This document shows, piece by piece, positions 1-61,078 of a stretch of 61,078 bases of DNA. Source of the stretch: Minisyncoccota bacterium (GTDB lineage: Bacteria; Patescibacteriota; Minisyncoccia; Phycocordibacterales; DATDSR01). How positions within the stretch are numbered: position 1 is the stretch's first letter; every line of letters begins with the position of its first letter. The translations under genes were made by a program, and so were the position numbers. The notes under the pieces are model-generated. The model had not been told where the DNA came from. It made no database searches and saw nothing but the letters and a program-made list of their open reading frames with translations. Where the stretch lies: contig DATDVE010000019.1 of assembly GCA_036517655.1 (NCBI GenBank), positions 1 through 61,078 on the forward strand, in the 5' to 3' direction.

Positions 1-1
1 C

Positions 2-358
2 GTCGCGGCAGGTTCGAACTCTGGTCCAGCACCACTAGATGCATTCGCTTCCTGCCTCACAGAGAAAGGCGCGACATATTACGGAGCCTTCTGGTGTCCT
101 AACTGCCAGAAGCAGAATGCCATGTTCGGCAAGTCGAAGAAGTTGGTCAACTATGTAGAATGCTCGACTCCCGACAGCAAGGGACAGCTGCAAGTATGCA
201 TAGATGCTGGAATAACTAATTACCCTACATGGGACTTCCCACCTATTGCTCCTGCCACTACAACCACTCGCGTAATCGGGGTGCAAGAACTTGAGACATT
301 GTCGCAGATGACTGGTTGCGTTCTGTCTGGTAGCGGAGCAGCCACTACTACTCCGTAG
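2..358 (+). CDS. Thioredoxin-like domain protein, 5' end cut by window edge (VKOR-associated Trx-like type)
   Basis: The frame of ORF 122..358 stays open back to nt 2. It reads ..FASCLTEKGATYYGAFWCPNCQKQNAMFGKS..YVEC..CIDAGITNYPTW. The CxxC site and YVEC/YPTW spacing recall the Trx-like domain fused to bacterial VKOR homologues. Confidence 0.65.
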   Translation, partial: VAAGSNSGPAPLDAFASCLTEKGATYYGAFWCPNCQKQNAMFGKSKKLVNYVECSTPDSKGQLQVCIDAGITNYPTWDFPPIAPATTTTRVIGVQELETLSQMTGCVLSGSGAATTTP

Positions 359-374
359 TTATAAAACGTTATTA

Positions 375-417
375 GAAGTAGAAAGACGAAAGGCCCGAGG
401 TTTGATTCCCCCGGGCC
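375..417 (-). terminator. GC-rich hairpin plus T tract downstream of 435..1070
   Basis: Stem is GGCCCGAGG (392-400) against CCCCCGGGCC (408-417). On the minus strand it is followed by TTCGTCTTTCTACTTCT. Confidence 0.5.
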
Positions 418-434
418 CCTGATACGCGCCGCAC

Positions 435-1070
435 TCACAGGCGGCGATCCTTCGCGAGCTTCTTCTCGAGCTTGCGCTCTTCGCGAGCCAGGCGCTTCTT
501 GTGGTTGCGCAGGGCCCGCGAGTCCTTGACCGGCCCGCAGACCGTCATGGGCTGCAGGATGCAGATCTTGTTCTCGAATATCCCCTGCACCGCCCTGATG
601 CGCGCGTTCTGAGAGTCGTTGGTCGAGTAGTACTGACCCTGTCCCCAGAAGCGCACCTCGCCCTGCGTGCCGTACGCGAAGAGATCCGCGTACTGCGCGC
701 CGCCTCGCGCTGTGGTAGTAAGGTGCAACTCGAGGTAGTTCTCGCGCGTGACCCCCCGTCGCTCGGCCTCGGCCGCGTTCATGCTCGAGTACGAACGGTC
801 CAGGATCTCGACGAGAAGCGTGCCCTCGCGGTCGCGCGTACTCGCGAAGATGCTCCGCATGAGCGACTGGCTGTTCACATCGGCGACGTCCCGCGCGAGG
901 TAGACCTTCCAGCCTCCCTCGCAGAACAGATCCCTGAAGAGAGCCTCCTGACCTTCGCAGGTCCGGTACTCGCCCAGCTGAACGTCGGGCAGAGTGATCG
1001 TGACGCTGACGCCGGCTTCGGCGTGGGCCGCGAGCGCGAAAATCGCGAGAAGTGCTAGAATGCTTTTCAT
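435..1070 (-). CDS. Hypothetical secreted protein (GC-rich island A)
   Basis: 211-aa ORF with a signal-like N-terminus MKSILALLAIFALAAHAEA and a K/R-rich tail. It is GC-rich (43/60 G+C in nt 481-540) compared with its neighbours. No family recognised. Confidence 0.6.
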   Translation of the reverse strand: MKSILALLAIFALAAHAEAGVSVTITLPDVQLGEYRTCEGQEALFRDLFCEGGWKVYLARDVADVNSQSLMRSIFASTRDREGTLLVEILDRSYSSMNAAEAERRGVTRENYLELHLTTTARGGAQYADLFAYGTQGEVRFWGQGQYYSTNDSQNARIRAVQGIFENKICILQPMTVCGPVKDSRALRNHKKRLAREERKLEKKLAKDRRL

Positions 1071-1503
1071 GGGAGCTCACCTATTCCTTTCTCTTCTGAT
1101 ATTGTATCATATTTTGATCCCCACGTCAATAGGTGAGAAAAGCCTTGATTTGCAACTCGAAATTGCAGATAGCCCGGCAGAACGCACCCAAGGCCTCTCT
1201 GATCGAGTGTCACTGCCAGACGATTCTGGCATGCTATTTATTTTTGATGAGCCGGGCTACTACTCTTTCTGGATGAAGAACATGAATTTCCCGCTCGACA
1301 TAATTTGGCTCGATGAGAATTGGAGGGTTGTATGGATAGACGAGAATATATTGCCCGAAACTTATCCGGCATTATTCAATCCCCCATCCCCAATCAAATT
1401 TGTTCTTGAGATAAATACGGGTAAAGCCAGAGAACTAGAACTTAGGCTGGGCGAACGTGTTAGTCTGCCCGCAACCATTCCAGAGCTTGATTCTGGTCAA
1501 TGA
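1069..1503 (+). CDS. DUF192 (COG1430) family protein
   Basis: Motif LEIADSPAERTQGLSDRVSLPDDSGMLFIF..YSFWMKNMNFPLDIIWLDEN is typical of DUF192. The start is uncertain: ATG 1060/1069 or in-frame TTG 1114. The 5' end overlaps the island A start and promoter. Confidence 0.65.
   Translation: MGAHLFLSLLILYHILIPTSIGEKSLDLQLEIADSPAERTQGLSDRVSLPDDSGMLFIFDEPGYYSFWMKNMNFPLDIIWLDENWRVVWIDENILPETYPALFNPPSPIKFVLEINTGKARELELRLGERVSLPATIPELDSGQ
1101..1129 (-). promoter_or_regulatory. Sigma70-like promoter for 435..1070
   Basis: Minus strand reads TTGACG (1124-1129), 17 nt, TACAAT (1101-1106), about 30 nt upstream of the ATG with an AGGTGAG SD in between. Confidence 0.5.
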
Positions 1504-1849
1504 AAAATTTTACATTCTCTCCGCGGCCGGCGGCATTGACTATGAAATTAATTATAGATTGGATGGCGTGTGACATGCCGTAGAAGGCCGTGCGTTCTAT
1601 GCGCTTATCAGAAAGTGTCTCGATGTACATATCCGTGGCATGTTTGGTGGGGATGCCAGCGCCGGAGAGGTCAACAAGAATTCTGAATTTGCGTTCGGGA
1701 AAGCGTTTGATCATATCCTCATAGAATTCGCGCGTCTCGGCTGCCATGTCATCGTGCTCCTCGGGACTCTCACCGGGCGCGGAGAAAGAAAGAGTGACCA
1801 GATTAGTGGTCTCCTCGTATACAAGATGAACCTTCCCTGTGTGCTTCAC
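1460..1849 (-). CDS. STAS/SpoIIAA-like small protein (tentative)
   Basis: 129-aa ORF. ..FRILVDLSGAG.. and the C-terminal VKFFIDQNQALEWL resemble SpoIIAA-like STAS_2 proteins. It overlaps the DUF192 3' end convergently by 44 nt. Confidence 0.45.
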   Translation of the reverse strand: MKHTGKVHLVYEETTNLVTLSFSAPGESPEEHDDMAAETREFYEDMIKRFPERKFRILVDLSGAGIPTKHATDMYIETLSDKRIERTAFYGMSHAIQSIINFIVNAAGRGENVKFFIDQNQALEWLRAD

Positions 1850-1851
1850 CC

Positions 1852-2880
1852 CTACAGTATAACAGGAGTGGCAGAAATATGTTGGTAGACGTACGTGAGA
1901 GCCACAATAAGGACAAGGAGAGCAAGGCCGGAAGCAAGATGTCTGCCATGGTGACGCTTAAGTTCTACTGCAAGCGACAAGACTATGGCGAGCAGAACTA
2001 TGGCAATCAGAACGTAGTAGATTAAGTGCAAGAGAGTGTTGGGACTCGATAGCACACGCGCTCCCAGACTTGCATATTTGGTTGAGTCTTGTTCACCATT
2101 ACTCGTTACTAGTTCCTCGTTACTCGTTACATCTTCAGTCTCTTCTATGTTTCTGACTGCGACAAAAGTAGGAGTTTCGCTTATAGATTCAACTTCTGGT
2201 TCGTTAACTGGCGCGGGAGCCTGGGTGGGGAGAGGCTCAACTTCGCTCGCCTCCACTCGGGCCACCGAGGGCACAATTGATGGCAGTGACGGAGCGTGGC
2301 TCACTGGTCGGCCGAAGTATTGGGCTACGAAAATTGTGGGTTGGCCTTGGTAAATACCTTCTGCTGTGGCAATGCCGATTTCGCTAAATTGCTGATTGAG
2401 AATGTTAGCTCGGTGACCAGGCGAATTCATCCAGGCCTGATTGACCACGCCGGAATCGTTGAAGTTCACCGCCAAATTCTCGCCAGCATAAATAAATCTG
2501 TAACCATTTTTTGTAAACCAATACCAAGGAGTAATACCCGTAGGCGAAACGTGAGCAAAGTAACTGTAACGAGCCATGTCATTGGCCTTCTCCTGCGCAG
2601 CCGCTTCAAGCACGGGATTGCGAGTTAATGGTGTGAGTGAATAGAGAGAGCGATCTTCGTTAGCCAGGTCAATCAAGACTGCAGGCAAAACGCTCGCTAG
2701 ATAATCAATGCGAGAAATTATGAGCGGATAAGATAGAGAAAGTGAGAAAACAGCAACAGCAAAAAGCGAGACAACAGCAATGCTCTTCTTGTGAAAGAAG
2801 TGCGGCTTGTAAGAATTGTGCTCGTGAGGCACGAAGTAATGTCGCAGAAAACCGAGTCCCCGCTTGACAAAATCAATCAT
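1852..2880 (-). CDS. Membrane-anchored CAP/SCP (PR-1-like, YkwD-type) domain protein
   Basis: Has an N-terminal TM segment, then AAAQEKANDMARYSYFAHVSP..GENLAVNF..VVNQAWMNSPGHRANIL..FSEIGIA. A C-terminal TM follows a Pro/Glu-rich linker. Confidence 0.75.
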   Translation of the reverse strand: MIDFVKRGLGFLRHYFVPHEHNSYKPHFFHKKSIAVVSLFAVAVFSLSLSYPLIISRIDYLASVLPAVLIDLANEDRSLYSLTPLTRNPVLEAAAQEKANDMARYSYFAHVSPTGITPWYWFTKNGYRFIYAGENLAVNFNDSGVVNQAWMNSPGHRANILNQQFSEIGIATAEGIYQGQPTIFVAQYFGRPVSHAPSLPSIVPSVARVEASEVEPLPTQAPAPVNEPEVESISETPTFVAVRNIEETEDVTSNEELVTSNGEQDSTKYASLGARVLSSPNTLLHLIYYVLIAIVLLAIVLSLAVELKRHHGRHLASGLALLVLIVALTYVYQHISATPVIL

Positions 2881-2955
2881 ATGTTGAATTATATCACATC
2901 TCCAGAATTTTGCAAGTCGGCTATCCGAGCTTGGAACCTAAGGCTCCAAGTGACC

Positions 2956-2984
2956 TTGACACAGCGGGCGATGGGTGATATAAT
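2956..2984 (+). promoter_or_regulatory. Consensus sigma70 promoter for 3047..3298
   Basis: TTGACA (2956-2961), 17 nt, TATAAT (2979-2984). Confidence 0.6.
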
Positions 2985-3046
2985 GGCCGCAGTAAACTCA
3001 CGACATGAGCCCGGGGTGGCCGGCTCAACGGAAGGGAGGGAAAGAC

Positions 3047-3298
3047 ATGAAGGAAGCGGGGAACTACCTGGTTGTGCGGTATCCCAAGGAACAGCGACCC
3101 ACCCTCGAACTGATGACGAAGGATGAGGTCTTCGCGGGGGGGCAGGAGATCTTTAGCAACAAGACGGATTTGCCAACCCTCAGCCCGGCGGCAACCACAG
3201 TCCTCGAGGGTCTCCTCGAGACGGAGCATGGGCGGGAGGTCGTGCAGAAACTCAGCGAGAACGGATTCAGCATCGGCTTCGGGGCGGCCAACCCCTAG
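3047..3298 (+). CDS. Hypothetical 83-aa protein (GC-rich island B)
   Basis: ATG 3047 lies 7 nt after a GGGAGG SD and is preferred over the ORF-track start 3005. It has a consensus promoter upstream and a terminator downstream. No family recognised. Confidence 0.5.
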   Translation: MKEAGNYLVVRYPKEQRPTLELMTKDEVFAGGQEIFSNKTDLPTLSPAATTVLEGLLETEHGREVVQKLSENGFSIGFGAANP

Positions 3299-3327
3299 AC
3301 AACCCAACCCTATGCAAGCCACAAGAA

Positions 3328-3361
3328 GGCGCGGACCACCCTCCGCGCCTTTCGCAATTTT
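3328..3361 (+). terminator. Intrinsic terminator after 3047..3298
   Basis: GGCGCGG (3328-3334) pairs with CCGCGCC (3343-3349), followed by TTTCGCAATTTT. Confidence 0.55.
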
Positions 3362-3444
3362 GGCTATCCGGACTAGTGGGCTCCTTGCCACGGAATCAGA
3401 TCAGGCATGGGGATCGAGAGCGTTACTCCCCTTAGGCGGCAGTA

Positions 3445-3477
3445 CTCATTGAAAGAAGCGGGGACCTGCGTCCCCGC
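3445..3477 (-). terminator. Intrinsic terminator after 3510..3950
   Basis: GCGGGGAC (3458-3465) pairs with GTCCCCGC (3470-3477). On the minus strand it is followed by TTCTTTCAATGAG. Confidence 0.5.
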
Positions 3478-3509
3478 CTCGTAATGCCTTCGTCCTCTAT
3501 TCGCCGAGA

Positions 3510-3950
3510 TCAGTCTTTCGGGGCTAAGGCGAACATGTGCCTCGCTCCAGCTGCCTGCAGTGACCCGTCGTCCCTCGAGAAGGCGAAATGGAAGGTGACG
3601 TAAGGCTCCCTCTCACCACTCGCGTAAGCCATGACTTCAAGATTCACGCATTCCCCGACTCCGTGAAGGGTGAGGCAAGCTTCTAGTCGATGCGCTTGAT
3701 CGAAGGCCTGTACGAGATCTCTGGATTCGCCATGGCCGAGGCAAAGGTACTTGGTATACGGGTGTCTACTGGTTCCGTCGCAACGGAAAGCCGAAAAACG
3801 AAAGGATAGGTCCGTGCTGAACTGCAAAAATCTGATGAAGAAAAGCAGAGCAGCGTTGTATCCTCGCGTCCACTCGCCACTCGTGTCCGCAGTTTCGAGT
3901 ACATCGCGTAAAGACTTGTCGATGAAGAGGGTAATCTTCTTGGCTCTCAT
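3510..3950 (-). CDS. Hypothetical 146-aa protein (island B)
   Basis: ORF with an AAAGGAG SD 9 nt upstream of the ATG, plus its own promoter and terminator. No family recognised. Confidence 0.5.
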   Translation of the reverse strand: MRAKKITLFIDKSLRDVLETADTSGEWTRGYNAALLFFIRFLQFSTDLSFRFSAFRCDGTSRHPYTKYLCLGHGESRDLVQAFDQAHRLEACLTLHGVGECVNLEVMAYASGEREPYVTFHFAFSRDDGSLQAAGARHMFALAPKD

Positions 3951-4014
3951 TCGCGTTTTCTCCTTTCGAGAGTGGGCACGCCAGGGCCCAATTTAGGGGT
4001 TCAATACTGTCAAT

Positions 4015-4043
4015 AGACTACATCAAAGACCCGATTTTGTCAA
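4015..4043 (-). promoter_or_regulatory. Sigma70-like promoter for 3510..3950
   Basis: Minus strand reads TTGACA (4038-4043), 17 nt, TAGTCT (4015-4020). Confidence 0.5.
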
Positions 4044-4104
4044 TCCCACGTAATGGTTCAAGCATGCCTGAACCATTCTTTACCTAATTCGTGATTCATG
4101 CCCA

Positions 4105-4144
4105 CCCCGAAGGCTTAACCTTCGCGAAGGTTAAGCCTTCGGGG
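4105..4144. repeat. 40-bp perfect palindrome, copy 1 of a two-member family
   Basis: CCCCGAAGGCTTAACCTTCG/CGAAGGTTAAGCCTTCGGGG. It lies 18 nt beyond the stop of 4163..4690 and matches 12948..12987 at 34/40. Confidence 0.8.
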
Positions 4145-4162
4145 GATTACGTTCCAGTCAAG

Positions 4163-4690
4163 TTATCTGCTCGACCAAGGAATGAGTTGATTGGGAGTGA
4201 ACATTGGTATGTCTAGATTGACGCCGCGTAATCTGCAGTATTCTATGTTGGCTTTGCGTCTGGTGGTCATGTAGAAGTTGCCCGTTGGTGCGGTTAGGTT
4301 CCAGGGGGCCAAAACGTCGGATGAATTTGTTTGCTGAAATTGATTGAGGGCCGCAATTGTTAGTGGACCATATACGCCTGTTATTGGCAGGTTTGCGTTT
4401 TGATATTCGTTTAAGAATTCCTGCAAGTTCTTGATAGTCTGTACGCCCGCAGTGTCGCGGCCCTTCATTGCGTATTCGTGAAATCTGGCCACACATGTGA
4501 TGGTGTTGCCATTTGCATCTGTAGCCACACCCAAGACTTGACCAGCCGAGACTGGGCCTGTGGGGTTGACTGTCACCGCGCCGAAGAGGCCTATTGGTCC
4601 ACCAGAACCATATTGAGCATAACTAACGAACGGAAGGAAGCTACCCAAAATAAGGCTTAAAACAAGGAGTTTTGCGCTTTTTGCATTCAT
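4163..4690 (-). CDS. Small secreted protein with a peptidoglycan-binding-like C-terminal module
   Basis: Signal peptide MNAKSAKLLVLSLILGSFLPFVSYA. The last ~125 aa are paralogous to the C-terminus of 6325..9423. NLQEFLNEY..LPITGVYGPLTIAALNQFQ resembles PG_binding_1. Confidence 0.7.
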   Translation of the reverse strand: MNAKSAKLLVLSLILGSFLPFVSYAQYGSGGPIGLFGAVTVNPTGPVSAGQVLGVATDANGNTITCVARFHEYAMKGRDTAGVQTIKNLQEFLNEYQNANLPITGVYGPLTIAALNQFQQTNSSDVLAPWNLTAPTGNFYMTTRRKANIEYCRLRGVNLDIPMFTPNQLIPWSSR

Positions 4691-4762
4691 ATCATTAATA
4701 GTTTACAAGCCTAACATACACTAATTATAATGTCAAGCTCTGGCAGCAATTTACAGAAAGAC

Positions 4763-6340
4763 CTATCTCTTTCTGAAGTACGTGCGCAGGAGCAGTACTA
4801 CTAACGATGTAGAAAGGATTGTGTTATACAAAACCCAAAATTGAATGGTGAGGTAGTTATAGTTTAACGGGTGCAGCTTGCCACTATAGGCCATGAACAT
4901 TATTAGGGCTGTGTAAGCGAGTAGATAGATAATCGCGGAAAAAGTTGCTTGTTTGAACGCCCGCGAGGCACCGGGCTGCTTGCTATTGGTCGCCACACGC
5001 GTGGTATTACTTTTGAAAATAGCAGCAACGATAGAGTGACTGCAACTATAGAGTTGGATGAAGTATGAATAGAACGCTCCCCTGCCGAAGCGCGATATGG
5101 GGAAGGCGAGCATATAGGCGAAGCCCCAAATCATGTACGGCAAGAAGATGATCGCGCCCGCGAGGTTGATGTAGTCGTTATAGAAGAAAAGTGTCCAGAA
5201 AAGTTGGAAAGAAAATAACAAAGTGAGCGGGTGGTGGAAATAATATAAGAAGCCGGTGATGTAGGAGAGCTTAGTCTTCCAGGAGACTTGCGCCTTCCAG
5301 AACTTGCGACCCATGAAAGGGAAGAGACTGCCCGTGCACCAAGTGTGTTGTTGGTGGAAGTAGGCGTGCGGATCGTTGGGGCAAGTGCCGATCCCCAAGA
5401 TCACGGGCACGTAGCGCACTGTCCAGCCGAGGGCTTGGAGATCGAAGCCTGTGTGGGCATCCTCGCTGTGTTCTTGCAAACTCGCGCCGCCAATTTGGGC
5501 AAGCGCTTCGCGTCTATAAATAGCATTCGAGCCGCAGCAAATAGTTGCATCAAGTCTATCGCGAGCCACTTCGATTATACGATAGAAGGCTTCCTGCGAG
5601 TGGGCCGCGCCGTAAGCCAGTGGCTGCTCGCGCTTAATCTTCTTGCCCATGTCGAAGTATTGCGGCGACTGCACAATGCCTATTCTCTTGCCACTGTCAT
5701 CATTGCTAGCATGCTCCATGTAGGGTAGGAGCTCGCGGATAAAGTCAGGATGTGGCGCGCAATCTGCGTCGAGGATTACGATAAACTCGCCCGAGCTCCG
5801 CTCGAAACCGTATCTAATATTACCTGCCTTCTTCATATAGCCTCTGTCTGGTCTGGACAAGTACTCGAAACCATACTGTTTGGCCATAACTTCTTGCTCT
5901 TTGCGTGAATCTTGATCTTTAGTATCGTCGAGCACGTACACTTTTTTATTCACATAGGGCAATGCGGCCACGTGTTGCCAAGTGTTGCGCAGTACACTTA
6001 ATTCTTCGCCGCAGATTGGCAAGAACACGTCAACGGATGGCTCCCCCTTCTTTCCTCCCCCATCTTTTTGGCTGGCCCAAAAGTTTTCTACACAAGCAAA
6101 GTGTTTGGTTAGATCGAAACGCTTGTAGAAAAGATTCTGGATAAAGCTCAAGAGATAATATGCAGAGAAGAAGAGCAGAAGCGGCCCGACGAACCAGCGA
6201 AAGAATAAGTCGTAGCGTATAGCGGGGATGAAGCCATATACAACCAAGAGCCAGGAGACAATGCCGAAAGCGAAAAACACCCGCACGAGCCATGTGGGTG
6301 TTTTTCGGACGTATAAGTATTTATCTATCTGCTCGACCAA
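4763..6340 (-). CDS. Family-2 glycosyltransferase, processive cellulose-synthase-like
   Basis: Motifs VLDD, KKAGNIRYG, ILDADC, SEDAHTG and QQHTWCTG (a QxxRW variant) lie between N- and C-terminal TM bundles. The start overlaps the upstream gene's stop by 16 nt. Confidence 0.85.
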   Translation of the reverse strand: MVEQIDKYLYVRKTPTWLVRVFFAFGIVSWLLVVYGFIPAIRYDLFFRWFVGPLLLFFSAYYLLSFIQNLFYKRFDLTKHFACVENFWASQKDGGGKKGEPSVDVFLPICGEELSVLRNTWQHVAALPYVNKKVYVLDDTKDQDSRKEQEVMAKQYGFEYLSRPDRGYMKKAGNIRYGFERSSGEFIVILDADCAPHPDFIRELLPYMEHASNDDSGKRIGIVQSPQYFDMGKKIKREQPLAYGAAHSQEAFYRIIEVARDRLDATICCGSNAIYRREALAQIGGASLQEHSEDAHTGFDLQALGWTVRYVPVILGIGTCPNDPHAYFHQQHTWCTGSLFPFMGRKFWKAQVSWKTKLSYITGFLYYFHHPLTLLFSFQLFWTLFFYNDYINLAGAIIFLPYMIWGFAYMLAFPISRFGRGAFYSYFIQLYSCSHSIVAAIFKSNTTRVATNSKQPGASRAFKQATFSAIIYLLAYTALIMFMAYSGKLHPLNYNYLTIQFWVLYNTILSTSLVVLLLRTYFRKR

Positions 6341-9300
6341 GGAATGAGTTGCTCGGGAGTGAACATCGGTATATCAAGTGTGATGCCACGTAATCTGCAG
6401 TACTCAATGTTGGCCTTGCGCCTAGTTGTCATGTAGAAGTGACCAGTGGGGCCATTCAAGTTCCAAGGAGTCAACACGTCTGTGGCATTGGTGGTCTGGA
6501 AAGTGTTCACTTGCGAGATTGTGAGCGGACCGTAGAAGCCGGTCATTGGTAGATTAGCGCTCTGGTATTCGTTCAAGAAAGATTGCAGGTTGGTGATAGT
6601 CTCATTGCCGGCAGTGTTACGTCCGCGCATTGCGTACTCGCTGAAGCGAGCAAGGCATGTCTGTGTGTTGCCACTTGAGTCTGTCGAAACACCCAAAACT
6701 TGACCCGCCCCCACCGGACCCACTGCCACTTGCCCTGAGCCCGTCGAAGGGCTCCCCACGGAAATGTAAGCACCCAGAACCGATCCCGAAGGCCCGGTCT
6801 GCGGAGCCGTAGGAGAACTGCCCACAATCTGTCCCCCGCCCCCACCACCGCCAGAACTCGCCGGAGGAGTAACTGGTGCAGGAGTATTATCTGTTGGATC
6901 GCAGGCATCGCCTATGCCGTCACTATCCTTGTCAGCCTGATCTTCGTTAGGAATCAACGGACAGTTATCAGCCGTATCAGCATCGCCGTCGTTGTCATCG
7001 TCATCATCACAAGCATCCCCCATAGCATCGCCATCAGTATTTAGTTGATCAGTATTTTCAACCAGTGGGCAGTTATCGGTTGAATCCAGAATGGTGTCAG
7101 AATCCGTGTCATCACAAACGTCACCCTCTGCATCTTCGTTCATGTTGGCCTGATTGCTGTTGGCATTGATTGGGCAGTTGTCGACCCCATTTAATACCGT
7201 GTCGCCATCCTTATCTGGATCGCAAGCATCGCCTATGCCGTCATCATCGAGGTCAGCCTGGTCGAGATTTGCAATCAAGGGACAATTGTCAGTTTCGTCA
7301 GGGACAGTGTCGTCGTCAGCATCACCATCGTCACATGCATCTCCAACTCCGTTTCCATCAATATCCTCTTGTCCTGGGTTCGAGACAAGCGGACAGTTGT
7401 CTGCATCATCTAGGTCATCGTCGTTGTCGTCATCAGTATCGCATGCATTACCTATTCCGTCCCCATCAGTGTCGAGTTGATCGATATTAGCCACCAGTGG
7501 ACAATTATCTGGAGTATCAAGAACCGTATCATTGTCATCGTCACCGTCACAAGCGTCTCCCGCACCATCACCGTCGGTATCTGTCTGGTCTGCATTCACT
7601 ATCAACGGACAGTTGTCTGCTGTGTCTAAGTCGTCATCATTATCATCGTCATCATCACAGACATCACCCAAACCGTCGCCATCGGTGTCAGTTTGATCGA
7701 GATTGGCAATCAAAGGACAATTGTCAGGTGTATCAAGAACTGTATCATTGTCGTCATCCGGATCGCAGGCGTCGCCTAGTCCATCCCCGTCCGTATCGGT
7801 TTGTTCCGGGTTGGCTACAAACGGGCAGTTATCCGTTGTGTCAAGATCCCCGTCATTATCATCATCGTCGTCGCAGGTATCGCCCATTGTGTCGCCGTCG
7901 TTATTGGCTTGATCAGTATTTGCATTCACTGGGCAGTTATCAGCGTCGTCAAGAATTGTGTCGTTATCATCGTCCGTATCACACTCATCGCCAATCCCAT
8001 CACCGTCGGTGTCAGTTTGATCTGGGTTTGAATTAATGGGACAGTTGTCTGTATCATCACGCACCGTATCATCATCAGTGTCTGGGTCACTCGGATCAGT
8101 TACAGTCTCGTCATCATTCAGCAAAGTATCACCATCCTTGTCTGGATCACACACATCGCCAAGACCGTCGCCATCTATATCTTCTTGCCCAGGGTTATCA
8201 ATTGTAGGACAGTTATCTGCGTCGTTTAGGACGCCGTCATCGTCCAGATCTGTATCAGATGTAACAATGACAGTGCGCGTTACTTGAGTCGCAGCAAGCC
8301 CGTCAGAATCAGACACGTCGTAGGTAATAGTGTACGTACCTTCTGCATTAGTTACTGTGTCGCCACCAACCACAATCGAAGACGTAAGATCGCCATCTTC
8401 CTCGTCAGTAGCTGTAGCACCGGGGTCAGAGAAAGTATCGTCAGTCTCAAGTACTATCGGGTCAGCTCCGATAAGAGTTATCACCGGAGCAGCATTATCG
8501 TCATTTGTTACAGCACAAATTATATCCTGATCTAAGACCAGTGTTCCAGTGTCACAGTCATCTGCGTAGGAAACCGCGTATGTTCCTGGATTGTCCTCAA
8601 CTATTGTGTAGGAGCCCAGCCCAGCAATAGCTACTGTCTGGTCGCTCACAACATCCGAGTGAGTGCCGTCAGCGGCAGTGATGGTGAAGGTAAAACTATC
8701 CGCAGAAGATGTACCACCGTCAGTGTTATCAACTGTCTTGTTTATCGTGATTGTCGGTTTGTATGGTTCGCAGTCAGAGTCATCAAAATCAGTATCTCCG
8801 TCAGTATCGTTATCCGCGCCATCAGTACAAAGTCCACCAGTTTCAGTAGATGGAGGGTTTACAACTATTTCTACGTCAATTGTCTCGTCCCCATCTTGCA
8901 AGAACGAAGCACCACCGCCTGTCTTGAAGCTGTTGTTTTTGTTTGCTTCTGCAATAAAGGTAAACGTACCGCCCGTACTTGCAACTGTTGCCGTAAAGAT
9001 AAATGAAATAGAATCACCCGCATCGATGCCATCGCTACCAGTGTTTAGACTTGCCTCGAGAACCCCGGGCTCACCGAAATCGTCAAGGTCCCATTTCCCG
9101 GCATCTTCGGCGTCACTAAAAGATAAACTCGAAAGACCAGATGTCAGAGTAAATCCGGCAGGAAGGTTTAACCTGATTGCCTTCATTTCATCAGTCGAAC
9201 TTGCTGCGTTCGTGAATGTGACTGTAAATTCCACCTCAGAATCGGCATCTACGATCGTAGGAGAGATCGTAACACTAGCCTCACGCACCGGAGCCCCTGC

Positions 9301-9423
9301 AGCTGTGACATACTCGGTGGTCCAGAAACTTGCTCCTACGGACCAGAGGGCCATGGAAAAGACCAGGGCTAGATGGGTTATTTTTCCCACTGTGCTCTTG
9401 CCTACGTTAAATTTGTCGTACAT
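6325..9423 (-). CDS. Giant surface protein with thrombospondin type-3 repeats, Ig-like domains and a PG-binding-like C-terminal module
   Basis: 1032 aa with an N-terminal anchor/signal. It has a C-x-DG-x-DND-x-DG motif and a DUF5011-like Ig domain (PVITLIGADP..TYTITYDVSDSDG). Twelve NCPxxxNxxQxDxDGDGxGDxCD units and a Gly-rich linker precede the shared C-terminal module. Confidence 0.85.
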   Translation of the reverse strand: MYDKFNVGKSTVGKITHLALVFSMALWSVGASFWTTEYVTAAGAPVREASVTISPTIVDADSEVEFTVTFTNAASSTDEMKAIRLNLPAGFTLTSGLSSLSFSDAEDAGKWDLDDFGEPGVLEASLNTGSDGIDAGDSISFIFTATVASTGGTFTFIAEANKNNSFKTGGGASFLQDGDETIDVEIVVNPPSTETGGLCTDGADNDTDGDTDFDDSDCEPYKPTITINKTVDNTDGGTSSADSFTFTITAADGTHSDVVSDQTVAIAGLGSYTIVEDNPGTYAVSYADDCDTGTLVLDQDIICAVTNDDNAAPVITLIGADPIVLETDDTFSDPGATATDEEDGDLTSSIVVGGDTVTNAEGTYTITYDVSDSDGLAATQVTRTVIVTSDTDLDDDGVLNDADNCPTIDNPGQEDIDGDGLGDVCDPDKDGDTLLNDDETVTDPSDPDTDDDTVRDDTDNCPINSNPDQTDTDGDGIGDECDTDDDNDTILDDADNCPVNANTDQANNDGDTMGDTCDDDDDNDGDLDTTDNCPFVANPEQTDTDGDGLGDACDPDDDNDTVLDTPDNCPLIANLDQTDTDGDGLGDVCDDDDDNDDDLDTADNCPLIVNADQTDTDGDGAGDACDGDDDNDTVLDTPDNCPLVANIDQLDTDGDGIGNACDTDDDNDDDLDDADNCPLVSNPGQEDIDGNGVGDACDDGDADDDTVPDETDNCPLIANLDQADLDDDGIGDACDPDKDGDTVLNGVDNCPINANSNQANMNEDAEGDVCDDTDSDTILDSTDNCPLVENTDQLNTDGDAMGDACDDDDDNDGDADTADNCPLIPNEDQADKDSDGIGDACDPTDNTPAPVTPPASSGGGGGGGQIVGSSPTAPQTGPSGSVLGAYISVGSPSTGSGQVAVGPVGAGQVLGVSTDSSGNTQTCLARFSEYAMRGRNTAGNETITNLQSFLNEYQSANLPMTGFYGPLTISQVNTFQTTNATDVLTPWNLNGPTGHFYMTTRRKANIEYCRLRGITLDIPMFTPEQLIPWSSR
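6897..8245 (-). repeat. Tandem in-frame array of 12 TSP3-type Ca-binding repeats (~108 nt each)
   Basis: Repeated NCP(L/I)..N.DQ.DTDGDG.GDACD.DDDND units are visible in the translation. The shadow ORFs on the plus strand are artefacts of this array. Confidence 0.8.
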
Positions 9424-9488
9424 ATATATTTATAGCCATTAATTGCTTAATAAAAAAATCCTCCCTTTGATACAAACTACGAATATAA

Positions 9489-9517
9489 ATACTATCCCCT
9501 CTGGTGCCAGAGGTCAA
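9489..9517 (-). promoter_or_regulatory. Sigma70-like promoter of the surface-protein operon with an embedded 16-bp palindrome
   Basis: Minus strand reads TTGACC (9512-9517), 17 nt, TAGTAT (9489-9494). The palindrome CCTCTGGTGCCAGAGG (9498-9513) fills the spacer. Confidence 0.5.
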
Positions 9518-9561
9518 GCAGTATAACGAGGCGGTTATAAATATGTGACTGATTAGTATAA

Positions 9562-10341
9562 CTACTCCAGTGCAAGCAGGATCGCCATCAGGGCGAAGCC
9601 TGTGATGATTGCGATTAATTGAATTAGAGATTTGCGGGCACTACTTGTTTTTTGTAATTCTGGCACTAAGTCAGAGGCGGCTATGTAGAGGAAGCCGCCG
9701 GCGGTTATAGGTAGGATAAGTTCTATCAAGCCCTCACTGTTGCCCTTCAAGGCCACGACAATAAGAAGGCCGGCGAATGAGGCAAGGGCAGAGAGGAAGT
9801 TGAGAAAGAGCGCTCTTGCTCGCGAGAAGCCGACGTGCAGGAGTAACCCAAAATCCCCGATTTCCTGCGGGATCTCGTGGAGTATCACAGCAATCGTTGT
9901 AGCGATGCCAACTTCGGTGCTCACTAGATACGCACCACCAATCACGATGCCATCTATTAGGTTGTGCAAGCCGTCAGAGATAATGTTCATGTAGCCGATG
10001 TGCTGATTGGCATGACCGGAGTCAATCTCCACGCCCACTTCATGCACTTCGCCCTCGTGGCCGTGGTGCCAGCGCAGGAACTTCTCAAGAACGAAAAAGA
10101 TTAAAAAGCCCACGAAGATAAGTGAGGTGATCTTGGGCGTCACCTCTAATTCTGGCAGAATATGCAGGAAGACGTCACCCAAGAGTGCTCCCACAGAGAG
10201 GCTAATTAGGGCAAACAAGACCTTGCGCAACCTGATTACGTTGAGAGAAATGGTGAAGAGGCCAACGAGGGATATGAGGCTAACTATTAGTATGGATAGA
10301 GCGGCTAGCCAGAGCATGCCACTATGATATACTAAATTCAT
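9562..10341 (-). CDS. ZIP-family divalent metal transporter
   Basis: Multi-TM protein with a His-rich loop (HHGHEGEVHEVG) and the ZIP signature HEIPQEIGDFGLLL. Confidence 0.85.
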   Translation of the reverse strand: MNLVYHSGMLWLAALSILIVSLISLVGLFTISLNVIRLRKVLFALISLSVGALLGDVFLHILPELEVTPKITSLIFVGFLIFFVLEKFLRWHHGHEGEVHEVGVEIDSGHANQHIGYMNIISDGLHNLIDGIVIGGAYLVSTEVGIATTIAVILHEIPQEIGDFGLLLHVGFSRARALFLNFLSALASFAGLLIVVALKGNSEGLIELILPITAGGFLYIAASDLVPELQKTSSARKSLIQLIAIITGFALMAILLALE

Positions 10342-10353
10342 AGCAATAAAAAT

Positions 10354-10371
10354 AACGGGATGGGTCCCGTT
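10354..10371 (-). promoter_or_regulatory. Terminator-like hairpin in the ZIP transporter leader
   Basis: Minus strand reads AACGGGA-CCCA-TCCCGTT followed by ATTTTTATTGCT, then the ATG 12 nt downstream. Confidence 0.3.
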
Positions 10372-10442
10372 AGAAATTAAGTCGCGGGGTCATACATAAT
10401 ATTAAGTAGACAGTATGGTTTATTATTTAAATTTCTAATGGG

Positions 10443-11186
10443 ATGGAGACACAAAATCAAAACGAGAATAGCTCCGCGCCAGAATCCAAGTTGTCTGTAC
10501 CCGCGGCAATAATCGTGGCCGGCGTCATCGTCGCCCTTGCGCTCATTTATACAGGAGGCGGTAAGGGAAGCGGGTCGAATCCCGACCTTGCGGGCCAGAA
10601 GAATTCCGAGCAGAAGAAGCAGGCCGACAATGTTGTCCCGGTTAGCCCAGGCGAACACATATTGGGTAATCCAAATGCGCAAGTTATGGTCGTGGAATTC
10701 TCTGACATCGAGTGCCCATTCTGTAAACGCTTCCATGACACAATGCATCAAGTGATCGAAGAATACGGCAAGGATGGCAAGGTGGCTTGGGTCTATCGCC
10801 ACTTCCCTCTCCAGATCCACCCTAAGGCCACACCGGAAGCAGAAGCAACAGAGTGCGTTTGGGAACAAGGCGGAAATGAATTGTTTTGGAGCTATCTTGA
10901 CGCGCTATTCGCCGCGAGCCTCTCAAATAATCAGACCGATCCTGCTGTGCCCGCGCAAGTGGCTAAGACAATAGGCGTGGATATGGCAAAGTACAACGAG
11001 TGTACACGTACACGCAAGTACCAAGCAAAAGTTGTGGCGCAGATGGAGGACGGCTTCAATTCTGGAGTCACGGGTACACCATATAGTATTGTGATCGCCG
11101 CAAATGGCAAGAAATTCCCAATCAACGGAGCCCTGCCCATCGAGAGTGTGCGAACAGTGATCGAGCAAGCCCTTAAAGAAAAATAA
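10443..11186 (+). CDS. DsbA-family thiol:disulfide oxidoreductase, membrane-anchored
   Basis: Has an N-terminal TM segment. VVEFSDIECPFCKRFH contains the CPFC active site, followed by a DsbA-like helical insert. Confidence 0.85.
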   Translation: METQNQNENSSAPESKLSVPAAIIVAGVIVALALIYTGGGKGSGSNPDLAGQKNSEQKKQADNVVPVSPGEHILGNPNAQVMVVEFSDIECPFCKRFHDTMHQVIEEYGKDGKVAWVYRHFPLQIHPKATPEAEATECVWEQGGNELFWSYLDALFAASLSNNQTDPAVPAQVAKTIGVDMAKYNECTRTRKYQAKVVAQMEDGFNSGVTGTPYSIVIAANGKKFPINGALPIESVRTVIEQALKEK

Positions 11187-11187
11187 A

Positions 11188-11736
11188 ATGAGAGGCGGTA
11201 ACGGGAGAGTCGTAGCCCTTGCGATCGCCCTGGTTATAGTTGTCATTGCGCTCGTACTGCGATACTCACGCTCGGACACTGCATCTGTTGATACATACGT
11301 GGGCGGCGAACCACAACTCGGAGAAGCAGGGAGCGAGCACACACATATGAGTATGCTAGTGTTTGTCAGTGGCAAGTTACTCGATTTCTCGCAGCCGTTA
11401 TATCAACTGCAAAATGAGCTTGTGCACTTCGAGGACGCCGACGGTATCTTCATACACAAACACGCAACCGGGGTGACCCTTACTTATCTGTTCGAGAGTC
11501 TCGAGATGGAGCTAACTAGCGACTGCATCAGATTAAGGACCGGACTTGAGTACTGTAGTGACGGGAAGGCGAAATTGCAAACTTACCTAAACAAGGAAAA
11601 ATTTGGGGATTGGGACAAGTATGAATTGCGAGATGGTGATAAGATACTAATTGACTATGGCAACACCTCGGAATTTGATCACAAGCTCTTGCTCAATACC
11701 GTGCCAGATCTGACTCCAGAGTTACTAATAAACTGA
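11188..11736 (+). CDS. Hypothetical membrane-anchored protein
   Basis: 182-aa ORF starting 1 nt after the DsbA stop. It has an N-terminal TM (VVALAIALVIVVIALVL) and conserved His/Cys residues. No family named. Confidence 0.55.
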   Translation: MRGGNGRVVALAIALVIVVIALVLRYSRSDTASVDTYVGGEPQLGEAGSEHTHMSMLVFVSGKLLDFSQPLYQLQNELVHFEDADGIFIHKHATGVTLTYLFESLEMELTSDCIRLRTGLEYCSDGKAKLQTYLNKEKFGDWDKYELRDGDKILIDYGNTSEFDHKLLLNTVPDLTPELLIN

Positions 11737-11740
11737 CAGA

Positions 11741-12010
11741 ATGGACCAATATAACACCCAGATTCAGGATATCGCTCCATCCCTCGGACTTAATTTTGCC
11801 AACTTGGCGGCCAAACTTTCTGACAACCTGCTTTGGGGAGTGCTGGGTTTACTTGCAATAATCTTGGGCGCTACTACCGTTGTTCTCTACTATCACTGGA
11901 TGCGCTACGGCTTCGGGGACAGAATGGTTATCTTTGCGCAGGTGCTCTATACGGTTGTTCTTATCTCTGGCTTTGCTGTGATGATTGGTTCAGTCAACTA
12001 TTATGGCTAG
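11741..12010 (+). CDS. Small two-TM membrane protein
   Basis: 89-aa ORF with two hydrophobic helices, tightly packed in the operon. Confidence 0.5.
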   Translation: MDQYNTQIQDIAPSLGLNFANLAAKLSDNLLWGVLGLLAIILGATTVVLYYHWMRYGFGDRMVIFAQVLYTVVLISGFAVMIGSVNYYG

Positions 12011-12569
12011 GTTACCGCTTGAACCGGGGGAGAAGATTCTTCTTACCTGTCATAGGCACTGGATCGTCTACTTTATAGATGCAATTGTGCTCTTCATATT
12101 ATTCCTACTGCCCTATCTGATATTCCGATTTCTTGGACTTAGCGAGGGCATTGATCCTGCGGAGAGAGAGTACCACATAGCAGTTTTTGCATATACTGCG
12201 TGGTTCATCTTGCTCTGGACATACTTCTTCATCGTTTGGACGAACGCATATCTCGACGCTTGGATTGTCACTGATAGACGCATTATAGATATAGAACAAC
12301 AGAGCCTCTTCCACAGATCAGTGAGCGATTTTCGCATAGAGAAAATTCAGAACATTATGGTCAAGGAAACTGGCTTCATAGCCAACATGTTAGGTTACGG
12401 CACGATTATTGTAGAAACAGCTGGCGAACGCATTATTCTCGAGTTCGACAATATCCCCAAGCCATACAAAGTACGTGACTTAATATCAGAGTGCCACGAT
12501 AAATGCCTAGCTAAACTCGCAAATAGTGGTATATCCCCAGACGCAAGAGACATCATCCTCGAACACTAA
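12003..12569 (+). CDS. Bacterial PH-domain (bPH_2, YdbT/YdbS-like) membrane protein
   Basis: Start MARLPLEPGEKILLTCHRHW, then two TM helices and a PH-like domain. ATG 12003 overlaps the upstream stop (ATGGCTAG). Confidence 0.65.
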   Translation: MARLPLEPGEKILLTCHRHWIVYFIDAIVLFILFLLPYLIFRFLGLSEGIDPAEREYHIAVFAYTAWFILLWTYFFIVWTNAYLDAWIVTDRRIIDIEQQSLFHRSVSDFRIEKIQNIMVKETGFIANMLGYGTIIVETAGERIILEFDNIPKPYKVRDLISECHDKCLAKLANSGISPDARDIILEH

Positions 12570-12627
12570 AATCCCAGGCGGTATAATAAAAACTAACGCG
12601 CGGTGCCCACCCGGGGCCCTTCGTGCG

Positions 12628-12855
12628 TTATTGTGCACCCTCATCTTCGTCAGGATCGTAGCCAGGTCCCTGGAGACCCTTGTCGATCTTATTTCCAACT
12701 TCGACAAGTGCCCAGAGAATGAGACCGAGCGGATTGGTGGGATCTAGAAGAGCCCTTTCAAACCTTGCATTCTTTTTATTCTCGACCTTTATCCTCCGTT
12801 TTGTCTGGCCACGCCCCTTGGGAGACGGTTTTCGCTGCTGAGTCCTTTTCGCCAT
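12628..12855 (-). CDS. Hypothetical 75-aa basic protein (GC-rich island C)
   Basis: ORF with an AGGAG SD 9 nt upstream, in a GC-rich patch. No family recognised. Confidence 0.4.
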   Translation of the reverse strand: MAKRTQQRKPSPKGRGQTKRRIKVENKKNARFERALLDPTNPLGLILWALVEVGNKIDKGLQGPGYDPDEDEGAQ

Positions 12856-12947
12856 GGTGTCTTCTCCTAGGTGAAGTTACAGCACAAACATACTCAAAAG
12901 ATCCAGGGGGCTACATTTGCCTTAGCCACGCGTAATTCGGAACTGGT

Positions 12948-12987
12948 TCCTGAAGGCTTAACCTGCGCTAAGGTTAAGCATTCGAGG
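12948..12987. repeat. Imperfect 40-bp palindrome, copy 2 of the 4105..4144 family
   Basis: TCCTGAAGGCTTAACCTGCGCTAAGGTTAAGCATTCGAGG. It lies 19 nt beyond the stop of 13007..13261. Confidence 0.75.
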
Positions 12988-13006
12988 AATACCAAAAATG
13001 ATTCAT

Positions 13007-13261
13007 TTAGACAGCGACCCAATTAGCAGCTACGGGAAGCCTAACGGGTGTGTTTTTACTTGAGTTGTGTTTGCTAAAGTTAAGGATCGTCAGTCCCCTA
13101 ACTAGCCCCGTTCGAGAGTCCGTACGTAAGAGAACATCATCGGAGGTCTCTGCTACATTATCTCTGGGAGAGGGCTTCCCTTGAGATAGGTACAGCACAT
13201 CGGCTTCTTTGTCGAAAAGATAGTACAAATTTATTTTTCCTTTTTTCACTTTTTTAGGCAT
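13007..13261 (-). CDS. DUF2283-family small protein (putative antitoxin)
   Basis: YLFDKEADVLYLSQGKP...TGLVRGLTILNFSK matches the DUF2283 pattern. It starts 2 nt after the upstream gene. Confidence 0.6.
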   Translation of the reverse strand: MPKKVKKGKINLYYLFDKEADVLYLSQGKPSPRDNVAETSDDVLLRTDSRTGLVRGLTILNFSKHNSSKNTPVRLPVAANWVAV

Positions 13262-13263
13262 AT

Positions 13264-13533
13264 TTAGAGTATACGACTTGTAACGTAGGCCGTCAATACG
13301 AAATGCCTCGCATTAACCTTGACTACTATTGCCAACCATTTTCCCCTCGGAAGGCTGCGGTAGAAAATCATAACTGATGCGTCATATTTCGATGGTTTTA
13401 TGTGGTCCGGTTTACCTAACGCATCCTCGAATTTATCCAGATAGACATTCACTTCTGGATGAAAATCTAGAACATGCCGAAGTCTTTCATCGGTTAATTC
13501 AATTTGACCAAATACTGATTGGTAGCGCTGCAT
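13264..13533 (-). CDS. Small toxin-like protein (DUF4258/BECR-fold-like, tentative)
   Basis: 89 aa. IELTDERLRHVLDFHPEV...LAIVVKVNARHFVLTAYV follows the usual pattern of toxins paired with DUF2283. Confidence 0.45.
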   Translation of the reverse strand: MQRYQSVFGQIELTDERLRHVLDFHPEVNVYLDKFEDALGKPDHIKPSKYDASVMIFYRSLPRGKWLAIVVKVNARHFVLTAYVTSRIL

Positions 13534-13537
13534 AATT

Positions 13538-14812
13538 CTAGTAGCCGACGAGGCGTTTGGTTTTTTTGTGGGTTCGGATTTTCTCGTGGGCTTTGGCTTC
13601 TATTTGGCGGATACGCTCTCTTGTAACAGCAAATTGTTTGCCTACTTCCTCAAGTGTTCTTTGCACACCGTCTTTTAGACCGTGGCGCAGTTCTAGAATC
13701 TCGCGCTCTTTGGGCGATAAGTCACCCAGTATTTCTCTGATCTGGTCTTGAAGTATTCTTTGTGAGGCGTTGTAGTCGGGCGCAGCAATTTTCTCATCGG
13801 CAATGAATTCACCCAGCACAGATTTGCCATCATCGTCATCCCCCACCGGCTTCTCGAGCGAGATAGTCGATTGGTCTATTGATTCAATGTGATGCACTTT
13901 CTCTACGTCTACACCCATCTCGGTAGCTATCTCGCCTGGTAGTGGATCACGCCCAAGATCTTGGCTAAGTCTGCGCACTACTTGCTTGTACTTAGCAATT
14001 GTTTCTACCATGTGCACCGGTATGCGAATAGTTCTGGATTGATCAGCAATGGCGCGGGTGATAGCTTGTCTGATCCACCACGTGGCATAAGTCGAGAACT
14101 TGTAGCCTTTGCTCCAATCAAATTTCTCTACTGCTTTAAACAGGCCGATATTGCCCTCCTGAATTAGATCCAGAAGTGTTAAGTCAGACGAGCGGCCCAT
14201 GTACTTTTTTGCAATCGAGACAACTAAGCGCAAATTTGCTTTAGCAAGTTCATTCTTGGCTTCTTCGTCACCAAGAGCAATGCGTTTGGCAAATTCTTTC
14301 TCCTCGGCAGCCGTGATCAGTCTATATCTGCCTATTTCTTTGAGATACATCTGCACAGAATCGTAATCGGGAGTATCGAGGTCTAATTTATGCTTACCGG
14401 GTTCGCCAGATTCCTCGAACTCAAGCAGTCCGCCGCCCTCCAACACATCAATCCCACGCTCGTTGAGACGCTCGTATAGCTCGTCGAGGAAGAGAATGTC
14501 ATCTTCAATCTTGGGGAACTCTTTCAAAATTTCGCCGTAGGTCACGAATCCCCTTTTCTTTCCACGATCTATGAGCGCCTCGGCCTTCTTCTCCAGGTGG
14601 GCCTTGCGCTTCGGGATCGTCCGCACTGGCTTCACTACTACAGCAGCTTTCTTCACTGCCTTCTTTTCTTTCTTTGCCCTCTTTTCTCCCTTTACTGATT
14701 TTGATTTCTTTGCGCGCAATTTTCTAACCCCCCCATTTTTCCGGGTCGGCGTAGCACTTTTCTTGGCCACTTTCCTCTTCGCAACCTTCTTTTTCGCCTT
14801 CTTCATTTTCAT
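13538..14812 (-). CDS. rpoD: RNA polymerase primary sigma factor
   Basis: Regions 1.2 to 4 are recognisable ([52 protein letters not shown]). It has a Lys-rich N-terminal tail. Confidence 0.95.
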
Positions 14813-16536
14813 TTGGATTGGGGGGTTAGTTTTTTACTAATTTCTTGGCACTTGTTGAGGCAATCCCTTATCTCGTCCTCGTCGCCATTAATCTCCGCCC
14901 GGCGCAATTTCTCCATAGCTTCTGCGAATTCTGCCTTGTACACTTCTTGTGATAAACGTGACAGAAGAGTTTTCGTTTCTTCCTCAAGGTTAAAGGAGAT
15001 TGGGTAGTACAGTTCCGCTTCGAAGAGCAAGCTCTCAATATCGTCACTTATCATACTCACATCAAGCAGATCCGACAACTTTTTCTCTAATATTTTAGAT
15101 TCCTCCGGATTCTTGCGGCTCTTATACAAGGCAGCTATGCCAAGAAGACGCCTACCGACCATTATTACGCTACTACTAATTCTCGCATCTTTTTGTTCAC
15201 CTCGAGATCGAGACGAGTCTTCTCGCTGGTCTTGTGCGGAACCTCCAGATTTGCGCCATTTATCATAATCACTCTTAGCCGCTTCGAGTGAGACACCTAG
15301 GACCTGGGAAATTTTTTGCATTACCTTGTCCTTCTCAATTTCATTATACATATCAGATAGATGGGGATACAGGTAGGTGTGCAGAGCCTCTTGAATTTTC
15401 CTGCTATCCTTCCCGCTCTCCCCCATGCGGGCAGATATCATCTCCAGTGCAAAATCGGTGAACGGCTTCTCCTTCTCTAGCGTATTTCGCCACAACTCTG
15501 GATTCTTTTGGATAAGCGAGGCCGGGTCCTCACCCTCTGGTAAAGTAATCGCAGAGACAAACATGTCCCGCGAGAGCGCTAATCTCACAGCTTTCTCTGA
15601 TGCCCTGAAGCCTGCCTCATCAGCGTCAAGCAAGATAGTAAGATTGTTAGACAAACGAGTGAGAATATCTAGATGGAGAGGAGTAAGTGCTGTGCCGGAG
15701 ACGCCTACACAGTTTGTTGTACCAATCTGATGGGCCATGATCACATCTATCTGGCCTTCTACCAATATCGTTTTGTCGCGTTCTCTGATCGAGTTTTTTG
15801 CCTGGTTGAGGCCGTAGAAAACTCTAGACTTGTGGAATAGCAGAGTCTCTGGCGAATTTATATACTTGCCTTGATTATCATCCGTAGCTCCCGGAAGTAC
15901 ACGCGCCGAGAAACCAATGGGGCGGCCAGAATAATCAAAGAACGGAAACATTAATCTGCCTCTAAATCTGTCGTAGTAACCCTTGTCAGATTTGACCAAG
16001 AGACCTGCTTTTTCTGCGTCTATTTCTGAATAGCCCTTTGCTCTTAAGTGCATGGCAAGATTCCTCCAGCCCGCAGGGGCAAATCCTATCTTGAAGCTTT
16101 CTATCATTGCCCCGTCAATACCGCGCTCCTTGATATACTTTTTTGCCACTTCGCTTTTGGCAAATTCGCTCTGGTAGTAACTTACTGCCTGATTCATGGT
16201 TTCTCTAAGTCGTCCTTGGGACAAGTTCTGGCCCGAAAATTGACTGGACAGAGTCACCCCAGCTTTCTCGGCGAGCAACTTGAGAGCCTCTTTGAATTCC
16301 ACATTCTCAATCTCCTCCACGAAGGTAAATATGTCTCCTCCTTTGCCACAACCGAAACAGTGGAATGACCCCCTATCAGGAGACACGAAAAATGATGGAG
16401 TACGCTCGTTATGGAACGGACATCTTGCCCTGTAATTCTGCCCCGCTTTTTCTAGTTTGACGTATGAAGAAACCACGTCTTTAATTGAGAGTCTCTGTTT
16501 TATCTCGTCTATGGGAGACTCGGCGCTCGTTGACAT
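14809..16536 (-). CDS. dnaG: DNA primase
   Basis: Zinc ribbon [30 protein letters not shown] plus a TOPRIM domain (ILVEGQIDV). The stop overlaps the rpoD start (ATGA). Confidence 0.95.
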
Positions 16537-16539
16537 CTC

Positions 16540-19500
16540 CTATTCTCTGGATTTCTCCTTTGACTTCGGACTTGCGTTCTTCCAACCGGTTCCAGCGGGT
16601 ATTAAGCGACCTATTAACACATTCTCCTTCAATCCATCCAACCGATCCACTCCTCCGCGCAGAGCCACCGACGTAAGGGTGCGCTGTGTGTTCTCGAATG
16701 AAGCGGCGGCCAAGAAGGAAGACGTCGTCATAGAGACATCGGATATACCAAGCAGGGTGTCTTCCGACTGCGCCTTCTTGCCGCCCTTGCTTACCGTAAA
16801 CTCATTTTCCTCGATCAATTCACCCGCACTCACAATTTCGCCTTTGGCGAAAACTGTATCACCGGCATCTTTTATACGCTTGCGGCTGAACATCTGACGA
16901 ACAATAACTTCTATATGCTTGCGTGAGATAACCGCTCCTTGCGATGAGTAAATCTCATGGATAACTTCCAGAATATGATTCTCTGCCTCGATCCGCCCAG
17001 ACATTTCAAAGAGAAGCGAGATATCCACTGGTCCATCCGTCAGAATATCTCCCTTCTTAACAAGTGCGCCCTTCTTGACCAGAATAGTGCGATTACGTGG
17101 GGCAGTATATTCTTCGCGTTCATCTTTACTTTTCCCGCGCGATGCAGGATCTGTGAGAATAGAGATAACTTGTTCCTCATCGCCCGTTCTTATATCTACC
17201 ACTTCACCATCTACACCAGAGATGACGCTCGGATTCTTGGGTAGGCGCTTCTCGAAAATCTCTTCGACTCTGGGCAAACCGGTAGTAATGTCACCCTGAT
17301 CAGTAGCCACGCCTCCCTGGTGGAATGTTCTCATAGTAAGCTGCGTACCCGGTTCGCCGATGGCCTGGGCGGCCACTACTCCAACTGCTTCCCCAAGTTC
17401 CACCAAAGCATTCCTGCCCATATCAAGACCGTAACATTTGCGGCAGAGACCTTCGAGGGTCTTGCAGGAAAGTGGCGAACGCACAATGACCTCGCTCGTG
17501 CCGGTCGCATCAATCAAGGCCGCCTCGCGCTTAAAGATCAATTCTCCTTTCTTCAGAACTCCCTTTACGTCAGAGAGCAATACTCGGCCTCGAATATCAG
17601 CGGCAAAGTTAGAATGCACGTGGCCACTAGCCGCGCGCTTGATTACCCTTCCCACTGTGTCTCCACAATCCTCTTCGCTGATAATCAGACTGTCGGCAAC
17701 ATAAACTAATTTGCGTGTTAGATAGCCGGCCTTGGCTGTGTTAAGGGCCGTATCTGTTAGACCTTTTCTGGCACCGTGAGTAGTGATGAAATATTCGAGA
17801 GGCGAGAGCCCTTCCATGTAAGAAGGGATCACTGGGAAGTTGATGGTGCGACCGGAGGGGTTAACGATAAGACCCTTCATGCCCGCCATCTGCGAAACGT
17901 TTATTATTTTTCCTCTTGCACCGGATGTTAGCATGCTTACTACAGAGCCGTCCGCCTCAAGTGTAGTCGGCAAAATCTTGTCGAGCTTATTTTTTGCTTC
18001 CTGCCACACCTCGATAGACATTCTGTACTTCTCCTCATCAGAGATAAAGCCTTCGCTGAATTTGTCTTCTATTGTAGCCACCTTCTTCTTGGCTTCGGCA
18101 ATAATACCTTTCTTCTCATCTGGTACACGCACCGCATCAATACCCCAGCTAATACCGCTTTTCTTGGCGTAGAGGAATCCAGACTTCTTGACGTTATCGA
18201 GTATCGCGGGCAATTCGCTCAAACCGTAGCGAGCGATAAGATCATCTACTATCTCGGACATATCCTTGGCGGTCACTGGCTTGTTGATGTAGGGGAAATC
18301 GTCCGGCAAGAAACTGTTGAAGCGCAAGCGACCCACTGAAGTGCGGAAGGGCTTGTTCTCGAAGGCGCCAAATTTCTCTTTCTCTGTTGGCAAAACCATA
18401 ATCTCCTCGCGCAGGTTGATCTGGCGGTAATCGTACGAAGCAATCGCAGCATTGGGGCTTGAGAAATACTTGAGCGATTTGACATCCACGTCATGACCAA
18501 TAGTTTTAGTCATCCAATAACAACCGAGAATAATGTCGAGCAGTTTGAACTTGGCCAGCACCTCGTTGTTACCTGGACCAAGCAAGTTCTTCTCTGATGC
18601 CATAATCTCGTCAGCCTCTTTCTGGGCTGCATTTGACAGGGGAAGGTGAACGGCCATCTGGTCACCGTCGAAGTCGGCATTAAAAGCGCTACAAACTAAT
18701 GGATGCACCTGAATAGCATTTCCTTCTATTAGTACCGGCTTGAAGGCCTGTACGCCGAGTCTGTGTAGTGTGGGCGCGCGGTTAAGCAAGACGCGCTTGT
18801 CGCGAATGACGTCTTCGAGAATTTCCCAAACTTCTGGAATACCTTCATCGATCAATTTACCTGCGCCCCTGATGTTAAAGGCAAGCTCTCTCTCTAGTAA
18901 TTTGCTAATTACGAATGGCCTGAATAATTCTAGTGCCATGTGCTTGGGCAGGCCGCATTGAGACAACTTCAATTCCGGACCTACGACAATTACTGAACGG
19001 CCCGAATAGTCCACCCGCTTACCCAGAAGATTCTGCCTAAATCTGCCGTGTTTGCCTTTTAGGTTATCAGAAAGTGACTTGAGTGGTCGGCGTTGGGCTT
19101 GTGAGACAGCGCCCGTTGCTTTGTGAATCGAGTTGTCTATGAGTGCATCAACCGCTTCTTGCAATATACGTTTCTCGTTGCGCAAGATTACATCCGGAGC
19201 GCTAAGCTCGAGAAGTTTCTTAAGTCTGTTGTTGCGATTAATTACGCGCCTATATAGATCGTTGATATCGGAAGTTGCATGCCGACCACCATCAAGGGCC
19301 ACCATCGGCCGCAAGGCAGGAGGGATTACAGGGATGACCTTGAGAAACATCCACTCGGGACGCACAGACCCTCGGCGGAGGGATTTGAGCAGATTGAGGC
19401 GGCGCTCTATTCTTGGCTTCTCGCTTGCATTGCCTTGTTCATACTCAGCCTTGCTCGATTCGTACATTTTGTCGAGATCAAGCGATCGGAAAATATTGTA

Positions 19501-20196
19501 CACAGCCTCGGCCCCGATCTCCGCCTCGAAGACATGCCCATACTTCATCGAATACTTGTGATAAGAAACTTCGTCAAGCACTTTCCAGCGCTTTAGCATA
19601 TCAAGCTCCCCCTTGGCATCCGAGAGCGACTGCTTGAGACGTTCTCGTGCCTCATCGCTCCGAAGGGTTTTGTACTTGGCTTTATATTCGGTGTCGAGCT
19701 CTTTGTAGACTTTGTCCTTCTCTGCTTCGTTCACCTTCGTGACAATATAACCAGAGAAATAAACTACTTTCTCAAGATCTGCGACCGGCACGCCAAGGAG
19801 CACGCCCATGCGCGAAGGTATACCCTTCAAGAACCAGACATGTGCCACCGGCGAGGCAAGCTCAATGTGACCCATGCGCTCGCGACGCACAATACTGCGA
19901 GTTACTTCCACGCCACACTTCTCGCAGATAATATCTTTATAGCGTATGCGACGATATTTCCCGCAGTAACATTCATAATCTTTCTCCGGCCCAAAGATAG
20001 CCTCGTCGAAAAGTCCCTTGCGCTCTGATCTTTGTGTACGGTAGTTAACAGTCTCTGGTTTTGTAACTTCGCCATATGACCATTCTTTTATACGCTCGGG
20101 CGAAGCAAGTCGCAGAGTAATAGCGTTGAAGTCAATCGGCTCCTTGACGTGAGCATTCGCGGCAGTGCTTGTCCCATGTGCTTTGTATGTTTCCAT
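16540..20196 (-). CDS. rpoC: RNA polymerase beta' subunit
   Basis: Contains NADFDGDQMAVH, the zinc motif CYCGKY..CEKCG, and the trigger-loop region. Confidence 0.97.
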   Translation of the reverse strand: METYKAHGTSTAANAHVKEPIDFNAITLRLASPERIKEWSYGEVTKPETVNYRTQRSERKGLFDEAIFGPEKDYECYCGKYRRIRYKDIICEKCGVEVTRSIVRRERMGHIELASPVAHVWFLKGIPSRMGVLLGVPVADLEKVVYFSGYIVTKVNEAEKDKVYKELDTEYKAKYKTLRSDEARERLKQSLSDAKGELDMLKRWKVLDEVSYHKYSMKYGHVFEAEIGAEAVYNIFRSLDLDKMYESSKAEYEQGNASEKPRIERRLNLLKSLRRGSVRPEWMFLKVIPVIPPALRPMVALDGGRHATSDINDLYRRVINRNNRLKKLLELSAPDVILRNEKRILQEAVDALIDNSIHKATGAVSQAQRRPLKSLSDNLKGKHGRFRQNLLGKRVDYSGRSVIVVGPELKLSQCGLPKHMALELFRPFVISKLLERELAFNIRGAGKLIDEGIPEVWEILEDVIRDKRVLLNRAPTLHRLGVQAFKPVLIEGNAIQVHPLVCSAFNADFDGDQMAVHLPLSNAAQKEADEIMASEKNLLGPGNNEVLAKFKLLDIILGCYWMTKTIGHDVDVKSLKYFSSPNAAIASYDYRQINLREEIMVLPTEKEKFGAFENKPFRTSVGRLRFNSFLPDDFPYINKPVTAKDMSEIVDDLIARYGLSELPAILDNVKKSGFLYAKKSGISWGIDAVRVPDEKKGIIAEAKKKVATIEDKFSEGFISDEEKYRMSIEVWQEAKNKLDKILPTTLEADGSVVSMLTSGARGKIINVSQMAGMKGLIVNPSGRTINFPVIPSYMEGLSPLEYFITTHGARKGLTDTALNTAKAGYLTRKLVYVADSLIISEEDCGDTVGRVIKRAASGHVHSNFAADIRGRVLLSDVKGVLKKGELIFKREAALIDATGTSEVIVRSPLSCKTLEGLCRKCYGLDMGRNALVELGEAVGVVAAQAIGEPGTQLTMRTFHQGGVATDQGDITTGLPRVEEIFEKRLPKNPSVISGVDGEVVDIRTGDEEQVISILTDPASRGKSKDEREEYTAPRNRTILVKKGALVKKGDILTDGPVDISLLFEMSGRIEAENHILEVIHEIYSSQGAVISRKHIEVIVRQMFSRKRIKDAGDTVFAKGEIVSAGELIEENEFTVSKGGKKAQSEDTLLGISDVSMTTSSFLAAASFENTQRTLTSVALRGGVDRLDGLKENVLIGRLIPAGTGWKNASPKSKEKSRE

Positions 20197-20208
20197 ATTG
20201 TGTATTTT

Positions 20209-23200
20209 CTACATTCGTTTAAGCTCGACGTCGAGGGCGAGACCTCTAAGTTCGTTTAAGAGCACAGAGAACGAGGCTGGCAAATTAATCTGGCCTATGT
20301 CTTCGCCTCTTACAATCGAATCGAAGGCAGCCGAGCGACCCACGATATCGTCTGACTTAATAGTTAGCATCTCGCGCAATACGTGCGAGGCGCCGTAGCC
20401 TTCCAGAGCCCAGACTTCCATCTCGCCGAATCTCTGACCTCCGCCCTGCGCGCGGCCACCAAGGGGCTGTTGAGTAATTAGTGAATATGGGCCAATACTG
20501 CGCATGTGGATCTTGTCCTCCACCATGTGGTGCAGTTTAAGTAAGTACATATAACCCACAGCCACGTCCTGTTCGAATGACTCGCCTGTCTGGGCATCGA
20601 AGAGCTTGACCTGGCCGTTGCTTGGCAAACCTGCCTTGACCAACTCTTCTTTAATCTCATCCGCTGTGGCACCGATAAATGTTGGCGTGACAGCCTGATA
20701 GTTTAAGGTGTGGGCGGCCATACCCAAGTGCATCTCCAGGATCTGACCCAAGTTCATGCGGCTTGGTACGCCAAGCGGAGTGAGCACTATGTCAACTGGC
20801 GTGCCATCTGCCATATAAGGCATATCCTCTTCAGGCAAAACGCGAGAGACAACGCCCTTGTTACCGTGCCTGCCAGATAATTTGTCACCAACTGTTACAT
20901 TTCGGAGTTGGGCAACTTCGATATAAACGCGTTTGATAATGCCGGACTCGAGTTTGTCGCCGTGGTCTCGGGAGAAAACTTTAACTCCCACTATTCTTCC
21001 TCTTTTCCCATGTTCCATTCTAAGCGAAGAGTCTTTGACATCGCGGGCCTTCTCTCCGAAAATGCTGCGCAAGAGTCGCTCCTCGGGAGTTAGTTCTGTT
21101 TCGCCCTTGGGAGTGATCTTGCCAACTAATATGTCATTGGGGCCAACTTCGGCACCGATACGCACAACACCTTCTTCGTCAAGATTTTTTAATTTAGATT
21201 CACTGACATTGGGAATATCGTGAGTTGTGACTTCAGGCCCAAGTTTAGTATCACGCACATCGCACACAAATTCTTCAATATGGATGCTGGCAAACTTGGA
21301 ATCCTTAACAAGTCGTTCTGATATGACAATAGCATCTTCGTAGTTAGCGCCGGCCCACGATAGGAATGCGACGAGCACGTTCTGACCAATTGCAATCTCC
21401 CCCCCTACAGAGGTCGAAGTATCAGCAAGTAATTCGCCACGTTTAACGTGCGCGCCAAGATTGACCACTGGTCGCTGATGGAAAATCGTGAACTGATTTG
21501 AGCGAGAGAAATTAACAATAGGATAAACGCGCGTCTTGCTGTTCTCTGTCTCCTTGATCGAAATCTTCCTGGCGTCTACTCCTACCACCTCGCCAGCCTC
21601 CTTGGCCAAGATCAGGCGTCCGCTTGAACCAGCTGCCGTTGCCTCAATGCCTGTGGCCACAAGTGGCGCTTCGGGCACGATGCAGGGCGTTGCCTGCTTC
21701 TGCATGTTAGAACCCATGAGCGCACGGTTAGCATCGTCGTGTTCAAGGAACGGAATCATTGCCGTGGCAAGGGAGAAAGCCTCGTAGGGCGCAACATCTA
21801 TAAATTCAACTTCACTACGCGGCACAACTGTCGGGTTACCTGCGGCGCGGATTTCTACCTCCTCACTTGTGATCATCCCGTCCTCATCATAGCGAGTGGC
21901 TCCATGAGCAATCTTATGAGCCTCCTCGTCGAAGGCGTTCATGTAGACAATTTCCTTTGTCACCTTGCCGTTTACAACCTTCGCATATGGCACCTCGATA
22001 ATGCCAAGTTCATTGACTCGCGCATACGAAGAAAGTGTGAGGATCAGACCGATATTCGGGCCTTCAGGAGTCTGCACCGGACAGACACGACCATAATGCG
22101 AGGTGTGTACGTCACGCACTTCATAGCCTGCACGTTCGCGGGTCAGACCTCCCGGACCGAGAGCACTCATGCGACGCAAGTGTTCGATCTCTGATAAAAT
22201 ATTTTCCTGGCCCATAAACTGGGACAGTTGGTTGGTGGTGAAAAACTCTTTGACCCGCGCCTGCAGGGGTCGGGTTGTAATGAATTGAACGGGCATAGAT
22301 GTCTCTGCGTCCATGGTAGACATTCTGTCTTGAACGTTGCGCTTGATCTGAGCCATACCTAGGCGCAATTTCTGCTGCAGCATTTCCCCGACGGAACGCA
22401 CACGGCGGGATCCTAGGTGATCGATGTCGTCTTCGCTTGCATCCGGATCGCCCGAGAGCTTAATAATGTGCGTAACGATAGTGACAATGTCCTCAAATGA
22501 TAGAGTTTTCTTGGTCACCGCTTTGGCCGAAGTATCCTTGCCGAAACGCTCATTGAAGCGGAATCGCCCAACTACGGACAAATCGTATTTCTCCTCGCCG
22601 AATAGACCAGTAATGAAAGCTTCAGCCGTCTCGGCTGTGGCCAAATCTCCTTCGCGTAACTTAGAGTAGACCTCAATGAGTGAATCACCGCGGGTCTTGG
22701 CCGCATCTTTAGCAAAAGTGTTCGTAAGATGCGGATTGTCTTTGGCAACATCCCCGAAGGCCGCAAGAATCTCCTCATCACTCTTGTCTGTGAAGGCACG
22801 CAGGAGTGACGAGACTGGGAACTTACGCTTCTTGTCTACGCGCACATATATAATATCGTCTTGTTCAGTCTCTATCTCAATCCAAGCGCCACGGGCCGGG
22901 ATAATCTTGGCTCCGAAGTGGCGCCGGCCCTTGAGAAAATTCTGAGTGAATATTACGCCGAATGAGCGAGCCAATTGCGGCACGATCACACGCTCCACTC
23001 CGTTGATGATAAAAGTTCCGTGTCCAGTCTGGAGCGGAAAGTCGAGCATGAAAATTTCCTGATCCTTGGAAGTACCCAAGGTCTTGTTATTGAGTCTCAC
23101 CTTAACCCGAAGAGGCGTCTCGTATGTGAGCTTCTGCTCCTTGGCGTGATACTCATCGTACTTCGGTTCATCGAGTGTGAAGTCTAGAAATTCGAGAGAG

Positions 23201-23367
23201 AACTTCTTTCCCGAATAGTCACTTATAGGAGTAAACTCCTTGAAGACTTCCGCAAGTCCCTCCTTCACCAGCCACTCGTATGAGCGTGTCTGAACCTCGA
23301 CAAGATTCGGCAAGGGCAATAGGGGTTCTTTAAAGCGCGAGAAATACTTCTTTTGCAGTTTTTGCAT
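20209..23367 (-). CDS. rpoB: RNA polymerase beta subunit
   Basis: Rif-region FFTTNQLSQFMGQENILSEIEHLRRMSALGPGGL, GRHGNKGVVS and QRFGEMEVWALE are present. Confidence 0.97.
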   Translation of the reverse strand: MQKLQKKYFSRFKEPLLPLPNLVEVQTRSYEWLVKEGLAEVFKEFTPISDYSGKKFSLEFLDFTLDEPKYDEYHAKEQKLTYETPLRVKVRLNNKTLGTSKDQEIFMLDFPLQTGHGTFIINGVERVIVPQLARSFGVIFTQNFLKGRRHFGAKIIPARGAWIEIETEQDDIIYVRVDKKRKFPVSSLLRAFTDKSDEEILAAFGDVAKDNPHLTNTFAKDAAKTRGDSLIEVYSKLREGDLATAETAEAFITGLFGEEKYDLSVVGRFRFNERFGKDTSAKAVTKKTLSFEDIVTIVTHIIKLSGDPDASEDDIDHLGSRRVRSVGEMLQQKLRLGMAQIKRNVQDRMSTMDAETSMPVQFITTRPLQARVKEFFTTNQLSQFMGQENILSEIEHLRRMSALGPGGLTRERAGYEVRDVHTSHYGRVCPVQTPEGPNIGLILTLSSYARVNELGIIEVPYAKVVNGKVTKEIVYMNAFDEEAHKIAHGATRYDEDGMITSEEVEIRAAGNPTVVPRSEVEFIDVAPYEAFSLATAMIPFLEHDDANRALMGSNMQKQATPCIVPEAPLVATGIEATAAGSSGRLILAKEAGEVVGVDARKISIKETENSKTRVYPIVNFSRSNQFTIFHQRPVVNLGAHVKRGELLADTSTSVGGEIAIGQNVLVAFLSWAGANYEDAIVISERLVKDSKFASIHIEEFVCDVRDTKLGPEVTTHDIPNVSESKLKNLDEEGVVRIGAEVGPNDILVGKITPKGETELTPEERLLRSIFGEKARDVKDSSLRMEHGKRGRIVGVKVFSRDHGDKLESGIIKRVYIEVAQLRNVTVGDKLSGRHGNKGVVSRVLPEEDMPYMADGTPVDIVLTPLGVPSRMNLGQILEMHLGMAAHTLNYQAVTPTFIGATADEIKEELVKAGLPSNGQVKLFDAQTGESFEQDVAVGYMYLLKLHHMVEDKIHMRSIGPYSLITQQPLGGRAQGGGQRFGEMEVWALEGYGASHVLREMLTIKSDDIVGRSAAFDSIVRGEDIGQINLPASFSVLLNELRGLALDVELKRM

Positions 23368-23490
23368 ATAAAGATAAAAAGAAAATTACCCCAGTAAAAT
23401 CTTGCTAGGGCACTTTATCCTCCCTAATTATTCTCTTGTTTCTTCACGCCCAATTTCTCGATCGAATCACTATCAAAACTTGTAAACACC

Positions 23491-23518
23491 ATTATAAACG
23501 ACCCATGTTTATTGTCAA
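23491..23518 (-). promoter_or_regulatory. Consensus sigma70 promoter upstream of rpoB
   Basis: Minus strand reads TTGACA (23513-23518), 16 nt, TATAAT (23491-23496), about 120 nt upstream of the rpoB ATG. Confidence 0.6.
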
Positions 23519-23563
23519 GCACCCCACATGTCAATCCCCCAAATCTGTGGAAAACCCACGTTT

Positions 23564-23584
23564 GTTGGATACCCGGTATCCAAC
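23564..23584. repeat. REP-like 21-nt palindrome, copy 1
   Basis: GTTGGATACC-C-GGTATCCAAC. It ends 2 nt before the RAYT stop codon. Confidence 0.85.
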
Positions 23585-23585
23585 G

Positions 23586-24233
23586 TTATTCCTCAAGTAA
23601 TAAATTTTTGAGCTCTTCATAATCAGCTCTTTTTGATTTCATATGTACGAGATTTTCTTGGGAAAAATCTTCGTACTCCTGCTTATTTTTAAACTGCGCT
23701 AGGATAATATCCTTCTTGCACATGTTGCCTGTATCGCTAATATATTCATCCCAGCTCGACCGTACAAGTTTATTTAATTCACCTGACAGATTATGAACTT
23801 TATTATTCAGATTTATGTAACTACTTAGGTGCAACAGATGCTCATTACTTTCTATATGTTTTACCTTAAACTGACCTTCGAACAGAGAGCCTGTCCTGTG
23901 ATGCTTGAGATTAAAGTAGTTCGCGTAGCCACCCAACCTTTTCATGAACTTACTTATACCATCATCTTTAAGAGGAGATAGCAGGAAGTGGAAGTGATTG
24001 GGATTTAAGCAATAACAAACTATGTCAACTAGTCTTTTTCTAGGTTTTATTCTCTCTGCCTCACTTAGTCTTGCGTGCTCAAAAATACTCCAAACAGGAT
24101 CCTCAGAGTTATAGAGATCCAAACCAAGAATAAACCTCTCGGAGTCTGCCTTATCCATAACAATTTGACGATGATCCACGCCACGATTATAAACATGGTA
24201 AAACTCACCTTGAGCAAAACTGATCTTTCTCAT
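23586..24233 (-). CDS. REP-associated tyrosine transposase (RAYT, IS200/IS605 Y1 transposase-like, COG1943)
   Basis: YHVYNRGVDHRQIV, the HUH motif CLNPNHFHFLLSP, GSLFEGQFK, and the catalytic-Tyr region SSYINLNNKVH. It is flanked by the palindrome. Confidence 0.8.
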   Translation of the reverse strand: MRKISFAQGEFYHVYNRGVDHRQIVMDKADSERFILGLDLYNSEDPVWSIFEHARLSEAERIKPRKRLVDIVCYCLNPNHFHFLLSPLKDDGISKFMKRLGGYANYFNLKHHRTGSLFEGQFKVKHIESNEHLLHLSSYINLNNKVHNLSGELNKLVRSSWDEYISDTGNMCKKDIILAQFKNKQEYEDFSQENLVHMKSKRADYEELKNLLLEE

Positions 24234-24248
24234 AAGAGGATTCTACCT

Positions 24249-24269
24249 GTTGGATACCGGGTATCCAAC
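24249..24269. repeat. REP-like palindrome, copy 2
   Basis: GTTGGATACC-G-GGTATCCAAC. It lies between the RAYT start (24233) and the NUDIX stop (24287). Confidence 0.85.
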
Positions 24270-24286
24270 AGTGGACTGCGGATATG

Positions 24287-24781
24287 TTATCTGGAATCCC
24301 AGTAAATACAGGATCCTGAATTTATCGCCTTCAGGGCGCGTTCAACCCTAGATCCAATGTTTGAACCACATAGTTTGTATACCTCTTTGTGATTCACAAA
24401 CTCATATGCTTTTATTTCATCTGCTTGTAGCTTAATTTTTCTTTTATCTGCTTCGCTAAGTACTCCGCCTAAGAACACGAAATGAAGCATCTCTTCTTTT
24501 TCGATCTGCGTATGTCGATAGTCAACACCAACCAAGCGTGGGTCCTTAAGTTCTAGTCCAAGTTCTTCTTTAGTCTCACGAATAGCGGCCTCGAGCGGTG
24601 ACTCATTTTCTTCAATTCCCCCGCCTGGTACTTCCCAGTTTTCCTTATAGGTAGTTTCGAGTACGAGGACGTTTCCTAGCTCGTCAGGAAAAACAACAGT
24701 CGAAGACATCAACTTCCTGTTTCTTTTTGCCAAATACTGAGCTCGTTCATCTAGGCTAAATAGCTTCATGTATTTATCCAT
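24287..24781 (-). CDS. NUDIX hydrolase
   Basis: Nudix box GGGIEENESPLEAAIRETKEELGLE. Confidence 0.85.
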   Translation of the reverse strand: MDKYMKLFSLDERAQYLAKRNRKLMSSTVVFPDELGNVLVLETTYKENWEVPGGGIEENESPLEAAIRETKEELGLELKDPRLVGVDYRHTQIEKEEMLHFVFLGGVLSEADKRKIKLQADEIKAYEFVNHKEVYKLCGSNIGSRVERALKAINSGSCIYWDSR

Positions 24782-24802
24782 GTTGGATACCGGGTATCCA
24801 AC
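24782..24802. repeat. REP-like palindrome, copy 3
   Basis: Identical to copy 2. It occupies almost the whole 24-nt gap between the NUDIX ATG (24781) and the trmD stop (24806). Confidence 0.85.
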
Positions 24803-24805
24803 TAT

Positions 24806-25462
24806 TTACTTTTTATTCATTTTGGTCAGGCGCCAGGACTCGATGTTTCTATGGTGACCGGATAGGAGAATTTTGGGCACTTTGTATGTTTTGCCTCTAA
24901 ATTTGAAGGACTCTGGGCGGGTGTACACTTCGCCGCTTGCTACTCTTGATTCTTCGAGCGACTCACTCTTGCCAAGCACTCCCGGGATCCGGCGCGTGAT
25001 TGCATCTATCATGATCATGGCTGGCAGCTCCCCGCCAGTTAACGTGTACGGCCCTACAGAAATTTCTTCGGCTTTCAAAATCTTTTTAACCCGCGCATCA
25101 ATGCCCTCGTAATGCCCTGCTATCACCACAATCTCTTTATACTTCTTCGCCCACTTCGCTGCCATCTCATTAGTAAACTGCCGCCCTCTTGGATTTGTGA
25201 TTACAATTTTTAGTTCTGGTTTTGCACTTTTCGTTTTGAGTTTTGCGATTGCTCTCAAAATTGGTTCAGCTTTCAGCACCATCCCAGGACCGCCACCGTA
25301 TGGCCGATCGTCTGCTCGTCTATGCTTGTCGCGCGTGAACTCTCGGGGATTAATTATCTCTATTTTTATCTTATTATCCTTTTGCGCCTTCCAGAGCATC
25401 GAACTCTCAAGATACGGCTTGACAGCCTCTGGAAACAGAGTCAGTATCGTGAATTTCATCAT
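24806..25462 (-). CDS. trmD: tRNA (guanine37-N1)-methyltransferase
   Basis: MKFTILTLFPE.., DDRPYGGGPGMVL and GHYEGIDARV are present. Confidence 0.95.
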   Translation of the reverse strand: MMKFTILTLFPEAVKPYLESSMLWKAQKDNKIKIEIINPREFTRDKHRRADDRPYGGGPGMVLKAEPILRAIAKLKTKSAKPELKIVITNPRGRQFTNEMAAKWAKKYKEIVVIAGHYEGIDARVKKILKAEEISVGPYTLTGGELPAMIMIDAITRRIPGVLGKSESLEESRVASGEVYTRPESFKFRGKTYKVPKILLSGHHRNIESWRLTKMNKK

Positions 25463-25490
25463 CTCGGATTTCGTGCTTTGAGTTTCGTGC

Positions 25491-25826
25491 TTAGCCTAAA
25501 TTTAGATCTGCCATGGCCTCATCAACCGTTTTCATAACGGGCGTAGTTGAGAGCGCTGGTCGTTCTGGACGAGTACTGCCTTCTGGTTCGTTGATCTTTA
25601 GGTTTACTCTTGCGCCGTTCTTGATACCCACTACACGCAGTATAGTCCTGATAGCTTTAGCCGTGTTGCCCATCTTACCAATAATCTTGCCCATGTCCTC
25701 CGGATGCACATCAAGACTAAGTAACACTCCTCTTTCGTCGATAGTACGAGTAATCTTGACCGCTTCTGGGTGATCTACGAGTGCTTTAGTCACGTATTCC
25801 AGTACCTGTTGGTCCTGTTCTGTCAT
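25491..25826 (-). CDS. KH-domain RNA-binding protein (KhpA/YlqC-like)
   Basis: LVDHPEAVKITRTIDERGVLLSLDVHPEDMGKIIGKMGNTAKAIRTI. It occupies the classical rpsP-KH-trmD position. Confidence 0.8.
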   Translation of the reverse strand: MTEQDQQVLEYVTKALVDHPEAVKITRTIDERGVLLSLDVHPEDMGKIIGKMGNTAKAIRTILRVVGIKNGARVNLKINEPEGSTRPERPALSTTPVMKTVDEAMADLNLG

Positions 25827-25860
25827 AGCCGTAATAACTAATTATAATAAAGAAATTGTA

Positions 25861-26208
25861 CTACGCAGCTGGAGTCTCGGCAACAACCTCTTCTGTTTGT
25901 GCAGTTTGTGCAGTTTCCGGCTTCTTGACTATCTTAGCCGGTCTAACATCTCTCTTCTTGCCAGCTACAATTCCCTCGCGCACGAGTAGGTTATGCAAAG
26001 TGCCCGAGGCTTGCGCTCCCACAGATAACCAGTATTTAACCCTTTCAGCATTAACCTGCAGGTCCTTACCCTTTTCTAATCTCGCATCGTAATGCCCTAC
26101 TTCCTCGACATTCTTACCAGCCTTGGGGCCTGACTCTTTTTCAGTCACCACAATACGATAAGAAGGATCATGCCTACGCCCCACGCGTTGTAATCTAATC
26201 ATTAACAT
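25861..26208 (-). CDS. rpsP: 30S ribosomal protein S16
   Basis: MLMIRLQRVGRRHDPSYRIVV. Start 26208 is chosen because the longer ORF (to 26295) would overlap the rnr start and has no S16-like N-terminus. Confidence 0.9.
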   Translation of the reverse strand: MLMIRLQRVGRRHDPSYRIVVTEKESGPKAGKNVEEVGHYDARLEKGKDLQVNAERVKYWLSVGAQASGTLHNLLVREGIVAGKKRDVRPAKIVKKPETAQTAQTEEVVAETPAA

Positions 26209-26228
26209 AACCCAAACACTATCAGAAA

Positions 26229-26237
26229 TGCTATAAT
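26229..26237 (+). promoter_or_regulatory. Extended -10 box (TGcTATAAT) 8 nt upstream of the rnr ATG
   Basis: TGCTATAAT at 26229-26237 and ATG at 26246. No SD is present, which implies a leaderless or near-leaderless mRNA. Confidence 0.45.
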
Positions 26238-26245
26238 CTCGCAAC

Positions 26246-28294
26246 ATGCAAAGGAATTCAGGCAACAAGCGGCGAGAGTTTGGCGGCAAGAGCAAAAATC
26301 ACGGCGATCGCCGTAATTTTAAACATGACAAACTTCACAAGCGCCAAGTACCAAACAAGAACCAAAACGTGCAAACTTCCAAGCGAGAAATAGAGGGCGT
26401 GATCAAACTTGCGGGACGCAAGGGTGGTTTCGTCTTGCCCGAGGGGTACACCGACGAGGTCAGAATTGATCCGGCATTCTTGGGCACTGCTCTGCATAAC
26501 GACGAGGTCAGGGTACTGCTTCATAAACCCCACTTCGCCAAGGCTTCGCGGGGCGGTGAGCAGGAGCTCACCGGTGAAGTTATCAAGATTCTCACTCGAG
26601 CCAAAAGTCGCTTCGTTGGCACGATTGCAAATGGCAAATTTGTGCCCGATGATCGCAGATTCTATCTGGAAGTAGAGCTTGCCAAAGAGGGGGGGGCTGA
26701 GGCGGCTGACCAGAAGGTCTTAGTTGAGATCACCGATTGGCATAGCTTCCCCATTCGTGGGAGAGTGGTAGAAATATTGGGCAAGCAGGGCGAGCATGAG
26801 ACAGAGATGCTCTCGATCCTGGCAGCCACTGGCATCGTCTATGACTTCCCCACTCTAGTCGAAGCAGAAGCGAAAGAGGTGGCGGCCCGTCTTCGCCAAG
26901 GCTTCGACGAGGTGAGACGTGATATGAGAAGCACGCTGACCTTCACCATCGATCCCGCAAGTGCTAAAGATTTTGACGATGCGCTCTCGTTTAAAGAATT
27001 TGGCAGTGGGAAATACGAGATAGGGGTACACATTGCTGACGTCTCGCACTTCGTCAGGCCTGGAACAAAGCTAGATGATGAAGCGAGGCGCCGGGCAAAT
27101 AGCGTATACATGGTGGATCGCACGGTACCAATGCTACCGGAAGTTTTGTCTGCTGATATTTGCTCTCTGGTACCCAATCAAGACAGACTCACATATTCCG
27201 CGATCTTCGTTATAGATAAGACTGGCAAGGTAGAGAGTGAGTGGTTTGGCCGCACTATTATCCACTCGCAGAGGAGATTTACTTACGAAGAGGCAGCCAA
27301 GATTCTGAAGGATAAATCAGGTCAATATGCCGAAGAACTCATGATACTCAATGAGATCGCCCAGAATCTTCATAAAGAGCGGGTACGCAAGGGTTCAGTG
27401 ATCTTTGAGAAAGACGAGATCAAGGTCGAGCTAGATGCACAAAGCAAACCGGTGCGCATATATGTCAAAGAGCGATTAGCAACCCACAAGCTAATCGAGG
27501 AGTTCATGCTCCTCGCCAACAAGCATGTTGCCCGTTACCTGTATCTGGGAGTTGGGAAATTAGGTGGGGCGGCAGTGTACCGAATTCATGATGTACCGGA
27601 CAAGGATCGCATAGTACTGGTTAAATCATTTCTCAAATCTTTGGGATACAAGTTTGAGGGAGACCCGAAAAAGTTTGGCGCCCGTGAGATCAACGAACTT
27701 TTCGCCCAGATCAAGGGCGAGGATATCGAGATGCTGGTGCAGACGGCAGTCTTGCGCTCGATGGCCAAGGCCATTTACTCCACTCGCAATATTGGCCACT
27801 TCGGACTTGGCTTCGAGTTCTACACCCACTTCACCTCGCCGATCCGCAGATACCCAGATGTGCTGGTCCACAGACTCTTGACAAAATATCTTTCGGGTAA
27901 GCCCATAGAGAAGAGCGAGGTCATAGAGTTCGAGCGAATCGCACGCTACTCAAGTGAGCGCGAGCGCGAGGCTGAAGCGGCAGAGCGCGAGAGCGTCAAG
28001 TACAAACAAGTTGAGTACATGCTCTCCCTTAAGGAGAAAGACCCGACAAGACTATACGACGGCACAATTGTGGGGGTCACAGAGTGGGGCATCTTCGTCG
28101 AAGAGCAAAGTGCGAAGTCAGAAGGCATGCTACGCCTTTCTAGTTTGGGGGATGATTATTACGAATTCGATGAGAAAAAATTTGCCATCATAGGTAAGCG
28201 TACCAAAAAAGTTTACAGATTAGGAGATAAAATAAAAGTAAAATTACTAGAAGTAGACGTCCCCCGCCATCAAATCACCTGGGAACTGGTATAA
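26246..28294 (+). CDS. rnr: Ribonuclease R (RNB family 3'-5' exoribonuclease)
   Basis: RNB motifs DPASAKDFDDALS and HFGLGFEFYTHFTSPIRRYPD, with a C-terminal S1 domain. Confidence 0.9.
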   Translation: MQRNSGNKRREFGGKSKNHGDRRNFKHDKLHKRQVPNKNQNVQTSKREIEGVIKLAGRKGGFVLPEGYTDEVRIDPAFLGTALHNDEVRVLLHKPHFAKASRGGEQELTGEVIKILTRAKSRFVGTIANGKFVPDDRRFYLEVELAKEGGAEAADQKVLVEITDWHSFPIRGRVVEILGKQGEHETEMLSILAATGIVYDFPTLVEAEAKEVAARLRQGFDEVRRDMRSTLTFTIDPASAKDFDDALSFKEFGSGKYEIGVHIADVSHFVRPGTKLDDEARRRANSVYMVDRTVPMLPEVLSADICSLVPNQDRLTYSAIFVIDKTGKVESEWFGRTIIHSQRRFTYEEAAKILKDKSGQYAEELMILNEIAQNLHKERVRKGSVIFEKDEIKVELDAQSKPVRIYVKERLATHKLIEEFMLLANKHVARYLYLGVGKLGGAAVYRIHDVPDKDRIVLVKSFLKSLGYKFEGDPKKFGAREINELFAQIKGEDIEMLVQTAVLRSMAKAIYSTRNIGHFGLGFEFYTHFTSPIRRYPDVLVHRLLTKYLSGKPIEKSEVIEFERIARYSSEREREAEAAERESVKYKQVEYMLSLKEKDPTRLYDGTIVGVTEWGIFVEEQSAKSEGMLRLSSLGDDYYEFDEKKFAIIGKRTKKVYRLGDKIKVKLLEVDVPRHQITWELV

Positions 28295-28297
28295 TAA

Positions 28298-30343
28298 TTA
28301 TTTAGCGTAACTTACTGCGTCGTCGAATCTGATTGATAGCAATTTCGAGATGCCATCGGCTGACATTGTCACTCCATATAAGACACTCGCGTGACTCATG
28401 GTCTCGCGGTTATGGGTTACAACTATTAGCTGCGATTTGTCAGATAGTTTTGTTAGCATTTCACCGTACTTGCGAGCATTTGTCTCATCGAGAGCTGCGT
28501 CTGTTTCGTCAAGTACTAAGAAGGGCGGCGGATTAACTTGGCTCATGGCAAATAAGAGCGCTATTGAGGTGAGCGCTCGCTCGCCTCCAGAGAGCATTTC
28601 TAGGCCTCTAATCTTCTTGCGCGGAAGATTAACATCTATATCAATCCCCCACTCACTCTCTATTTCCTCGCCGGCCTCGTCTACGCCCCCACCAATTTTG
28701 ACTACGCCGACAGAGGCACTACCGCCGCCAAAGAGAGTCGCGAAGAAACTGTTAAACTCTTTGTTTACAAGATTCAAACCCTCTTTAAACTTCACCTCAA
28801 GTGTTTCGGTCAGCTCTTTCATTAAATTTTTCAGCGAGTTTGCGCTCTTATCAAGATCTTCTAGCTCGCGTGTTAAATGCTCATCGCGGGCACGTGTATC
28901 TTCGTATTCTTTAATCACATCCGAGCCCACCCCGCCAGCATCTTCGATCCTAATCTTGAGTCGCTCTATTTTTTTGCGCAAATCATGCTGCTGCTCACGC
29001 GTTACAGAAACCAGGTTTCCAGACTCTCCTGAAACCTGGTTTCGGGAATCGGCGAGGATATTCACTCCGGTGAGAAGGGCGATCTCGTGAGCATCTCGGG
29101 CGAAGACTTCGTGTTCTATCTTATGCCCAGCCTCTCGCAAACTTACTTTTTCAACCTCTGCCCTAAGTGTTGACTCACGGGCGCGCAATTCATAAGAGAC
29201 TTTTTCTTCTTCACGTAGAGTGTCTAATTCGCGCGTCTCTTCTTTTTCTTGTGTGATTAAATCCTGAATCTTCTGTTCAAGTTCAGATTTCTCTTTCAGC
29301 CAGTGACTCGAATCTGACCCTAAGGGCTCCCCTTGGGTAACTCCAAGGGGAGCCCTTGGAGTTCGGGTGATTACTTGCCCGCAATATCTGCATCTCTCTT
29401 CGCCACGCTCGTCTACTCTCACAAGCTCAACTCGCTTGCCTGCTTCGATCTTACCTTCTAGCCTGCCAATTAATCTAGACAGCTCATCTTTTTCATTTCT
29501 CAACTTACTAAGGCTCTCTGTGAGCTCATGGATTCTAGGGCTACGACCAACTTTCGCAAGCTCCTTTTCTATTAATGCCAGATCGTGCTTAACCTCATGC
29601 AAGTCAGCACTAATCGCTTCTTTCAAATTATCAAGATAGATCTTCTCGTTTGCAAAATACTCACTCGATAAGTTAGCTAACTCAGCTTTTTGCAAAGCTA
29701 ATTTCTCTACTTCTTCCACTTGCTTTTTTAGGAACTTAAGATGCGGGGCAATCTCGCGTCTAAGCGACTCGACTTGTTTAATATTCTCACTTGTCTTCTC
29801 TAGTCTCTTGTCGCTTTCGCTTAATTTGTACTGATAAATTTTTAGTCCCAGTGCATCTTCTAGAATCTCGCGTCGCTCTTTGGGGTTTGCAGAGAGCACG
29901 TGATCTGCCTCGCCTTGGCTAATTATGTGATGCCCTGATGGACCTAAACTCACGGCACTAAGTAGTTCTATAACGTCTCGCAACCTTACCTGCGAATTAT
30001 TAATAGAATAAATATTTTGGCCGTCTCTGTGGACTTCGCGTTCTACTATCACTTCGCTGAACTCAATGGGCAATTTTTTATCAGCATTATCAAAGACGAG
30101 TACAACAGATGCTCTGTTTAATCTGCCCGAACTACCCGCGCCATTAAAGATCAGATCTTCACCGCGTTTACCACGCAAACTTTTCATGCTTTGCTCACCC
30201 ACTACCCAGCGCAAAGCCTCAGCCACATTACTCTTGCCCGAGCCGTTCGGCCCAACAATAGCCGTAATAGGCGCATCGAACTCAAGCGAAGTCTTCTTGG
30301 CAAAACTTTTGAACCCAGTTATTTCTATCCTCTTTAATCTCAC
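28298..30343 (-). CDS. smc: SMC-family ATPase, short hinge-less form (681 aa) with a central CxxC
   Basis: N-terminal head (M)RLKRIEITGFKSFA..GPNGSGKSNVAEALRWVVGEQS and C-terminal head LSGGERALTSIALLFA..FLVLDETDAALD. Only ~400 aa of coiled coil lie between them, with CRYC at the midpoint. GTG 30343 is the preferred start. Confidence 0.8.
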   Translation of the reverse strand: MRLKRIEITGFKSFAKKTSLEFDAPITAIVGPNGSGKSNVAEALRWVVGEQSMKSLRGKRGEDLIFNGAGSSGRLNRASVVLVFDNADKKLPIEFSEVIVEREVHRDGQNIYSINNSQVRLRDVIELLSAVSLGPSGHHIISQGEADHVLSANPKERREILEDALGLKIYQYKLSESDKRLEKTSENIKQVESLRREIAPHLKFLKKQVEEVEKLALQKAELANLSSEYFANEKIYLDNLKEAISADLHEVKHDLALIEKELAKVGRSPRIHELTESLSKLRNEKDELSRLIGRLEGKIEAGKRVELVRVDERGEERCRYCGQVITRTPRAPLGVTQGEPLGSDSSHWLKEKSELEQKIQDLITQEKEETRELDTLREEEKVSYELRARESTLRAEVEKVSLREAGHKIEHEVFARDAHEIALLTGVNILADSRNQVSGESGNLVSVTREQQHDLRKKIERLKIRIEDAGGVGSDVIKEYEDTRARDEHLTRELEDLDKSANSLKNLMKELTETLEVKFKEGLNLVNKEFNSFFATLFGGGSASVGVVKIGGGVDEAGEEIESEWGIDIDVNLPRKKIRGLEMLSGGERALTSIALLFAMSQVNPPPFLVLDETDAALDETNARKYGEMLTKLSDKSQLIVVTHNRETMSHASVLYGVTMSADGISKLLSIRFDDAVSYAK

Positions 30344-30352
30344 ATTTATATG

Positions 30353-30417
30353 GTACCAACTCACCCGGACTTTGTCTCGCCCTCTCTTATCTATAAGAGA
30401 GGGTTGGGGTGAGTTAT
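30353..30417 (-). promoter_or_regulatory. 65-bp structured repeat, copy 1 (promoter/operator module upstream of smc)
   Basis: About 94% identical to 34113..34176. It contains the palindrome CCCTCTCTTAT-ct-ATAAGAGAGGG (30380-30403) nested in AACTCACCC/GGGTGAGTT arms. The minus strand has GAGACA, 17 nt, TACCAT, 6 nt, GTG. Confidence 0.6.
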
Positions 30418-31100
30418 TAGTAAAAAGATGCGAGGGCAGCTTTGGCGGCTTCTGTTTCAGCTTCTTGCTTGCTCATTCCTGTGCCCTTGCCAATTAACTT
30501 TGTATTCAAATAAACTCCCACAGTAAATGTCTTGGCGTGGTCAGGGCCAACTTCTTTGATCGTTTTATACACTGGCGTTATTCCCTCGCTATCTTGAGCT
30601 TTTTCTTGCAACACACTCTTGGGATCTTGCCAGAGACTCTTCTCTACCACTTCATCTGCTTTCTCAAGGAGCACTTTCTTGAGGAACTCACCAGCAGATT
30701 TGTAATCACCATCAAGATAAATCGCGCCCACAAGCGCCTCAAACGTATTAGCCAAGATCACAGCGCGAGCTCTGCCAGTATCCTTAGCCTCACCCTTCGA
30801 CAGCAACAAGTATGCACCCAAGCCGAGCACCCCGGCCACTTTCGAAAGGCTCACAGTGTTAACAAGGGCCGCACGCACACTTGTAAGTTCCCCTTCTGTC
30901 TTACCGGGATACTTGTTGTATAAATATTCTGTGCACACAAGCTCGAGCACAGCGTCACCCAAGAATTCTAATCTCTCGTTGTGCGGCAACTTAAAGCTCT
31001 TGTTCTCATTTAGGTAAGAACGATGAGTGAGGGCCTGGGTTAGCAGATCCTTATCTTTGAAATTATGCCTTATCAGTTTCTCCAGATTCTCTGATTGCAT
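30417..31100 (-). CDS. rnc: Ribonuclease III
   Basis: Signature ERLEFLGDAVLELV plus a C-terminal dsRBD (GPDHAKTFTV..GKGTGMSKQEAE). Confidence 0.93.
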   Translation of the reverse strand: MQSENLEKLIRHNFKDKDLLTQALTHRSYLNENKSFKLPHNERLEFLGDAVLELVCTEYLYNKYPGKTEGELTSVRAALVNTVSLSKVAGVLGLGAYLLLSKGEAKDTGRARAVILANTFEALVGAIYLDGDYKSAGEFLKKVLLEKADEVVEKSLWQDPKSVLQEKAQDSEGITPVYKTIKEVGPDHAKTFTVGVYLNTKLIGKGTGMSKQEAETEAAKAALASFY

Positions 31101-32016
31101 GTAATGTCTCTATTCCCTTATCAATAATGGGCCGAACGTCGGGATACATTTTCAACCCCTCGACTTCGCTTAAATTAAACCACTTGACTTGATCTAGCCC
31201 GCCACTGCCTTCGGGCAACTTGATACTAGCAGGATTCTTGGCCCGCGCAAGGAAGTAGGTCACTTGCTTCCTCATATTGCCAATCTCCGGATCCGTGGCT
31301 ACGTACTCGTTCACTCCTATCAACTTCTTAGTCTCTATTTCAAGATTCATCTCCTCTTTGATCTCGCGCACAACTCCCGTCTCCTCGTTCTCGCTGCCTT
31401 CCACACCACCCTTACTAAGCGTCCAGTAGCCGAAGACATCGTGCACGAAAGCAAGCATCTCGTTGCCTTTCTTGTCTCTACAATACACCACGGCACCCAC
31501 TAACTTTTTATGCGGCAGTAATTCTTTCTCTTCTTTAGTTAGATCTTCTTTCTTCTTGTACTTGCGTTTCTTCTTGGGCAATTCGTCCTTGCCCGGCTCA
31601 CCCATCTCTTTATAAATAGTGCCTAAAACGCCATTTATAAATTTCCCACTACGTTCCCCACCAAAACTTTTTGCAAGTTCGATTGCCTCGTTAATTGCCA
31701 CGCGCGCTGGCACTTCTTCTTTCTTGGCAAAGAGCAGCTCATATAAGCCTACGCGCAAAACATTCCTATCAACTAAGGGTGTTTGGAGTAGCGGCCAGTC
31801 GCGTGCGGCTTTAGTAATTATCTCGTCCAGAGTTCCTCTCGTCTTTATAACTCCCCTAGTTAGTTTAACTATGAAATCCTTCTCCGCTCCGTCTTCTCCA
31901 AATTCGTTGATGTTACGTGCCAGGATGTCGTCAATCTTATCTTTCTTGCCATCATAAAAATCCCACTCAAATAGTGATTGTAACGCAATCCCGCGTGAGA
32001 CGTGTCTCTTGGCCAT
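31063..32016 (-). CDS. nusB: NusB antitermination factor fused to a C-terminal NUDIX hydrolase domain
   Basis: Residues 1-140 are NusB-like (RGIALQSLFEWDF, RVAINEAIELAKSFGGERSGKFINGVLG). A KKKRKYKKKED linker follows, then the Nudix box GGVEGSENEETGVVREIKEEMNL. Confidence 0.8.
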   Translation of the reverse strand: MAKRHVSRGIALQSLFEWDFYDGKKDKIDDILARNINEFGEDGAEKDFIVKLTRGVIKTRGTLDEIITKAARDWPLLQTPLVDRNVLRVGLYELLFAKKEEVPARVAINEAIELAKSFGGERSGKFINGVLGTIYKEMGEPGKDELPKKKRKYKKKEDLTKEEKELLPHKKLVGAVVYCRDKKGNEMLAFVHDVFGYWTLSKGGVEGSENEETGVVREIKEEMNLEIETKKLIGVNEYVATDPEIGNMRKQVTYFLARAKNPASIKLPEGSGGLDQVKWFNLSEVEGLKMYPDVRPIIDKGIETLHAIRESGETDKA

Positions 32017-32074
32017 AAATTTGAAATGTACTCATTTCACCCTGCGAAGTCCGCCTCGGGCGGACGAAGTAGGG

Positions 32075-32293
32075 TTACTTAGCTTCAGCCTTGCGCTTCT
32101 TCTCGCGCTTGGCCCCCTTCGCCAATACATCCACAACAACTCGCCCCTTATAGCTACCGCAAGTCTGGCACATTGTGTGTGCGAGCTTTTGCGAGCCACA
32201 TTTCTCGCACTTACCCATACGTAAACCCGTAAGGGCATGGTGGCTGCGGCGGTTAGCCGTGTGGGAACTCGTATGTCGCATCCGTACTGACAT
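32075..32293 (-). CDS. rpmF: 50S ribosomal protein L32
   Basis: MSVRMRHTSSHTANRRSHHAL..CEKCGSQKLAHTMCQTCGSYKGR. ATG 32293 is preferred to the ORF-track start. Confidence 0.8.
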   Translation of the reverse strand: MSVRMRHTSSHTANRRSHHALTGLRMGKCEKCGSQKLAHTMCQTCGSYKGRVVVDVLAKGAKREKKRKAEAK

Positions 32294-32294
32294 G

Positions 32295-32316
32295 TTGCAA
32301 TCGTACACGATTGCAA
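32295..32316 (-). promoter_or_regulatory. 9-bp-stem hairpin abutting the rpmF start codon
   Basis: TTGCAATCG-tgta-CGATTGCAA (as read on the minus strand) ends 1 nt upstream of the rpmF ATG (32293). Confidence 0.35.
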
Positions 32317-32336
32317 GGCAAAACGCAAAATCAAGA

Positions 32337-32377
32337 GGCGGTGGGTAGTCAGATTTTCATCTGATTTCCCCACCGCC
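32337..32377 (-). terminator. Long hairpin terminator after island D
   Basis: GGCGGTGGG..TCAGAT-tttc-ATCTGA..CCCCACCGCC. On the minus strand it is followed by TCTTGATTTTGCGTTTTGCC. Confidence 0.55.
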
Positions 32378-32389
32378 TTCTTCCCCCGA

Positions 32390-32770
32390 CTAGCTCGAGG
32401 CGCTAATCCCCAACCCTCGCGCTCGTGCTTGAACCGGGACCTTCTTCTTTGCCGGGCTGGTGGTGTACCAGCGATACAACGGCCAAAGGAGGAAGAACAG
32501 CAGGAGACCGGCGAGGTAGGGAATCCCGAAGAACGGAATGAGAACCGGCCGAGACCCCGACGTTAGGATCACAAAAACCGAGATGGCGGCGGCGGAGAAC
32601 GCAGCGATTCCCGTCCAGACAGTCTTCTCTCGCGTGTACAAGCCGAGGAAGACGTTCGTGGCCAGGTAGCGATTCGCGGACCAGAACCCGCAGAAGAGGG
32701 TTGAGGCCGTGAAAAAGCCCCCAAGCGCAAGGACGAATACAGCGAGACCGTAGAGCAAACCCTCCGGCAT
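32390..32770 (-). CDS. Hypothetical 4-TM membrane protein (GC-rich island D)
   Basis: 126-aa ORF with hydrophobic helices and an AAAGGAGG SD 8 nt upstream. Confidence 0.5.
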   Translation of the reverse strand: MPEGLLYGLAVFVLALGGFFTASTLFCGFWSANRYLATNVFLGLYTREKTVWTGIAAFSAAAISVFVILTSGSRPVLIPFFGIPYLAGLLLFFLLWPLYRWYTTSPAKKKVPVQARARGLGISASS

Positions 32771-32819
32771 GATGTTGCCTCCTTTCCGGAATTACTCTAT
32801 TCTTCTTCGTCTCGTTTGT

Positions 32820-33029
32820 CTACTCGGCTTGCCGGTCATTCTCGATGACCACGACGCGCTTCTGACGGGATTCCGCTTCTACTTCGCTCTCGTCGAGCCA
32901 CCTTCCTAATGCCCTCTTGAATCTCCAGAAGTGGCGCGTTAATTCTGCCTGATCCCTTTGAGTAGGCACCAGCGAGATCACGAGCTCTTCCAGAAGGTCG
33001 AGCCACTTAAGTATCCTCTCCTGTCTCAT
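32820..33029 (-). CDS. Hypothetical 69-aa protein (island D)
   Basis: The start overlaps the upstream stop (ATGA coupling). The protein is charged and helical. No family recognised. Confidence 0.4.
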   Translation of the reverse strand: MRQERILKWLDLLEELVISLVPTQRDQAELTRHFWRFKRALGRWLDESEVEAESRQKRVVVIENDRQAE

Positions 33030-33454
33030 ATCTTGATCCCCCTTGTTCTAACTGTGCTGTGGCCAATCACATATGTTGCGCTATATTGGGGAGAGAAGCC
33101 ATGGCTCTTGTACTCTTCTGCCTCGTCTTCTGTAATCAACGTGTGTCTTTGGACCTTCCTCTCCCACAAGAAACTATTGGCTTCTCCAAACAACACAATT
33201 CCGTAGGTGTAGCTTTCCTCGATACTTCTTCGCACGCGAAGCATCGCCCACTTGATGTCTGGCTCACGAGTATCCGGCAAGACAACAACTTCGATCTCGA
33301 TATCTCCCAGTCGAACCTGGACTTCGCCAACCCAGACGATCAGATCGGGTACACGCAACATCGTCACTCCCCCGGAGTTGCTCCCTGGCTCCCAACGATG
33401 CACATCAGTGGGAGCCCCAGCTAAAACAGCGAACAACAGAATTAATCCTTTCAT
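33026..33454 (-). CDS. Hypothetical secreted 142-aa protein (island D)
   Basis: Signal-like MKGLILLFAVLAGAP, with a GGAGG SD 5 nt upstream of the ATG. Confidence 0.5.
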   Translation of the reverse strand: MKGLILLFAVLAGAPTDVHRWEPGSNSGGVTMLRVPDLIVWVGEVQVRLGDIEIEVVVLPDTREPDIKWAMLRVRRSIEESYTYGIVLFGEANSFLWERKVQRHTLITEDEAEEYKSHGFSPQYSATYVIGHSTVRTRGIKI

Positions 33455-33482
33455 GAGGCCTCCTCTCTTCTAAAACAATCCT

Positions 33483-34103
33483 CTACCGAAAAGTTAATCT
33501 GGTCAAGTAGCTCGTCCTGTGGATCGGCGAGAGGCCGTGTTTCCCAATAGCGGCATAGTGCGCACCCGTGCCATAACCCTTATGCTTCGCAAAATCCCAA
33601 GCTGGATACCGGGTACCCAACTTAGTCATTTTTTTATCTCTGTGCACTTTGGCCAACACACTCGCCAGGCCAATTATCGGCACAAGTGAATCGCCCCTGG
33701 TGATAGTTTTTTGATTTTTAAATACTTTGGGAGCACGCAACCCTCCGTCAAGCAAAACCTCACTTTTGGTTACCTGGTAACCAAGTTGGACAGTTAGGCG
33801 GGTGAGTGAACGTGAGATGGCGAGGTTTACTGCCCAGACAATTCCCTTTTTATCTATTATTGTGTGTGCGACTGATGAAATTTTGTAATCTAGCTTGCCT
33901 ATTTTTTTTAACTCTTTCAGTCTTGCAACTATTTTTTCGCGCTGCCCCGGTGAAAGCTTTTTTGAATCCAGTGATAAGTTTCGCGAAGCAAAATTTCTAC
34001 AAGTTTCTATCAAATTTCGATCTCTTATAGCTAGTGCGCAGACGGTTACCGGCCCAGCTATGGGCCCACGGCCAACCTCGTCTATGCCGATTACCCAGTT
34101 CAT
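33483..34103 (-). CDS. rnhB: Ribonuclease HII
   Basis: MNWVIGIDEVGRGPIAGPVTVCA and ..FAKHKGYGTGAHY. ATG 34103 is preferred because the MSWYYDC extension lies inside the repeat module. Confidence 0.9.
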   Translation of the reverse strand: MNWVIGIDEVGRGPIAGPVTVCALAIRDRNLIETCRNFASRNLSLDSKKLSPGQREKIVARLKELKKIGKLDYKISSVAHTIIDKKGIVWAVNLAISRSLTRLTVQLGYQVTKSEVLLDGGLRAPKVFKNQKTITRGDSLVPIIGLASVLAKVHRDKKMTKLGTRYPAWDFAKHKGYGTGAHYAAIGKHGLSPIHRTSYLTRLTFR

Positions 34104-34112
34104 GCAATCATA

Positions 34113-34176
34113 GTACCAACTCACCCGGACCTTGTCTCGCCCTCTCTTATTTATAAGAGAGGGGTGGGTGAGTTAT
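34113..34176. promoter_or_regulatory. 65-bp structured repeat, copy 2 (divergent rnhB/dnaE control region)
   Basis: Same module as 30353..30417. The minus strand has GAGACA, 17 nt, TACTAT, 6 nt, ATG (rnhB). The plus-strand dnaE -10 box TATAAT (34174-34179) begins in the module's last 3 nt and lies 6 nt from the dnaE ATG. Confidence 0.6.
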
Positions 34177-34185
34177 AATCTTTAT

Positions 34186-37100
34186 ATGCCTAAACCGCCC
34201 TTTATTCACCTACACACCCACACTCACTACTCACTTCTTGATGGCCTAAGCCAGACGGAAAGATTAGTTAAGTTGGCCAAGAAATATGAGATGCCGGCCC
34301 TCGCTATCACTGATCACGGCAACATGTATGGGGCTATTGAATTTTACAAACTCTGCAAAGATGCCGGCATCAAGCCGATCATTGGCGTAGAAGCTTACGT
34401 GGCCAACAGAACTAGATTTGATAAAGATCCAAATATAGACAACAAACGCTACCACTTAACACTGCTTGCCAAGAACGAAACTGGTTATAGAAATTTATTG
34501 AAACTAGTGACAGCCTCGCAACTAGAGGGTTACTACTACAAGCCGCGCATGGATCACGACTTACTGCGCGCGCATCATGAGGGTGTCATTGCTTTGTCGG
34601 GTTGCTTCAACGGCGAACTTGCCCGAGCCTTGCGCGCGAAAAACATGGACGAGGCCAGAAAAGTTGCGAAAGCTCATCAAGAAATCTTCGGCAAAGAGAA
34701 TTACTTCCTCGAAGTCTGGCACGACCCTTCTATTGACGGCGGCATAGAAGTGAAGAACGGGATTATCGCTCTCGGCAAGGAACTCGCCATCCCCATTGTG
34801 GGGACGCAAGACTCGCATTATCTATCGCTTGACGACAAGCATGCCCATGAGACCTTGCTTGCCATACAGACGTCCGCCGAAATGAGCGACCAGAACAGGT
34901 TCTCAATGGCCCACGGCAACTATTCATTTATTTCTACCAAAGAAGCTTACGAGAAATTCGTAGACAACCCCGAAGCAGTTGAGAATACTAACAAAGTGGC
35001 AGACATGTGCGAAATTAATCTCGAACTTGGCAAATGGGTCTTCCCCAAATTGCAACTCCCAGACGGCACCACAGCCACGAGCGAGTTGCGGAGACTAGTT
35101 GAGGAAGGGGCAATCAAGCGCGAGCTCGAGATCACAACAGTCGTGCGCGAGCGTATCGATTATGAGATAGAGATTATCAAGGGCAAAGGTTATGCGCCAT
35201 ACTTCTTGGTTGTAGCGGATCTCTTGCGCTTCGCCGCGGAGAAAAATATCTATACTAATATCCGAGGTTCGGTAGCTGGGTCTATCGTCACATACCTAAC
35301 CGGCATTACCAAAGTTAATCCGCTTGAGTACAAGTTGCCCTTCGAGCGCTTCTTAAATCCTGAGCGACCTTCGGCGCCAGACATAGATATGGATTTTGCA
35401 GACAACAGACGTGATGAGGTGATCGAGTATGCCAAGAATAAATATGGTGCTGATCACGTGGCCCAGATCGGCACATTTGGAACAATGATGGCCAGAGGCG
35501 TGGTGCGTGACGTGGCCCGAGCCCTTGGCAAGCCATACGCGCTCGGCGATCAAGTTTCTAAACTAATCCCCATGGGCTCGCAAGGTTTCCCCATGACTAT
35601 TGATCGTGCTTTCGAACTCGAACCAGAGCTAAAAAAACTTTACGACACTAATCAAGAGGTTAAAGAAATTATTGACGTCGGCAAGAGGCTCGAAGGCTGT
35701 GTACGCCACATATCAGTACACGCGGCTGGAGTAGTGATCGCGCCCACAGATCTCACAGACTTCACTCCCCTACAACTTGATCCTAAGGGCGGCAAAGTGA
35801 TCACGCAGTATGACATGTACACGGTAGAGGACGCTGGACTGCTCAAGTTTGATTTCCTGGGAATTAGAAATTTGGCAATACTAGCTGACGCGGTCGAGCG
35901 TGTGAAGAAAATTAGAGATCTTGATATAGACATCGAGAAGATTCCGCTTGATGATAAGAGAACTTTTGAGATGCTCGCTCGCGGCGCGACTATGGGCCTC
36001 TTCCAACTTAACGGCGCGGGCATGACAAGATTCCTAAAAGAGCTCAAGCCCTCAAGCATCCACGATATTAACGCCATGGTGGCTCTGTACAGGCCGGGAC
36101 CGATGGAGACAATCCCGCAGTATATCGAGCGCAAACACAATCCAAATATGATCACATATCTGGATCCGAGGATGAAAGAGTATCTTGATTTCTCATACGG
36201 CGTGCTGGTATATCAAGATGATGTGCTCCTCACGGCTATACACTTGGCTGGCTACTCGTGGCTTGAGGCAGATAAACTTCGCAAGGCCATGGGCAAGAAG
36301 ATCCCCGCCGTTATGGCCGCAGAAAAGGAAAAATTAATCAAAGGCTTCATAGAGTTTGGCAAACTCTCGAAAAATTTGGCTGAACAACTCTGGCACTTGA
36401 TCGAGCCCTTCGCCGCCTACGGCTTCAACAAAGCGCATGCGGCAAGTTATGGCCGCGTGGCGTATCAGACGGCATACATGAAGGCCAATTATCCGGCCGA
36501 ATACATGACAGCCGTGCTCACAGCAGAATCCGGCGACATCGAAGAGGTGGGGAGGATTATCGAGGAGTGCAGGCGCATGGGCTTCGAGGTGCTCACGCCC
36601 GACGTCAATGAATCATATTCAGATTTTACAGCGGTCAAAGACAGCAAAAAAATAAGATTCGGATTAAGAGGCATAAAAAACTTCGGTGAGGAGATCGGCA
36701 GAGCTATCATTCGCGAACGTAAAGAACACGGGCAATACAAAACTTATTCAGATTTCCTAACTCGCGTGCAGCACAAAAATCTGAACAAGAAATCACTCGA
36801 GGCACTAATCATGGCCGGGGCGTTAGATACTTTGGGCGAACGAGAACAGATGCTTGCAAATATAGAAGAGGCGCTCGCATTTTCGCGTGCACTGGGCAAG
36901 CAAGAAAGCAACCAAAATAGCTTGTTTGGTAGCTCTGCAGAAACCGCACCAACTTTTAAAATGCGCGAAGCAAATCCGGCCACTATGGGTGATAAATTGA
37001 AGTGGGAGAAAGAATTGCTGGGTCTCTATATCTCTGGCCATCCGCTTGAGCCGCATCGCGAGAAATTCACCAAACATGATCAGACGATAAGCAAAATTAA

Positions 37101-37362
37101 GTTACTGCGAGACAGCGAACCAGTGCTTGCGGCGGGATTACTAAGCAACATCAAGACTATTATCACCAAAAGTGGAAACAAGATGCTCTTCGGCAGATTA
37201 GAAGACTTCACCGATTCAATTGAGCTAGTCGCCTTCTCAAACACGTACGAAGAATTCAAGGATTTGCTAACAGCAGACACCTGCATAGCCGTAAGAGGTA
37301 GCGTGAGCCACAGAAACGGCAACCCCAGCATAGTAATTGAAAAAGTAAAGAAACTAGAGTGA
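34186..37362 (+). CDS. dnaE: DNA polymerase III alpha subunit
   Basis: PHP domain FIHLHTHTHYSLLDG, plus GSVAGSIVTYLTGIT, PDIDMDF and NKAHAASYG. ATG 34186 is preferred over the ORF-track start inside the repeat. Confidence 0.95.
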   Translation: MPKPPFIHLHTHTHYSLLDGLSQTERLVKLAKKYEMPALAITDHGNMYGAIEFYKLCKDAGIKPIIGVEAYVANRTRFDKDPNIDNKRYHLTLLAKNETGYRNLLKLVTASQLEGYYYKPRMDHDLLRAHHEGVIALSGCFNGELARALRAKNMDEARKVAKAHQEIFGKENYFLEVWHDPSIDGGIEVKNGIIALGKELAIPIVGTQDSHYLSLDDKHAHETLLAIQTSAEMSDQNRFSMAHGNYSFISTKEAYEKFVDNPEAVENTNKVADMCEINLELGKWVFPKLQLPDGTTATSELRRLVEEGAIKRELEITTVVRERIDYEIEIIKGKGYAPYFLVVADLLRFAAEKNIYTNIRGSVAGSIVTYLTGITKVNPLEYKLPFERFLNPERPSAPDIDMDFADNRRDEVIEYAKNKYGADHVAQIGTFGTMMARGVVRDVARALGKPYALGDQVSKLIPMGSQGFPMTIDRAFELEPELKKLYDTNQEVKEIIDVGKRLEGCVRHISVHAAGVVIAPTDLTDFTPLQLDPKGGKVITQYDMYTVEDAGLLKFDFLGIRNLAILADAVERVKKIRDLDIDIEKIPLDDKRTFEMLARGATMGLFQLNGAGMTRFLKELKPSSIHDINAMVALYRPGPMETIPQYIERKHNPNMITYLDPRMKEYLDFSYGVLVYQDDVLLTAIHLAGYSWLEADKLRKAMGKKIPAVMAAEKEKLIKGFIEFGKLSKNLAEQLWHLIEPFAAYGFNKAHAASYGRVAYQTAYMKANYPAEYMTAVLTAESGDIEEVGRIIEECRRMGFEVLTPDVNESYSDFTAVKDSKKIRFGLRGIKNFGEEIGRAIIRERKEHGQYKTYSDFLTRVQHKNLNKKSLEALIMAGALDTLGEREQMLANIEEALAFSRALGKQESNQNSLFGSSAETAPTFKMREANPATMGDKLKWEKELLGLYISGHPLEPHREKFTKHDQTISKIKLLRDSEPVLAAGLLSNIKTIITKSGNKMLFGRLEDFTDSIELVAFSNTYEEFKDLLTADTCIAVRGSVSHRNGNPSIVIEKVKKLE

Positions 37363-37365
37363 GGG

Positions 37366-37393
37366 TTGACTTTGGGTTTGGGACCGCTAATCT
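37366..37393 (+). promoter_or_regulatory. Sigma70-like promoter at the start of the GC-rich unit with no convincing ORF
   Basis: TTGACT (37366-37371), 16 nt, TAATCT (37388-37393), immediately after the dnaE stop. Confidence 0.4.
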
Positions 37394-37696
37394 AGAGATA
37401 GGCAATGCGAGGTGGTCGGCCAGTCCCGCCACAATGGGTCGCACTGGACCCGCCCCAGGCGCCGCGACGCCCCTTCTGCAACAACGATTCTCTCACCAAC
37501 CGATCCTGGACCTCTCGCGAAATCCAAAGAGCCGGCCGACCAGCTCCTTCTTCTTTCAGCAAGTAACCGCTTGACATGGAAATCGCCATCTGATAGGCTG
37601 TTTTCAGCACCAGTTCTTCGAGGACGGACCCGAACAAACCCTATATGCTTAGCAATTGCGCAAGTACGTCTGGCCAGACACGTGTAGCATCCTGCG

Positions 37697-37754
37697 CTTC
37701 CCAACTTCCCAACTTCCCTGCTTCCGACTTCCATTTTCCCTCTTCCGCGCTTCC
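37697..37754 (+). repeat. Periodic CTTCC microrepeat (7 copies, mostly 8-nt spacing)
   Basis: CTTCC occurs at 37697, 37705, 37713, 37721, 37728, 37742 and 37750. It is followed by the pyrimidine tract CCTCGCCTCCCCTCCTTCC. Confidence 0.8.
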
Positions 37755-37808
37755 AACTGCCTCACCCTGCGTTCGGGCCGTCCTCGCCTCCCCTCCTTCC
37801 CGCAACAC

Positions 37809-37850
37809 CCTCCGGTAGCCATCCTCGCTGCCGGAGGTGTTCTCTTTTTA
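37809..37850 (+). terminator. Hairpin plus T tract ending the GC-rich unit, 44 nt upstream of thrS
   Basis: CCTCCGG (37809-37815) pairs with CCGGAGG (37831-37837), followed by TGTTCTCTTTTTA. Confidence 0.5.
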
Positions 37851-37893
37851 TGGGTTCTACTTTCAAAAGAAATTTGATAAGATAACTAAACAT

Positions 37894-39726
37894 ATGAGGC
37901 TACCTCACATCCCCAATCCGCTTAAGATTCTCTCGCGCGAGCATAAGCCTAAATCTCCTGAAGAGTTGGCTCCTATGCGCCACACACTTGCGCACTTACT
38001 TGCCGCTGCCGTGCTTGAACTGTGGCCGGATGCTAAGCGCACTATTGGCCCTGCTATTGATAACGGCTTCTATTACGATTTTGAGTTCCCCACTTCGCTA
38101 GAGCTTCGCGGGGCAAGCACTAAGCCAATTACAGATTCCGATTTGCCAAAGATCGAGAGCAAGATGCGCGAGCTCTTGCCTAGCTGGATTAAATTTGAAA
38201 AGCATGAGTTAACTGCCGAGGAAGCTAAAAAAGAATACATTGGAAATGAATACAAACATGAACTGATAGATGAATTCACAAAAGAAGGTCAAAAAGTAAC
38301 TTTCTATAAATCTGGCAACTATTCTGATTTGTGTAAGGGCGGCCACGTCGAGAATCCGAGTAAGGAGATCAAGCCAGATTCATTCAAACTCTCGCACATA
38401 GCCGGAGCCTATTGGCGAGGTGACGAGAAAAACAAAATGCTCACCCGTATTTACGGCTTGGCATTTGAGAGTAAGGAAATGTTGGAGAAGTATATCGCCC
38501 AGCAGGAAGAAGCCAAAAAGCGCGATCACAAAGTTCTTGGCCCGGCTCTTGACCTATTTATGTTCCACGAGACTTCTCCTGGAATGCCGTACTGGCTACC
38601 CAAAGGCATGATAGTTATAAACAAACTTGTCGATTTTTGGCGGAAAGAACACCGAGAGCGCGGATATCTAGAAATTGCTTCACCTCTAATTAATAAAAAA
38701 GAGCTCTGGATCACTTCTGGTCACTGGGACCACTACAAAGATGACATGTTCATCTCAAACATGGGGGAAGGTGAAATTTACGGCATTAAACCAATGAATT
38801 GCCCTAACGCAATGATTGTATTCGGGTCACAAACAAGAAGCTATCGGGATTTGCCATATCGCCTATCAGACACAGACATACTCCATCGTTACGAACGCTC
38901 AGGCACACTCAATGGACTTTTACGGGCACGTTCATTTAGACAAGACGATTCACACAACTTTATCGCTGAAGACATGATAGAGGCAGAATGCGCGCGAATC
39001 CTTGACCTCACGGAGCGTTTCTATGGTATTTTCGGCCTGCAATATCACCTCAAATTAAGCACGCGGCCAGACCAATTCATGGGAGATATTGAAACATGGA
39101 ATCGCGCAGAATCTGCATTGCGTAAAGTTCTAAACGAAAAAGTTGGATCTGGTAAATACGGAATTAAAGAAAAAGATGGCGCATTCTATGGTCCCAAAAT
39201 AGACATACATATGACTGATGCGTTAGGAAGGGAGTGGCAGATGGGCACAATTCAACTTGACTTCCAACAGCCTCGCCGCTTCGGACTTGAATATGCAGAC
39301 AAAGATGGTTCTCGTAAAACTCCAGTAGTAATACACAGAGTTCTATATGGTTCGATCGAAAGATTTATCGGAATCCTGATAGAACACACAGCAGGCAACT
39401 TCCCTTTCTGGCTCAGCCCAGTGCAGGCCAAAGTCTTGCCTATTACTGACACGCAGAAGAAGTATGCCGAGAAAGTATACGACGAGCTGATCAGCGCTGG
39501 CATAAGAGCCGAGATAGATACTCGCACAGAGAGTCTGGGTAAAAAAATCCGTGACGCCAAACTCGAGAAAATCCCCTACTTAATAGTGATAGGCGAAAAA
39601 GAACAAAAAGAAAGCAAAGTTACGCTGGAAGCTAGAGGGCTGGAGGCTGGAAGCAAGAAAGAAAAAGGTGTGTCTATGAAAGTCTCAGAACTAGTAGAAA
39701 AGTTAACAAAAGAAAACCTCTCATAG
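37894..39726 (+). CDS. thrS: Threonyl-tRNA synthetase lacking the N-terminal TGS domain
   Basis: MRHTLAHLLAAAVLELWP..GPAIDNGFYYDFEF (second additional domain), class II core (KPMNCP, RARSFRQDDSH) and anticodon-binding domain. The sequence begins ~45 aa later than E. coli ThrRS. Confidence 0.93.
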   Translation: MRLPHIPNPLKILSREHKPKSPEELAPMRHTLAHLLAAAVLELWPDAKRTIGPAIDNGFYYDFEFPTSLELRGASTKPITDSDLPKIESKMRELLPSWIKFEKHELTAEEAKKEYIGNEYKHELIDEFTKEGQKVTFYKSGNYSDLCKGGHVENPSKEIKPDSFKLSHIAGAYWRGDEKNKMLTRIYGLAFESKEMLEKYIAQQEEAKKRDHKVLGPALDLFMFHETSPGMPYWLPKGMIVINKLVDFWRKEHRERGYLEIASPLINKKELWITSGHWDHYKDDMFISNMGEGEIYGIKPMNCPNAMIVFGSQTRSYRDLPYRLSDTDILHRYERSGTLNGLLRARSFRQDDSHNFIAEDMIEAECARILDLTERFYGIFGLQYHLKLSTRPDQFMGDIETWNRAESALRKVLNEKVGSGKYGIKEKDGAFYGPKIDIHMTDALGREWQMGTIQLDFQQPRRFGLEYADKDGSRKTPVVIHRVLYGSIERFIGILIEHTAGNFPFWLSPVQAKVLPITDTQKKYAEKVYDELISAGIRAEIDTRTESLGKKIRDAKLEKIPYLIVIGEKEQKESKVTLEARGLEAGSKKEKGVSMKVSELVEKLTKENLS

Positions 39727-39736
39727 AAATACGAAC

Positions 39737-39761
39737 GGGGGCAAGAGCAACTTGTGCCCCC
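39737..39761. terminator. Hairpin between convergent thrS and 39773..40135
   Basis: GGGGGCA (39737-39743) pairs with TGCCCCC (39755-39761), with T-rich flanks on both strands. Confidence 0.45.
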
Positions 39762-39772
39762 GCCCCCTCATT

Positions 39773-40135
39773 TTACAACCCACCGAGGTCGCTGAATTTC
39801 TCCTTGGCGAACCCCATGCCAAGTTCTTCGAGAATCAAATCGCTAGTCTCATCACCGAGCTCCTCGAGCCCTGCCCAGTTGAGCTCGTTCCTGTCCGGGA
39901 AATCGCCTCGCTGTGCGTATGCACGGCCCAGCGCCCACGAAAGTTTACGCATGAGACCACGATCATCCTTACTCTGTGACCCAGCTTTGACGAGCTTGGC
40001 CTCGAGGCCAATGATCTTCTGATCACGCTCTTCGATCGTGCTAGTCATCCCCGAGATGATCGTCTGGGCTTGTTTGAGCTTGAACTTGAGCCGCTTGATT
40101 TGCTCCTGCTTTCGGTCGCGCTTCGTGGCTGCCAT
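39773..40135 (-). CDS. Hypothetical coiled-coil 120-aa protein (GC-rich island F)
   Basis: ATG 40135 lies 7 nt after an AAGGAGG SD. The ORF-track TTG at 40186 is actually the -35 box. No family recognised. Confidence 0.5.
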   Translation of the reverse strand: MAATKRDRKQEQIKRLKFKLKQAQTIISGMTSTIEERDQKIIGLEAKLVKAGSQSKDDRGLMRKLSWALGRAYAQRGDFPDRNELNWAGLEELGDETSDLILEELGMGFAKEKFSDLGGL

Positions 40136-40157
40136 TGCGGGTCCTCCTTCGAGTCCG

Positions 40158-40186
40158 AATGTATCACATGCCGGCAGTACTGTCAA
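40158..40186 (-). promoter_or_regulatory. Sigma70-like promoter for 39773..40135
   Basis: Minus strand reads TTGACA (40181-40186), 17 nt, TACATT (40158-40163). Confidence 0.5.
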
Positions 40187-40295
40187 TGTCTATGAAAGCC
40201 TGCCCCGACGACGGCAGGAAATAGGAAATTCATTTTCTGGCCAGCGTCCCGGCGCTCCGAGGAAAATGCAATTTGCTATTTCCTGTAGTAACTAA

Positions 40296-42320
40296 TCAAA
40301 CGTCAACCTCTGCTAGTTTGGCGTTCGCTTGGATGAAGAGCTTGCGTGGTTCGACTTCGTCTCCCATTAGGATTTCGAATGTTTTGTCGGCTTCGAGAAC
40401 GTCGTCTATGTTTACTTGTTTTAAGATACGCCCTGCCGGATCCATGGTGGTCTCCCACAGTTCCGAGGGATTCATTTCTCCCAAGCCTTTATAGCGCTGT
40501 ATTCGGAATTTGCCCTGCTTCTTTTCTTCTGTTTCTTCGCCTTCTTCTGCAGATTCAACTTGAGGTTCCTTGCCAATTATTTTTGCTTTCTCTTCGTCAG
40601 AATATGCGTAGTTTACTTCTTTGCCTTTTGAGATTTTATACAACGGCGGTTGGGCAATGTAAATAAATCCGCCTTCTATTAGCGGCTTATAATATCTGTA
40701 AAAGAGCGTGAGCAAGAGCGTGCGGATATGCGAGCCGTCTACGTCAGCATCTGTGGCGATTATGATCTTATGATAACGTAGCTTTTCTATATTAAACGTG
40801 TCGCCAATGGCAGCGCCCAGAGCTATGACGATGTTCTTAACCTCTTGCGAAGCGAGCATCTTATCAAGCCTCGCCCGTTCTACGTTTAAGATCTTGCCGC
40901 GTAAGGGCAGAATTGCCTGTGTGCGGCGATCGCGTCCTTGTTTGGCCGAGCCACCTGCTGAATCCCCCTCTACAATAAAGAGCTCGCTCTCTTGGGCTGA
41001 TTTGCTTTGGCAATCTGCGAGCTTGCCCGGGAGTGTCATGCCCTCAAGCGCGCCCTTGCGCAGAACGCTATCTTTAGCCGCCTTAGCCGCCTTGCGTGCT
41101 CGCACAGCGATTATCACTTTGTTGATTATTGCCTTGGCATCATCGGGGTGTTCTTCCAAGAAGCCGTTAAACGCATCGCCAAAGACTGTGCTCACGGCCG
41201 TCTGGGCCTCCACAGATCCCAGCTTTGCCTTAGTCTGACCCTCGAATTGCGGGTCTGGAATCTTGACTGATATTACAGCCGTGAGACCTTCGCGCACGTC
41301 GTCGCCCGTGAACGCATCATCACCATCCTTGATCCAACTATTCTTCTTGGCATAAGTATTTAGTGTTCTGGTCAGAGCTGTTCTAAATCCAGATAAGTGC
41401 GTGCCACCCTCGGGTGTGGGGGTGTTATTGGCGAAAGAATATTCGTGCGAAGTAATATCATCCACGTATTGCAGTGCAATCTCTACTGCTACTTTTTCCG
41501 CCTCCTTCTCTATATAAAAGATATTTTTGTGTACAGGTTTTTCTGTCTGATTATAAAATGTGACAAACGAAACTAACCCCCCTTCGAAATAAAACGCATA
41601 AGATGGCACGTCTAGTTCTAGCTCGTTGAAATAGAGCACGTTCTCAAGATCTATCTTGCCCTTGTATTCACGAGCATCGTAGGCTCTAATTCTGACTTTC
41701 TTTGATAAATATGCCTGCTCGCGCAGGTAGTCAACTATGCGTTTCCAGCCATAAACAGTTTCAGAAAAAACTGTTACGTCTGACTTGAAGGTGATGACTG
41801 TGCCGTGAGCTTTAGTCTTGCCAACTTTCTTCACGTTCGCTTTCTTCTTGCCGCGAGCATACTCCTGCATCCATACTTCACTATCCTTGTGCACTTCGGC
41901 TCGTGTCCATTCAGAGAGGGCGTTCACGACAGAGGCACCCACGCCGTGCAAACCGCCCGAAACTTTGTAAGCATTCTGGTCGAATTTGCCACCCGCATGT
42001 AGCGTAGTCATAACTGTCTCAAGCGCACTCACTTTGGTTGTCTTGTGGATGTCAACGGGAATGCCGCGGCCATTATCTGCAACCCTAACTACTTCGTCAG
42101 GAAGTAGCGTGATCTCGATGTCATTTGCATAACCGCCCATAGCCTCGTCGCGCGAGTTGTCGAAAATCTCCTTAACCATGTGGAATAAGCCCTCCGGCCC
42201 AGTTGACCCAATGTACATACCCGGCCGCTTGCGAACCGGTTCAAGACCCTCAAGAACCGAAATAGAACTAGCATCGTATAGGTGCCCGCTTCCGTTCTCT
42301 TTTGCCTTATCCTTGGCCAT
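40296..42320 (-). CDS. gyrB: DNA gyrase subunit B
   Basis: GLEPVRKRPGMYIGST, GGLHGVGASVVNALS, EGDSAGGSAKQGRDR and PLRGKILNVE are present. Confidence 0.97.
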   Translation of the reverse strand: MAKDKAKENGSGHLYDASSISVLEGLEPVRKRPGMYIGSTGPEGLFHMVKEIFDNSRDEAMGGYANDIEITLLPDEVVRVADNGRGIPVDIHKTTKVSALETVMTTLHAGGKFDQNAYKVSGGLHGVGASVVNALSEWTRAEVHKDSEVWMQEYARGKKKANVKKVGKTKAHGTVITFKSDVTVFSETVYGWKRIVDYLREQAYLSKKVRIRAYDAREYKGKIDLENVLYFNELELDVPSYAFYFEGGLVSFVTFYNQTEKPVHKNIFYIEKEAEKVAVEIALQYVDDITSHEYSFANNTPTPEGGTHLSGFRTALTRTLNTYAKKNSWIKDGDDAFTGDDVREGLTAVISVKIPDPQFEGQTKAKLGSVEAQTAVSTVFGDAFNGFLEEHPDDAKAIINKVIIAVRARKAAKAAKDSVLRKGALEGMTLPGKLADCQSKSAQESELFIVEGDSAGGSAKQGRDRRTQAILPLRGKILNVERARLDKMLASQEVKNIVIALGAAIGDTFNIEKLRYHKIIIATDADVDGSHIRTLLLTLFYRYYKPLIEGGFIYIAQPPLYKISKGKEVNYAYSDEEKAKIIGKEPQVESAEEGEETEEKKQGKFRIQRYKGLGEMNPSELWETTMDPAGRILKQVNIDDVLEADKTFEILMGDEVEPRKLFIQANAKLAEVDV

Positions 42321-42373
42321 ATTTACTTGTTAATTATAGCATAATTCACCCCCGATTTCATCCCCAATTTTCC

Positions 42374-42402
42374 TTGACTTTTAGTACGGAAGGTGATACA
42401 AT
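42374..42402 (+). promoter_or_regulatory. Sigma70-like promoter for 42429..42668
   Basis: TTGACT (42374-42379), 17 nt, TACAAT (42397-42402). Confidence 0.5.
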
Positions 42403-42428
42403 CATAGGTAGAAATTGAGGGGAGAAAG

Positions 42429-42668
42429 GTGACACCATTGGCCAAGAAACTTGCAATCGTGATCATATCAGACAACAGAACCAAGAGGGCCACGGTGGCC
42501 TATCGCAACCGGAGGGCCGACGAGGCAACTTTCGACCAGAGGCCCTACGAGAGTATGGTAGAGATCGAGGGACAGACGATCACTCTACCTTTTACTAACA
42601 CATTCTGTCTCGTCACGCTCATGAAGGAAGGCGGCAAGTGGTATTTTGTGGACCGCCAAATCCGCTAG
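42429..42668 (+). CDS. Hypothetical 79-aa protein (GC-rich island G)
   Basis: GTG start preceded by a GAGGGGAGAAAG SD, with a promoter upstream and a terminator downstream. No family recognised. Confidence 0.45.
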   Translation: MTPLAKKLAIVIISDNRTKRATVAYRNRRADEATFDQRPYESMVEIEGQTITLPFTNTFCLVTLMKEGGKWYFVDRQIR

Positions 42669-42674
42669 CTAGAA

Positions 42675-42715
42675 GGCCCCGGGGAACCCCTCACCCCGCG
42701 GGCCTTTCGTTTTTT
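42675..42715 (+). terminator. Intrinsic terminator after 42429..42668
   Basis: GGCCCCGGGG pairs with CCCCGCGGGCC, followed by TTTCGTTTTTT. Confidence 0.6.
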
Positions 42716-43040
42716 ACAAATTAAGAAATTGCTTCATCTGTGCATCTAGCGTCTGAAGTACTGAACGATCAATTGAACCTACAAATTTAGACAATCGTTT
42801 TGTTGAAATAACTCTAATCTGAAATACGAGCGCGACAGAGGTCAGAGAAAGTCCATTACGTTTATTGGGTTCGACAAGTAAGGTAAAGGGGAACCTCAAC
42901 GCATCCTCATTTGACGTACACGGGACCACAACCACTGTTCCTGAAATATTAGAACTATAAACAATCGCCGGCCTTGCGCCAGCTTGTTCATGACCAGTAG
43001 TGTTTGGGAAATCGACCAAATATATCTCCCCTTTTCTCAT
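42714..43040 (-). CDS. mazF: MazF/PemK-family type II toxin endoribonuclease
   Basis: MRKGEIYLVDFPNTTGHEQAGARPAIV...VVPCTS...SVALVFQIRVISTKRL. Confidence 0.85.
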   Translation of the reverse strand: MRKGEIYLVDFPNTTGHEQAGARPAIVYSSNISGTVVVVPCTSNEDALRFPFTLLVEPNKRNGLSLTSVALVFQIRVISTKRLSKFVGSIDRSVLQTLDAQMKQFLNL

Positions 43041-43046
43041 CGTAAA

Positions 43047-43268
43047 TCAATTAGGAAGTCTGTGCTCGAAATTTGTGAGCGCTTCATCACTTAATTGTTC
43101 CCATGCGTTAAACTCTTGACTCAAACTGGTAACATTTTTTACACGCTCCAGAAAATATAGGACCGCGCGCTTCACAAATTCTCCTTCTTGCACTCCAAAA
43201 ACCTTGGATGCAAGTTTAACCCGCTTTCTCGTTTGTTTTGAAAATCTTGGTTGTGTTAGGACATCCAT
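43047..43268 (-). CDS. Putative cognate antitoxin
   Basis: 73-aa ORF 6 nt upstream of mazF, in the canonical antitoxin-first order. Confidence 0.55.
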   Translation of the reverse strand: MDVLTQPRFSKQTRKRVKLASKVFGVQEGEFVKRAVLYFLERVKNVTSLSQEFNAWEQLSDEALTNFEHRLPN

Positions 43269-43315
43269 GTATTTATATTAGCTTGTTCGTCGTAAGTATA
43301 CCACATCCCCCGAAA

Positions 43316-44455
43316 CTAGCGTAATTCTGCCTTATACACTTCTTTAGTTTGGTCGTAGACTTTCTTCTGTAGTGCATCTACTTCTTCGTTTGTTAGCGTG
43401 CGATCGAGACTGCGGTAAGTTATGCGATATGTGTAGCTTATTTTGCCTTCGCCAAACTTTTGCGCGTTCTCATACTTATCTATCAGCTCTACTTGCTCTA
43501 TAAGATCGCCGCCGATGTCTCTGATCAGGTCAAAGTAATTGTTGGGCACGAAGTCGCTACTTACGACAAACGAGATGTCGCGCACTACGGCTGGGAATTT
43601 AGAAACTTCTTGATACTTTTGCCCAAGTTCAAGTTGCTTTTTAACTCGCGGATCTTCTGACCAAAGTAATCTTACGTCTGGTAACTCCATACTCATCATG
43701 GCGAACCTCTCAAGGCCAGGGCCCATAGCCCAGCCATTCCACTTATCGCCGTCAACTCCCAGAAGTTTGAGAACACTACCCTTCACAACGCCTGCGCCAC
43801 ATAGTTCGATCCACTGACCGTTAACTTCGACCTCCATGTCGATTGAGGGGTCCGTGTACGGGAAGCTATCTTCGTTGAATCGATATTTAACATCCGGCCC
43901 AATAACTGCCTTGGCCACATTGGCAAGTGCTCTCTCAAGATCTTGCTTACCTAGAACTTCTTTATCTTTGGGCGAAAGATACCATGCGTCTATCTGATGG
44001 AAGACGTTCATGTGCTTCCGGTCAATTTCATCTTTGCGATAAACTTTTCCGTACGAGAAGCAGCCCACAGATTCTCCCTTCTCCATCCTTGCTTTGACGT
44101 CAGGATCGAGCAGATAGTAGTACCACATAATAGTAGTGTGGGTGCGCAGTATGTGATTGTCGTCTACATAATAAGTATCAGATTTAGAACGCGCCGGATG
44201 ATCCTTGGCAAAACCAAAGAGATCAAATGTTATCTCTGTTGATACAACTTCAGAAGTCTCGATGTCGTCAAAATTCTTGTAATCTGGTATACCAAGAATC
44301 CTATCTACAATATCTTTCAGCGGCGAGCCTGGGGTACGAGAGAGATCTGGCATAGCCATGTAGCGACGTATGCGCACAGCTTCCGAATCTGTACGCTCTG
44401 CAAGATTCTCTAGTGGTTCACGTGTATCTTCCTTTGCATCAATGTTTCGTCTCAT
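43316..44455 (-). CDS. pheS: Phenylalanyl-tRNA synthetase, mitochondrial-type monomeric form (PheS core plus FDX-ACB domain)
   Basis: Class II core: DHPARSKSDTYYV..ILRTHTT, VYRKDEIDRKHMNVFHQID, GWAMGPGLERFAMM. The C-terminal SKFPAVVRDISFVV...DLIRDIGGDLIEQVELIDKY...YTYRITYRSLDRTLTNEEV is an FDX-ACB domain. It is colinear with human FARS2 as I recall it. Confidence 0.85.
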   Translation of the reverse strand: MRRNIDAKEDTREPLENLAERTDSEAVRIRRYMAMPDLSRTPGSPLKDIVDRILGIPDYKNFDDIETSEVVSTEITFDLFGFAKDHPARSKSDTYYVDDNHILRTHTTIMWYYYLLDPDVKARMEKGESVGCFSYGKVYRKDEIDRKHMNVFHQIDAWYLSPKDKEVLGKQDLERALANVAKAVIGPDVKYRFNEDSFPYTDPSIDMEVEVNGQWIELCGAGVVKGSVLKLLGVDGDKWNGWAMGPGLERFAMMSMELPDVRLLWSEDPRVKKQLELGQKYQEVSKFPAVVRDISFVVSSDFVPNNYFDLIRDIGGDLIEQVELIDKYENAQKFGEGKISYTYRITYRSLDRTLTNEEVDALQKKVYDQTKEVYKAELR

Positions 44456-44614
44456 ATGTCTTTAATTATAGTCTATAAATGGCAAACCCGCCGGGTGGCG
44501 GGAGTTCGTGCATAAACAATGAACCACCCGCTACGCCGGCTCCATAAAGCTAAACTGGAAGCTAAAGAAAAAAGCGTGATTGGTCATACCAAAAGATTAG
44601 CGCATTGAAGAAAT

Positions 44615-44659
44615 AAAGCAAGCAAGAATTGCGAAGGCCCGGGGTTGTTCTCCCGGGCC
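44615..44659 (-). terminator. Hairpin after 44673..45008
   Basis: GGCCCGGG (44636-44643) pairs with CCCGGGCC (44652-44659). On the minus strand it is followed by CTTCGCAATTCTTGCTTGCTT. Confidence 0.5.
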
Positions 44660-44672
44660 CACTCCCCACTCA

Positions 44673-45008
44673 TCACTTGCGCTTTGATCCGGCCCACTCA
44701 TGGATCCTTCTTACAAGATCTGCTGTCGACATCCCGGAGAGCCCCGCGAGACGTAGAGCGTTGACCACTTGCTTGGCCGCGATCTCCTTCAGTGCATCTT
44801 CATCAAGAGGTTCACCGTGATCTGCTCTTTCGAAGAGCTCTGCTGTCTTGCCCAAGGACTTGGCGATGTGTAGGACGACATGGGCGATCTGGTTGTCTTC
44901 AGGAACGGTCCCGCCTCTGCGCTTGGCAATGCCTGGATAGTCCTCTTTCTCGAACTCCCAGCTCTCACGAACGATATCCATGATTCCCTGAAATGTGGTT
45001 CCTGTCAT
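44673..45008 (-). CDS. Hypothetical 111-aa all-alpha protein, weakly MazG-like (GC-rich island H)
   Basis: ATG 45008 lies 4 nt after GGGAGG. Helical pattern is ..HVVLHIAKSLGKTAELFER..ALKEIAAKQVVNALRLAGLSGMS. No clear EExxE metal motif, so the family call is tentative. Confidence 0.4.
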   Translation of the reverse strand: MTGTTFQGIMDIVRESWEFEKEDYPGIAKRRGGTVPEDNQIAHVVLHIAKSLGKTAELFERADHGEPLDEDALKEIAAKQVVNALRLAGLSGMSTADLVRRIHEWAGSKRK

Positions 45009-45163
45009 TGGACCTCCCTTTGTCCCACGAGAAGGGCGTGGGCTTGTCGCAGTTGAGGCACTTCGCCTTTTCGGGCTCGAGCGCTCTGCACGATGGCGTG
45101 TGGTAACCAAGGTACCAGCAATAGATCCGCCAAGGATAAAGGGGCAACCTCAGCCTGATCCAC
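45005..45163 (-). CDS. Possible 52-aa ORF coupled to the downstream gene
   Basis: GTG 45163. The stop TGA overlaps ATG 45008 (ATGA). A competing frame (ORF 44965..45204) cannot be excluded. Confidence 0.2.
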   Translation of the reverse strand: MDQAEVAPLSLADLLLVPWLPHAIVQSARARKGEVPQLRQAHALLVGQREVQ

Positions 45164-45200
45164 AAGTACCAGAGGAAATGGAGTCGAAACCCTCCTTTTC

Positions 45201-45422
45201 TCACTTACCCGCCACCAGTTCGAGCTTTTCGATTCGCTTCTTCAGGTCTAGATTTTCATAGACAAGCTGCGCGATGGCTTCGCTCATGGCGAAGTTTGGC
45301 GTGCCGACAGCATTCGGCGCGTTGCCGATCTTCTCCAGGCACGGCAGGAGCTTTTCGAGATAAGACAGCTCGGCACGTGGGACTATGTGTTTGAAGCCGC
45401 AAGTCTTGCAAATGGCGATCAT
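45201..45422 (-). CDS. Hypothetical 73-aa CxxC protein (island H)
   Basis: ATG 45422 lies 5 nt after GGAGGTGA. The sequence begins MIAICKTCGFKH.. and has a coiled-coil tail. Confidence 0.45.
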   Translation of the reverse strand: MIAICKTCGFKHIVPRAELSYLEKLLPCLEKIGNAPNAVGTPNFAMSEAIAQLVYENLDLKKRIEKLELVAGK

Positions 45423-45440
45423 CCTCTCACCTCCAGACAC

Positions 45441-45469
45441 ACCCTATCTCATTTGCCGACCTATGTCTA
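45441..45469 (-). promoter_or_regulatory. Weak sigma70-like promoter for the island H operon
   Basis: Minus strand reads TAGACA (45464-45469), 17 nt, TAGGGT (45441-45446). Confidence 0.3.
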
Positions 45470-45473
45470 GCTC

Positions 45474-45510
45474 TGTCCGAAAAGACAAACGATCGTGGGA
45501 TAAATCGGAC
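45474..45510. repeat. 37-bp inverted repeat, left arm (flanks the PaaX-like gene)
   Basis: TGTCCGAAAAGACAAACGATCGTGGGATAAATCGGAC. It is the reverse complement of 46113..46149 at 35/37 (first 25 nt perfect) and lies 18 nt past the stop codon. Confidence 0.85.
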
Positions 45511-45527
45511 AACAAAATAACAACTAT

Positions 45528-46112
45528 TCAGCCTGGGAGCTCGAAGCTTTCTCTTAAGTCTTGATCAAACTCTATTTCGTCTACTACAAAGTACCTTACC
45601 TCGCGCGACAGATGATATTTCCGTCGAATTAACTCTATCGCCTCTCGACATTCGTATGGGTATGCCCAAAGACTCTTTTGTATATTTGCGAATCCTAGCG
45701 AGACAAGGACAGAACGTAGCTCATCCCTAGCATCTCGTCTCTTCTCGGGAATATCGAAACTGACCATGTGCCACTTACCATCCCAACGCCCCGGTTTCTC
45801 AATTTTAAGTTCGCCAATACTTATTTTCTCTGCCAAATCTTCTCCCTTTTGAGTGAGATCGTAACCCCTCCTGTTATTCTTCAGAATTGATTTTAGCAAA
45901 CCCTTCCGAACCATATTTTCTAGGCGCTGTTTGAATTCGAAGTGTTTCTTTCGTAGTCTTCTGGGATTATCTTTAGTCCCATAGCCGCCTGTGTACAAAT
46001 CAAATGGCAACAGGATCCCTGTTGCCTCTATTTTAGTAAGGATTTCGCGTTCGAGCTTCCCCAGCTTCTGGTTCTTTCTATATTTCTCAATATCATCTCG
46101 CATTTTACCCAT
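45528..46112 (-). CDS. PaaX-like domain protein (winged helix plus Cas2-like fold)
   Basis: WDGKWHMVSFDIPEKRRDARDELRSVLVSLGFANIQKSLWAYPY matches the PaaX-family core. It has an N-terminal wHTH-like region. Confidence 0.6.
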   Translation of the reverse strand: MGKMRDDIEKYRKNQKLGKLEREILTKIEATGILLPFDLYTGGYGTKDNPRRLRKKHFEFKQRLENMVRKGLLKSILKNNRRGYDLTQKGEDLAEKISIGELKIEKPGRWDGKWHMVSFDIPEKRRDARDELRSVLVSLGFANIQKSLWAYPYECREAIELIRRKYHLSREVRYFVVDEIEFDQDLRESFELPG

Positions 46113-46149
46113 GTCCGAATTATGCCACGATCGTTTGTCTTTTCGGACA
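46113..46149. repeat. 37-bp inverted repeat, right arm
   Basis: GTCCGAATTATGCCACGATCGTTTGTCTTTTCGGACA. It starts at the nucleotide next to the ATG of 45528..46112. Confidence 0.85.
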
Positions 46150-46179
46150 AAGTTATTAACACCCTTAAAGTAAGGGGGC

Positions 46180-46719
46180 TTAGTTCAGAGTCTTTTCGCC
46201 TTCGTGCCACTCGGCTGGACAGAGTTTGCCGGTCTGTAGGGCCTTTACCACGCGCAGTGTTTCTTCTACGCTCCTTCCTACGTCGTTGTCAGAAATTGTG
46301 ATGTGGCGCACTACACCCTTGGGGTCAATGATGAAGGTGCCTCTGTAGGCTACTCCTTCGTCTGTTTTGTGCACTCCATAATTGTTTATCATGTCTCGGC
46401 GGAAGTCAGAGAGAAGGGGAAAATTTAGCTTGCCGCCAAAGTCTCTTTCGATCCAAGCTTTGTGAGATTCTTTAGAGTCTACCGATACTCCCACTATCTC
46501 ACAATTTGCTTTCTTAAACTCACCCGAGCGTTTAGAAAATTCTTTGATCTCTGTTGGACAGACGAAAGTGAAGTCGAGCGGGTAGAAGAATATTACTAAC
46601 CATTTGTTTTTGTAATCTTTTAGACTGTATCTTTTGTACTTGCCAGCAAGAACGCCATCAAGACTGAAGTCTGGGGCTTCTGATCCTACCGTTGGGATGA
46701 AACTTTGATAATCCATCAT
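46180..46719 (-). CDS. 2-Cys peroxiredoxin (AhpC/Prx family)
   Basis: FFYPLDFTFVCPTEI with a resolving-Cys region near the C-terminus (LCPAEW). Confidence 0.92.
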   Translation of the reverse strand: MMDYQSFIPTVGSEAPDFSLDGVLAGKYKRYSLKDYKNKWLVIFFYPLDFTFVCPTEIKEFSKRSGEFKKANCEIVGVSVDSKESHKAWIERDFGGKLNFPLLSDFRRDMINNYGVHKTDEGVAYRGTFIIDPKGVVRHITISDNDVGRSVEETLRVVKALQTGKLCPAEWHEGEKTLN

Positions 46720-46755
46720 GATAATTTCTAAGTTCTAATTACTAATTTTAGCGAG

Positions 46756-46828
46756 AGCCGCCTCCCAGACTCGAACTGGGGACCTTTGCTTTACAAAAGC
46801 ATTGCTCTACCAACTGAGCTAAGGCGGC
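46756..46828 (-). tRNA. tRNA-Thr (anticodon UGU), no encoded CCA
   Basis: Hand-folded cloverleaf: GCCGCCT/TA/GCTC-AGTTGGTA-GAGC/A/ATGCT-TTTGTAA-AGCAA/AGGTC/CCCAG-TTCGAGT-CTGGG/AGGCGGC/T. Confidence 0.9.
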
Positions 46829-46849
46829 AACAGCGCTATTATACTCTTT

Positions 46850-47257
46850 TTATTCGTCGATTCTACCGCTACCAGTATCTTGCGCATGGCTCTTAATATC
46901 CTTCAGGAACTGCGAACTATTTCCCCTATTGCTAGTGTCTATGGTCTGTTTCCCTTTGATCGTGTTTATGAGCCGCTGGAGATGCGATTCAGTACCGCGC
47001 GTCCAGGCTCGAAACCATGGCACAAAACGTCGCAAAGCTTCGTATGTGAACTTATAGAATGTCTCAGCCACTTTGTGTTGAGCATGCCCAAAGACACGCT
47101 CTACCCGCTCAAAAAATGACTCGGTAAGCGAATGTTCAGCATGGGCCGATACAGGCACTATATTGTTGAGAGTGTCACTACCCCTCGAGAGCACGAGCAC
47201 GGCCCCCCACGAGGCCAAGAGTGCTAGGATAAATAAGTACAATGCAACGCTAAGCAT
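46850..47257 (-). CDS. Hypothetical membrane-anchored protein
   Basis: 135-aa ORF with N-terminal TM MLSVALYLFILALLASWGAVLVL. Confidence 0.5.
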   Translation of the reverse strand: MLSVALYLFILALLASWGAVLVLSRGSDTLNNIVPVSAHAEHSLTESFFERVERVFGHAQHKVAETFYKFTYEALRRFVPWFRAWTRGTESHLQRLINTIKGKQTIDTSNRGNSSQFLKDIKSHAQDTGSGRIDE

Positions 47258-47265
47258 AATTTCTT

Positions 47266-47718
47266 TTACTTGGTAGAGAACCTAGAGAATTCGCCTATCT
47301 CAATCCTTTCTCCAAATTTCTGTATAGCCGCTTCTATAAGTTGCTTCACCGTCTTATCGCCATCCTTGACGAACGGTTGCTCCAGCAATGTCTCCACATT
47401 TTCTGGCGCCAGCGCAGATATATGCATGGCGATATCGTATGCGAGTGCCTGGAACTCGCTATTGCCAGCCACAAAATCTGTCTCGCTCTCAAGCTTAATC
47501 ATAGCCCCTATATTCTTATTGCTGTGGACGTAAGCAGCCACGGTGCCTGCGCCAAGCGTGCGGTCTGCCTTCTTGAGGGCTCCAGCTGCACCTTTACTCG
47601 TAAGGATCTCGCTCGCCTTGGCATGATCGCCCCCTGCCTCTTCAAGGGCAGCCTTACAGAGGGCTATAGAAACCCCCGTCTCCTCGCGTAATTGCTTTAT
47701 GTCCTGTGCTGTAACCAT
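47266..47718 (-). CDS. tsf: Elongation factor Ts, minimal 150-aa form
   Basis: UBA-like N-terminus IKQLREETGVSIALCKAALEEAGGDHAKASEIL, then VAAYVHSNKNIGAMIKLESETDFVAGN. Confidence 0.85.
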   Translation of the reverse strand: MVTAQDIKQLREETGVSIALCKAALEEAGGDHAKASEILTSKGAAGALKKADRTLGAGTVAAYVHSNKNIGAMIKLESETDFVAGNSEFQALAYDIAMHISALAPENVETLLEQPFVKDGDKTVKQLIEAAIQKFGERIEIGEFSRFSTK

Positions 47719-48395
47719 ACGCCTACAATCTCATCCATGATCAACTTTATACTTGCAACTGATTTATCATTTCCAACTATTGGATAATCAAGCACTGAAA
47801 TATCACAATCTGTGTTGGCAAGGCCGAGTAGCGGTATACCGAGTTTCTTAGCTTCTGTCACTGCAATACTCTCCTTGTCAGGATCTACAACGAATACCGC
47901 CCCTGGCAATTCGTGCATCTCTACTATACCGCTGAAGAAGCGCTTGAGATTACCCACCTCGTGAGCTATTCTGGCTCTCTCCTTCTTCGTATATTTGTTA
48001 AGTTCACCAGAATTAGATTTCGCTTCCCAGTCACCCAATCTTTCTACCCGCTTTCTAATCTCATCAAAATTTGTAAAAGTTCCCCCAATCCAACGTAGAG
48101 CCACATATGGTAGACCCGCTCGAATTGCCGCTTTCTCGATCACACTGCGAGCCTCGCTCTTGTTGCCCACAAGCAGCAACTTCTTGCCAGTTTCGCGCAA
48201 TTTCGCTAAAAATTCTTTAGCTTTGATTATCGAAGACTCGGTCTTCTCAAGATCTATAATCTCGATGTCGTTCTTAGTACCGAAAACGAATGGCTTGGTG
48301 GAAGGATGTCTCCGGGCACGCCGAGAACCATAATGAACCCCGGCCTCGGAGAGGCCTTGAACAAAGATATTGGGCTTTTTTGCAATTTCTGTCAC
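47697..48395 (-). CDS. rpsB: 30S ribosomal protein S2
   Basis: GVHYGSRRARRHPSTKPFVFG..IEIIDLEKT and LLVGNK are present. GTG start. Confidence 0.93.
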   Translation of the reverse strand: MTEIAKKPNIFVQGLSEAGVHYGSRRARRHPSTKPFVFGTKNDIEIIDLEKTESSIIKAKEFLAKLRETGKKLLLVGNKSEARSVIEKAAIRAGLPYVALRWIGGTFTNFDEIRKRVERLGDWEAKSNSGELNKYTKKERARIAHEVGNLKRFFSGIVEMHELPGAVFVVDPDKESIAVTEAKKLGIPLLGLANTDCDISVLDYPIVGNDKSVASIKLIMDEIVGVWLQHRT

Positions 48396-48413
48396 AGCCG
48401 GGGTATCCTATCA

Positions 48414-50291
48414 TCAAATCTCTATGACGTCTATACCCCCCGTTTCCGAATTCTTATTAGGCTCACCCTGACATGAGGAGTCTCGCGGGATATCTATGAT
48501 GTTATCCTTATCCGAATCCCAGCCTTTCCAGTCTACGAATCCATCATTGTCGTTATCAACGCCGTCATTACAGGCGGGGCACAATCCAGGTCCGTCGGCT
48601 GGACAATTACCCTGTATGACAGGATTAGTCTCGTTACTGTCCGCGCGATTGAAGCAACCAAGATCTGCCGGATAATCCGTCTTACCGTCGTTGTCGTTGT
48701 CTACACCATCATTACACGCTGGGCAAACTCCCGGGCCATCGGCGGGGCAGTTGGCTCCGGTTTCGGATTCGTTGTCGTCGCTTAACGAGCTACAGTCCTG
48801 ATCGTTGGGGGAATCGGTAAAGCCGTCGCCGTCGTTATCTACTCCATCGTTACATTGCGCACATATACCGGGGCCGGCGGCTGGACACCCGAGTGTCTGA
48901 TCACGCTCATCGTCATCGTCTGCGCTGTCGCACCCTGGATCATCCAGGTCAAGTTTACCGTCGTTGTCGTTGTCTAATCCATCAGAACACTGCGGCAAAA
49001 TAACAGGCGCATCGCCAAAATGGGCAGTGGCGGCTCTTGAAGTACTCATCTCGAGAGTACACACAGGATTAGTGCCCGTACAGGAACCTGTCCATTTTTG
49101 GAACACGGTATTGTTGCCGGGCAGTGCCGAAAGTTTAACTGACTCGTCATTTAGATAAGTCTCCGTGCAATCGGTACCGCAATTAATGCCGGGGCTAGCC
49201 GAGATAACACTTCCCTTATTGGGCTGACGCTCGAAAACTAAGCTAACTGTAAGCAATGCGTTGGCCTCGTTATTATCTTGAGGGTTATCAGAACAACCAC
49301 TATCGTTGAGCCAGTCGATCTTGCCGTCCCCGTCGTTATCGAGGCAGTCGTCGCAGGCAGGACCCGCAGCGGCAAGTTCACTTGTGCCATTTAGGCTCAA
49401 GCACTCCGGATCCTCGGGATAATCAAATTTATTATCTAAATCGTTATCGATATCATCATTGCAAGCGGGACATACACCTGGGCCATCCGTGGGACAGTTG
49501 GCTGTGCGGAAAGTGGCCTTAATCTCCTTATTAGTCGTGAGATTGATATTATTGCAGAAGCGCGAAGTTATGGTACCGCATTCATTGGCATTTGCCCCCG
49601 ACCAATTACTGAAGACATAGCCAGGACCCGCCGTGGCCACAAGATCGATAGTGGCATTCTGATCATACGGGAAAGAACAAGAACTTAGGGTGCACGTGTC
49701 ACTCTCGACATTAACTTTGGAGCCTCCACCACCGAATACCACTCCAGTTGTAATATTAACTTGCGAAACAGAGAACACGCCAGGCCCCTTCGAAGGATTC
49801 CAGCTCATCCAACCGAGAACTTGGTCAGACCACGAGTAGCCTGTGAATTTAGTACCGTCAAAACTTACTCCGTAATTTGCGTCAGACAAGTGCACCCAGC
49901 CTTCCCAACCTTGCGCACTACTGCCAGATAAAACTTTGGCCCAACCCGTAACTGTGTCATCAACTAACTTGGGGGCACATGGTGAAGTCGGGCAACCGGA
50001 TACATCACCTGCGTTAAAACTAATCCAGCCTAGGCCAGAGTTCCAGGCATAGCCAGACAGCGCACCGGTGTCCCTGTCTAAATTAACACCGTAATTTGCA
50101 CTAGAGCAGGAATTATTGTTTGAGCAATTGAAACTCACCCAGCCAACGTTTGCACTCCAAGCGTAACCCTCGACCCGGCTGGTCTCGGCATGAACAGGAA
50201 GTGCAAAGTTGAAAATGAAAAAAGCAAAAGTACAGGTCAAAATCCAAAATTTTGATTTTTTAACTGTAATTTTGATTTTTGAACTCTGCAT
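48414..50291 (-). CDS. Secreted Cys-rich repeat protein (GYAWS/GWISF repeats, InlB-B-like repeats, six C-x-DG-x-DND-x-DG metal-binding-type modules)
   Basis: Signal/TM at the N-terminus. GYAWSANVGWVSFN, GYAWNSGLGWISFN and GYSWSDQVLGWMSWN repeats are present. There are two G.V...P....C...C...Y......L.A.P..G..F..W.G.C modules and repeated CPADGPGVCPACNDGVDNDNDG..D units. Confidence 0.8.
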   Translation of the reverse strand: MQSSKIKITVKKSKFWILTCTFAFFIFNFALPVHAETSRVEGYAWSANVGWVSFNCSNNNSCSSANYGVNLDRDTGALSGYAWNSGLGWISFNAGDVSGCPTSPCAPKLVDDTVTGWAKVLSGSSAQGWEGWVHLSDANYGVSFDGTKFTGYSWSDQVLGWMSWNPSKGPGVFSVSQVNITTGVVFGGGGSKVNVESDTCTLSSCSFPYDQNATIDLVATAGPGYVFSNWSGANANECGTITSRFCNNINLTTNKEIKATFRTANCPTDGPGVCPACNDDIDNDLDNKFDYPEDPECLSLNGTSELAAAGPACDDCLDNDGDGKIDWLNDSGCSDNPQDNNEANALLTVSLVFERQPNKGSVISASPGINCGTDCTETYLNDESVKLSALPGNNTVFQKWTGSCTGTNPVCTLEMSTSRAATAHFGDAPVILPQCSDGLDNDNDGKLDLDDPGCDSADDDDERDQTLGCPAAGPGICAQCNDGVDNDGDGFTDSPNDQDCSSLSDDNESETGANCPADGPGVCPACNDGVDNDNDGKTDYPADLGCFNRADSNETNPVIQGNCPADGPGLCPACNDGVDNDNDGFVDWKGWDSDKDNIIDIPRDSSCQGEPNKNSETGGIDVIEI

Positions 50292-50297
50292 TTCGAT

Positions 50298-51167
50298 CTA
50301 TCGTATTGTATCACTTGCCTTCCCCAGTGTCTCGAGGATATCCCCAATATTGCCAGCCATAATACTCTCGATATTATGCCAGCTTTCTTTAATCCTGTGG
50401 TCCGTAATCCTGTCTTGGAGAATGTTGTACGTCCTGATTTTCTCTGACCTATCACCTGTGCCTATTTGATTTTTACGTGTGCTGGCCTCCTCTTTGGCCC
50501 GCTTTTCCTCTTCTAGCATTGCAAGTTTAGCCTCTAGGATGCTCATAGCCTTCTCGCGATTCTTAAGTTGCGACCGCTCACTTGAAGATCTGACCATGAT
50601 TCCTGATGGCTTGTGTTTGAGGATAACAGCAGTTTCGACTTTGTTCACATTCTGACCCCCAGCTCCGCCTGATCTGGTAAAAGAGAGCCCAAGGTCGGCT
50701 GGGTTAATCTTAATCTCTCCAGACTTGCGCACCGGCATCACCGCCACCGATGCCGTGCTCGTATGCACCCGCCCAGACTTCTCTGTCACTGGCACGCGCT
50801 GGATCCTGTGTACCCCCGACTCGTACTTTAAGCTCTCATAGGCACCCTTACCCTTAATTTCGTAAACCAACTCATCAAGTTCTACAACACTCCAATTCTG
50901 CTTACGCGCATAATTTGCATACATGTTGCCAAGTTCGCGGGCAAATAGAGTTGCCTCGTCGCCGCCCGCCCCAGCTCGTATTTCCAAAATTATTTCTTTA
51001 GTATTATCCGGTCCAGTTGGACCATTCTCATTTAAGCCGCCGTTTAGAATCTCCTCCATCTGCGTCCACATAAATTTAGCCGTTTCTGGATCAGACTTAA
51101 CAAGCGCCTCATATTGGAGCGCCAAATATTTGGTCCTAGGATTACTTTTGAATTCTTCGAGAGTCAT
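50298..51167 (-). CDS. prfA: Peptide chain release factor 1, N-terminally short (289 aa)
   Basis: RF1-type [14 protein letters not shown] (PxT), plus GGQ ([16 protein letters not shown]) and [10 protein letters not shown]. Confidence 0.88.
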
Positions 51168-51179
51168 CCCGTTGGAGCT

Positions 51180-51440
51180 CTAAAGAGCCTTCACACCCTT
51201 CTTCTTTTTGGGAGCTTTAGCTTTCTTGGGAGTGGTGCTTGCTTTAGAACTGCGGGTCTTGAATCTTTCCACGCGGCCAGCGGTATCTATTACTTTTTTA
51301 TCGCCAGTGAAGAAGGGGTGACAGGCACTGCAAATTTCTACCTTAATTTTCTCTTGCGTGCCACCCACGGTGAAACTGTTGCCGCAAGAGCAAGTTACAA
51401 GCGCATTTGTATAATAAGTTGGGTGTGTATCTTTCTTCAT
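51180..51440 (-). CDS. rpmE: 50S ribosomal protein L31
   Basis: [30 protein letters not shown]. Confidence 0.92.
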
Positions 51441-51739
51441 GATCTTGCGAGTTTATGCTCAATGCTTATTATCCTACGATTAACGTTTTGAGTATCTTTC
51501 AAATCTGTTTTTGTTGCCATACCCAGCTCAATATTAGAGATTCGCTCTGTTACTCCAGCTACTTGTCCAGCCAATAATTCTATCTGCTTAGACAATATTT
51601 CGTTACCTTTTTCTAGCTTTTCAGATAGCGACTTAGTGCTAGCATCAAGTTTCTGCAGAATAGCCTCGTTTGTAACGACTTTCTTGCCATTACCACTGAC
51701 TTTCCCTTTGTTTTTGGCAACCTTTGCCATGCCCGCCAT
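51437..51739 (-). CDS. Hypothetical coiled-coil 100-aa protein
   Basis: The ORF's stop overlaps the rpmE start (ATGA). The protein is Lys-rich at the N-terminus and heptad-like. Confidence 0.45.
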
Positions 51740-51754
51740 CTTAGCACGCCCCCG

Positions 51755-53152
51755 CTACTGGTCAAGGAGGGCGATATCCTTCTCAAATTGAGCGGCCCGA
51801 GAAGCTACTTGGTAGCCGTAGCTCGAGACCGGATTCATATGTCTTGCAAGTCTGCTACCACTGCTAGTTAAGCCGGAGTAGTACTTAGCTGCGGCACAAG
51901 CGCGCAACTCGAACGTGCTCGAGAAAGCCGTCTTGCACCTGTCTAAAGCATCCGCCAGATAAAGGGCTGTGCCTGTGAAGGCGTCTGTACTATTGAATGG
52001 ATTAGGCGTTTGTATCCCCATGACACTTGCGACACGGGATTTGAAGCCAGCCTGGGTTCCAACATTCCACCAAGTGGTAGGCATGAACTGGGCTGGGCCC
52101 ATGGCTCCTCCATAGGATCCGTCCGAATAGATCGGACACGACACGGGCGTAGTGTTGGCGTTAAGTCCAAGTTCGGCCATGATGGCGAGGTACGACGGCT
52201 TCTGCGAATCGGCCATAACAGTCCCGTTCTGGTTAGACGCTGTCTGGTTGTATGTGCACTTGCCAATATTCTTGCCAATGAGACCTCCGGACGAAGATTC
52301 CTGCGAGAGCACAGCGAGCGTGAGCGCCGCGTTTACCCCCACACGCGCTTCGTACATACGCACAAGTTTAAGCGCCTCTTCAAAACGTAATTCCTGACCG
52401 CCAACCGTGCGAAAGATTCTATTTCTGATCTCGTTCTTTATGCGCTCCTTCTCTGCGATCTCTTTCTTGTATGCATCCTCTTCTGCACGCGTTAGCTTGA
52501 GCACATGTTCTTGCTCCTTCTTCAAACCGTCTGTGCGCTTCTTCTCCTGTTCTTGAATATACTTGAGTTCGCCTTCTTTCACCTTCGACTGTTCGAGACG
52601 CGCTTTTTCTTCCTCTGTTTCCTCCTTCACCTCCGCGATCTCAACTAAAGTGCCGCGCAGACGTCCGCGCACAACCTCGTAGTCGTCTAGATTAACAAAG
52701 AATTCGGAGAGGTCGTCATTCGACAGGAAGGCCTCCGTCGGAGTGAAGGAACTTACTTCCATAGTTTTGCGCAAGAGTTCTGCAAGCGAGTCGCGCATCC
52801 TGCCAATTTTCTCGTCTAAGATATTAATATTCTTATTGCGCACACTTATATCATCACCTAGTTGGGCGATCTTGATGTTGCGTGCTTTGATCTCTGCCTC
52901 TGATTTCTGAATCTTATATTTCAACTCTGCAATAGTCTTCTCTATTGATGTAGCCTGTCGTTGTGTAAGCGTGAGCTTAGTCTGATTTTCGGCAATCTCT
53001 TTCTCGCAAGCGATAAGCAGAGCCTGCAACTGCTCATCTGTAAACCCGGAAATATTACTTGGACAAGCGCCTTGAGCCGACGTACCCGTCGGCAAACCCC
53101 AAACCCCAAGCACCAAAGCCCAAACAAAAACAAATAAGCCAGCTTTTCTCAT
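51755..53152 (-). CDS. Secreted lytic transglycosylase-like protein (SLT_2/MltB-type) with a long N-terminal coiled coil
   Basis: Signal peptide, then ~230 aa of coiled coil. C-terminal LSQESSSGG.. and GGAMGPAQFMPTTW are typical of the MltB-like lysozyme fold. Confidence 0.7.
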   Translation of the reverse strand: MRKAGLFVFVWALVLGVWGLPTGTSAQGACPSNISGFTDEQLQALLIACEKEIAENQTKLTLTQRQATSIEKTIAELKYKIQKSEAEIKARNIKIAQLGDDISVRNKNINILDEKIGRMRDSLAELLRKTMEVSSFTPTEAFLSNDDLSEFFVNLDDYEVVRGRLRGTLVEIAEVKEETEEEKARLEQSKVKEGELKYIQEQEKKRTDGLKKEQEHVLKLTRAEEDAYKKEIAEKERIKNEIRNRIFRTVGGQELRFEEALKLVRMYEARVGVNAALTLAVLSQESSSGGLIGKNIGKCTYNQTASNQNGTVMADSQKPSYLAIMAELGLNANTTPVSCPIYSDGSYGGAMGPAQFMPTTWWNVGTQAGFKSRVASVMGIQTPNPFNSTDAFTGTALYLADALDRCKTAFSSTFELRACAAAKYYSGLTSSGSRLARHMNPVSSYGYQVASRAAQFEKDIALLDQ

Positions 53153-53217
53153 ATGTATATATTATAGCAAAAACGCCTCGCCCCGCGAAGCCAAATTATT
53201 TTTGGGCGAAGTGGGGG

Positions 53218-53246
53218 TTGACTAGGCTGCGCGCGAGGCGTAGTTT
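53218..53246 (+). promoter_or_regulatory. Sigma70-like promoter for 53398..53943
   Basis: TTGACT (53218-53223), 17 nt, TAGTTT (53241-53246). Confidence 0.4.
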
Positions 53247-53397
53247 GGGATAGGAATACTGGACTCACCCAATGGCTAGTTGCCAAGCCCATGATGGCAA
53301 CCCGAGCGCTCTAGGACAGAGTGAATGCTCTAAGTCACGGGAAAGAACGATAACAAACCCGAATGACCAAAGGCGAACCTCAAAAGAGGAGTCACAA

Positions 53398-53943
53398 ATG
53401 CCAACACGCAAGGGCAAACATGGAGTCAGCAGCCCGCACAACGATCCTGGTAAACGTTCGCATGACGAGGTCGAGCAAGCGCTACGCAACTTCCTCAAGA
53501 TCGACCTCTTCCAGCGCGAGGTGGCCGGAAAGTTCGTGGACGTCTTCAGCGGACTGAACCGCACCGACCCATCCCTTCGCGAACACGTAGCGGACGCTGT
53601 CGCCGACGCCCTCAACGCCAAAGAGCCCAAGCCGTGGTTTTCCAATGATCAGATCACGGCACTATGCTCACTACTGTCCAAGATCACGTCGTGCCATCCG
53701 GCCCTAGGACAATACGGGTACGAATGTCTGCGAGCATCGAGCGGTCTCATGGTGGAACGAAAGCGACTGATCGTGGTAGAGAATGCGGCCGACTTCCGCC
53801 AGAACATCCCAGACTTCGTCGAGAAGGCCAACATGATCCTCGCGTGCATGGGCAGCGAGTTTGTGTTCGGCGTTCAGAAGATCACTGATTTCACTTACCA
53901 ACTTCGCCTAGGCCCACACGAAGGGCCTGCGGCAACTTCCTAG
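53398..53943 (+). CDS. Hypothetical 181-aa protein (GC-rich island I)
   Basis: ATG 53398 lies 6 nt after a GAGGAG SD and is preferred to the ORF-track start 53272. No family recognised. Confidence 0.5.
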   Translation: MPTRKGKHGVSSPHNDPGKRSHDEVEQALRNFLKIDLFQREVAGKFVDVFSGLNRTDPSLREHVADAVADALNAKEPKPWFSNDQITALCSLLSKITSCHPALGQYGYECLRASSGLMVERKRLIVVENAADFRQNIPDFVEKANMILACMGSEFVFGVQKITDFTYQLRLGPHEGPAATS

Positions 53944-53950
53944 GACCATG

Positions 53951-53995
53951 GAGGCCCGGAACGCGTACTGCGTCCCGGGCCTCGTCATTTTTATA
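53951..53995 (+). terminator. Intrinsic terminator after 53398..53943
   Basis: GAGGCCCGGAACGC-GTAC-TGCGTCCCGGGCCTC followed by GTCATTTTTAT. Confidence 0.6.
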
Positions 53996-54004
53996 TTATC
54001 GAGA

Positions 54005-54691
54005 TTATTTCTTTTCTTCTTTCTTTTCGGATTTTTCTGGGGCGGGAGATCCGGCAGTTTCTTCGCCTTCTTTAGGCTCTTTGCCTTTCTTTTCTACTTC
54101 TATTGCTGTTAGGTCAACTGCTACTGGTTCCTCTTCTTTCTCTTCAATTATTTCTTTTACAAGAGCCACCACTTCAGTTGGAGGAGTTATGAGATCGGCT
54201 GACTCGGGCAACTTGATATCGCGAACATGGACAGAGTCACCAAATTTCTCAAGGCCGGATATATCAACTTCGATCTGGTGCACCAAGTGCTTGGGCAGAA
54301 CTTTGATCTCGATCTCGTGCATCACCTTCACCAAGAGCGCGCCCAAATTTTTGACAGCAGGGGATACGCCCACGAACTCAAGGGCCACCTTCACCTCCAC
54401 CGGCTTATTGGCATCAATTGCATAAAAGTCAGCGTGCATGGGTTCGCCCGTAAGTGGGTGAACAGCAACATCTTGTATCAAAACATCGTAAGTCTTTTTC
54501 TCCTCCTTGAGCGAAACGAGGGTAGATTCGCCAGCAGCCTTCCAAACTTTCTTAAACTCTTTAGCAGGCACAAAATAAGAACCCGAGGCATGCTTACTGC
54601 CGTAGACAACCACAGGCAACTTGCCACCCGCACGCGACTTGGCCAGCTTCTTGCCGAAGGTATCTCGCTTCTCCAATGTCATTTCTAGCAT
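54005..54691 (-). CDS. rplY: 50S ribosomal protein L25/general stress protein Ctc
   Basis: ..RDTFGKKLAKSRAGGKLPVVVYG.. and ..IQDVAVHPLTGEPMHADF.., with an acidic/Lys-rich tail. Start is 54691 or 54682; the longer track ORF runs into the GC-rich island. Confidence 0.85.
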   Translation of the reverse strand: MLEMTLEKRDTFGKKLAKSRAGGKLPVVVYGSKHASGSYFVPAKEFKKVWKAAGESTLVSLKEEKKTYDVLIQDVAVHPLTGEPMHADFYAIDANKPVEVKVALEFVGVSPAVKNLGALLVKVMHEIEIKVLPKHLVHQIEVDISGLEKFGDSVHVRDIKLPESADLITPPTEVVALVKEIIEEKEEEPVAVDLTAIEVEKKGKEPKEGEETAGSPAPEKSEKKEEKK

Positions 54692-54711
54692 AGCAACTAG
54701 TATACACAATA

Positions 54712-54756
54712 CGGATAAAAAAGGAAGACCGCCGGGCTCTTGCGAGCACTCGGCGG
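54712..54756 (-). terminator. Intrinsic terminator after 54778..54954
   Basis: Imperfect stem CCGCCG..GAGC / GCTC..CGGCGG (54729-54756). On the minus strand it is followed by TCTTCCTTTTTTATCC. Confidence 0.5.
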
Positions 54757-54777
54757 GCGGGGGCGGCTGGTCGGCGC

Positions 54778-54954
54778 CTACGATCTGGACTTGGGACGCC
54801 AAGGCGTCGGGTCAAGATCGAGCCGCAGGACGTTCCGGCCGAAGGCGGCGTGCTGAAACAGCAACTCCAGCGCTGCCAGCTGCTCTGGATCGGTAGCCGC
54901 GGCCTGCATGGCCTCGAAGGCCAGCAGTTCCTGCTTGTCTACGGGTATGCTCAT
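54778..54954 (-). CDS. Hypothetical 58-aa protein missing from the ORF track (GC-rich island J)
   Basis: Hand translation gives MSIPVDKQELLAFEAMQAAATDPEQLAALELLFQHAAFGRNVLRLDLDPTPWRPKSRS. It has a GGGAGGA SD 7 nt upstream, a consensus promoter and a terminator. Confidence 0.55.
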   Translation of the reverse strand: MSIPVDKQELLAFEAMQAAATDPEQLAALELLFQHAAFGRNVLRLDLDPTPWRPKSRS

Positions 54955-54975
54955 TCTTGGATCCTCCCAACCTGC

Positions 54976-55004
54976 AGTATATCATAGACTCGACCAGATG
55001 TCAA
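54976..55004 (-). promoter_or_regulatory. Near-consensus sigma70 promoter for 54778..54954
   Basis: Minus strand reads TTGACA (54999-55004, overlapping the stop of 55001..56668), 17 nt, TATACT (54976-54981). Confidence 0.55.
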
Positions 55005-56668
55005 GCCCAGTGTCTAATATGGCCCAGATTATAGCCTACGCCTTCGCTTGCCCCGAGTCCGTTCGAGGGGACCTTCTTTCTGGGATTGAATATGCCTTGG
55101 GGGTCAAAAATTTGCTTGGTTTTCTTGAAAAGTTCGAGCACTTCGGGTTTGTACATGCGATCAAGGTACGGTGTCCTGACTAAGCCATCGTTATGCTCGC
55201 CTGTAATCGAGCCGTCATACTTCCCTACCAAGTCATACACCTTTTTTGAGAGCTCGCTGATAATCTGCTTAAAGTCTGGCCTCGCAAAGTCCATCAAAGG
55301 AATAATGTGGAAGTTGCCATCGCCAATATGGCCGGCAATTGTGTATTCAAGTTTGTAGCTATTCATAAGCGTTGCTAACTCTGGCAAGAACTTGGGTAAG
55401 TGCTCTGGCAGCACCACAATATCGTCAATAAATGGTGCGGTATGCTTGCCATGGACGTGCTTACGCAAGAGATTGAAGCTCTCGTGGCGCACTGTCCAAT
55501 ATTTATTTTCTTCTTTGTCATTTTTTGCTATATGCGTTCTGATATCGTGCTTTTTAAGATTACTCTCTGCTGCGCGCGCCTTAGTATATATCTCATCTTC
55601 AGAATCACCCGTAAATTCCGCAACTAGGATTAATTTGGGAACGCCGCCTAAAAGAATCATTTTCATCTCTGGAATAAACTGCCAGCCAAGCGAAATAATA
55701 TTTTTTGCCCCAAGTTGACGCATCATATCGGGCATGAAGCGCACCGCAAGCTTCATGCTGTGATCATCATAAGCTTCAAAACTTTCGGGTTTATGAGATA
55801 GGATGGTGGCGACAATTTCGGCAAGTGTCACAAGCTCGTCTAGCATAATCACAAGCAGGGCCGAGTGCGCTTTGGGTTTGATCAGGCCAAATTTAATTTC
55901 TGTAATAATGCCTAACGTGCCTTGTGAGCCCACAAGCACTTTATTGATATCAAAAGTAGTGCCATCCCATACGTCCCAGAGATAATAACCGGCAGAATTT
56001 TTGTGCACTTTCGGCTTCGCCTCCCGCAATAAGTTTCTATTAGTTTCTACAAGTTTGAAAAGTTCTCTATAAATATTCCCTTCAAAATTGTTCCGCGCAA
56101 TTTTGCTATCTAGTTCAGATTTATTTAGCGCGTGAGTTGTGTATTCGTTGCCGTCAGAGAGCACGACTTTAAGTTCCCTTACATAATCAATCGTCTTGCC
56201 ATAGATTAGCGTCTTCTCGCCACCGGAGTTATTGGCCACCATCCCCCCAACTGTGCACAATTCTTTGGAAGCGGTGTAGCTAGGCAAGAGCAGGCCTTTG
56301 GCAAGTGTGGCTTTCTCAAAGTCACGATAATAAGTGCCGGGCAAAACTGTGATCTCTTGCTTTGCCTCGTCAAATCCCTTAACGCCCTGAAAATATTTCA
56401 GAAAGTCCAGAACAATCGATTCTGTAAGGGGCCCTCCCGACATATCTGTGCCGGCAGCCCGCGCAGTGAGCGATAAATTTGGAAACTCGGTTTTGTGTAA
56501 ATTTACGAAGCTAACTAAGTTCTTTATATCCTCACCACCATGGGGCGCCACAACTAACTCCGGATGAACTTCAAAAATTGATGCGTCAGTTGAGCTAGCC
56601 TTAAGTACGTCCGGAGCATCGCTCACTTCCCCCTTGATTACATGTTGTAACTGCTCTTTAAGAGTCAC
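55001..56668 (-). CDS. FAD-binding oxidase (GlcD / D-lactate dehydrogenase-like)
   Basis: FAD_binding_4-type N-terminus (LTARAAGTDMSGGPL, GGMVANNSGGEK) and a C-terminal FAD-oxidase domain (GSITGEHNDGLVR). Confidence 0.85.
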   Translation of the reverse strand: MTLKEQLQHVIKGEVSDAPDVLKASSTDASIFEVHPELVVAPHGGEDIKNLVSFVNLHKTEFPNLSLTARAAGTDMSGGPLTESIVLDFLKYFQGVKGFDEAKQEITVLPGTYYRDFEKATLAKGLLLPSYTASKELCTVGGMVANNSGGEKTLIYGKTIDYVRELKVVLSDGNEYTTHALNKSELDSKIARNNFEGNIYRELFKLVETNRNLLREAKPKVHKNSAGYYLWDVWDGTTFDINKVLVGSQGTLGIITEIKFGLIKPKAHSALLVIMLDELVTLAEIVATILSHKPESFEAYDDHSMKLAVRFMPDMMRQLGAKNIISLGWQFIPEMKMILLGGVPKLILVAEFTGDSEDEIYTKARAAESNLKKHDIRTHIAKNDKEENKYWTVRHESFNLLRKHVHGKHTAPFIDDIVVLPEHLPKFLPELATLMNSYKLEYTIAGHIGDGNFHIIPLMDFARPDFKQIISELSKKVYDLVGKYDGSITGEHNDGLVRTPYLDRMYKPEVLELFKKTKQIFDPQGIFNPRKKVPSNGLGASEGVGYNLGHIRHWA

Positions 56669-56685
56669 TTTAGGATTTTAAAATA

Positions 56686-57555
56686 TTACTGGGAAACAGA
56701 AAAAAGTTTTAAACGTGCTTCTGCTACTTTCTGGATTGCCTCAAGCGCTCCGTGAGCAACTTTAGGCGGGGCAATCTCGTCTGGGAATTCTTCTAAGTGT
56801 ACAAGCATCGCGTCATGCCAGGCCTTGCGCAGCTCCGTGCTGATATGCACCTCATTTATGCCTGCCTTTATCCCATCAAGTAAATTAGGCGTGCCCGAGC
56901 CACCGTGCAAAACTAAGGGAACCGACACAACATCTGCTATTTCACTTATTCTGTCTAAATCAAGTGGCGGATCTCCACCAGCTGGCGGACCGGCACGCAA
57001 CATGCCGTGCACATTGCCCACCGCGGGCGCAAAAAGATCAACTCCAGTTTCTTCCACAAATCGCTTGGCATCGTTTGCACTGGTCATTTGCACACCCTCG
57101 GGTAGAGCGTCACGCACAGTGGAACCTTCGCCAATATAACCCAGTTCGCCTTCAACTATTATGTCGCGACCAGTTTGCTTGCCGGCTTTACGCGCATAAT
57201 CAACGCATTTTTTAGTAATTTTTATATTCTCGTTAATATCTAGTTTTGCACCGTCAAAAATTACGGAATCAAAACCCGCATCAATCGCCTCCTTAACCCT
57301 CTCGTATGAATATGTGTGATCTGCGTTCAAATAAATTTCGTGGCCTTCGTCGCGCAAACTCCTAACAATCGCCACAGCCTGCCTAATGCCTACCCAATCG
57401 CGCTCGCCCTCGGATAAGCCAAGTAGTACCGGCACGTTTAATTTGTGAGCGGCATTGAGTACGCCCCAGAGCATCTCAAAACTTGAGAAATTAAAGTGTC
57501 CGATAGCATAACCGCCCTTCTTAGCATCTGCCAAAATATCGCGATAACTCTTCAT
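56686..57555 (-). CDS. fba: Class II fructose-bisphosphate aldolase family protein
   Basis: GYAIGHFNFSSFE, ..LNADHT.. and VPLVLHGGSGTP are present. Confidence 0.88.
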   Translation of the reverse strand: MKSYRDILADAKKGGYAIGHFNFSSFEMLWGVLNAAHKLNVPVLLGLSEGERDWVGIRQAVAIVRSLRDEGHEIYLNADHTYSYERVKEAIDAGFDSVIFDGAKLDINENIKITKKCVDYARKAGKQTGRDIIVEGELGYIGEGSTVRDALPEGVQMTSANDAKRFVEETGVDLFAPAVGNVHGMLRAGPPAGGDPPLDLDRISEIADVVSVPLVLHGGSGTPNLLDGIKAGINEVHISTELRKAWHDAMLVHLEEFPDEIAPPKVAHGALEAIQKVAEARLKLFSVSQ

Positions 57556-57597
57556 GAATTAAGTATAGCACGAGCGAGTCCACAAGCTTTCCACAGG

Positions 57598-57831
57598 TTA
57601 TGCCCATAATTTAGCTAGACGCATTTCGTTCTCTTCGACCACGAGAGCGCCGCGGTTCTCTTGGCAACTCGACCTGGGTTCTGCGTTACCCCGGTCGAGA
57701 ACGGTCGCATCCCCACCCACGTTGACTGGACCGACGTTGGTAACGGGACAGGACAAGAACGTGAAGCGCTCGCCTCTTGACGGGGCAAGCAAATGATCCT
57801 CGCAGGATCTCTTGGACCGGTTAGCCACCAC
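57598..57831 (-). CDS. Possible 77-aa protein (GC-rich island K); the frame is ambiguous
   Basis: The GTG-start ORF has a balanced composition and GC-rich third positions. The overlapping 72-aa ATG frame (57615..57833) looks low-complexity. Neither has a family match by eye. Confidence 0.25.
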   Translation of the reverse strand: MVANRSKRSCEDHLLAPSRGERFTFLSCPVTNVGPVNVGGDATVLDRGNAEPRSSCQENRGALVVEENEMRLAKLWA

Positions 57832-57855
57832 ATGGCGCCGGTCCTTTCGTTTTAT
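57814..57855 (+). terminator. Plus-strand terminator-like hairpin with no obvious plus-strand gene
   Basis: GGACCGG (57814-57820) pairs with CCGGTCC (57838-57844), followed by TTTCGTTTTAT. Confidence 0.35.
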
Positions 57856-57866
57856 ACAATTAGAGA

Positions 57867-58733
57867 CTACCTGATACCAGTATCACAGTGCAGAACAACG
57901 TCTGTGAAGCTGCCCTCATTCACCACCACCGTTTGCTCGGCACAGAATGGGAAAGGCGAATCCGGCGACGCCTTACGTGGCACGGGTTCGAATATATAAA
58001 CTCCGGAGGGCAATGATACTTCGAAGTAGCCCCTTGTATCATTTGTAATTGCCGCCATTGGATTCCTTGAATTAACCTCGCGTATGCCTATGGTTGTCTG
58101 ATAGAGATTGTCGTCACAGCTTGAGTCGCCCTCGCGCATTACTGGGCAAATTGGTCCCAACAACACAATGCCTTTCACACCGGAATTAGTCGTTGGGGTC
58201 TTGGGCGGTAGTACAATCGGGAGACTGGGCGGGTAAACTAGTTCTTTTATCACTGCCCGGCCCGAGCTACTCAACGCAACTCGTACCGCGAGCTCACCAG
58301 ATAAGTCCTCTATATCGTGGCCAGTGCCCTCCGGAACGAAATAACTCTCGATGCCATAATCAACATTTATTACAGACCCATACATGCTCTTGACTGTCCC
58401 GGCTATGAAAATACCTGAATCGGGCTGTTCTAGATTTATTCCATCTGCCCTCGCATATTCACCATCTTGCAAAAGATTCACATACACTTTGTCCCCTACT
58501 CCAAGGGATTCATTCCACCCACGATTAAATATAACCACATCCGCTTGGTCGAGGGTGCTGATCTCGTAACGCAACGTGACGTAATCGCCACGGAAAATAT
58601 CTCTGGGGTCAACTGGGACAGTTTGCAGGAGCACTTCTTGTCCACCGCGCAATACACTCTCCTTGCTTGCTATGAAGACAGCAAAGATTGCTAACCAAAA
58701 TAGTCCGATAAAGAGAAAAACTTTCTTGCTCAT
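57867..58733 (-). CDS. GDYXXLXY-domain protein with a C-terminal beta-sandwich region
   Basis: N-terminal TM, then DPRDIFRGDYVTLRYEIS (the GDYxxLxY signature). Confidence 0.8.
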   Translation of the reverse strand: MSKKVFLFIGLFWLAIFAVFIASKESVLRGGQEVLLQTVPVDPRDIFRGDYVTLRYEISTLDQADVVIFNRGWNESLGVGDKVYVNLLQDGEYARADGINLEQPDSGIFIAGTVKSMYGSVINVDYGIESYFVPEGTGHDIEDLSGELAVRVALSSSGRAVIKELVYPPSLPIVLPPKTPTTNSGVKGIVLLGPICPVMREGDSSCDDNLYQTTIGIREVNSRNPMAAITNDTRGYFEVSLPSGVYIFEPVPRKASPDSPFPFCAEQTVVVNEGSFTDVVLHCDTGIR

Positions 58734-59953
58734 GAGATTGCTGGGTTAGTGGGGGCAGCAGGGGTAGCAGAATTAAAGCGCGCCTTGAGCTCGCGACGTT
58801 TGCGTTCAAGAGCGATACCACCCAAGATTAAGATTGCGCCACCCACCATAAAGAACACAGAAGTTGAGAGCATATCCCAGAAAAAGTCGAAGTAGCGGGC
58901 AAGGATTAGCAGCGCTATCCAGAAAGCGCCCGCGTTGATCACCTTCATATCTTCTCGCCGGTATCCTGTATAGATAGTACCGATGCCAACACCGGCAAGG
59001 GCAAGGTTGAAGATGACGCTATAGATAATGCTTGTGGCCGGGAAGAAGAAAAAGACGGTGGTAAGCGCCGCAAGCGTAAGTGCGAGTGAACTCTCGAAGC
59101 TGTTAGTATCGGCTCTGGCGGGGTTGAAAAAGAGGCTAACTACGGAAAGCAAGATAGCCAACACAGCAAAAATGGCAAAGAAGATTGTGAATTCTCCCGA
59201 GTAAGCTGCTTCACCTCGATAGCCACCGAACCAACCCTTGTTCGCCCCACTTGAGAAAAACTCGAATGTGAGAACAAAAAGTGAGGCGAGTGACAGTCGT
59301 AGTCCGAACAGCCTATAAGCTCGGGCCACTTTATGTAACTTAGGCGAAAGATAATGCAGAGCACCGAAGCCAAACAGGGCAATCGAAGCAACCAGATAAA
59401 GTGCGGGCGTGCGATACAGATCAGGACCGAACTCACTACCATGTTCCCACAGGTAACTGGCAATCCAGATATAGAAGAGCAAGGCCGAGAGCCCGGCCAT
59501 AGGGACAGAAGCAAGACTGTAGACAAGAGGCAAGACACCCACGAGCCAGATCAGTACAAGCGTGGGATTGCCGGCGTTGACATTATATATCTGGGCCAAT
59601 AGGAAAACTGTCGCGCCAAATAGAAGTGCGCCTAAGAAGATGAGAGCGCCACCAGTGCGTGGCAAATTTTGCCACTTGTACTTCATAAAGTAGCCGAGCG
59701 TATAAGCACCGAGAGTGGCCAATACCAAGATTGCTGTCTTGCCAACGTCGGTGAGCACGTCCCAGTTCGATGAGACAAACAGGATTGCCCCAAGTCCCAA
59801 GAGTATTGCTCCAATGGTGGAGAGCGCGGAGATGAATCTATTGGAACTCTTATCCTTCTTGAATGCGCTACTATCAACAAGCATCTTAGACGCCTGCTCA
59901 CTCGTGATAGTCCCTTTAGCGACCCACTCCTCAATTTGTATTTTGTCTACCAT
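58730..59953 (-). CDS. DUF2157-like polytopic membrane protein
   Basis: N-terminal soluble helix (IEEWVAKGTITSEQASKM) followed by about 11 TM helices. The stop overlaps the start of the GDYXXLXY gene. Confidence 0.65.
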   Translation of the reverse strand: MVDKIQIEEWVAKGTITSEQASKMLVDSSAFKKDKSSNRFISALSTIGAILLGLGAILFVSSNWDVLTDVGKTAILVLATLGAYTLGYFMKYKWQNLPRTGGALIFLGALLFGATVFLLAQIYNVNAGNPTLVLIWLVGVLPLVYSLASVPMAGLSALLFYIWIASYLWEHGSEFGPDLYRTPALYLVASIALFGFGALHYLSPKLHKVARAYRLFGLRLSLASLFVLTFEFFSSGANKGWFGGYRGEAAYSGEFTIFFAIFAVLAILLSVVSLFFNPARADTNSFESSLALTLAALTTVFFFFPATSIIYSVIFNLALAGVGIGTIYTGYRREDMKVINAGAFWIALLILARYFDFFWDMLSTSVFFMVGGAILILGGIALERKRRELKARFNSATPAAPTNPAIS

Positions 59954-59970
59954 AGTCTATATATTATACA

Positions 59971-60960
59971 TCATTTGCGTCTAATTACTTTCCTCGCCTT
60001 TTCCATGATTCCTTTTTTGTCTAGGCCAAAGTGTTTGACCAGCTCGTTTGGTTCCCCTGATTGGCCATACACGTCTGGTACACCCACAAATTCAATTGGC
60101 ACTGGATAATTTGCTGCCAGTACTTCGGCCACGGCGCTCCCCATACCAGCTACAACTTGATGCTCCTCAACAGTGACAACTGCTCCCGCACGCTTGGCCA
60201 CTTCAATCACGGCTTTTTCGTCAATGGGTTTAATAGTGTGCAAGTTGAGCACAAGCACACTTGTGCCTTGGTGCCATAGCTCGCTTGCGGCAAGTAAAGC
60301 ATTGTGCACAAGCGAGCCGCAAGCAATGATAGCCACTTCGGGTTTCTCTTTCTCCCAAAGTAAATTAGCCTTGCCAATCTCAAATGGCGACTCATCTGTT
60401 GTGATCACGGGTGTTTTCTCGCGCGCTAAGCGCAAGTAACTAGGCTGATTGTTCTTGGCCAGTGCGAGTGTGGCCTTCTTGGCCTCAATGCTGTCGCAAG
60501 GAGCTACAACAACCATACGCGGCAAAACGCGCATCAGGGCAATGTCTTCGATCGCTTGATGCGTGCCGCCATCTGGACCTACGGACACACCCGCATGCGA
60601 ACCCACAATCTTGACTGGCACATTGTTGTACGTGATAGTAGTGCGAATTTGCTCCCAATTTCTGCCGGGACTAAACATGGCATAACTCGACACAAAAGGG
60701 ATCTTGCCCATGTGAGCGAGACCCGAGGCAACTGTCACAAGATTCTGCTCGGCCACCCCAATCTCGATAAATCGCTTCGGAAACTTGTTGGCAAATAAGT
60801 GCATCTGCGTACTTTCTGTTAAGTCAGCGCAGAGCCCAACAACATTCGCGTCTAGTTCCCCAGCCGCAAGCAAACCCACCCCAAAACCCTTCCTGATTGG
60901 TTCTTGCTCACAATCCCGCTCAAAAATCTTGGGATTTAATTTTTGGTCTTTATTAATCAT
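59971..60960 (-). CDS. Transketolase, C-terminal (pyrimidine-binding plus C-domain) subunit
   Basis: FIEIGVAEQNLVTVASGLAHMGKIPFVSSYAMF, GSHAGVSVGPDGGTHQAIEDIA and a C-terminal TK_C domain. Confidence 0.9.
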   Translation of the reverse strand: MINKDQKLNPKIFERDCEQEPIRKGFGVGLLAAGELDANVVGLCADLTESTQMHLFANKFPKRFIEIGVAEQNLVTVASGLAHMGKIPFVSSYAMFSPGRNWEQIRTTITYNNVPVKIVGSHAGVSVGPDGGTHQAIEDIALMRVLPRMVVVAPCDSIEAKKATLALAKNNQPSYLRLAREKTPVITTDESPFEIGKANLLWEKEKPEVAIIACGSLVHNALLAASELWHQGTSVLVLNLHTIKPIDEKAVIEVAKRAGAVVTVEEHQVVAGMGSAVAEVLAANYPVPIEFVGVPDVYGQSGEPNELVKHFGLDKKGIMEKARKVIRRK

Positions 60961-61078
60961 AGTTATAGTGAAGCTGATCGTCTTGGCAAATGAACTTCAA
61001 CTCGCCGTCCACGAACTGGTAATACTCGAGAGAGAACCCATTCGGCACAAGTAGGAGTGAACTGTCTTTGCGAAAGGC
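60953..61078 (-). CDS. 3' end of an unidentified upstream ORF (cut by window edge)
   Basis: The open minus-strand frame reads ..AFRKDSSLLLVPNGFSLEYYQFVDGELKFICQDDQLHYNYD*. It overlaps the transketolase start by 8 nt. It does not look like a transketolase N-subunit tail. Confidence 0.3.
   Translation of the reverse strand, partial: AFRKDSSLLLVPNGFSLEYYQFVDGELKFICQDDQLHYNYD

Follow-up and report, generated by a model that had tools for sequence, protein, structure and literature searches.

Short GC-rich islands with SD-led genes between the core genes of a Patescibacteria genome

Gene content and composition of the islands

The window, that is the whole stretch of DNA analyzed (61,078 nt), belongs to a Patescibacteria genome, that of a Paceibacteria-like, tiny-genome groundwater bacterium of the candidate phyla radiation (CPR). 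Patescibacteria are largely uncultured, and the acquisition and expression of their accessory genes, which probably mediate host contact, are poorly known. The G+C content of the window is 48.4%. The eleven segments described as GC-rich in the original prediction (islands A to K, Table 1; 7181 nt in total) have indeed 55.8% G+C versus 47.5% for the remainder, with values ranging from 0.52 (C and G, only mildly enriched; GC3 of C 0.49) to 0.62 (A). The two hand counts given in that prediction (43/60 and 24/60) were found to be exact. Another 12 stretches of 200 nt with a G+C content of at least 0.57 occur within ordinary genes. The ORFs with a G+C content of at least 0.53 all lie inside the islands, with the sole exception of rpmF.

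The excess of G+C resides mainly in third codon positions, with a GC3 of 0.68 for island ORFs versus 0.49 for the backbone (Mann-Whitney p = 1.8e-6). The non-coding DNA is also richer in G+C within the islands than elsewhere (54.6 versus 41.0%). Native translation genes have a GC3 of 0.44–0.60, and S2, L31, L25, and EF-Ts, native genes with high expression, do not resemble the islands in GC3. Codon selection is disfavored as a cause, since non-coding island DNA is GC-rich too and native translation genes remain in that range. An atypical composition relative to the host, one mark of a horizontally acquired islet, is therefore seen in the G+C content, in the GC3 and in the non-coding DNA.

The islands hold 13 ORFs of 58–211 residues, every one of which is also called as a gene in public assemblies. 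As predicted, no Pfam or PHROG family was recognized among these 13 ORFs, apart from two weak PHROG matches for F. Many of the proteins are secreted, membrane-bound or small and basic in appearance. The neighboring genes are intact, as had been noted, and are also syntenic with those of relatives. Beyond the left end of the window the gene-by-gene mosaic goes on, there with larger genes; one of them encodes a fatty-acid desaturase and has a GC3 of 0.80 and an SD.

Two islands differ from the others. Island E has the appearance of a structured non-coding RNA. Eleven CTTCC/CCTCC motifs span positions 37697–37847, and the z value is −4.73 on the plus strand versus −0.96 on the minus strand. An Rfam search returned no family for it. 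The plus strand of island K folds better than shuffled sequences (fold z values obtained for K: −1.72 and −3.47) and ends with a hairpin and a T run (see Table 1). Its minus strand has a weak promoter and two implausible ORFs of 72 and 77 residues.

Table 1. Coordinates of the islands and of their genes and signals in the window
Feature	Position	Strand	Description
Island A	389..1129	−	promoter TTGACG-17-TACAAT with TG, 1129-1101
Gene A	435-1070	−	211 aa, signal-peptide-like N-terminus, GC3 0.85
Island A terminator	420-389	−	hairpin
Island B, unit B1	2956..3361	+	perfect TTGACA-17-TATAAT promoter with TG, 2956-2984; GGGAGG SD
Gene B1	3047-3298	+	83 aa, GC3 0.81; hairpin and T tract ~3328-3361
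Island B, unit B2	3450..4043	−	promoter-like site ~4043-4015; AAAGGAG SD; hairpin ~3478-3450
Gene B2	3510-3950	−	146 aa
B2 leader motif	3988-3975	−	conserved, GGCCCTGGCGTGCC
Island C	12590..12855	−	AGGAG SD; gene 12628-12855, 75 aa, basic N-terminus; then G+C-rich hairpin
Y1_Tnp	23586-24233		weak match, IS200-like Y1 transposase
Island D	32330..33475	−	D3, D2, D1; terminator ~32378-32330
Gene D3	33026-33454	−	142 aa, signal-peptide-like
Gene D2	32820-33029	−	69 aa, 4-nt overlap with D3
Gene D1	32390-32770	−	126 aa, membrane protein, GC3 0.76
Island E	37363..37855	+	no ORF; candidate non-coding RNA of ~250 nt, 37606-37850
Island E promoter	37571-37599	+	promoter-like TTGACA-17-TAGGCT with TG
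Island E terminator	37809-37837	+	hairpin, then T run
Island F	39737..40186	−	promoter TTGACA-17-TACATT with TG, 40186-40158; AGGAGG SD
Gene F	39773-40135	−	120 aa, basic coiled-coil-like N-terminus, GC3 0.69
Island F terminator	39767-39737	−	13-bp stem
Island G	42374..42713	+	promoter TTGACT-17-TACAAT with TG, 42374-42402; GGGGAG SD; terminator 42675-42713
Gene G	42429-42668	+	79 aa, GC3 0.69
Island H	44635..45470	−	H2 and H1, GGAGG SD on both; terminator 44656-44635
Gene H2	45201-45422	−	73 aa, CxxC zinc-ribbon-like
Gene H1	44673-45008	−	111 aa, predicted MazG-like all-alpha NTP-pyrophosphatase fold
Island I	53398..53992	+	AGGAG SD; gene 53398-53943, 181 aa, GC3 0.69; hairpin and T tract ~53950-53992
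Island J	54778..55004	−	promoter TTGACA-17-TATACT with TG (11/12), 55004-54976; GGGAGG SD
Gene J	54778-54954	−	58 aa, GC3 0.78; just upstream of L25/Ctc gene (start 54691)
Island K	57560..57865	.	G+C 0.55, no convincing ORF
Island K weak promoter	57908-57879	−	
Island K hairpin and T run	~57815-57850	+	

Transcription and translation signals

Promoters of the form TTGACx-N17-TAnnnT with the TG of an extended −10 are found 20–60 nt upstream of A, B1 (12/12 match), B2, F, G, and J, and weaker matches upstream of D1, H2, and K. A G+C-rich hairpin followed by a T tract lies downstream of A, B1, B2, D1, E, F, G, H1, and I. Both kinds of signals had been claimed in the original prediction, the hairpins for most islands. 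Over the whole window, promoter-like and terminator-like sites are about as numerous as expected by chance, and only the top-scoring sites are those of the island units. The terminator stems resemble one another (GGGCCCGGG type) without forming a strict repeat family. A conserved leader, GGCCCTAGCGAGCC...AAGGAGAAATCGCG, is found ahead of unrelated ORFs in four genomes or contigs. As the island promoters share the extended −10 architecture of native leaderless promoters, they are not obviously foreign.

A GGAGG-type SD precedes 11 of the 13 island starts, where at least ten had been predicted, and none of the 49 backbone starts (Fisher p = 1.5e-10); among internal ATGs, which served as control sites, 9.4% have one. 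A −10 box (TAnnnT) ending 5–9 nt ahead of the start is present in 25/49 backbone genes versus 0/13 island genes, with 5.5% at the control ATGs. In leaderless 'group C' bacteria, the Pribnow box lies 6–8 nt before the start of first-in-operon genes (PMC6028130), and the distance in the backbone genes agrees with this value. The backbone displays what defines group C for GeneMarkS-2, a −10 box about 6–8 nt upstream of the start without SD, and the same leaderless-type pattern is found in the relatives L168 and L173 and at many Paceibacteria loci. The position of these signals suggests that the mRNAs of the backbone genes are leaderless and devoid of an SD. The flanking housekeeping genes had been correctly described as mostly lacking an SD; they do so because they have leaderless-type promoters, a cause that had been missed.

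Leaderless and SD-led genes also coexist within single genomes of group C (Actinobacteria, Deinococcus-Thermus; PMC6028130). Unlike in group C, the two modes are split almost perfectly in the window between core and GC-rich accessory genes. In the literature searched, no account was found of such a core/accessory split of initiation modes for CPR/Patescibacteria. Initiation mode and base composition together flag the accessory genes of the window almost perfectly, which provides a simple sequence-only rule for locating the flexible gene pool in such genomes, and suggests that these bacteria may regulate accessory genes as one class, at translation. In such genomes, starts will be misplaced by gene callers based on one start model only; those of DUF192, dnaE, rnhB, thrS, and L25 are extended upstream if the longest ORF is taken.

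Island proteins and their distribution among relatives

Eight island proteins (A, B1, B2, D1, D3, F, H1, and I) were searched exhaustively against 1.84 billion cluster representatives. Four of the eight, A, B1, D3, and I, are orphans without any relative in this collection. The family of B2 has about 17 representatives. The homologs of F are P0026 (46%) and protein x120 of L173 (35%). H1 belongs to a large family, one member of which is encoded by an SD-using contig of 60.7% G+C. The entries retrieved for H1, B2, D1, and F lack taxonomic labels.

Structure prediction, advocated for the island ORFs at the outset, was informative for H1. H1 is predicted to have a four-helix MazG-like all-alpha NTP-pyrophosphatase fold, a fold common in phage and integron cassettes. 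The AlphaFold2 model (pLDDT 93.6) matched iMazG, DCTPP1, and YpjD in Foldseek with TM scores of 0.53–0.64 and a probability of 0.9. None of 40 family members had a Pfam hit, and the canonical EExxE...ExxD metal-binding motif was not found in H1; the residues conserved in the family are H43, H47, E60, H64, and G65. The model of B2 (pLDDT 88) found no match in a fold search.

The comparison of gene content covered two reasonably close relatives, with 13–19 kb each. The backbone order smc-rnc-nusB-L32-rnhB-dnaE-thrS-gyrB-pheS is conserved with relatives, and the backbone proteins of L168 are 61–85% identical, most of them 75–85% (about 80% at the amino-acid level). As the original prediction had called for, presence and absence were compared. 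E and F are absent from L168, where the corresponding gaps measure 124 and 82 nt. Relative to L168, F has been inserted cleanly, exactly between the thrS stop codon and a spacer of 65 nt with 92% conservation, and its homolog in L173 lies at another locus, between smc and rnr. The G locus has a promoter-leader and a terminator that are 75 and 97% conserved with L168, and 73 and 82% with L173. This scaffold encloses three unrelated ORFs in the window, L168, and L173, all SD-led with a GC3 of about 0.7. A patchy or relocated distribution among close relatives, another mark of acquired islets, is seen for E, F, and the G ORF, while D is kept in place.

The L32-rnhB gap that contains island D measures 1175 nt in the window versus 40–218 nt in L008 and L015. 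Homologs of D1 occupy the same gap in L168 (47%) and L173 (36–38%), and D3 matches L168 x162 at 28%. The island proteins diverge far faster than the backbone (47% for D1 and 28% for D3 versus about 80%). The position of D1 relative to D3-D2 is shifted between genomes. Island D is ancestral, rearranged and fast-evolving, and not recent. At backbone identities of 55–85%, the D1 homologs of the two relatives have remained GC3-rich (0.73 and 0.88), and the GC3 of D1 is at least 0.25 above that of the backbone in each of three genomes that differ in background G+C. This persistence in the same gap points to selection or repeated replacement, and is not predicted by a simple recent import followed by amelioration. 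Conservation of the islands at the same GC level in all relatives had been set as evidence for ordinary lineage-specific genes; D1 partly behaves in this manner. E and F are missing from L168.

Origin of the islands and likeness to known systems

The islands differ from the backbone in composition and expression signals, they are present, absent, relocated or replaced among relatives, and their proteins are orphans or patchily distributed. The explanation retained here with moderate confidence is that the islands are moron-like, horizontally derived accessory cassettes, which form a second gene class in a CPR genome with a leaderless-type core and turn over at hot-spot gaps. Each would be a self-contained transcription unit lodged in a gap between core operons: a near-consensus sigma-70 promoter with extended −10 would be followed by a leader of 20–60 nt carrying a strong SD of GGAGG type, then by a short ORF of high GC3, and finally by an intrinsic terminator rich in G+C. 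The source would most likely be a GC-richer gene pool using SD-led translation, from which units may have been transferred horizontally, and not all at one time. Thereafter, some would have persisted and others been moved, lost or replaced at the same gaps, probably by ordinary homologous or illegitimate recombination via the conserved flanking core genes and expression signals, with no dedicated recombinase. A pool of roughly 55–60% G+C fits, as relatives of B2 sit among tandem SD-led small genes in a genome of 57.6% G+C, without G+C contrast with their neighbors. Foreign DNA is more often AT-richer than its host (PMC6028130), unlike the islands, which are GC-richer. No donor lineage was identified among the 1.84 billion representatives. 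Of the repeated acquisition from a high-GC donor that had been proposed, the self-contained, accessory, GC-rich units stand, but no donor was found and D is not recent.

It is possible, though rather doubtful, that the islands are native, lineage-specific, fast-evolving genes, the GC3, SD, promoter, and terminator of which are kept by selection, perhaps because small secreted or membrane proteins must be expressed tightly or at a high level, or for the sake of mRNA stability, with no need of a foreign origin. The conservation of D1 and D3 in the same gap, the high GC3 of D1 in three genomes, the resemblance of the promoters to native ones, and the failure to find mobility genes or repeats fit such genes, of which orphan status is also expected. 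This is countered by the GC-rich non-coding island DNA, the lack of island codon bias in native highly expressed genes, the absence of E and F at about 80% identity in L168 with F elsewhere in L173, the unrelated ORFs held by the G scaffold, and the relatives of H1, which occur in a bacterium of high G+C content unlike CPR and nowhere in 2.2 Mb of related loci. An artefact of assembly or binning, joining low-G+C and higher-G+C organisms, could be suggested by the gene-by-gene alternation, but its probability is negligible: the boundaries fall exactly in intergenic gaps with predicted functional signals, and relatives carry homologous islands in the same gaps. Chimerism, a concern of the original prediction, is excluded for islands A and B, as the assemblies in which their junctions recur (99.2–100% identity) are independent of one another and come from four pipelines and at least six samples; protein A and the island A junctions recur in six independent contigs.

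A phage origin of the islands, either as morons or as dispersed remnants of decayed prophages from temperate phages of the lineage, is improbable. Autonomous promoter-gene-terminator units of deviant composition fit the definition of a moron, the best matches of the H1 model are phage MazG-like NTP-pyrophosphatases (TM up to 0.71, E 0.014), and F has a weak PHROG match (E 0.0015). Yet PHROG profiles gave no match for the other nine of ten proteins, tblastn against 50,697 phage records was empty, as were scans of IMG/VR with the H1 and B2 families and the B2 leader, and no phage structural, integrase or replication genes were seen in the 61 kb or in the flanks seen. Less probable still is a new integron-analogous mobility system, with a recombinase encoded elsewhere that would recognize conserved promoter or terminator hairpins. 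The G locus, where flanks are conserved and ORFs swapped, the similar terminator stems, and the leader shared by unrelated ORFs would suit it. However, comparison of the islands revealed no common repeats or boundaries, recombination-site-like or other, and the terminator motifs are no strict family. F cassettes at different loci share only generic non-coding signals, and the conservation of the G terminator could be explained by its shared use by the convergent pheS operon. No target-site duplication, att-like repeat, integrase or phage gene was found in the window, Pfam scans of backbone ORFs revealed no integrase, and phage, plasmid and viral collections contained no relatives of the island proteins. 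The undescribed cassette-type mobile system first envisaged is not supported, as shared repeats, integrase and viral relatives were all missing; the accompanying statement that no recombinase was in view needs amending for the weak Y1 transposase match, the sole recombinase-like match in the window.

A broader reading, which must be considered unlikely, would combine these features. Two initiation regimes would part a leaderless core from SD-led GC-rich accessory genes, some gaps would be long-lived 'expression sockets', in which a promoter, an SD leader, and a terminator are conserved and the ORF is exchanged for unrelated ones, and E would be an sRNA of about 250 nt displaying about 11 unpaired anti-SD-like CUUCC/CCUCC motifs that could pair with accessory SDs, and silence or titrate the class as a group.

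Integron cassettes are promoterless, end with attC imperfect inverted repeats, are arrayed in tandem beside attI and the gene of the tyrosine recombinase IntI, and are expressed from Pc. The islands, which are the accessory cassettes of the retained explanation, are likewise short, mostly single-ORF units with many orphans, and the MazG-like H1 is paralleled by the integron-borne iMazG (PDB 2q5z). Unlike integron cassettes, they each have their own promoter and terminator and are scattered over 57 kb; neither an integrase nor attC-like repeats were found. A phage moron, as Juhala et al. and Hendrix et al. are said to have described it in 2000, is a promoter-gene-terminator unit of deviant composition. 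The islands resemble morons as single accessory genes with their own promoter and terminator, of a composition unlike their surroundings, between genes of a syntenic backbone and present or absent among relatives. Such autonomous units lie between backbone genes that are adjacent in relatives in the case of F, E, and the D gap (versus L008, L015, and L168). Unlike morons, which reside in phage or prophage genomes, they are set in a cellular chromosome of housekeeping operons, flanked by rpoB/C, dnaE, thrS, gyrB, and ribosomal protein genes without phage genes nearby, and they also differ from the backbone by their translation start. The concept of genomic islets, or replacement-type flexible genomic islands, is reportedly that of the Rodriguez-Valera group. 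Islets have in common with the islands that small variable segments occupy fixed hot spots between core genes, with non-homologous content at the same locus in relatives, and are presumably exchanged by homologous recombination in the flanks. The islands differ in scale, which is that of one gene (0.3–1.2 kb), and in that the conserved flanks at the G locus consist of promoter, leader, and terminator of the cassette itself, a scaffold around unrelated ORFs that constitutes an unusual pattern of gene turnover.

Composition and initiation signals of islands and backbone

The eleven GC-rich segments (islands A to K) contain 55.8% G+C against 47.5% for the remainder of the window, which spans 61,078 nt with 48.4% G+C. 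The contrast is uneven between islands (0.62 in A and 0.61 in J; 0.52 in C and G), and some 200-nt stretches within ordinary genes match the islands. All ORFs with a G+C content of at least 0.53 lie in the listed islands, except rpmF. Thirteen island ORFs were defined and named after their island (A, B1, B2, C, D1–D3, F, G, H1, H2, I, and J). Gene calls in public assemblies include every one of them, and they fall into clusters of 1–3 members at 90% identity. The excess is concentrated at the third codon position, where the G+C content (GC3) is 0.68 in island ORFs and 0.49 in the AT-leaning core genes of the backbone (p = 1.8e-6). Non-coding DNA contains 54.6% G+C within islands and 41.0% in other intergenic regions. 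The GC-rich islands of the original prediction are confirmed and sharper than first stated, and both of its hand counts were exact. Its description of the ORFs as lacking a recognized family also held: Pfam gave none, and PHROGs gave only two weak matches, both with F.

The compact housekeeping backbone includes rpoB, rpoC, dnaG, rpoD, and the genes for RNase R, SMC, RNase III, a NusB-NUDIX fusion, L32, RNase HII, DnaE, ThrRS, GyrB, PheS, S2, EF-Ts, RF, L31, L25, an aldolase and a transketolase. The fusion protein (317 aa, 31063–32016, minus strand) is kept in the two closer relatives L168 and L173. One tRNA-Thr is the sole Rfam match in the window, both by gathering threshold and by E-value, which excludes known structured RNAs as an account of the GC-rich segments. 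The nearest ThrRS sequences among 185,579 species genomes and JGI metagenomes are only 62–66% identical, and come from MAGs of Paceibacterota, Nomurabacteria and other Patescibacteria. Contigs conspecific with the window (99.2–100% identity) occur in at least six independent samples and assemblies; assembly chimerism was excluded for islands A and B, whose junctions these contigs reproduce, and effectively so for the islands as a whole.

A GGAGG-type Shine-Dalgarno (SD) sequence is found 3–9 nt 5′ of the start in 11 of the 13 island ORFs and in none of 49 backbone genes (Fisher p = 1.5e-10); 9.4% of internal ATG control sites have one. The predicted SD on island ORFs and its absence from housekeeping genes were thereby borne out. 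Conversely, a −10-like hexamer such as TATAAT, TATACT or TAGAAT, often preceded by TG, ends 5–9 nt before the start of 25 of the 49 backbone genes and of no island gene (5.5% at internal ATGs). Leaderless transcription in 'group C' bacteria involves a Pribnow box 6–8 nt from the start (PMC6028130). The backbone spacing has the signature of leaderless transcription, which would explain the absence of SD on core genes. The same signature is present in L168 and L173 and, with a crude gene caller, in most fetched Paceibacteria loci; Clostridia-type loci from the same query have more than 50% SD instead. Together with the split in composition, the SD/−10 split defines two gene classes that differ also in their predicted start of translation. 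This near-perfect division of core and accessory genes by initiation mode is of real interest, and no description of such a two-class pattern in the candidate phyla radiation (CPR) was found in the literature searched. For DUF192, smc, rnhB, dnaE, thrS, L32 and L25, taking the longest ORF probably sets the start too far upstream.

Promoters of the form TTGACx-N17-TAnnnT with an extended −10 TG lie 20–60 nt upstream of A, B1, B2, F, G and J, that of B1 matching the consensus at 12 of 12 positions. Strong G+C-rich hairpins with a T tract stand 3′ of A, B1, B2, D1, E, F, G, H1 and I. Counts of promoter- and terminator-like sites over the window are near chance, the best-scoring ones being the island sites. 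Gene A (minus strand, start 1070) and DUF192 (plus strand, probable start 1069) are back to back with overlapping start codons (1056–1130), and the promoter of each lies within the first codons of the other.

A PemK/MazF-type toxin of 108 aa is encoded with a 73-aa partner upstream (42714–43268, minus strand). This pair is AT-rich (0.41 G+C) with a leaderless-type start, and the corresponding gap of L168 does not contain it. Accessory DNA is not all GC-rich or SD-led here. Given the two initiation modes of the genome, the presence of a MazF-type RNase may deserve attention.

Coordinates of regulatory, repeat and RNA features in the window and in fetched loci (L numbers)
Feature	Position	Strand	Remark
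Backbone starts with leaderless-type −10 (examples)	2880, 13261, 24233, 26246, 32293, 34103, 34186, 43268, 53152, 54691, 57555		
B2-type leader	window 3975–3988	−	
B2-type leader	L171 ~50–91, ~620–661; L175 ~185–224, ~700–743; L176 ~1815–1857, ~2250–2293		
G-locus scaffold	window 42333–42425 and 42675–42713; L168 1690–2058; L173 154–537		
65-nt spacer element by gyrB	window 40218–40282; L168 4150–4214; L173 9287–9325 and 6678–6712		
Island E promoter-like site	37571–37599	+	
Island E strong terminator	37809–37837	+	followed by T run
Island E candidate non-coding RNA	37571–37850	+	RNA of ~250 nt at 37606–37850; its terminator just upstream of thrS; no Rfam family

Island proteins and candidate RNAs

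Eight island proteins were searched exhaustively with phmmer against 1.84 billion cluster representatives. No relatives outside their own species were found for A, B1, D3 and I; D1 had two, F one, B2 about 17 and H1 about 170. H1 gives a confident model (pLDDT 93.6), an all-alpha bundle whose closest likeness is to MazG-like NTP pyrophosphohydrolases, among them the integron-borne iMazG and phage NTP-pyrophosphatases. The likeness is one of predicted fold; the canonical motif is absent from H1 and there is no Pfam match. One H1 relative is encoded on an SD-using contig with 60.7% G+C that is not CPR-like in appearance. B2 also has a good model (pLDDT 88), for which a fold search returned no match. 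PDB sequence searches with the H1 and B2 families yielded nothing, nor did a profile HMM search of 2.2 Mb of related loci. Secreted- or membrane-looking proteins comprise A, D1 and D3 in the window, and x66, x41 and x139 in L173.

B2 relatives belong to tandem series of small SD-led genes; each is preceded by the same leader, GGCCCTAGCGAGCC-N-AAGGAGAAATCGCG-ATG, which the B2 of the window retains. In four genomes or contigs, the leader GGCCCT(A/G)GCG(A/T)GCC-N6-12-AAGGAGAA(A)TCGCG-ATG is found ahead of unrelated small ORFs (B2-like, x105, x125, x77), and may be a shared regulatory or ribosome-binding module. It has no match in IMG/VR. In the contig L176 (57.6% G+C), the genes of B2 relatives show no G+C contrast to their neighbors.

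Island E has no credible ORF. It contains 11 CTTCC/CCTCC motifs in 150 nt, a unique cluster compared with a window average of 2.2 per kb. Compared with shuffled sequences, the plus-strand RNA folds far more stably (z = −4.73, 0/200), and the predicted fold leaves the CU-rich repeats unpaired in a large loop that a stem of about 16 bp closes; the minus strand is unremarkable (z = −0.96). The motifs are complementary to GGAAG, and to GGAGG with one G-U pair, and the stretch CCUCCCCUCCUUCC resembles the 16S anti-SD. It is conceivable, as a lead only, that island E encodes an sRNA mimicking the anti-SD and acting on the SD-led class. RNAduplex gave −18.2 kcal/mol against island start regions and −9.3 against backbone ones; shuffled E RNA and other GC-rich segments do equally well, so that specific targeting is unsupported. 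The element is not conserved in relatives, save for the 11-mer CCTCCCCTCCT upstream of a terminator in L168. Among related Patescibacteria loci just one other such cluster occurs, in L009, where it is antisense to a repeat encoding poly-Gly; two weaker ones were flagged in the Clostridia-type loci L068 and L086. Island K (57560–57865) has no convincing ORF. Its plus strand, antisense to both neighbors, has a folding z of −3.47, with a terminator-like hairpin and T run at the end. The island could be a decayed cassette or encode another small RNA.

Conserved and variable gaps in relatives

The exhaustive search with island proteins led to L168 (GCA_964367285.1, 47.5% G+C), with a backbone 61–85% identical to that of the window (75–85% for most genes), and L173 (GCA_034680565.1, 52.6% G+C; 54–78%). 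Backbone gene order is kept even in distant relatives. The L32-rnhB gap containing island D is 1175 nt here versus 218 and 40 nt in the more distant L008 and L015, and the dnaE-thrS gap containing island E is about 530 nt versus under ~120 nt in both. D1 homologues occupy the rnhB-L32 gap of L168 (47% identity) and L173 (36–38%); they are SD-led, with GC3 of 0.73 and 0.88. D3 is 28% identical to the L168 ORF x162, and D1 has switched sides relative to the D3-D2 pair. Judging from these comparisons, island D is ancestral.

L168 is devoid of islands E and F, the corresponding gaps being 124 and 82 nt. Island F precisely fills the space from the stop codon of thrS to a spacer of 65 nt with 92% conservation in L168. 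A homologue of F (35% identity, GC3 0.89, SD-led) is found at a different locus in L173, between smc and rnr; outside the ORF, F cassettes have only generic signals in common. The spacer element occurs twice in L173, one copy being inside an in-frame dnaE insertion of about 180 nt (L173 6548–6727), and may represent a repeat or a small mobile element.

At the G locus, the gap upstream of gyrB, a small-gene promoter, a leader (consensus GGTAGA..TTGAGGGGAGA) and a terminator (GGCCCCGGGG..CCGCGGGCCTTTCGTTTTT) are kept in the window, L168 and L173. The enclosed ORFs (79, 62 and 66 aa) have no relation to one another and differ in protein type, yet each is SD-led and has a GC3 of about 0.7. Since the convergent pheS operon uses the terminator as well, part of the terminator's conservation may come from that. 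The locus would form an 'expression socket' with a coding content that was swapped or has diverged beyond recognition. A scaffold with swapped ORFs is of real interest.

L168 and L173 have their own extra small GC-rich SD-led ORFs in like gaps. When both are pooled, small ORFs with SD greatly outnumber those without, and SD precedes 0 of 19 backbone genes. The SD-led class has about 54–64% G+C in all four genomes, with backbones at ~47% (window and L168), ~53% (L173) and ~58% (L176). In the same organism, the mosaic extends gene by gene to the left of the window (L001 5093–11516 and L002), where leaderless-type genes with ~47% G+C (DsbB, methyltransferase, UDG) alternate with SD-led genes with ~60% G+C. 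Among these SD-led genes are a fatty-acid desaturase (GC3 0.80) and several ORFs of 216–256 aa without family. The best plasmid matches of the desaturase are proteobacterial with ~40% identity, and are uninformative on the donor. Strain polymorphisms (L003, L006) fall outside gene A and have no bearing on selection.

Repeats and origin of the islands

A similarity and repeat search among the islands gave nothing above chance, and the terminator motifs do not form a strict repeat family. Island B has at its outer edge a perfect palindrome of 40 nt, CCCCGAAGGCTTAACCTTCG|CGAAGGTTAAGCCTTCGGGG (4105–4144), and a hairpin at the outer edge of island C (12956–12979) has the same GCTTAACC stem. An element of about 50 nt is repeated upstream of smc (~30344–30405) and between the divergent rnhB and dnaE (~34104–34185). 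It contains the palindrome CCCTCTCTTATA(A/G)ATAAGAGAGGG followed by CGAGACAA(A/G)GTCCGGGTGAGTTGGTAC(C/T)AT, and may be an operator common to DNA-metabolism genes.

In the best-supported reading, given about an even chance, the islands would be an accessory, fast-turnover compartment of moron-like cassettes drawn from a GC-richer, SD-led pool, the compartment being maintained and reshuffled by ordinary recombination at hot-spot gaps. The main rival, considered rather unlikely, is that they are native, rapidly evolving lineage-specific genes with SD and GC3 kept by selection. Its strongest argument is island D, kept in place with persistently high GC3. Selection on native genes fits poorly with the GC-richness of non-coding island DNA and with the ordinary GC3 (0.44–0.60) of the native S2, L31, L25, L32 and EF-Ts genes; the absence or relocation of E and F and the unrelated ORFs at the G locus also speak against it. 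The high-GC donor originally proposed is supported in part by the same non-coding DNA, by E and F, and by the G-locus ORFs, and is qualified by the conservation of island D in place.

The suggestion of a new mobile cassette system found no positive evidence of any sort: shared repeats, target duplications and a recombinase for the islands were not found. The statement that no recombinase was in view stands as regards integrases, and needs amending for an AT-rich ORF (0.37) between rpoB and a NUDIX gene (23586–24233, minus strand), which has a weak IS200-like Y1 transposase match (E = 4.8e-6) and is the sole recombinase-like gene in view. Integron membership was rejected, as integrase, attC, promoterless cassettes and a tandem array are all missing. 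Phage, plasmid and viral collections hold no relatives: tblastn of H1 against phages and plasmids, and IMG/VR scans with the H1 and B2 families, gave nothing. The cassettes have the architecture of morons, phage accessory genes with their own promoter and terminator, outside a phage context. The known kinds to which the islands are best likened are genomic islets and morons.

Follow-up and report, generated by a model that had tools for sequence, protein, structure and literature searches.

A PilZ-less BcsA-like synthase and a predicted wall-anchored partner whose C-terminal module recurs on an adhesin in Patescibacteria

Introduction

In the BcsA-BcsB systems of R. sphaeroides (4hg6/4p00) and E. 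coli (7lby/9b8v), a synthase with a GT-A domain set between transmembrane (TM) helices works with an extracytoplasmic partner, which is separately encoded or fused. The CslA-GlxA(-CslZ/LpmP) system of Streptomyces is a tip glucan system built around a BcsA-like synthase in a single-membrane cell (PMC11022532, PMC9040799). Its product has to traverse the peptidoglycan wall and become lodged there, its dedicated extracytoplasmic partners are a copper oxidase and an LPMO, and its glycan supports attachment. Likewise, in the PNAG synthase IcaA-IcaD, the processive GT2 has a small accessory protein encoded alongside it; this protein, IcaD, is integral to the membrane and carries no wall-binding domain. 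Secreted proteins can also be retained on the wall by modular C-terminal elements, among them LysM, SLH, GW, CWB2, and LPXTG/sortase anchors.

The Patescibacteria are an abundant group, most of them uncultured, whose way of life is thought to involve attachment to other cells. How they build their envelope and attachment structures is poorly known. Here we analyze a surface locus within a window of 61,078 nucleotides (the whole stretch of DNA studied) from a tiny-genome groundwater bacterium of the Patescibacteria. A sequence-only reading of this DNA had proposed that an adhesin and a small secreted protein use a shared module to hold the product of a neighboring synthase.

Results and discussion

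Organization of the locus

The ORF listing reproduced the three co-oriented genes of that reading, which encode, in 5' to 3' order on the minus strand, a surface protein (L), a glycosyltransferase (GT2), and a small partner (S):

6325..9423, minus strand: large surface protein L, 1032 aa (ORF; Pfam domains)
4763..6340, minus strand: BcsA-like processive GT2, 525 aa, TTG start (ORF; Pfam; motifs; profile)
4163..4690, minus strand: small secreted partner S, 175 aa (ORF; Pfam; structure model)

A 16-nt stretch (6325-6340) is shared by the end of L and the start of GT2, as had been noted, and the S gene begins 72 nt downstream of GT2. Because K7, L9, Y10, and P15 at the GT2 N-terminus are invariant in an alignment of 20 homologues, the TTG start is supported. 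All gene junctions are covered by zero-difference contigs from three independent metagenome runs, which excludes an assembly or sequencing error behind the gene order or behind the R333T substitution in GT2 described below.

The flanking DNA holds several further elements:

9489..9517, minus strand: candidate promoter TTGACC-17-TAGTAT upstream of L, overlapping a hairpin at 9496-9513 (consensus scan)
4105..4144, no strand: perfect 40-bp palindrome, 19 nt past the S stop (inverted-repeat search I1)
3373..3450, minus strand: relic of a third module 3' end (NEYCRLRGVTLSIPMPDLIPWQGAH*) (sequence comparison)
1852..2880, minus strand: CAP/YkwD-domain membrane protein, 342 aa (family matches; neighbor comparison)

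One promoter had been proposed for all three genes. The candidate at 9517-9489 is present and matches 9/12 consensus positions, but promoter-like sites are not commoner than chance (11 versus 7.5 +/- 3.5 in shuffles), and a single sigma-70 promoter for the operon was accordingly set aside. A perfect TTGACA lies in the gap between the GT2 and S genes. The search for intrinsic terminators on the minus strand gave none between the genes or beyond S. The hairpin at 9496-9513 could terminate the upstream ZIP gene. The palindrome, which has copies at 87-89% in a congener locus and coincides with a read-depth spike, may lie at the end of the transcript or represent a REP-like element. The module relic was probably once the end of S and was moved away by an insertion. 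In other Patescibacteria, the CAP/YkwD gene is a conserved downstream neighbor of cassettes that pair a GT2 with a partner; here it is split from S by an insertion at 2900-4100, whose ORFs (3510..3950 and 3005..3298) have no family matches in Pfam or NCBIfam.

GT2 as a predicted synthase with the BcsA fold

GT2 matches the Pfam families Glycos_transf_2 and Glyco_trans_2_3 and has two N-terminal and at least three C-terminal hydrophobic helices, the same placement of a GT-A domain between TM helices as in BcsA. The motifs common to both are D, DxD, (T/S)ED, an FFCGS-like CCGS, and Q..W, which appear in GT2 as LDD137, DAD191, SED292, CCGS268, and QQHTW330. The GT2 family profile aligns with BcsA structures at an E-value of 1e-52, with positions 35-511 matched to BcsA 215-697, including the TM region and gating loop; the family motif WIPTNxK (here RVATNSK) aligns with the gating-loop RFAVTAK of BcsA (FxVTxK). 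Scores against the dedicated models TIGR03030 (153.7 bits, cut-off 699.1), PRK11498 (113.8 bits, cut-off 992), and PgaC_IcaA (46 bits, cut-off 422) were below threshold. No PilZ match was returned by Pfam for GT2, which ends 8 residues past its last hydrophobic helix (499-517 of 525), and Pfam and NCBIfam found no BcsB-like protein among the neighboring genes. By fold and motifs, GT2 is a PilZ-less processive synthase with the BcsA fold, in line with the processive, cellulose-synthase-like enzyme of the sequence-only reading; its activity and product are predicted on that basis. The system thus differs from BcsA-BcsB in having no PilZ, no BcsB homologue, no outer membrane, and a Thr for the Arg of QxxRW. 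A GT2 homologue in Streptomyces (40-45% identical) is followed by a PMT_2 gene rather than glxA, so orthology to CslA was rejected.

Alignment of the catalytic residues gave a divided answer: D, DxD, and ED are present, but of QxxRW only Q330 and W334 are kept, with R333 replaced by Thr (codon ACT at 5342-5344). The Arg is retained in at least 90% of the family, and its loss could, from the sequence, weaken or abolish catalysis. GT2 might then be dead or decaying, the locus a recombination-scrambled remnant, and the adhesin the only part that matters. QQHTW in place of QxxRW, a long terminal branch for GT2 in the tree (0.93), and the mosaic nature of the locus, with its swapped gene order, module relic, and inserted island, would all fit such decay. 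We nonetheless judge it very improbable, as three metagenomes have the ORF intact and a co-occurring variant strain has the same Thr codon. This codon is two substitutions from any Arg codon, which also disfavors a sequencing error. GT2 departs from the family at 7 of 130 highly conserved columns, a count inside the family range of 1-9, and a sister GT2 (P0009, 55% identity) has kept both the Thr and the gating-loop Trp-to-Arg change (W448R) seen here, which indicates a selected variant.

A conserved partner with a (Q)YGGGG N-terminus

S consists of a signal peptide (residues 1-25, cleaved between ..FVSYA and QYGSGG), a mature N-terminus that begins QYGSGGPIGLFG, a linker, and the module (residues 49-175). 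Orthologues 45-79% identical share the signal peptide and QYGGGG architecture, and a further S protein (P0001) is 95% identical. With such orthologues and a dN/dS of 0.09, the notion that S is a mere truncated copy of L was rejected.

To survey the pairing, we defined a cassette as a GT2 gene with a small co-oriented gene directly beside it that encodes a protein with (Q)YGG after its signal peptide; GT2 and S form one. Among 21 close GT2 loci, 18 have either a fused C-terminal PG_binding_1 domain or a directly adjoining small secreted protein. The adjoining co-oriented (Q)YGG protein is found in 15 (9 with PG_binding_1, 1 with LPXTG and a sortase, and 5 with another small domain), and the fusion in 3. 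Across the 120 best GT2 homologues, 19 carry a fused PF01471 domain, C-terminal and behind one extra TM helix; these domains are of the canonical subtype, not that of the module, and the fused forms lack the (Q)YGGGG motif. At one related locus, the partner ends in LPSTG followed by a TM helix and a basic tail, and the neighboring gene encodes a sortase. The match lists for GT2 and for the small protein are linked by ten pairs of matching contig sizes. As a predictive test, three further small QYGGG/PG_binding_1 proteins were inspected: two are encoded directly after a recognizable GT2 gene, and the third follows a contig-truncated gene not identified as GT2. Fusions and conserved adjacency together argue for a genuine link between GT2 and the small protein, conserved across Patescibacteria, a firmer functional tie than had been claimed from this locus. 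Full-text literature searches for a cellulose-synthase-like system or cassette in Patescibacteria returned no paper describing it, and the synthase-partner pair, which recurs widely in this group, appears undescribed.

At 100-200 aa, and with its (Q)YGGGG N-terminus and predicted peptidoglycan anchor, the partner is unlike BcsB. It is also unrelated to the copper oxidase and LPMO of the CslA system and has no sequence similarity to IcaD. The (Q)YGG N-terminus is the one feature common to all partner types, even those without PG_binding_1, and five partners have no recognizable wall anchor, so wall tethering may not be the core function of the partner. Tyrosine-linked O-glycans occur on S-layer proteins of some Firmicutes, and such a precedent, together with the constancy of (Q)YGG beside an anchor that varies (PG_binding_1, LPXTG, or other domains), could suggest that S is a primer or acceptor carrying the glycan covalently on (Q)YGGGG, for example on Tyr, to yield a wall-anchored proteoglycan. 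This would be a long shot, the least probable of the alternatives weighed here: BcsA-type synthases need no protein primer and extrude free polymer, the fused forms do without the motif, and no ligase or oligosaccharyltransferase is encoded in the cassettes examined.

The shared module is a PG_binding_1 variant

L and S are related through their C-termini, where the module and its core were located as follows:

6328..6708, minus strand: module copy 1, L residues 906-1032 (AGQVLG...PWSSR) (BLASTP, alignment, codon comparison)
6487-6603, minus strand: PG_binding_1 core of module copy 1 (L) (genome profile scan)
4166..4546, minus strand: module copy 2, S residues 49-175 (alignment, structure model, fold search)
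4325-4438, minus strand: PG_binding_1 core of module copy 2 (S) (genome profile scan)

BLASTP aligned L and S at 73% identity over 146 aa (E 6e-74), and the modules alone at 77% over 127 aa, which bears out the paralogous C-termini of about 125 aa recognized earlier. At the DNA level, a repeat search recovered 4164-4463 versus 6326-6625 as a direct repeat (74%). Codon-registered comparison stretches this to about 390 nt (4166-4555), matching the ~380-bp repeats first proposed (4163-4543 and 6325-6705); beyond it, similarity is only 17-40%. The low dN/dS of the two copies (0.07-0.09) with near-saturated synonymous sites implies that the duplication is old and that both copies are under purifying selection.

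The S module matches PF01471 at 29.8 bits (E 6.8e-7), above the gathering threshold of 23 bits; the L copy alone falls under it (16.5 bits) yet is 77% identical to S. In the genome profile scan for PG_binding_1, the two copies scored 30.8 and 21.2 bits. An AF2 model of S has a pLDDT above 90 across residues 80-150 and shows three helices there, at 83-97, 109-121, and 141-154. The best real Foldseek matches are all PG_binding_1 domains: SleB 6tci (prob 0.99, TM 0.77, rmsd 2.1), SleC, AP3 endolysin, C. difficile 5tv7, and CtpB; as the domain is short, the E-values of these matches are weak (0.2-0.9). Profile and structure prediction therefore agree with the PG_binding_1-like assignment, and the module is, by sequence and model, a PG_binding_1 variant with a three-helix fold. 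It shares the three-helix core and LQxxL...G.(F/Y)G..T...(V/L)..FQ pattern of the PF01471 domains in SleB, SleC, CtpB, and phage endolysins, but adds an N-terminal VLGAST strand, a Cys-Cys pair, a DVLxPW insertion, and a 25-aa tail. Those domains sit on hydrolases, whereas the module lies at the extreme C-terminus of non-enzymatic surface proteins. Its fold also sets it apart from LysM, SLH, GW, CWB2, and LPXTG/sortase anchors, with which it has in common its role as a modular C-terminal retaining element.

A probable general wall anchor rather than a dedicated glycan anchor

The sequence-only reading held that the module binds the GT2 polysaccharide, so that L and S would be anchored on a self-made glycan layer. 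Module and GT2 do adjoin in this genus, and PG_binding_1-type domains recognize glycan-containing polymers, such that a GlcNAc-rich product could mimic the peptidoglycan backbone; the DVLxPW insertion and Cys pair, absent from canonical PG_binding_1, make an altered specificity conceivable. Their distribution argues otherwise. Among 61 order-level relatives, the module occurs in 51, mostly within frames of 400-2700 aa, versus 8 for GT2, and nowhere outside the genus does it adjoin a GT2. It has 3713 representative clusters at E<=1e-3 and is C-terminal in hundreds of unrelated large proteins: in the 148 best matches, it ends <=15 aa from the C-terminus in 133, and 115 are proteins of 350 aa or more. 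Judged by position and spread, the module is the element with which large surface proteins of Patescibacteria usually end, a predicted wall anchor. It is thus unlikely to be an anchor dedicated to the GT2 product, and in its general form this idea was rejected; what the co-occurrence survey upheld was the tie between GT2 and the small protein, the module itself being largely generic. That the partner's anchor is swapped elsewhere for canonical PG_binding_1 or LPXTG plus sortase points to peptidoglycan as the predicted target. Binding to the GT2 product at this locus is, in our estimate, distinctly unlikely.

The adhesin and its predicted attachment to the wall

L comprises an N-terminal signal/anchor segment, Ig-like domains (Bact_surface_Ig-like at residues 315-387), TSP3 repeats, a Gly-rich linker, and the C-terminal module. 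Pfam found TSP_3 (PF02412), a tandem Asp-rich calcium-binding repeat type, in 13 stretches (E 3.8e-90), encoded by a periodic array:

6888..8256, minus strand: TSP3 repeat array in L, 108-nt periodicity (DNA repeat families D1, D2; Pfam)

A match to NF047638 (MtsC; 649.7, cut-off 350) came from six stretches of these repeats. As the C-terminus of L is the PG_binding_1 module and not MYXO-CTERM, identity as an MtsC cell-cohesion protein was rejected.

The 96.7%-complete genome has no match to sortase PF04203, and neither L nor S has an LPXTG plus TM helix at its C-terminus. The genome encodes three Mur ligases, making peptidoglycan synthesis likely. With the module as a standard wall anchor and no sortase in the genome, L would be held non-covalently on the same peptidoglycan as S.

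The wall in question might instead be that of a host bacterium. The N-terminal hydrophobic segment of L is long and its C-terminus bears no membrane anchor, so that L could sit in the episymbiont membrane and bind host peptidoglycan through its module, with S as a soluble or competing version. A host-attachment role has been proposed for highly expressed extracellular proteins with PG-binding domains in Paceibacteria (PMC10936435), which speaks for such an arrangement. In other families of the order, however, a linker and then a hydrophobic tail follow the module at the C-terminus and would keep it membrane-proximal, inside the cell's own wall. Nor does host binding account for the presence of this domain type on membrane synthases, as a fusion, or in the product of a gene beside them. 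We regard it as unlikely and prefer anchoring on the cell's own peptidoglycan.

A proposed surface-decoration cassette

We lean, by a modest degree, toward reading this locus as a surface-decoration cassette made of a PilZ-less synthase, a wall-tethering partner, and an adhesin bearing the partner's anchor. GT2 would polymerize sugar from a nucleotide donor in the cytoplasm and extrude the chain via its own membrane channel. S would be its conserved extracytoplasmic partner, Sec-exported, with a (Q)YGGGG start and a Cys-clamped PG_binding_1-variant wall anchor. Since related synthases carry PG_binding_1 in cis behind an extra TM helix, we infer that S docks on the synthase, with its Gly-rich N-terminus as the probable contact. 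In this way, S might link the exit of the channel to the peptidoglycan of the same cell and assist in threading the growing glycan into the wall or keeping it there; it would then take the place of BcsB in a cell with one membrane. As in the CslA system, the product would have to cross and lodge in a peptidoglycan wall with the aid of a dedicated extracytoplasmic partner. At its C-terminus, L carries a paralogue of nearly all of mature S, the Gly-rich linker as well as the module, suggesting that the adhesin acquired its anchor from the partner. Glycan and calcium-binding adhesin could then be displayed together for attachment or cohesion, in likeness to the attachment supported by the CslA-system glycan.

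More tentatively, and with rather more doubt than confidence, many Patescibacteria may possess a two-part glycan machine: a PilZ-less BcsA-fold synthase and a wall-anchored (Q)YGGGG partner that replaces BcsB and docks on, or is glycan-linked at, the channel exit, the anchor being PG_binding_1, LPXTG, or a fusion. In this genus, the whole mature part of the partner would have been copied onto the giant adhesin beside it, pinning synthase, glycan, and adhesin at the same peptidoglycan sites.

A synthase with a peptidoglycan-anchored partner would offer a concrete, testable module for how exopolysaccharide is exported through a wall in cells without an outer membrane. The pairing is fused in some lineages and split in others, and a similar export problem is being worked out now in Streptomyces. 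The (Q)YGGGG signature provides a simple search handle for such partners, and the PG_binding_1 variant may serve as a practical marker for wall-anchored surface proteins in Patescibacteria genomes.

Gene content and a shared C-terminal module

The surface locus comprises three co-oriented genes, with the start of the second overlapping the stop of the first by 16 nt:

9423..6325, minus strand: L, ORF of 1032 aa, surface protein (adhesin)
6340..4763, minus strand: GT2, ORF of 525 aa with a TTG start, BcsA-like synthase
4690..4163, minus strand: S, ORF of 175 aa, secreted partner

The TTG start of GT2 is credible: 20 homologues conserve the N-terminal block KYLY..KTPTW. In L, Pfam recognized a bacterial Ig-like domain together with TSP_3 repeats, 13 of them; the middle gene matched GT2 families, and S scored above the PG_binding_1 cut-off (E 6.8e-7). 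Across 146 aa, L and S are 73% identical (E 6e-74), and identity rises to 77% within the 127-aa module, AGQVLG...PWSSR. The module occupies residues 49-175 of S, whose mature form spans residues 26-175. DNA similarity spans ~390 nt counted from the stop codons and collapses beyond, confirming the shared module seen in the sequence-only reading and agreeing with the repeat coordinates assigned there. Between the two copies, synonymous sites have almost saturated, at a dN/dS of 0.09, which indicates that both copies are old and under selection. Contigs that match without a single difference span every gene junction; they come from three independent metagenome runs. The source genome is a 712-kb Patescibacteria assembly (96.7% complete); one congener is labelled as coming from groundwater.

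L–S similarity begins at S residue 30, and L contains an extra GGGG...VLG unit upstream of the S-like part; L thus resembles an adhesin body to which an almost entire mature S has been joined. Module identity is 79% between the S proteins of two species, 83% between their L proteins, 69-77% between S and L within a genome, and about 50% between either copy and the outgroup partner P0004, so the copying took place in the small clade's ancestor.

Upstream of L, a hairpin (CCTCTGGCACCAGAGG, 9496-9513, minus strand) occupies the spacer of the proposed promoter and might just as well terminate the preceding ZIP transporter gene. The strongest promoter-like match of the region (TTTACA-18-TATAAT, 4702-4731, plus strand, 11/12) lies in the GT2–S gap and is directed into the 3' end of GT2 in antisense orientation.

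The module as a probable general wall anchor

The AF2 prediction for S shows disorder to residue 53 and a confident part (pLDDT >90) over residues 80-150, with three main helices. The best real Foldseek matches to S were all PG_binding_1 domains (SleB, SleC, a phage endolysin, a C. difficile PG-binding protein, and CtpB), with E-values that are weak for so short a domain. Alignment of S with canonical partners revealed four additions to the PG_binding_1 core: an N-terminal VLGAST element, a Cys pair, a DVLxPW insertion, and a tail of roughly 25 aa.

An exhaustive search retrieved 3713 representative module clusters at E<=1e-3, and 51 of 61 relatives at the order level encode module-like domains, in most cases within frames of 400-2700 aa. 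Among the 148 best matches, the module lies within 15 aa of the C-terminus in 133, belongs to a protein of at least 350 aa in 115, and is present in two or three copies in 84. From its C-terminal position and its spread among relatives, the module is therefore the domain with which large surface proteins of Patescibacteria usually end, and it is far from specific to the L-GT2-S locus. The sequence-only reading had called the module PG_binding_1-like, as Pfam and the fold bear out, but had suggested instead an anchor for the glycan product of GT2, a role that is unlikely for a domain of this breadth. Since Mur ligases are present and no sortase was found in the source genome (96.7% complete), the simplest role would be non-covalent binding to the cell's own peptidoglycan. 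Expression of PG-binding extracellular proteins has already been noted for Paceibacteria (PMC10936435).

In module proteins from other families of the order (L014, L023, L019, L007), a low-complexity linker and a C-terminal hydrophobic tail follow the module; in some of them a motif precedes the tail, examples being FALPTNIPDA and VFPADTGDA. This may be a sorting signal.

A synthase–partner pair across Patescibacteria

Among the best 120 GT2 homologues, 19 are proteins of 650-900 aa with a C-terminal PF01471 domain, located after one extra TM helix that places the domain outside the membrane. Adjacency was counted over the 21 close GT2 loci examined. In 15, a small co-oriented gene directly beside GT2 encodes a protein in which (Q)YGG(G/S)G comes after a signal peptide; three loci show the fusion instead, and three neither. 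The small partners end in PG_binding_1, canonical or of the module subtype, in nine cases and have another small domain in five. The remaining partner, at the locus of the GT2 sister P0009 (L110 7604-8529), terminates with LPSTG followed by a TM helix and the basic tail KLARR, and a sortase gene comes next; this is a covalent-anchor version of the same cassette. Because canonical PG_binding_1, the module, and a sortase signal can each serve as the partner's anchor, the partner's function is probably to attach to peptidoglycan.

As a predictive test, we checked the genomic context of three further QYGGG/PG_binding_1 proteins from a small-protein search. Two lie directly after a recognizable GT2, one of 550 aa in the family of the window GT2 and the other a chitin-synthase-like protein of 420 aa that a search with the window GT2 had missed; for the third, the preceding gene is contig-truncated and not identifiable as a GT2. 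With about six PG_binding_1 proteins in the source genome, chance GT2–PG_binding_1 adjacency would be around 2%, based on a rough estimate of about 700 genes. Genes that are fused in certain lineages and tightly adjacent in the rest show the classic sign of physical partnership. GT2 and S are a conserved pair, and the synthase–partner link is real. The fusions and the adjacency thus bear out the proposed association of GT2 with a small secreted protein. Full-text literature searches returned no description of this GT2–partner cassette.

The gene for a CAP/YkwD-domain membrane protein (CAP; 1852-2880, minus strand) follows the GT2–partner pair in several distant Patescibacteria (L031, L032, L034, L036, L113, L114). 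CAP may be a third cassette member.

Features of the GT2 synthase

The GT2 family profile matched BcsA structures (E 1e-52) across the channel helices and gating-loop motif; equivalog models scored far below their cut-offs, and a PilZ domain was not found in GT2. The LDD, DAD, CCGS, SED, Q, and W motifs are in place. Two positions concern basic residues:

5342-5344, minus strand: GT2 codon of R333T
4997-4999, minus strand: GT2 codon of W448R

R333T puts Thr in place of the Arg of QxxRW; its codon, ACT, lies two substitutions away from every Arg codon. The sister sequence P0009 (tree support 98/97) shares this Thr, and P0010 has Ser at this site. R333T and W448R co-occur in the window GT2 and P0009, and the W448R position aligns with the Arg of the BcsA gating loop RFAVTAK, suggesting a possible compensatory relocation of the basic residue. 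Otherwise, 7 of the 130 columns that are highly conserved differ in GT2 (family range 1-9), and the enzyme is probably active. A co-occurring strain variant across 5144-5479 of GT2 (~25 differences per 336 nt) appears at about one third depth in three metagenomes; its Thr333 codon is the same.

Locus history

The gene order is ZIP, L, GT2, S, island, CAP in the window and ZIP, S, GT2, L, CAP in the congener, such that S and L are swapped around GT2 between two species of the genus (4163-9423 versus L025 10001-15843). The two GT2s are 55% identical and fall in different subclades, whereas flanking genes are 70-77% identical; the locus is a recombinational mosaic. The order GT2, S, CAP is present in several distant Patescibacteria, and the window arrangement is probably the older one. 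Two further congeners, L115 (G001:C35) and L116 (G002:C5), lack the whole ZIP-L-GT2-S block, which is therefore accessory within the genus; in both, CAP directly adjoins a DsbA-like gene.

Two features mark the region downstream of S:

3373-3450, minus strand: relic of a module 3' end, NEYCRLRGVTLSIPMPDLIPWQGAH*, 78 nt, 26 codons
4105-4144: perfect 40-bp palindrome, right after S

The relic sits between two orphan genes of a GC-rich insertion (2900-4100) in the S–CAP gap and is closest to the tail of P0001, a 95%-identical S variant from a near strain. The present S tail is L-like, its last 120 nt being 80-93% identical to L. The relic is probably the original S end, displaced, it seems likely, by an insertion that brought the L-type tail, the palindrome, and an orphan gene. 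The congener locus has palindrome copies (87-89%) at two sites (L025 6224-6262 and 19374-19411), and metagenome contig depth spikes 6-8 fold over the palindrome, which suggests a dispersed REP-like element family.

Relation to known systems

Taken as a whole, the initial observation is confirmed and its interpretation partly supported: the conserved synthase–partner link stands, but the glycan-anchor reading of the module is unlikely. In the mechanism that we propose, S would dock on GT2, probably through QYGSGGPIGLFG at the extracytoplasmic channel exit. The closest known systems are BcsA-BcsB and Streptomyces CslA-GlxA (PMC11022532, PMC9040799); the L-GT2-S locus would work like each of them without being a member of either family. 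A second lineage independently shows the order giant SpaA-type protein, GT2, small partner, in which the giant protein lacks the module. Large surface proteins may thus have been paired with the cassette more than once.

Follow-up and report, generated by a model that had tools for sequence, protein, structure and literature searches.

Between trmD and rpoB in the 61,078-nt stretch of DNA analysed here (the window), three perfect copies of one palindrome, GTTGGATACC[S]GGTATCCAAC, bracket a NUDIX hydrolase gene and a 215-aa ORF. A preliminary description read the ORF as a RAYT-type Y1 transposase and the palindromes as its REP-like repeats, and the question raised by this locus is whether the two belong to one system and, if so, whether that system is a resident module or a mobile element. 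Almost everything known about REP/RAYT biology comes from Proteobacteria, and the benefit to the host is still debated.

Positions and folding of the three palindromes

The three copies, as well as a single further 19/21 match (33601-33621, inside rnhB), were all found where they had been reported. Perfect matches to GTTGGATACCSGGTATCCAAC in the whole window number exactly three and fall within one 1.2-kb stretch, the central base being C at 23564-23584 and G at both 24249-24269 and 24782-24802 (hairpins are given here without strand). Copy 1 (GTTGGATACCCGGTATCCAAC) ends 1 nt downstream of the Y1 stop codon (23586-23588), not 2 nt as described. Copy 2, between the NUDIX stop and the Y1 start, is in its full form (CTGTTGG...CCAACAG) a 25-nt perfect palindrome, CTGTTGGATACCGGGTATCCAACAG, at 24247-24271; it starts 15 nt (21-nt core) or 13 nt (25-nt form) upstream of the Y1 ATG (24233-24231), where 16 nt had been given. 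Copy 3 does occupy the trmD-NUDIX gap, beginning 3 nt after the trmD stop and abutting the first in-frame NUDIX ATG, 12 nt before the start chosen by gene callers.

Folded as single-stranded DNA, the copies form 9-11 bp stems closed by 3-nt loops, with energies from -7.3 to -10.3 kcal/mol (copy 1, -7.3 kcal/mol; copy 2, -10.3 kcal/mol, z = -5.2). None of 100 dinucleotide-preserving shuffles contained a match to the palindrome (0/100), and an Rfam scan of the whole window returned a tRNA only, the hairpins being covered by no known RNA family. A reading as intrinsic terminators was rejected, as the palindromes were flagged on the + strand only and the gene strand carries no T-run after them.

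The 215-aa protein keeps the Y1 HUH fold and catalytic residues

The ORF (23586-24233, minus strand) was assigned by Pfam, fold and motifs to the RAYT-like class-2 TnpA_Y1 endonucleases, in a Patescibacteria clade. It carries the motifs NPNHFHFLL (HUH) and SSYINLNN (catalytic Tyr) and passes Pfam PF01797 (Y1_Tnp) with 27.1 bits against a gathering cut-off of 23 (E = 4.8e-6, residues 66-141), the only Pfam domain found at E <= 0.01, with no Bac_DnaA_C or HTH tail domain. Across 28 homologues of about 50% identity, H80, H82, Y139, N143 and an SSW tail motif are invariant; the HUH motif reads NPNH(F/Y)H, and LF(Q/E)G and Y(V/I)NLN are conserved, the latter being followed by N, D, F, Y, H or W and in none of the 28 sequences by P.

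An AF2 model of the protein (pLDDT 87.8, pTM 0.84; tail helical in the model) had as its best Foldseek match 4ER8, the E. coli TnpA_REP bound to its REP hairpin (E = 1e-5), followed by 2A6O, 2VJV and 2XM3. The best 15 PDB matches, including nine at E <= 0.001, are all Y1 transposases, with IS608 and ISDra2 TnpA structures among them. The kinship to solved Y1 structures is seen by fold only, since a sequence-profile search of the PDB with the family alignment returned spurious RNase A matches and no Y1 structure. Overall, the ORF is a Y1 HUH protein that has kept the HUH and catalytic-Tyr chemistry on a TnpA_REP/IS200 fold, as had been proposed.

The narrower label, RAYT-type, was not supported in the strict sense: the NCBIfam RAYT equivalog REP_Tyr_transpos (NF047646) scores 23.8 bits, below its cut-off of 80, the hairpins lack the 5' GT[AG]G tag (PMC6006769), and the protein family has FQ/FE instead of WQ and Y-x-x-L-N without the following P.

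The family is large. Searches found 1511 homologues of the 215-aa protein, 1155 cluster representatives (50% identity clusters) at E<=1e-30, and more than 599 matched stretches among species-representative genomes, 586 of them confirmed by tblastn; the best match to the window protein in those genomes has 54% identity. Plasmid and phage collections yielded distant transposases only (26-38% identity).

An old module with concerted hairpin evolution

Six genomes share the trmD-rpoB locus, with Y1 identities to the window of 51-87%, and the layout trmD-hairpin-NUDIX-hairpin-Y1-hairpin-rpoB is conserved among orthologous loci. Each genome carries its own hairpin. The window has three copies of GTTGGATACC.S.GGTATCCAAC, L102 three of the same type, L111 three of TTCGGTTAC.TAG.GTAACCGAA, L114 three of TCCGGTTACC.S.GGTAACCGGA, and L009 two of ACTTGGTTACC.W.GGTAACCAAGT. 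A hairpin at the trmD-NUDIX junction is found in L102, L107, L111 and L114, again with the sequence of its own genome. Within a genome the copies around the Y1 gene are identical and between orthologous loci they differ, which shows concerted evolution. Because the orthologous loci share their layout, each with the thrice-repeated hairpin of its own genome, the module is old, evolving in concert and vertically inherited, and not a recent insertion.

The wider family behaves likewise. All gene pairs at least 77% identical (11/11) have flanking synteny on both sides. Sampled genomes hold two to three Y1 paralogues, each with its own ends; same-genome paralogues share 73-75% identity in different contexts, and the highest within-genome Y1 identity is about 75% (79 loci), with no near-identical copies.

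The NUDIX gene (24287-24781, minus strand; Pfam NUDIX, 3.5e-18) encodes 164 aa from the first ATG, or 160 aa from the start at 24769 used by gene callers, and is bracketed by copies 2 and 3. It lies at the same position in L102, L111 and L114, is truncated in L103 and L107, and is absent in L009. The proposed capture of this gene by the module was rejected as a recent event: the layout is conserved among genomes whose NUDIX proteins are only 61-75% identical, so the arrangement is old. Nor did we find support for the suggestion that the module has taken the place of rplS after trmD, since L009, which has no NUDIX gene, likewise lacks rplS there. As a weak negative, tblastn with approximate E. 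coli sequences of rplS and rimM located neither in the window or the orthologous loci.

Hairpins across the Patescibacteria Y1 family

A family-type hairpin is present on both sides of the Y1 gene in 51 of 81 loci, and in 50 of these 51 the arms are the same. The foot of the hairpin, (C)ACTTGG...CCAAGT(G), is conserved, while its top covaries; in the window the foot reads GTTGG and family-wide it reads ACTTGG or ACTTAG, never GTAG or GTGG. Palindromes with a TT[GA]G foot number 194 in 79 loci against 0.85 in shuffles, and in the hairpin alignment pairing holds in 94% of cells, while double changes occupy 150 cells, compared to 43 in shuffles. The foot of the downstream hairpin begins a median of 4 nt past the Y1 stop. 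Paralogues within one genome carry different hairpins, as in L027 and L035, whose hairpins differ by compensatory changes. Divergence of protein and hairpin is correlated (Mantel r = 0.26; 0/2000 permutations higher), a correlation that shared descent alone could give. Taken together, these comparisons support the palindromes as putative cognate hairpins of the Y1 protein, in a REPtron-like arrangement met repeatedly within the family.

The flip of the central base had been taken to mean that copy 1 is inverted, as in REP doublets. The C versus G difference is indeed there, but it carries no doublet meaning, because the upstream copy is a direct repeat of the downstream one in 25 loci and an inverted repeat in 23, and the order of central bases varies between orthologous loci. 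Across the family, the central-base orientation is random.

A promoter-like site in the upstream hairpin

Copy 2 overlaps a promoter-like site on the minus strand (24240-24268; TTGGAT, 17 nt, TAGAAT), which a promoter scan reported as TGGATA-16-TAGAAT with 9/12 matches. This is a feature of the family: among 63 upstream hairpins, TAnnnT follows TTGGnn at exactly 17 nt in 42, an extended-10 TG is present in 43, and the -10 box ends 6-7 nt before the ATG in 34. The upstream hairpin thus appears to sit inside a sigma-70-type promoter, judged from its sequence. In the window the -10 box ends 6 nt before the Y1 ATG, and a leaderless mRNA is predicted on this ground.

Copies away from the module

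The palindrome also occurs outside the three sites of the module. Exact 21-mers were found on further contigs, which come from the same sample set or a related one, inside uvrC (two sites), recG, a cysteine desulfurase gene and glycosyltransferase genes, and a copy in dus differs at one terminal base; exact copies inside coding regions occur in all three frames. The solitary sites amount to roughly 5-8 over what appear to be several related genomes, and the 61-kb window itself contributes one extra cognate copy and a degenerate one. At other loci, Y1 genes have 15 cognate copies at distances of 62 nt to 3 kb. Off-gene copies are low in number, mostly in intergenic gaps bracketing neighbour genes and sometimes in coding regions. 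A metagenome scan, in which the contig of the window itself did not come up, gave 24 matches, about half with other terminal bases and several on unrelated high-GC or marine contigs, these being probably chance matches. On the contigs covered, dispersal of the palindrome appears modest.

In the window, rnhB (33483-34124, minus strand) has two sites. The degenerate 19/21 copy (33601-33621) encodes KLGTRYPAW without length change relative to homologues, L[GDA]TRYP.W being common in that RNase HII clade. A second, related palindrome that the preliminary description had missed, TTGGTTACCTGGTAACCAA (33766-33784), is perfect over 19 nt, shares the GGTTACC core with L009, L111 and L114, and encodes LGYQVTK in a variable-length loop. 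This segment is missing in E. coli RNase HII, which has a 6-aa gap there, and in many Patescibacteria homologues. The cysteine desulfurase site likewise has no length change, and RecG is about 4 aa longer than its PDB homologues at the site, in an alignment judged by eye. A clean 7-codon insertion was not demonstrated in these three cases; several intragenic copies lack a clean 21-nt length change, which simple insertion does not explain.

Competing explanations

The explanation that we regard as probable is a REPtron-like module, in which a Y1 HUH endonuclease gene, derived from a transposase and inherited vertically, is combined with short palindromes that its enzyme would recognise. Hairpin binding and cleavage by the Y1 protein are deduced here from homology. 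The enzyme would bind the hairpin extruded on single-stranded DNA, for example on the lagging-strand template, and would cut and rejoin at the hairpin foot via a 5'-phosphotyrosine intermediate. Such activity could keep the copies homogeneous, randomise the orientation of the central base, occasionally seed new solitary copies and, rarely, duplicate the whole hairpin-gene-hairpin unit to a new locus; in the lineage of the window, the NUDIX gene would long have been enclosed in the module. Since the upstream hairpin appears to be the exact -35-to-spacer part of the Y1 gene's own promoter, binding would probably also autoregulate the gene.

The locus could instead hold an autonomous, very sluggish IS200-type insertion sequence, with the Y1-flanking hairpins as left and right ends and the third and solitary copies as end remnants or miniature derivatives. 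It is the hairpin-gene-hairpin unit that recurs at many unrelated loci, genomes carry two or three paralogues each with its own ends, the different contexts of same-genome paralogues imply that the unit moved or was duplicated whole, and the fold also matches IS608 and ISDra2 TnpA. We nevertheless think this unlikely, as within-genome identity reaches at most about 75%, compared to 99% for IS200 subclass 1.1 (PMC6006769 Table 1), while the trmD-rpoB position is kept over Y1 identities of 51-87%, all 11 pairs of at least 77% identity are syntenic and the plasmid and phage collections gave no close relatives. The protein (215 aa with a conserved tail, not a core of roughly 150 aa), its Y-x-x-L-N instead of Y-x-x-x-Q motif, and the perfect, symmetric, identical and randomly oriented ends of the unit, unlike the distinct LE and RE of IS200/IS605, point the same way. 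More doubtful still is the proposal that the Y1/hairpin pairs are a host-maintained, non-selfish ssDNA-processing system with programmable hairpin specificity and several orthogonal pairs per genome, in which the enzyme rewrites DNA to its cognate palindrome. Rewriting would explain why module copies are perfect and identical within a genome and different between genomes, the free flip of the central base, and the copies inside uvrC, recG, rnhB and the cysteine desulfurase gene, whose small or absent length change looks like conversion rather than insertion; if it were true, the promoter-embedded copy would make the system self-regulating.

We give a somewhat lower rating again to palindromes that are primarily regulatory or structural, either as duplex operators for a dimeric protein (possibly Y1 as a mere repressor) or as hairpins, in RNA or DNA, with a role in insulating, terminating or stabilising transcripts at gene boundaries, their spread not being catalysed by Y1. 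Selection by a dimeric dsDNA-binding protein would yield the perfect dyad symmetry just as well, the upstream copy forms the -35/17-nt/-10 arrangement in 42/63 loci (with the extended-10 TG in 43/63), and copies directly follow the trmD, NUDIX and Y1 stop codons, like REPs acting on mRNA (PMC3733652). Pure DNA binding, however, needs neither the His-x-His nor the Tyr that stay invariant in a family only about 50% identical, and TTAG/CTAA foot variants weaken the -35 box yet remain paired (10 double changes). The missing T-tract on the gene strand and the exact copies in all three frames of coding regions also count against this reading, and three sites identical per genome and divergent between genomes need homogenisation or a shared reader. 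Finally, perfect copies confined to 1.2 kb of the 61-kb window could have suggested local duplication or chance similarity, functionally unlinked to the ORF. This is effectively refuted by at least five other genomes that have this architecture, each with hairpin sequences of its own, by its recurrence in most of the 81 family loci, and by the excess of TT[GA]G-foot palindromes over shuffles (194 against 0.85). The shuffles without a match (0/100) and the exact copies on other contigs also count against it.

Significance and comparison with known systems

The RAYT-like family is widespread in streamlined Patescibacteria genomes, and the gene has been kept at the same locus for long, which a purely selfish element would hardly explain and which is relevant to the 'domesticated transposase' question. 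Its many enzyme-hairpin pairs, with a shared foot and different upper stems, form a natural specificity series that could teach how Y1 HUH enzymes read hairpins and help to build orthogonal HUH tags. A hairpin embedded in a leaderless-mRNA promoter points to autoregulation, a circuit that is testable. For annotation, Y1 genes are labelled 'transposase' and the hairpins, including in-frame intragenic ones, are left unmarked. A literature search for RAYT/REP in Patescibacteria/CPR and for in-frame palindromes in Parcubacteria returned one incidental mention and nothing relevant.

The reference system is the E. coli TnpA_REP (RAYT) with its REP/BIME repeats and REPtrons (Nunvar 2010; Ton-Hoang 2012; Messing 2012, PDB 4ER8; PMC6006769). 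REPtrons are documented, as are RAYTs specific for their own REP and an enrichment of intragenic REPs in repair genes (PMC6006769, PMC3733652), and RAYTs behave as vertically inherited housekeeping genes (PMC5581495). Like these, the family has a Y1 HUH gene with its own hairpin-forming repeat on either side, with a separate repeat for each paralogue, a low gene copy number, vertical inheritance, and repeats elsewhere that occasionally lie inside genes; 4ER8 is also the best structural match to the window protein. Unlike canonical REPs, which are defined by 5' GT[AG]G (PMC6006769), its repeats lack that tag, have the foot (C)ACTTGG, or GTTGG in the lineage of the window, and are perfect palindromes of short length ('double foot'), free of bulges and with centres of 1-3 nt; their dispersal appears very low, compared to tens to hundreds of copies. 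The proteins differ from canonical RAYTs (subclasses 2.2, 2.4, 2.5, 2.7 and 2.8; WQ/WE, Y-x-x-x-N-P; PMC6006769) in FQ/FE and Y-x-x-L-N without P, in a conserved C-terminal tail of about 70 aa and in scoring below the NCBIfam RAYT cut-off; the upstream repeat, apparently built into the Y1 promoter, and the Patescibacteria host set them further apart from TnpA_REP.

Subclass 2.1 (Bertels group 1, TIRYT) is similar in NH[YF]H, FQ, Y[IV]xLN, the SS tail motif and a length above 200 aa, a likeness of motifs compared by eye with PMC6006769 Table 1. Set by eye against the TIRYT motif Y[IV]HLNP, the family reads NH[FY]H, FQ/FE, Y[IV]NLN without P, and SSW. Flanking 16-mers of group 1 occur about 12 times per genome, and some TIRs are self-complementary (PMC6006769, PMC5581495, PMC3733652); as in TIRtrons, the flanking repeats here appear to be only modestly repeated in the genome. 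Pfam detects no Bac_DnaA_C, HTH_23 or HTH_28 tail, unlike in subclass 2.1/TIRYT, and the flanking repeats lack GGGGWSAS. Quentin et al. found no REP-like structures beside subclass 2.1 genes (PMC6006769), whereas hairpins beside genes of the window family are the rule.

With IS200/IS605 TnpA (IS608, ISDra2) the module shares the HUH/Y1 fold, the hairpin-bracketed gene and the presence of the whole unit at new loci. It differs in having no high-identity multicopy elements, no Q in the Y motif (YINLNN), a longer protein, identical symmetric ends, no tnpB and long-term synteny. Like intragenic REPs and Rickettsia palindromic elements (RPE; PMC3733652), the palindromes lie in frame inside functional genes, many of them for replication or repair, here uvrC (two sites), recG and rnhB; unlike those, they are only 19-25 nt long (6-8 codons) and several bring no net length change. 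The module is probably a CPR form, so far little described, of the bacterial REP/RAYT system.

Hairpins at the Y1 locus and across the family

The palindrome GTTGGATACC[S]GGTATCCAAC occurs in exactly three perfect copies in the window, at 23564-23584, 24249-24269 and 24782-24802 (hairpins 1, 2 and 3, respectively), with a single 19/21 match at 33601-33621, and none of 100 dinucleotide-preserving shuffles of the window yielded a palindrome match. The surrounding genes, all encoded by the minus strand, are rpsP, a KH-domain gene, trmD, NUDIX, the 215-aa ORF (the Y1 HUH endonuclease gene, 23586-24233), rpoB and rpoC, in this order. On the gene strand, hairpin 3 begins 3 nt past the trmD stop, and the first ATG of the NUDIX gene follows it at 0 nt (the gene-caller start is 12 nt away). 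The NUDIX gene is spaced 17 nt from hairpin 2, whose full perfect palindrome spans 25 nt (24247-24271) and lies 13 nt from the ATG of the 215-aa ORF, and hairpin 1 is located 1 nt past the stop of this ORF. The palindromes and the ORF are thus as reported in the preliminary description, with distances corrected by one or two bases. As single-stranded DNA, the three copies are predicted to form stems of 9-11 bp with a 3-nt loop (-7.3 to -10.3 kcal/mol).

When species-representative genomes were scanned, over 599 stretches matched, of which 79 loci were retained; several genomes contain two or three Y1 genes, which are divergent paralogues. A family-type hairpin was present on both sides of 51 of the 81 genes with both flanks available, and in 50 of these 51 the upstream and downstream hairpins have the same arms. 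The upstream hairpin ends at a median of 17 nt from the start codon, and the TT[GA]G foot of the downstream hairpin begins at a median of 4 nt past the stop codon. The family consensus, (C)ACTTGG-N5-N-N5-CCAAGT(G), has an invariant T, T and G in its foot and variable positions 7-11. Altogether, the 79 loci hold 194 family-type palindromes, compared to 0.85 in composition-preserving shuffles.

Among 61 aligned hairpins, 94% of the cells are paired; as these hairpins had been selected to contain no more than one mismatch, it is the variety of pairs that is informative, and not the percentage paired. Changes on both sides were found in 150 cells (shuffles: 43 +/- 9), and positions 7 and 8 show all four pair types. 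Protein identity correlates with upper-stem identity (Mantel r = 0.26, reached by 0 of 2000 permutations), a correlation which can have common descent as well as co-adaptation as its source. Paralogues of the same genome carry different hairpins (loci L048/L052/L080 and L041/L053/L085). Judged from these sequence patterns, the palindromes are the cognate hairpins of the Y1 protein throughout the family.

The Y1 protein belongs to the Y1_Tnp superfamily

The 215-aa protein matched the Pfam Y1_Tnp profile with 27.1 bits, exceeding the gathering score of 23, and the NCBIfam RAYT equivalog with 23.8 bits, below the cut-off of 80. Database searching yielded 1511 homologues. Almost all are 210-225 aa long, share about 50% identity along their entire length and originate from Paceibacterota, Giovannonibacteria, Wolfebacteria, Vogelbacteria and other Patescibacteria; they are labelled 'transposase' in the sources and, in one case, 'REP element-mobilizing transposase RayT'. 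When 1.84 billion cluster representatives were searched with a profile, 1155 proteins were retrieved at E <= 1e-30. In a 28-member alignment, H80 and H82 (NPNH[FY]H), Y139 and N143 (Y[VI]NLN), H147, the SSW.EY tail motif and Q180-F181 are invariant or nearly so. The closest PDB neighbour of the AlphaFold model (pLDDT 87.8) is 4ER8, E. coli TnpA_REP in complex with a REP hairpin (E = 1e-5, target-normalised TM 0.63), followed by the transposases of IS608 and ISDra2. No Y1 protein was retrieved when the PDB was searched with a sequence profile, and the relationship to solved Y1 structures is therefore remote. Overall, membership of the Y1_Tnp superfamily holds on every feature tested.

Orthologous loci, age of the module and concerted change of the hairpins

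The layout rpsP-KH-trmD-[hairpin]-NUDIX-[hairpin]-Y1-[hairpin]-rpoB was found in several other genomes, with L009 departing from it by the absence of NUDIX. Three hairpins of the window type are present in L102 (Y1 87% identical to that of the window, NUDIX 76%), and window-type hairpins with one mismatch in two of three copies in L107/L103 (Y1 77%), where NUDIX is cut to its C-terminal 89 residues. L111 (Y1 58%, NUDIX 73%) carries three copies of TTCGGTTAC-TAG-GTAACCGAA, L114 (Y1 60%, NUDIX 61%) three copies of TCCGGTTACC-S-GGTAACCGGA, and L009 (Y1 51%, rpoB 81%) two copies of ACTTGGTTACC-W-GGTAACCAAGT.

The copies of a module are identical or nearly so in each genome, whereas several paired positions differ between genomes. 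Independent decay of three duplicated sequences would not produce this combination, for which the copies must be homogenised or selected by a common reader. As the module is conserved in orthologous loci of several genomes, NUDIX has long been enclosed and is not a gene captured recently; its truncation in one lineage and absence from another indicate that it is dispensable. All 11 pairs of Y1 genes at least 77% identical come from different species and have common flanking genes on both sides. Y1 paralogues of the same genome, at 73-75% identity, lie in unrelated contexts, and the hairpins of one such pair (L027 and L035) differ by a single compensatory pair, which indicates that the hairpin-gene-hairpin unit was duplicated to new sites in the past, albeit rarely.

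The C/G flip of the central base had been read as an inversion resembling that of REP doublets, a reading that failed across the family, as upstream and downstream copies are direct in 25 loci and inverted in 23. In gene-strand order, the central bases are C, C, G in the window, C, G, C in L102 and G, C, C in L114. The flip is evolutionarily labile and without doublet meaning; this behaviour would fit a palindrome that is rewritten time and again, with either strand as the source.

Overlap of the hairpins with promoter-like sites

Of 63 upstream hairpins, 42 have a TAnnnT box exactly 17 nt past TTGGnn in the 5' foot, and in 43 an extended-10 TG is supplied by the 3' foot. The distance from the end of the box to the ATG is 6 or 7 nt in 34 cases, so that a leaderless mRNA is predicted. 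The window site reads TTGGAT, 17 nt, TAGAAT, with the ATG 6 nt further on (a simple promoter scan gives TGGATA-16-TAGAAT). Autoregulation via hairpin or duplex binding may reasonably be inferred. The conservation of the foot exceeds what promoter function alone explains, since pairing is preserved by 10 double changes in TTAG/CTAA variants and the same foot occurs in downstream and solitary copies. A perfect sigma-70 consensus, TTGACA-16-TATAAT, is located between hairpin 1 and rpoB (23518-23491, minus strand); rpoB is therefore apparently transcribed independently of the module.

Solitary copies and dispersal

Scanning JGI metagenomes with the 19-mer core returned 24 stretches, about half of which have other terminal bases; several of these are on unrelated contigs and are probably chance matches. 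The exact 21-mer was found in 12 stretches, 10 of them from sample sets also holding the window's organism or relatives. Apart from the orthologous modules, solitary copies lie in genes for a group-1 glycosyltransferase (L090), UvrC (L106, exact; L093, at another site, a variant with different terminal bases), Dus (L094, one terminal base different), cysteine desulfurase (L095, identical in L100), a GT2 enzyme (L096, a variant) and RecG (L098, identical in L101), and in an intergenic gap (L099). The intragenic copies use all three reading frames (VGYRVSN, WIPGIQ and LDTRYPT). L106 has an exact 27-nt repeat in common with the window, and its source is probably the same genome or one very close to it.

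The 79 other loci contain 29 family-type palindromes at more than 60 nt from a Y1 gene; four are intragenic and 15 are cognate, at 62 nt to 3 kb, several of the latter bracketing a neighbouring gene as hairpin 3 brackets NUDIX in the window. On the contigs covered, the hairpin family thus appears dispersed, at low copy number. Flanking 16-mers occur about 12 times for Bertels group 1, and 57 and 140 times for groups 2 and 3 (PMC5581495), and the dispersal observed here is closer to group 1. Intragenic REPs biased to replication and repair genes have already been reported (PMC3733652; PMC6006769). In L074, three different family-type hairpins (ACTTGGAAACT.., ACTTGGTGGCG.. and ATTTGGACATC..) stand in tandem within 120 nt (3910-4027), 2.4 kb from a Y1 gene, a cluster recalling a BIME-like array.

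The 19/21 match at 33601 lies in rnhB and encodes KLGTRYPAW. The site is ungapped against E. coli RNase HII and Patescibacteria homologues, which rules out a clean insertion, and L[GDA]TRYP.W is present at this position in many Patescibacteria homologues; this copy may stem from an old conversion event or from chance resemblance strengthened by amino-acid constraint. Another palindrome, perfect over 19 nt (TTGGTTACCTGGTAACCAA) and overlooked in the preliminary description, lies inside the same gene (33766-33784) and encodes LGYQVTK. It is located in a loop of variable length, with 6 aa fewer in E. coli and 5 aa fewer in many homologues. Its core, GGTTACC, is that of the L009, L111 and L114 hairpins, and it may therefore be a relic of the type in place before GGATACC in the window's lineage.

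Other repeats in the window

The 27-nt repeat CCCCACTTCGCCAAGGCTTCGCGGGGC is found at 26528-26554 and 38088-38114; it is in frame in the RNase R gene of the window, encoding PHFAKASRG. L106 has two exact copies (9717 and 1071), one in uvrC and also read as PHFAKASRG. In variants elsewhere, both internal CTNCGC half-repeats change together (CTTCGC, CTACGC, CTCCGC), and the repeat resembles another short in-frame element, either mobile or convertible. A 59-nt repeat (30350-30408 and 34110-34168, 93% identical), which contains the palindrome CCCTCTCTTAT[C/T]TATAAGAGAGGG, is located at the 5' ends of the smc and rnhB/dnaE genes, so that both ORFs apparently begin MSWY/VSWY; a similar palindrome, CCCTCCCCTTATCATAAGGGGAGGG, lies in L114 (2128-2152).

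A 40-nt perfect palindrome, CCCCGAAGGCTTAACCTTCG/CGAAGGTTAAGCCTTCGGGG, at 4105-4144 has a degenerate second copy at 12949-12990 (86%). At the latter position L102 has another Y1 gene, a divergent paralogue that carries a hairpin of its own, CAAGGTTGAACCTTG, and adjoins the sigma-factor gene, whereas the window has no Y1 gene there. Inverted repeats of 44 nt (45468-45511 and 46112-46155, 91% complementary) lie either side of a 194-aa ORF (45528-46112, minus strand) with a PaaX central Cas2-like domain (Pfam 2.7e-24), which together may constitute another small bracketed module. Tandem 108-nt (36-codon) repeats of 60-73% identity occupy 6888-8256 in a 1032-aa ORF (6325-9423, minus strand), and related Asp/Gly-rich repeats are found in the ORF at 48414-50291.

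Comparison with known systems

The Patescibacteria association of Y1 gene and hairpins is real and robust, and we found no description of it in the searchable literature. Identity with an IS200-type insertion sequence is disfavoured, as no near-identical copies occur among the loci sampled, the Y motif is wrong, the protein is longer and synteny is long-term. Canonical RAYT/REP identity was likewise rejected: the score falls short of the curated RAYT model, abundance is low on the contigs covered, and the WQ and NP motifs and the GT[AG]G tag are all absent. Compared by eye, the motif set of the protein family (NH[FY]H, FQ/FE in place of WQ, Y-x-x-L-N lacking P, and an SS tail) comes nearest to subclass 2.1 (Quentin et al. 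2018), which corresponds to Bertels group 1; the HTH tail domain of this subclass was not detected in the 215-aa protein by Pfam.

Taken together, these results partly support the initial REP/RAYT reading: they favour a REPtron-like gene with cognate hairpins, and not a canonical RAYT, a doublet inversion or a recent NUDIX capture. As a low-copy, vertically inherited Y1 HUH gene with specific flanking hairpins and scattered extra copies, the Patescibacteria system probably works like a REPtron, a RAYT gene flanked by its own REP hairpins.
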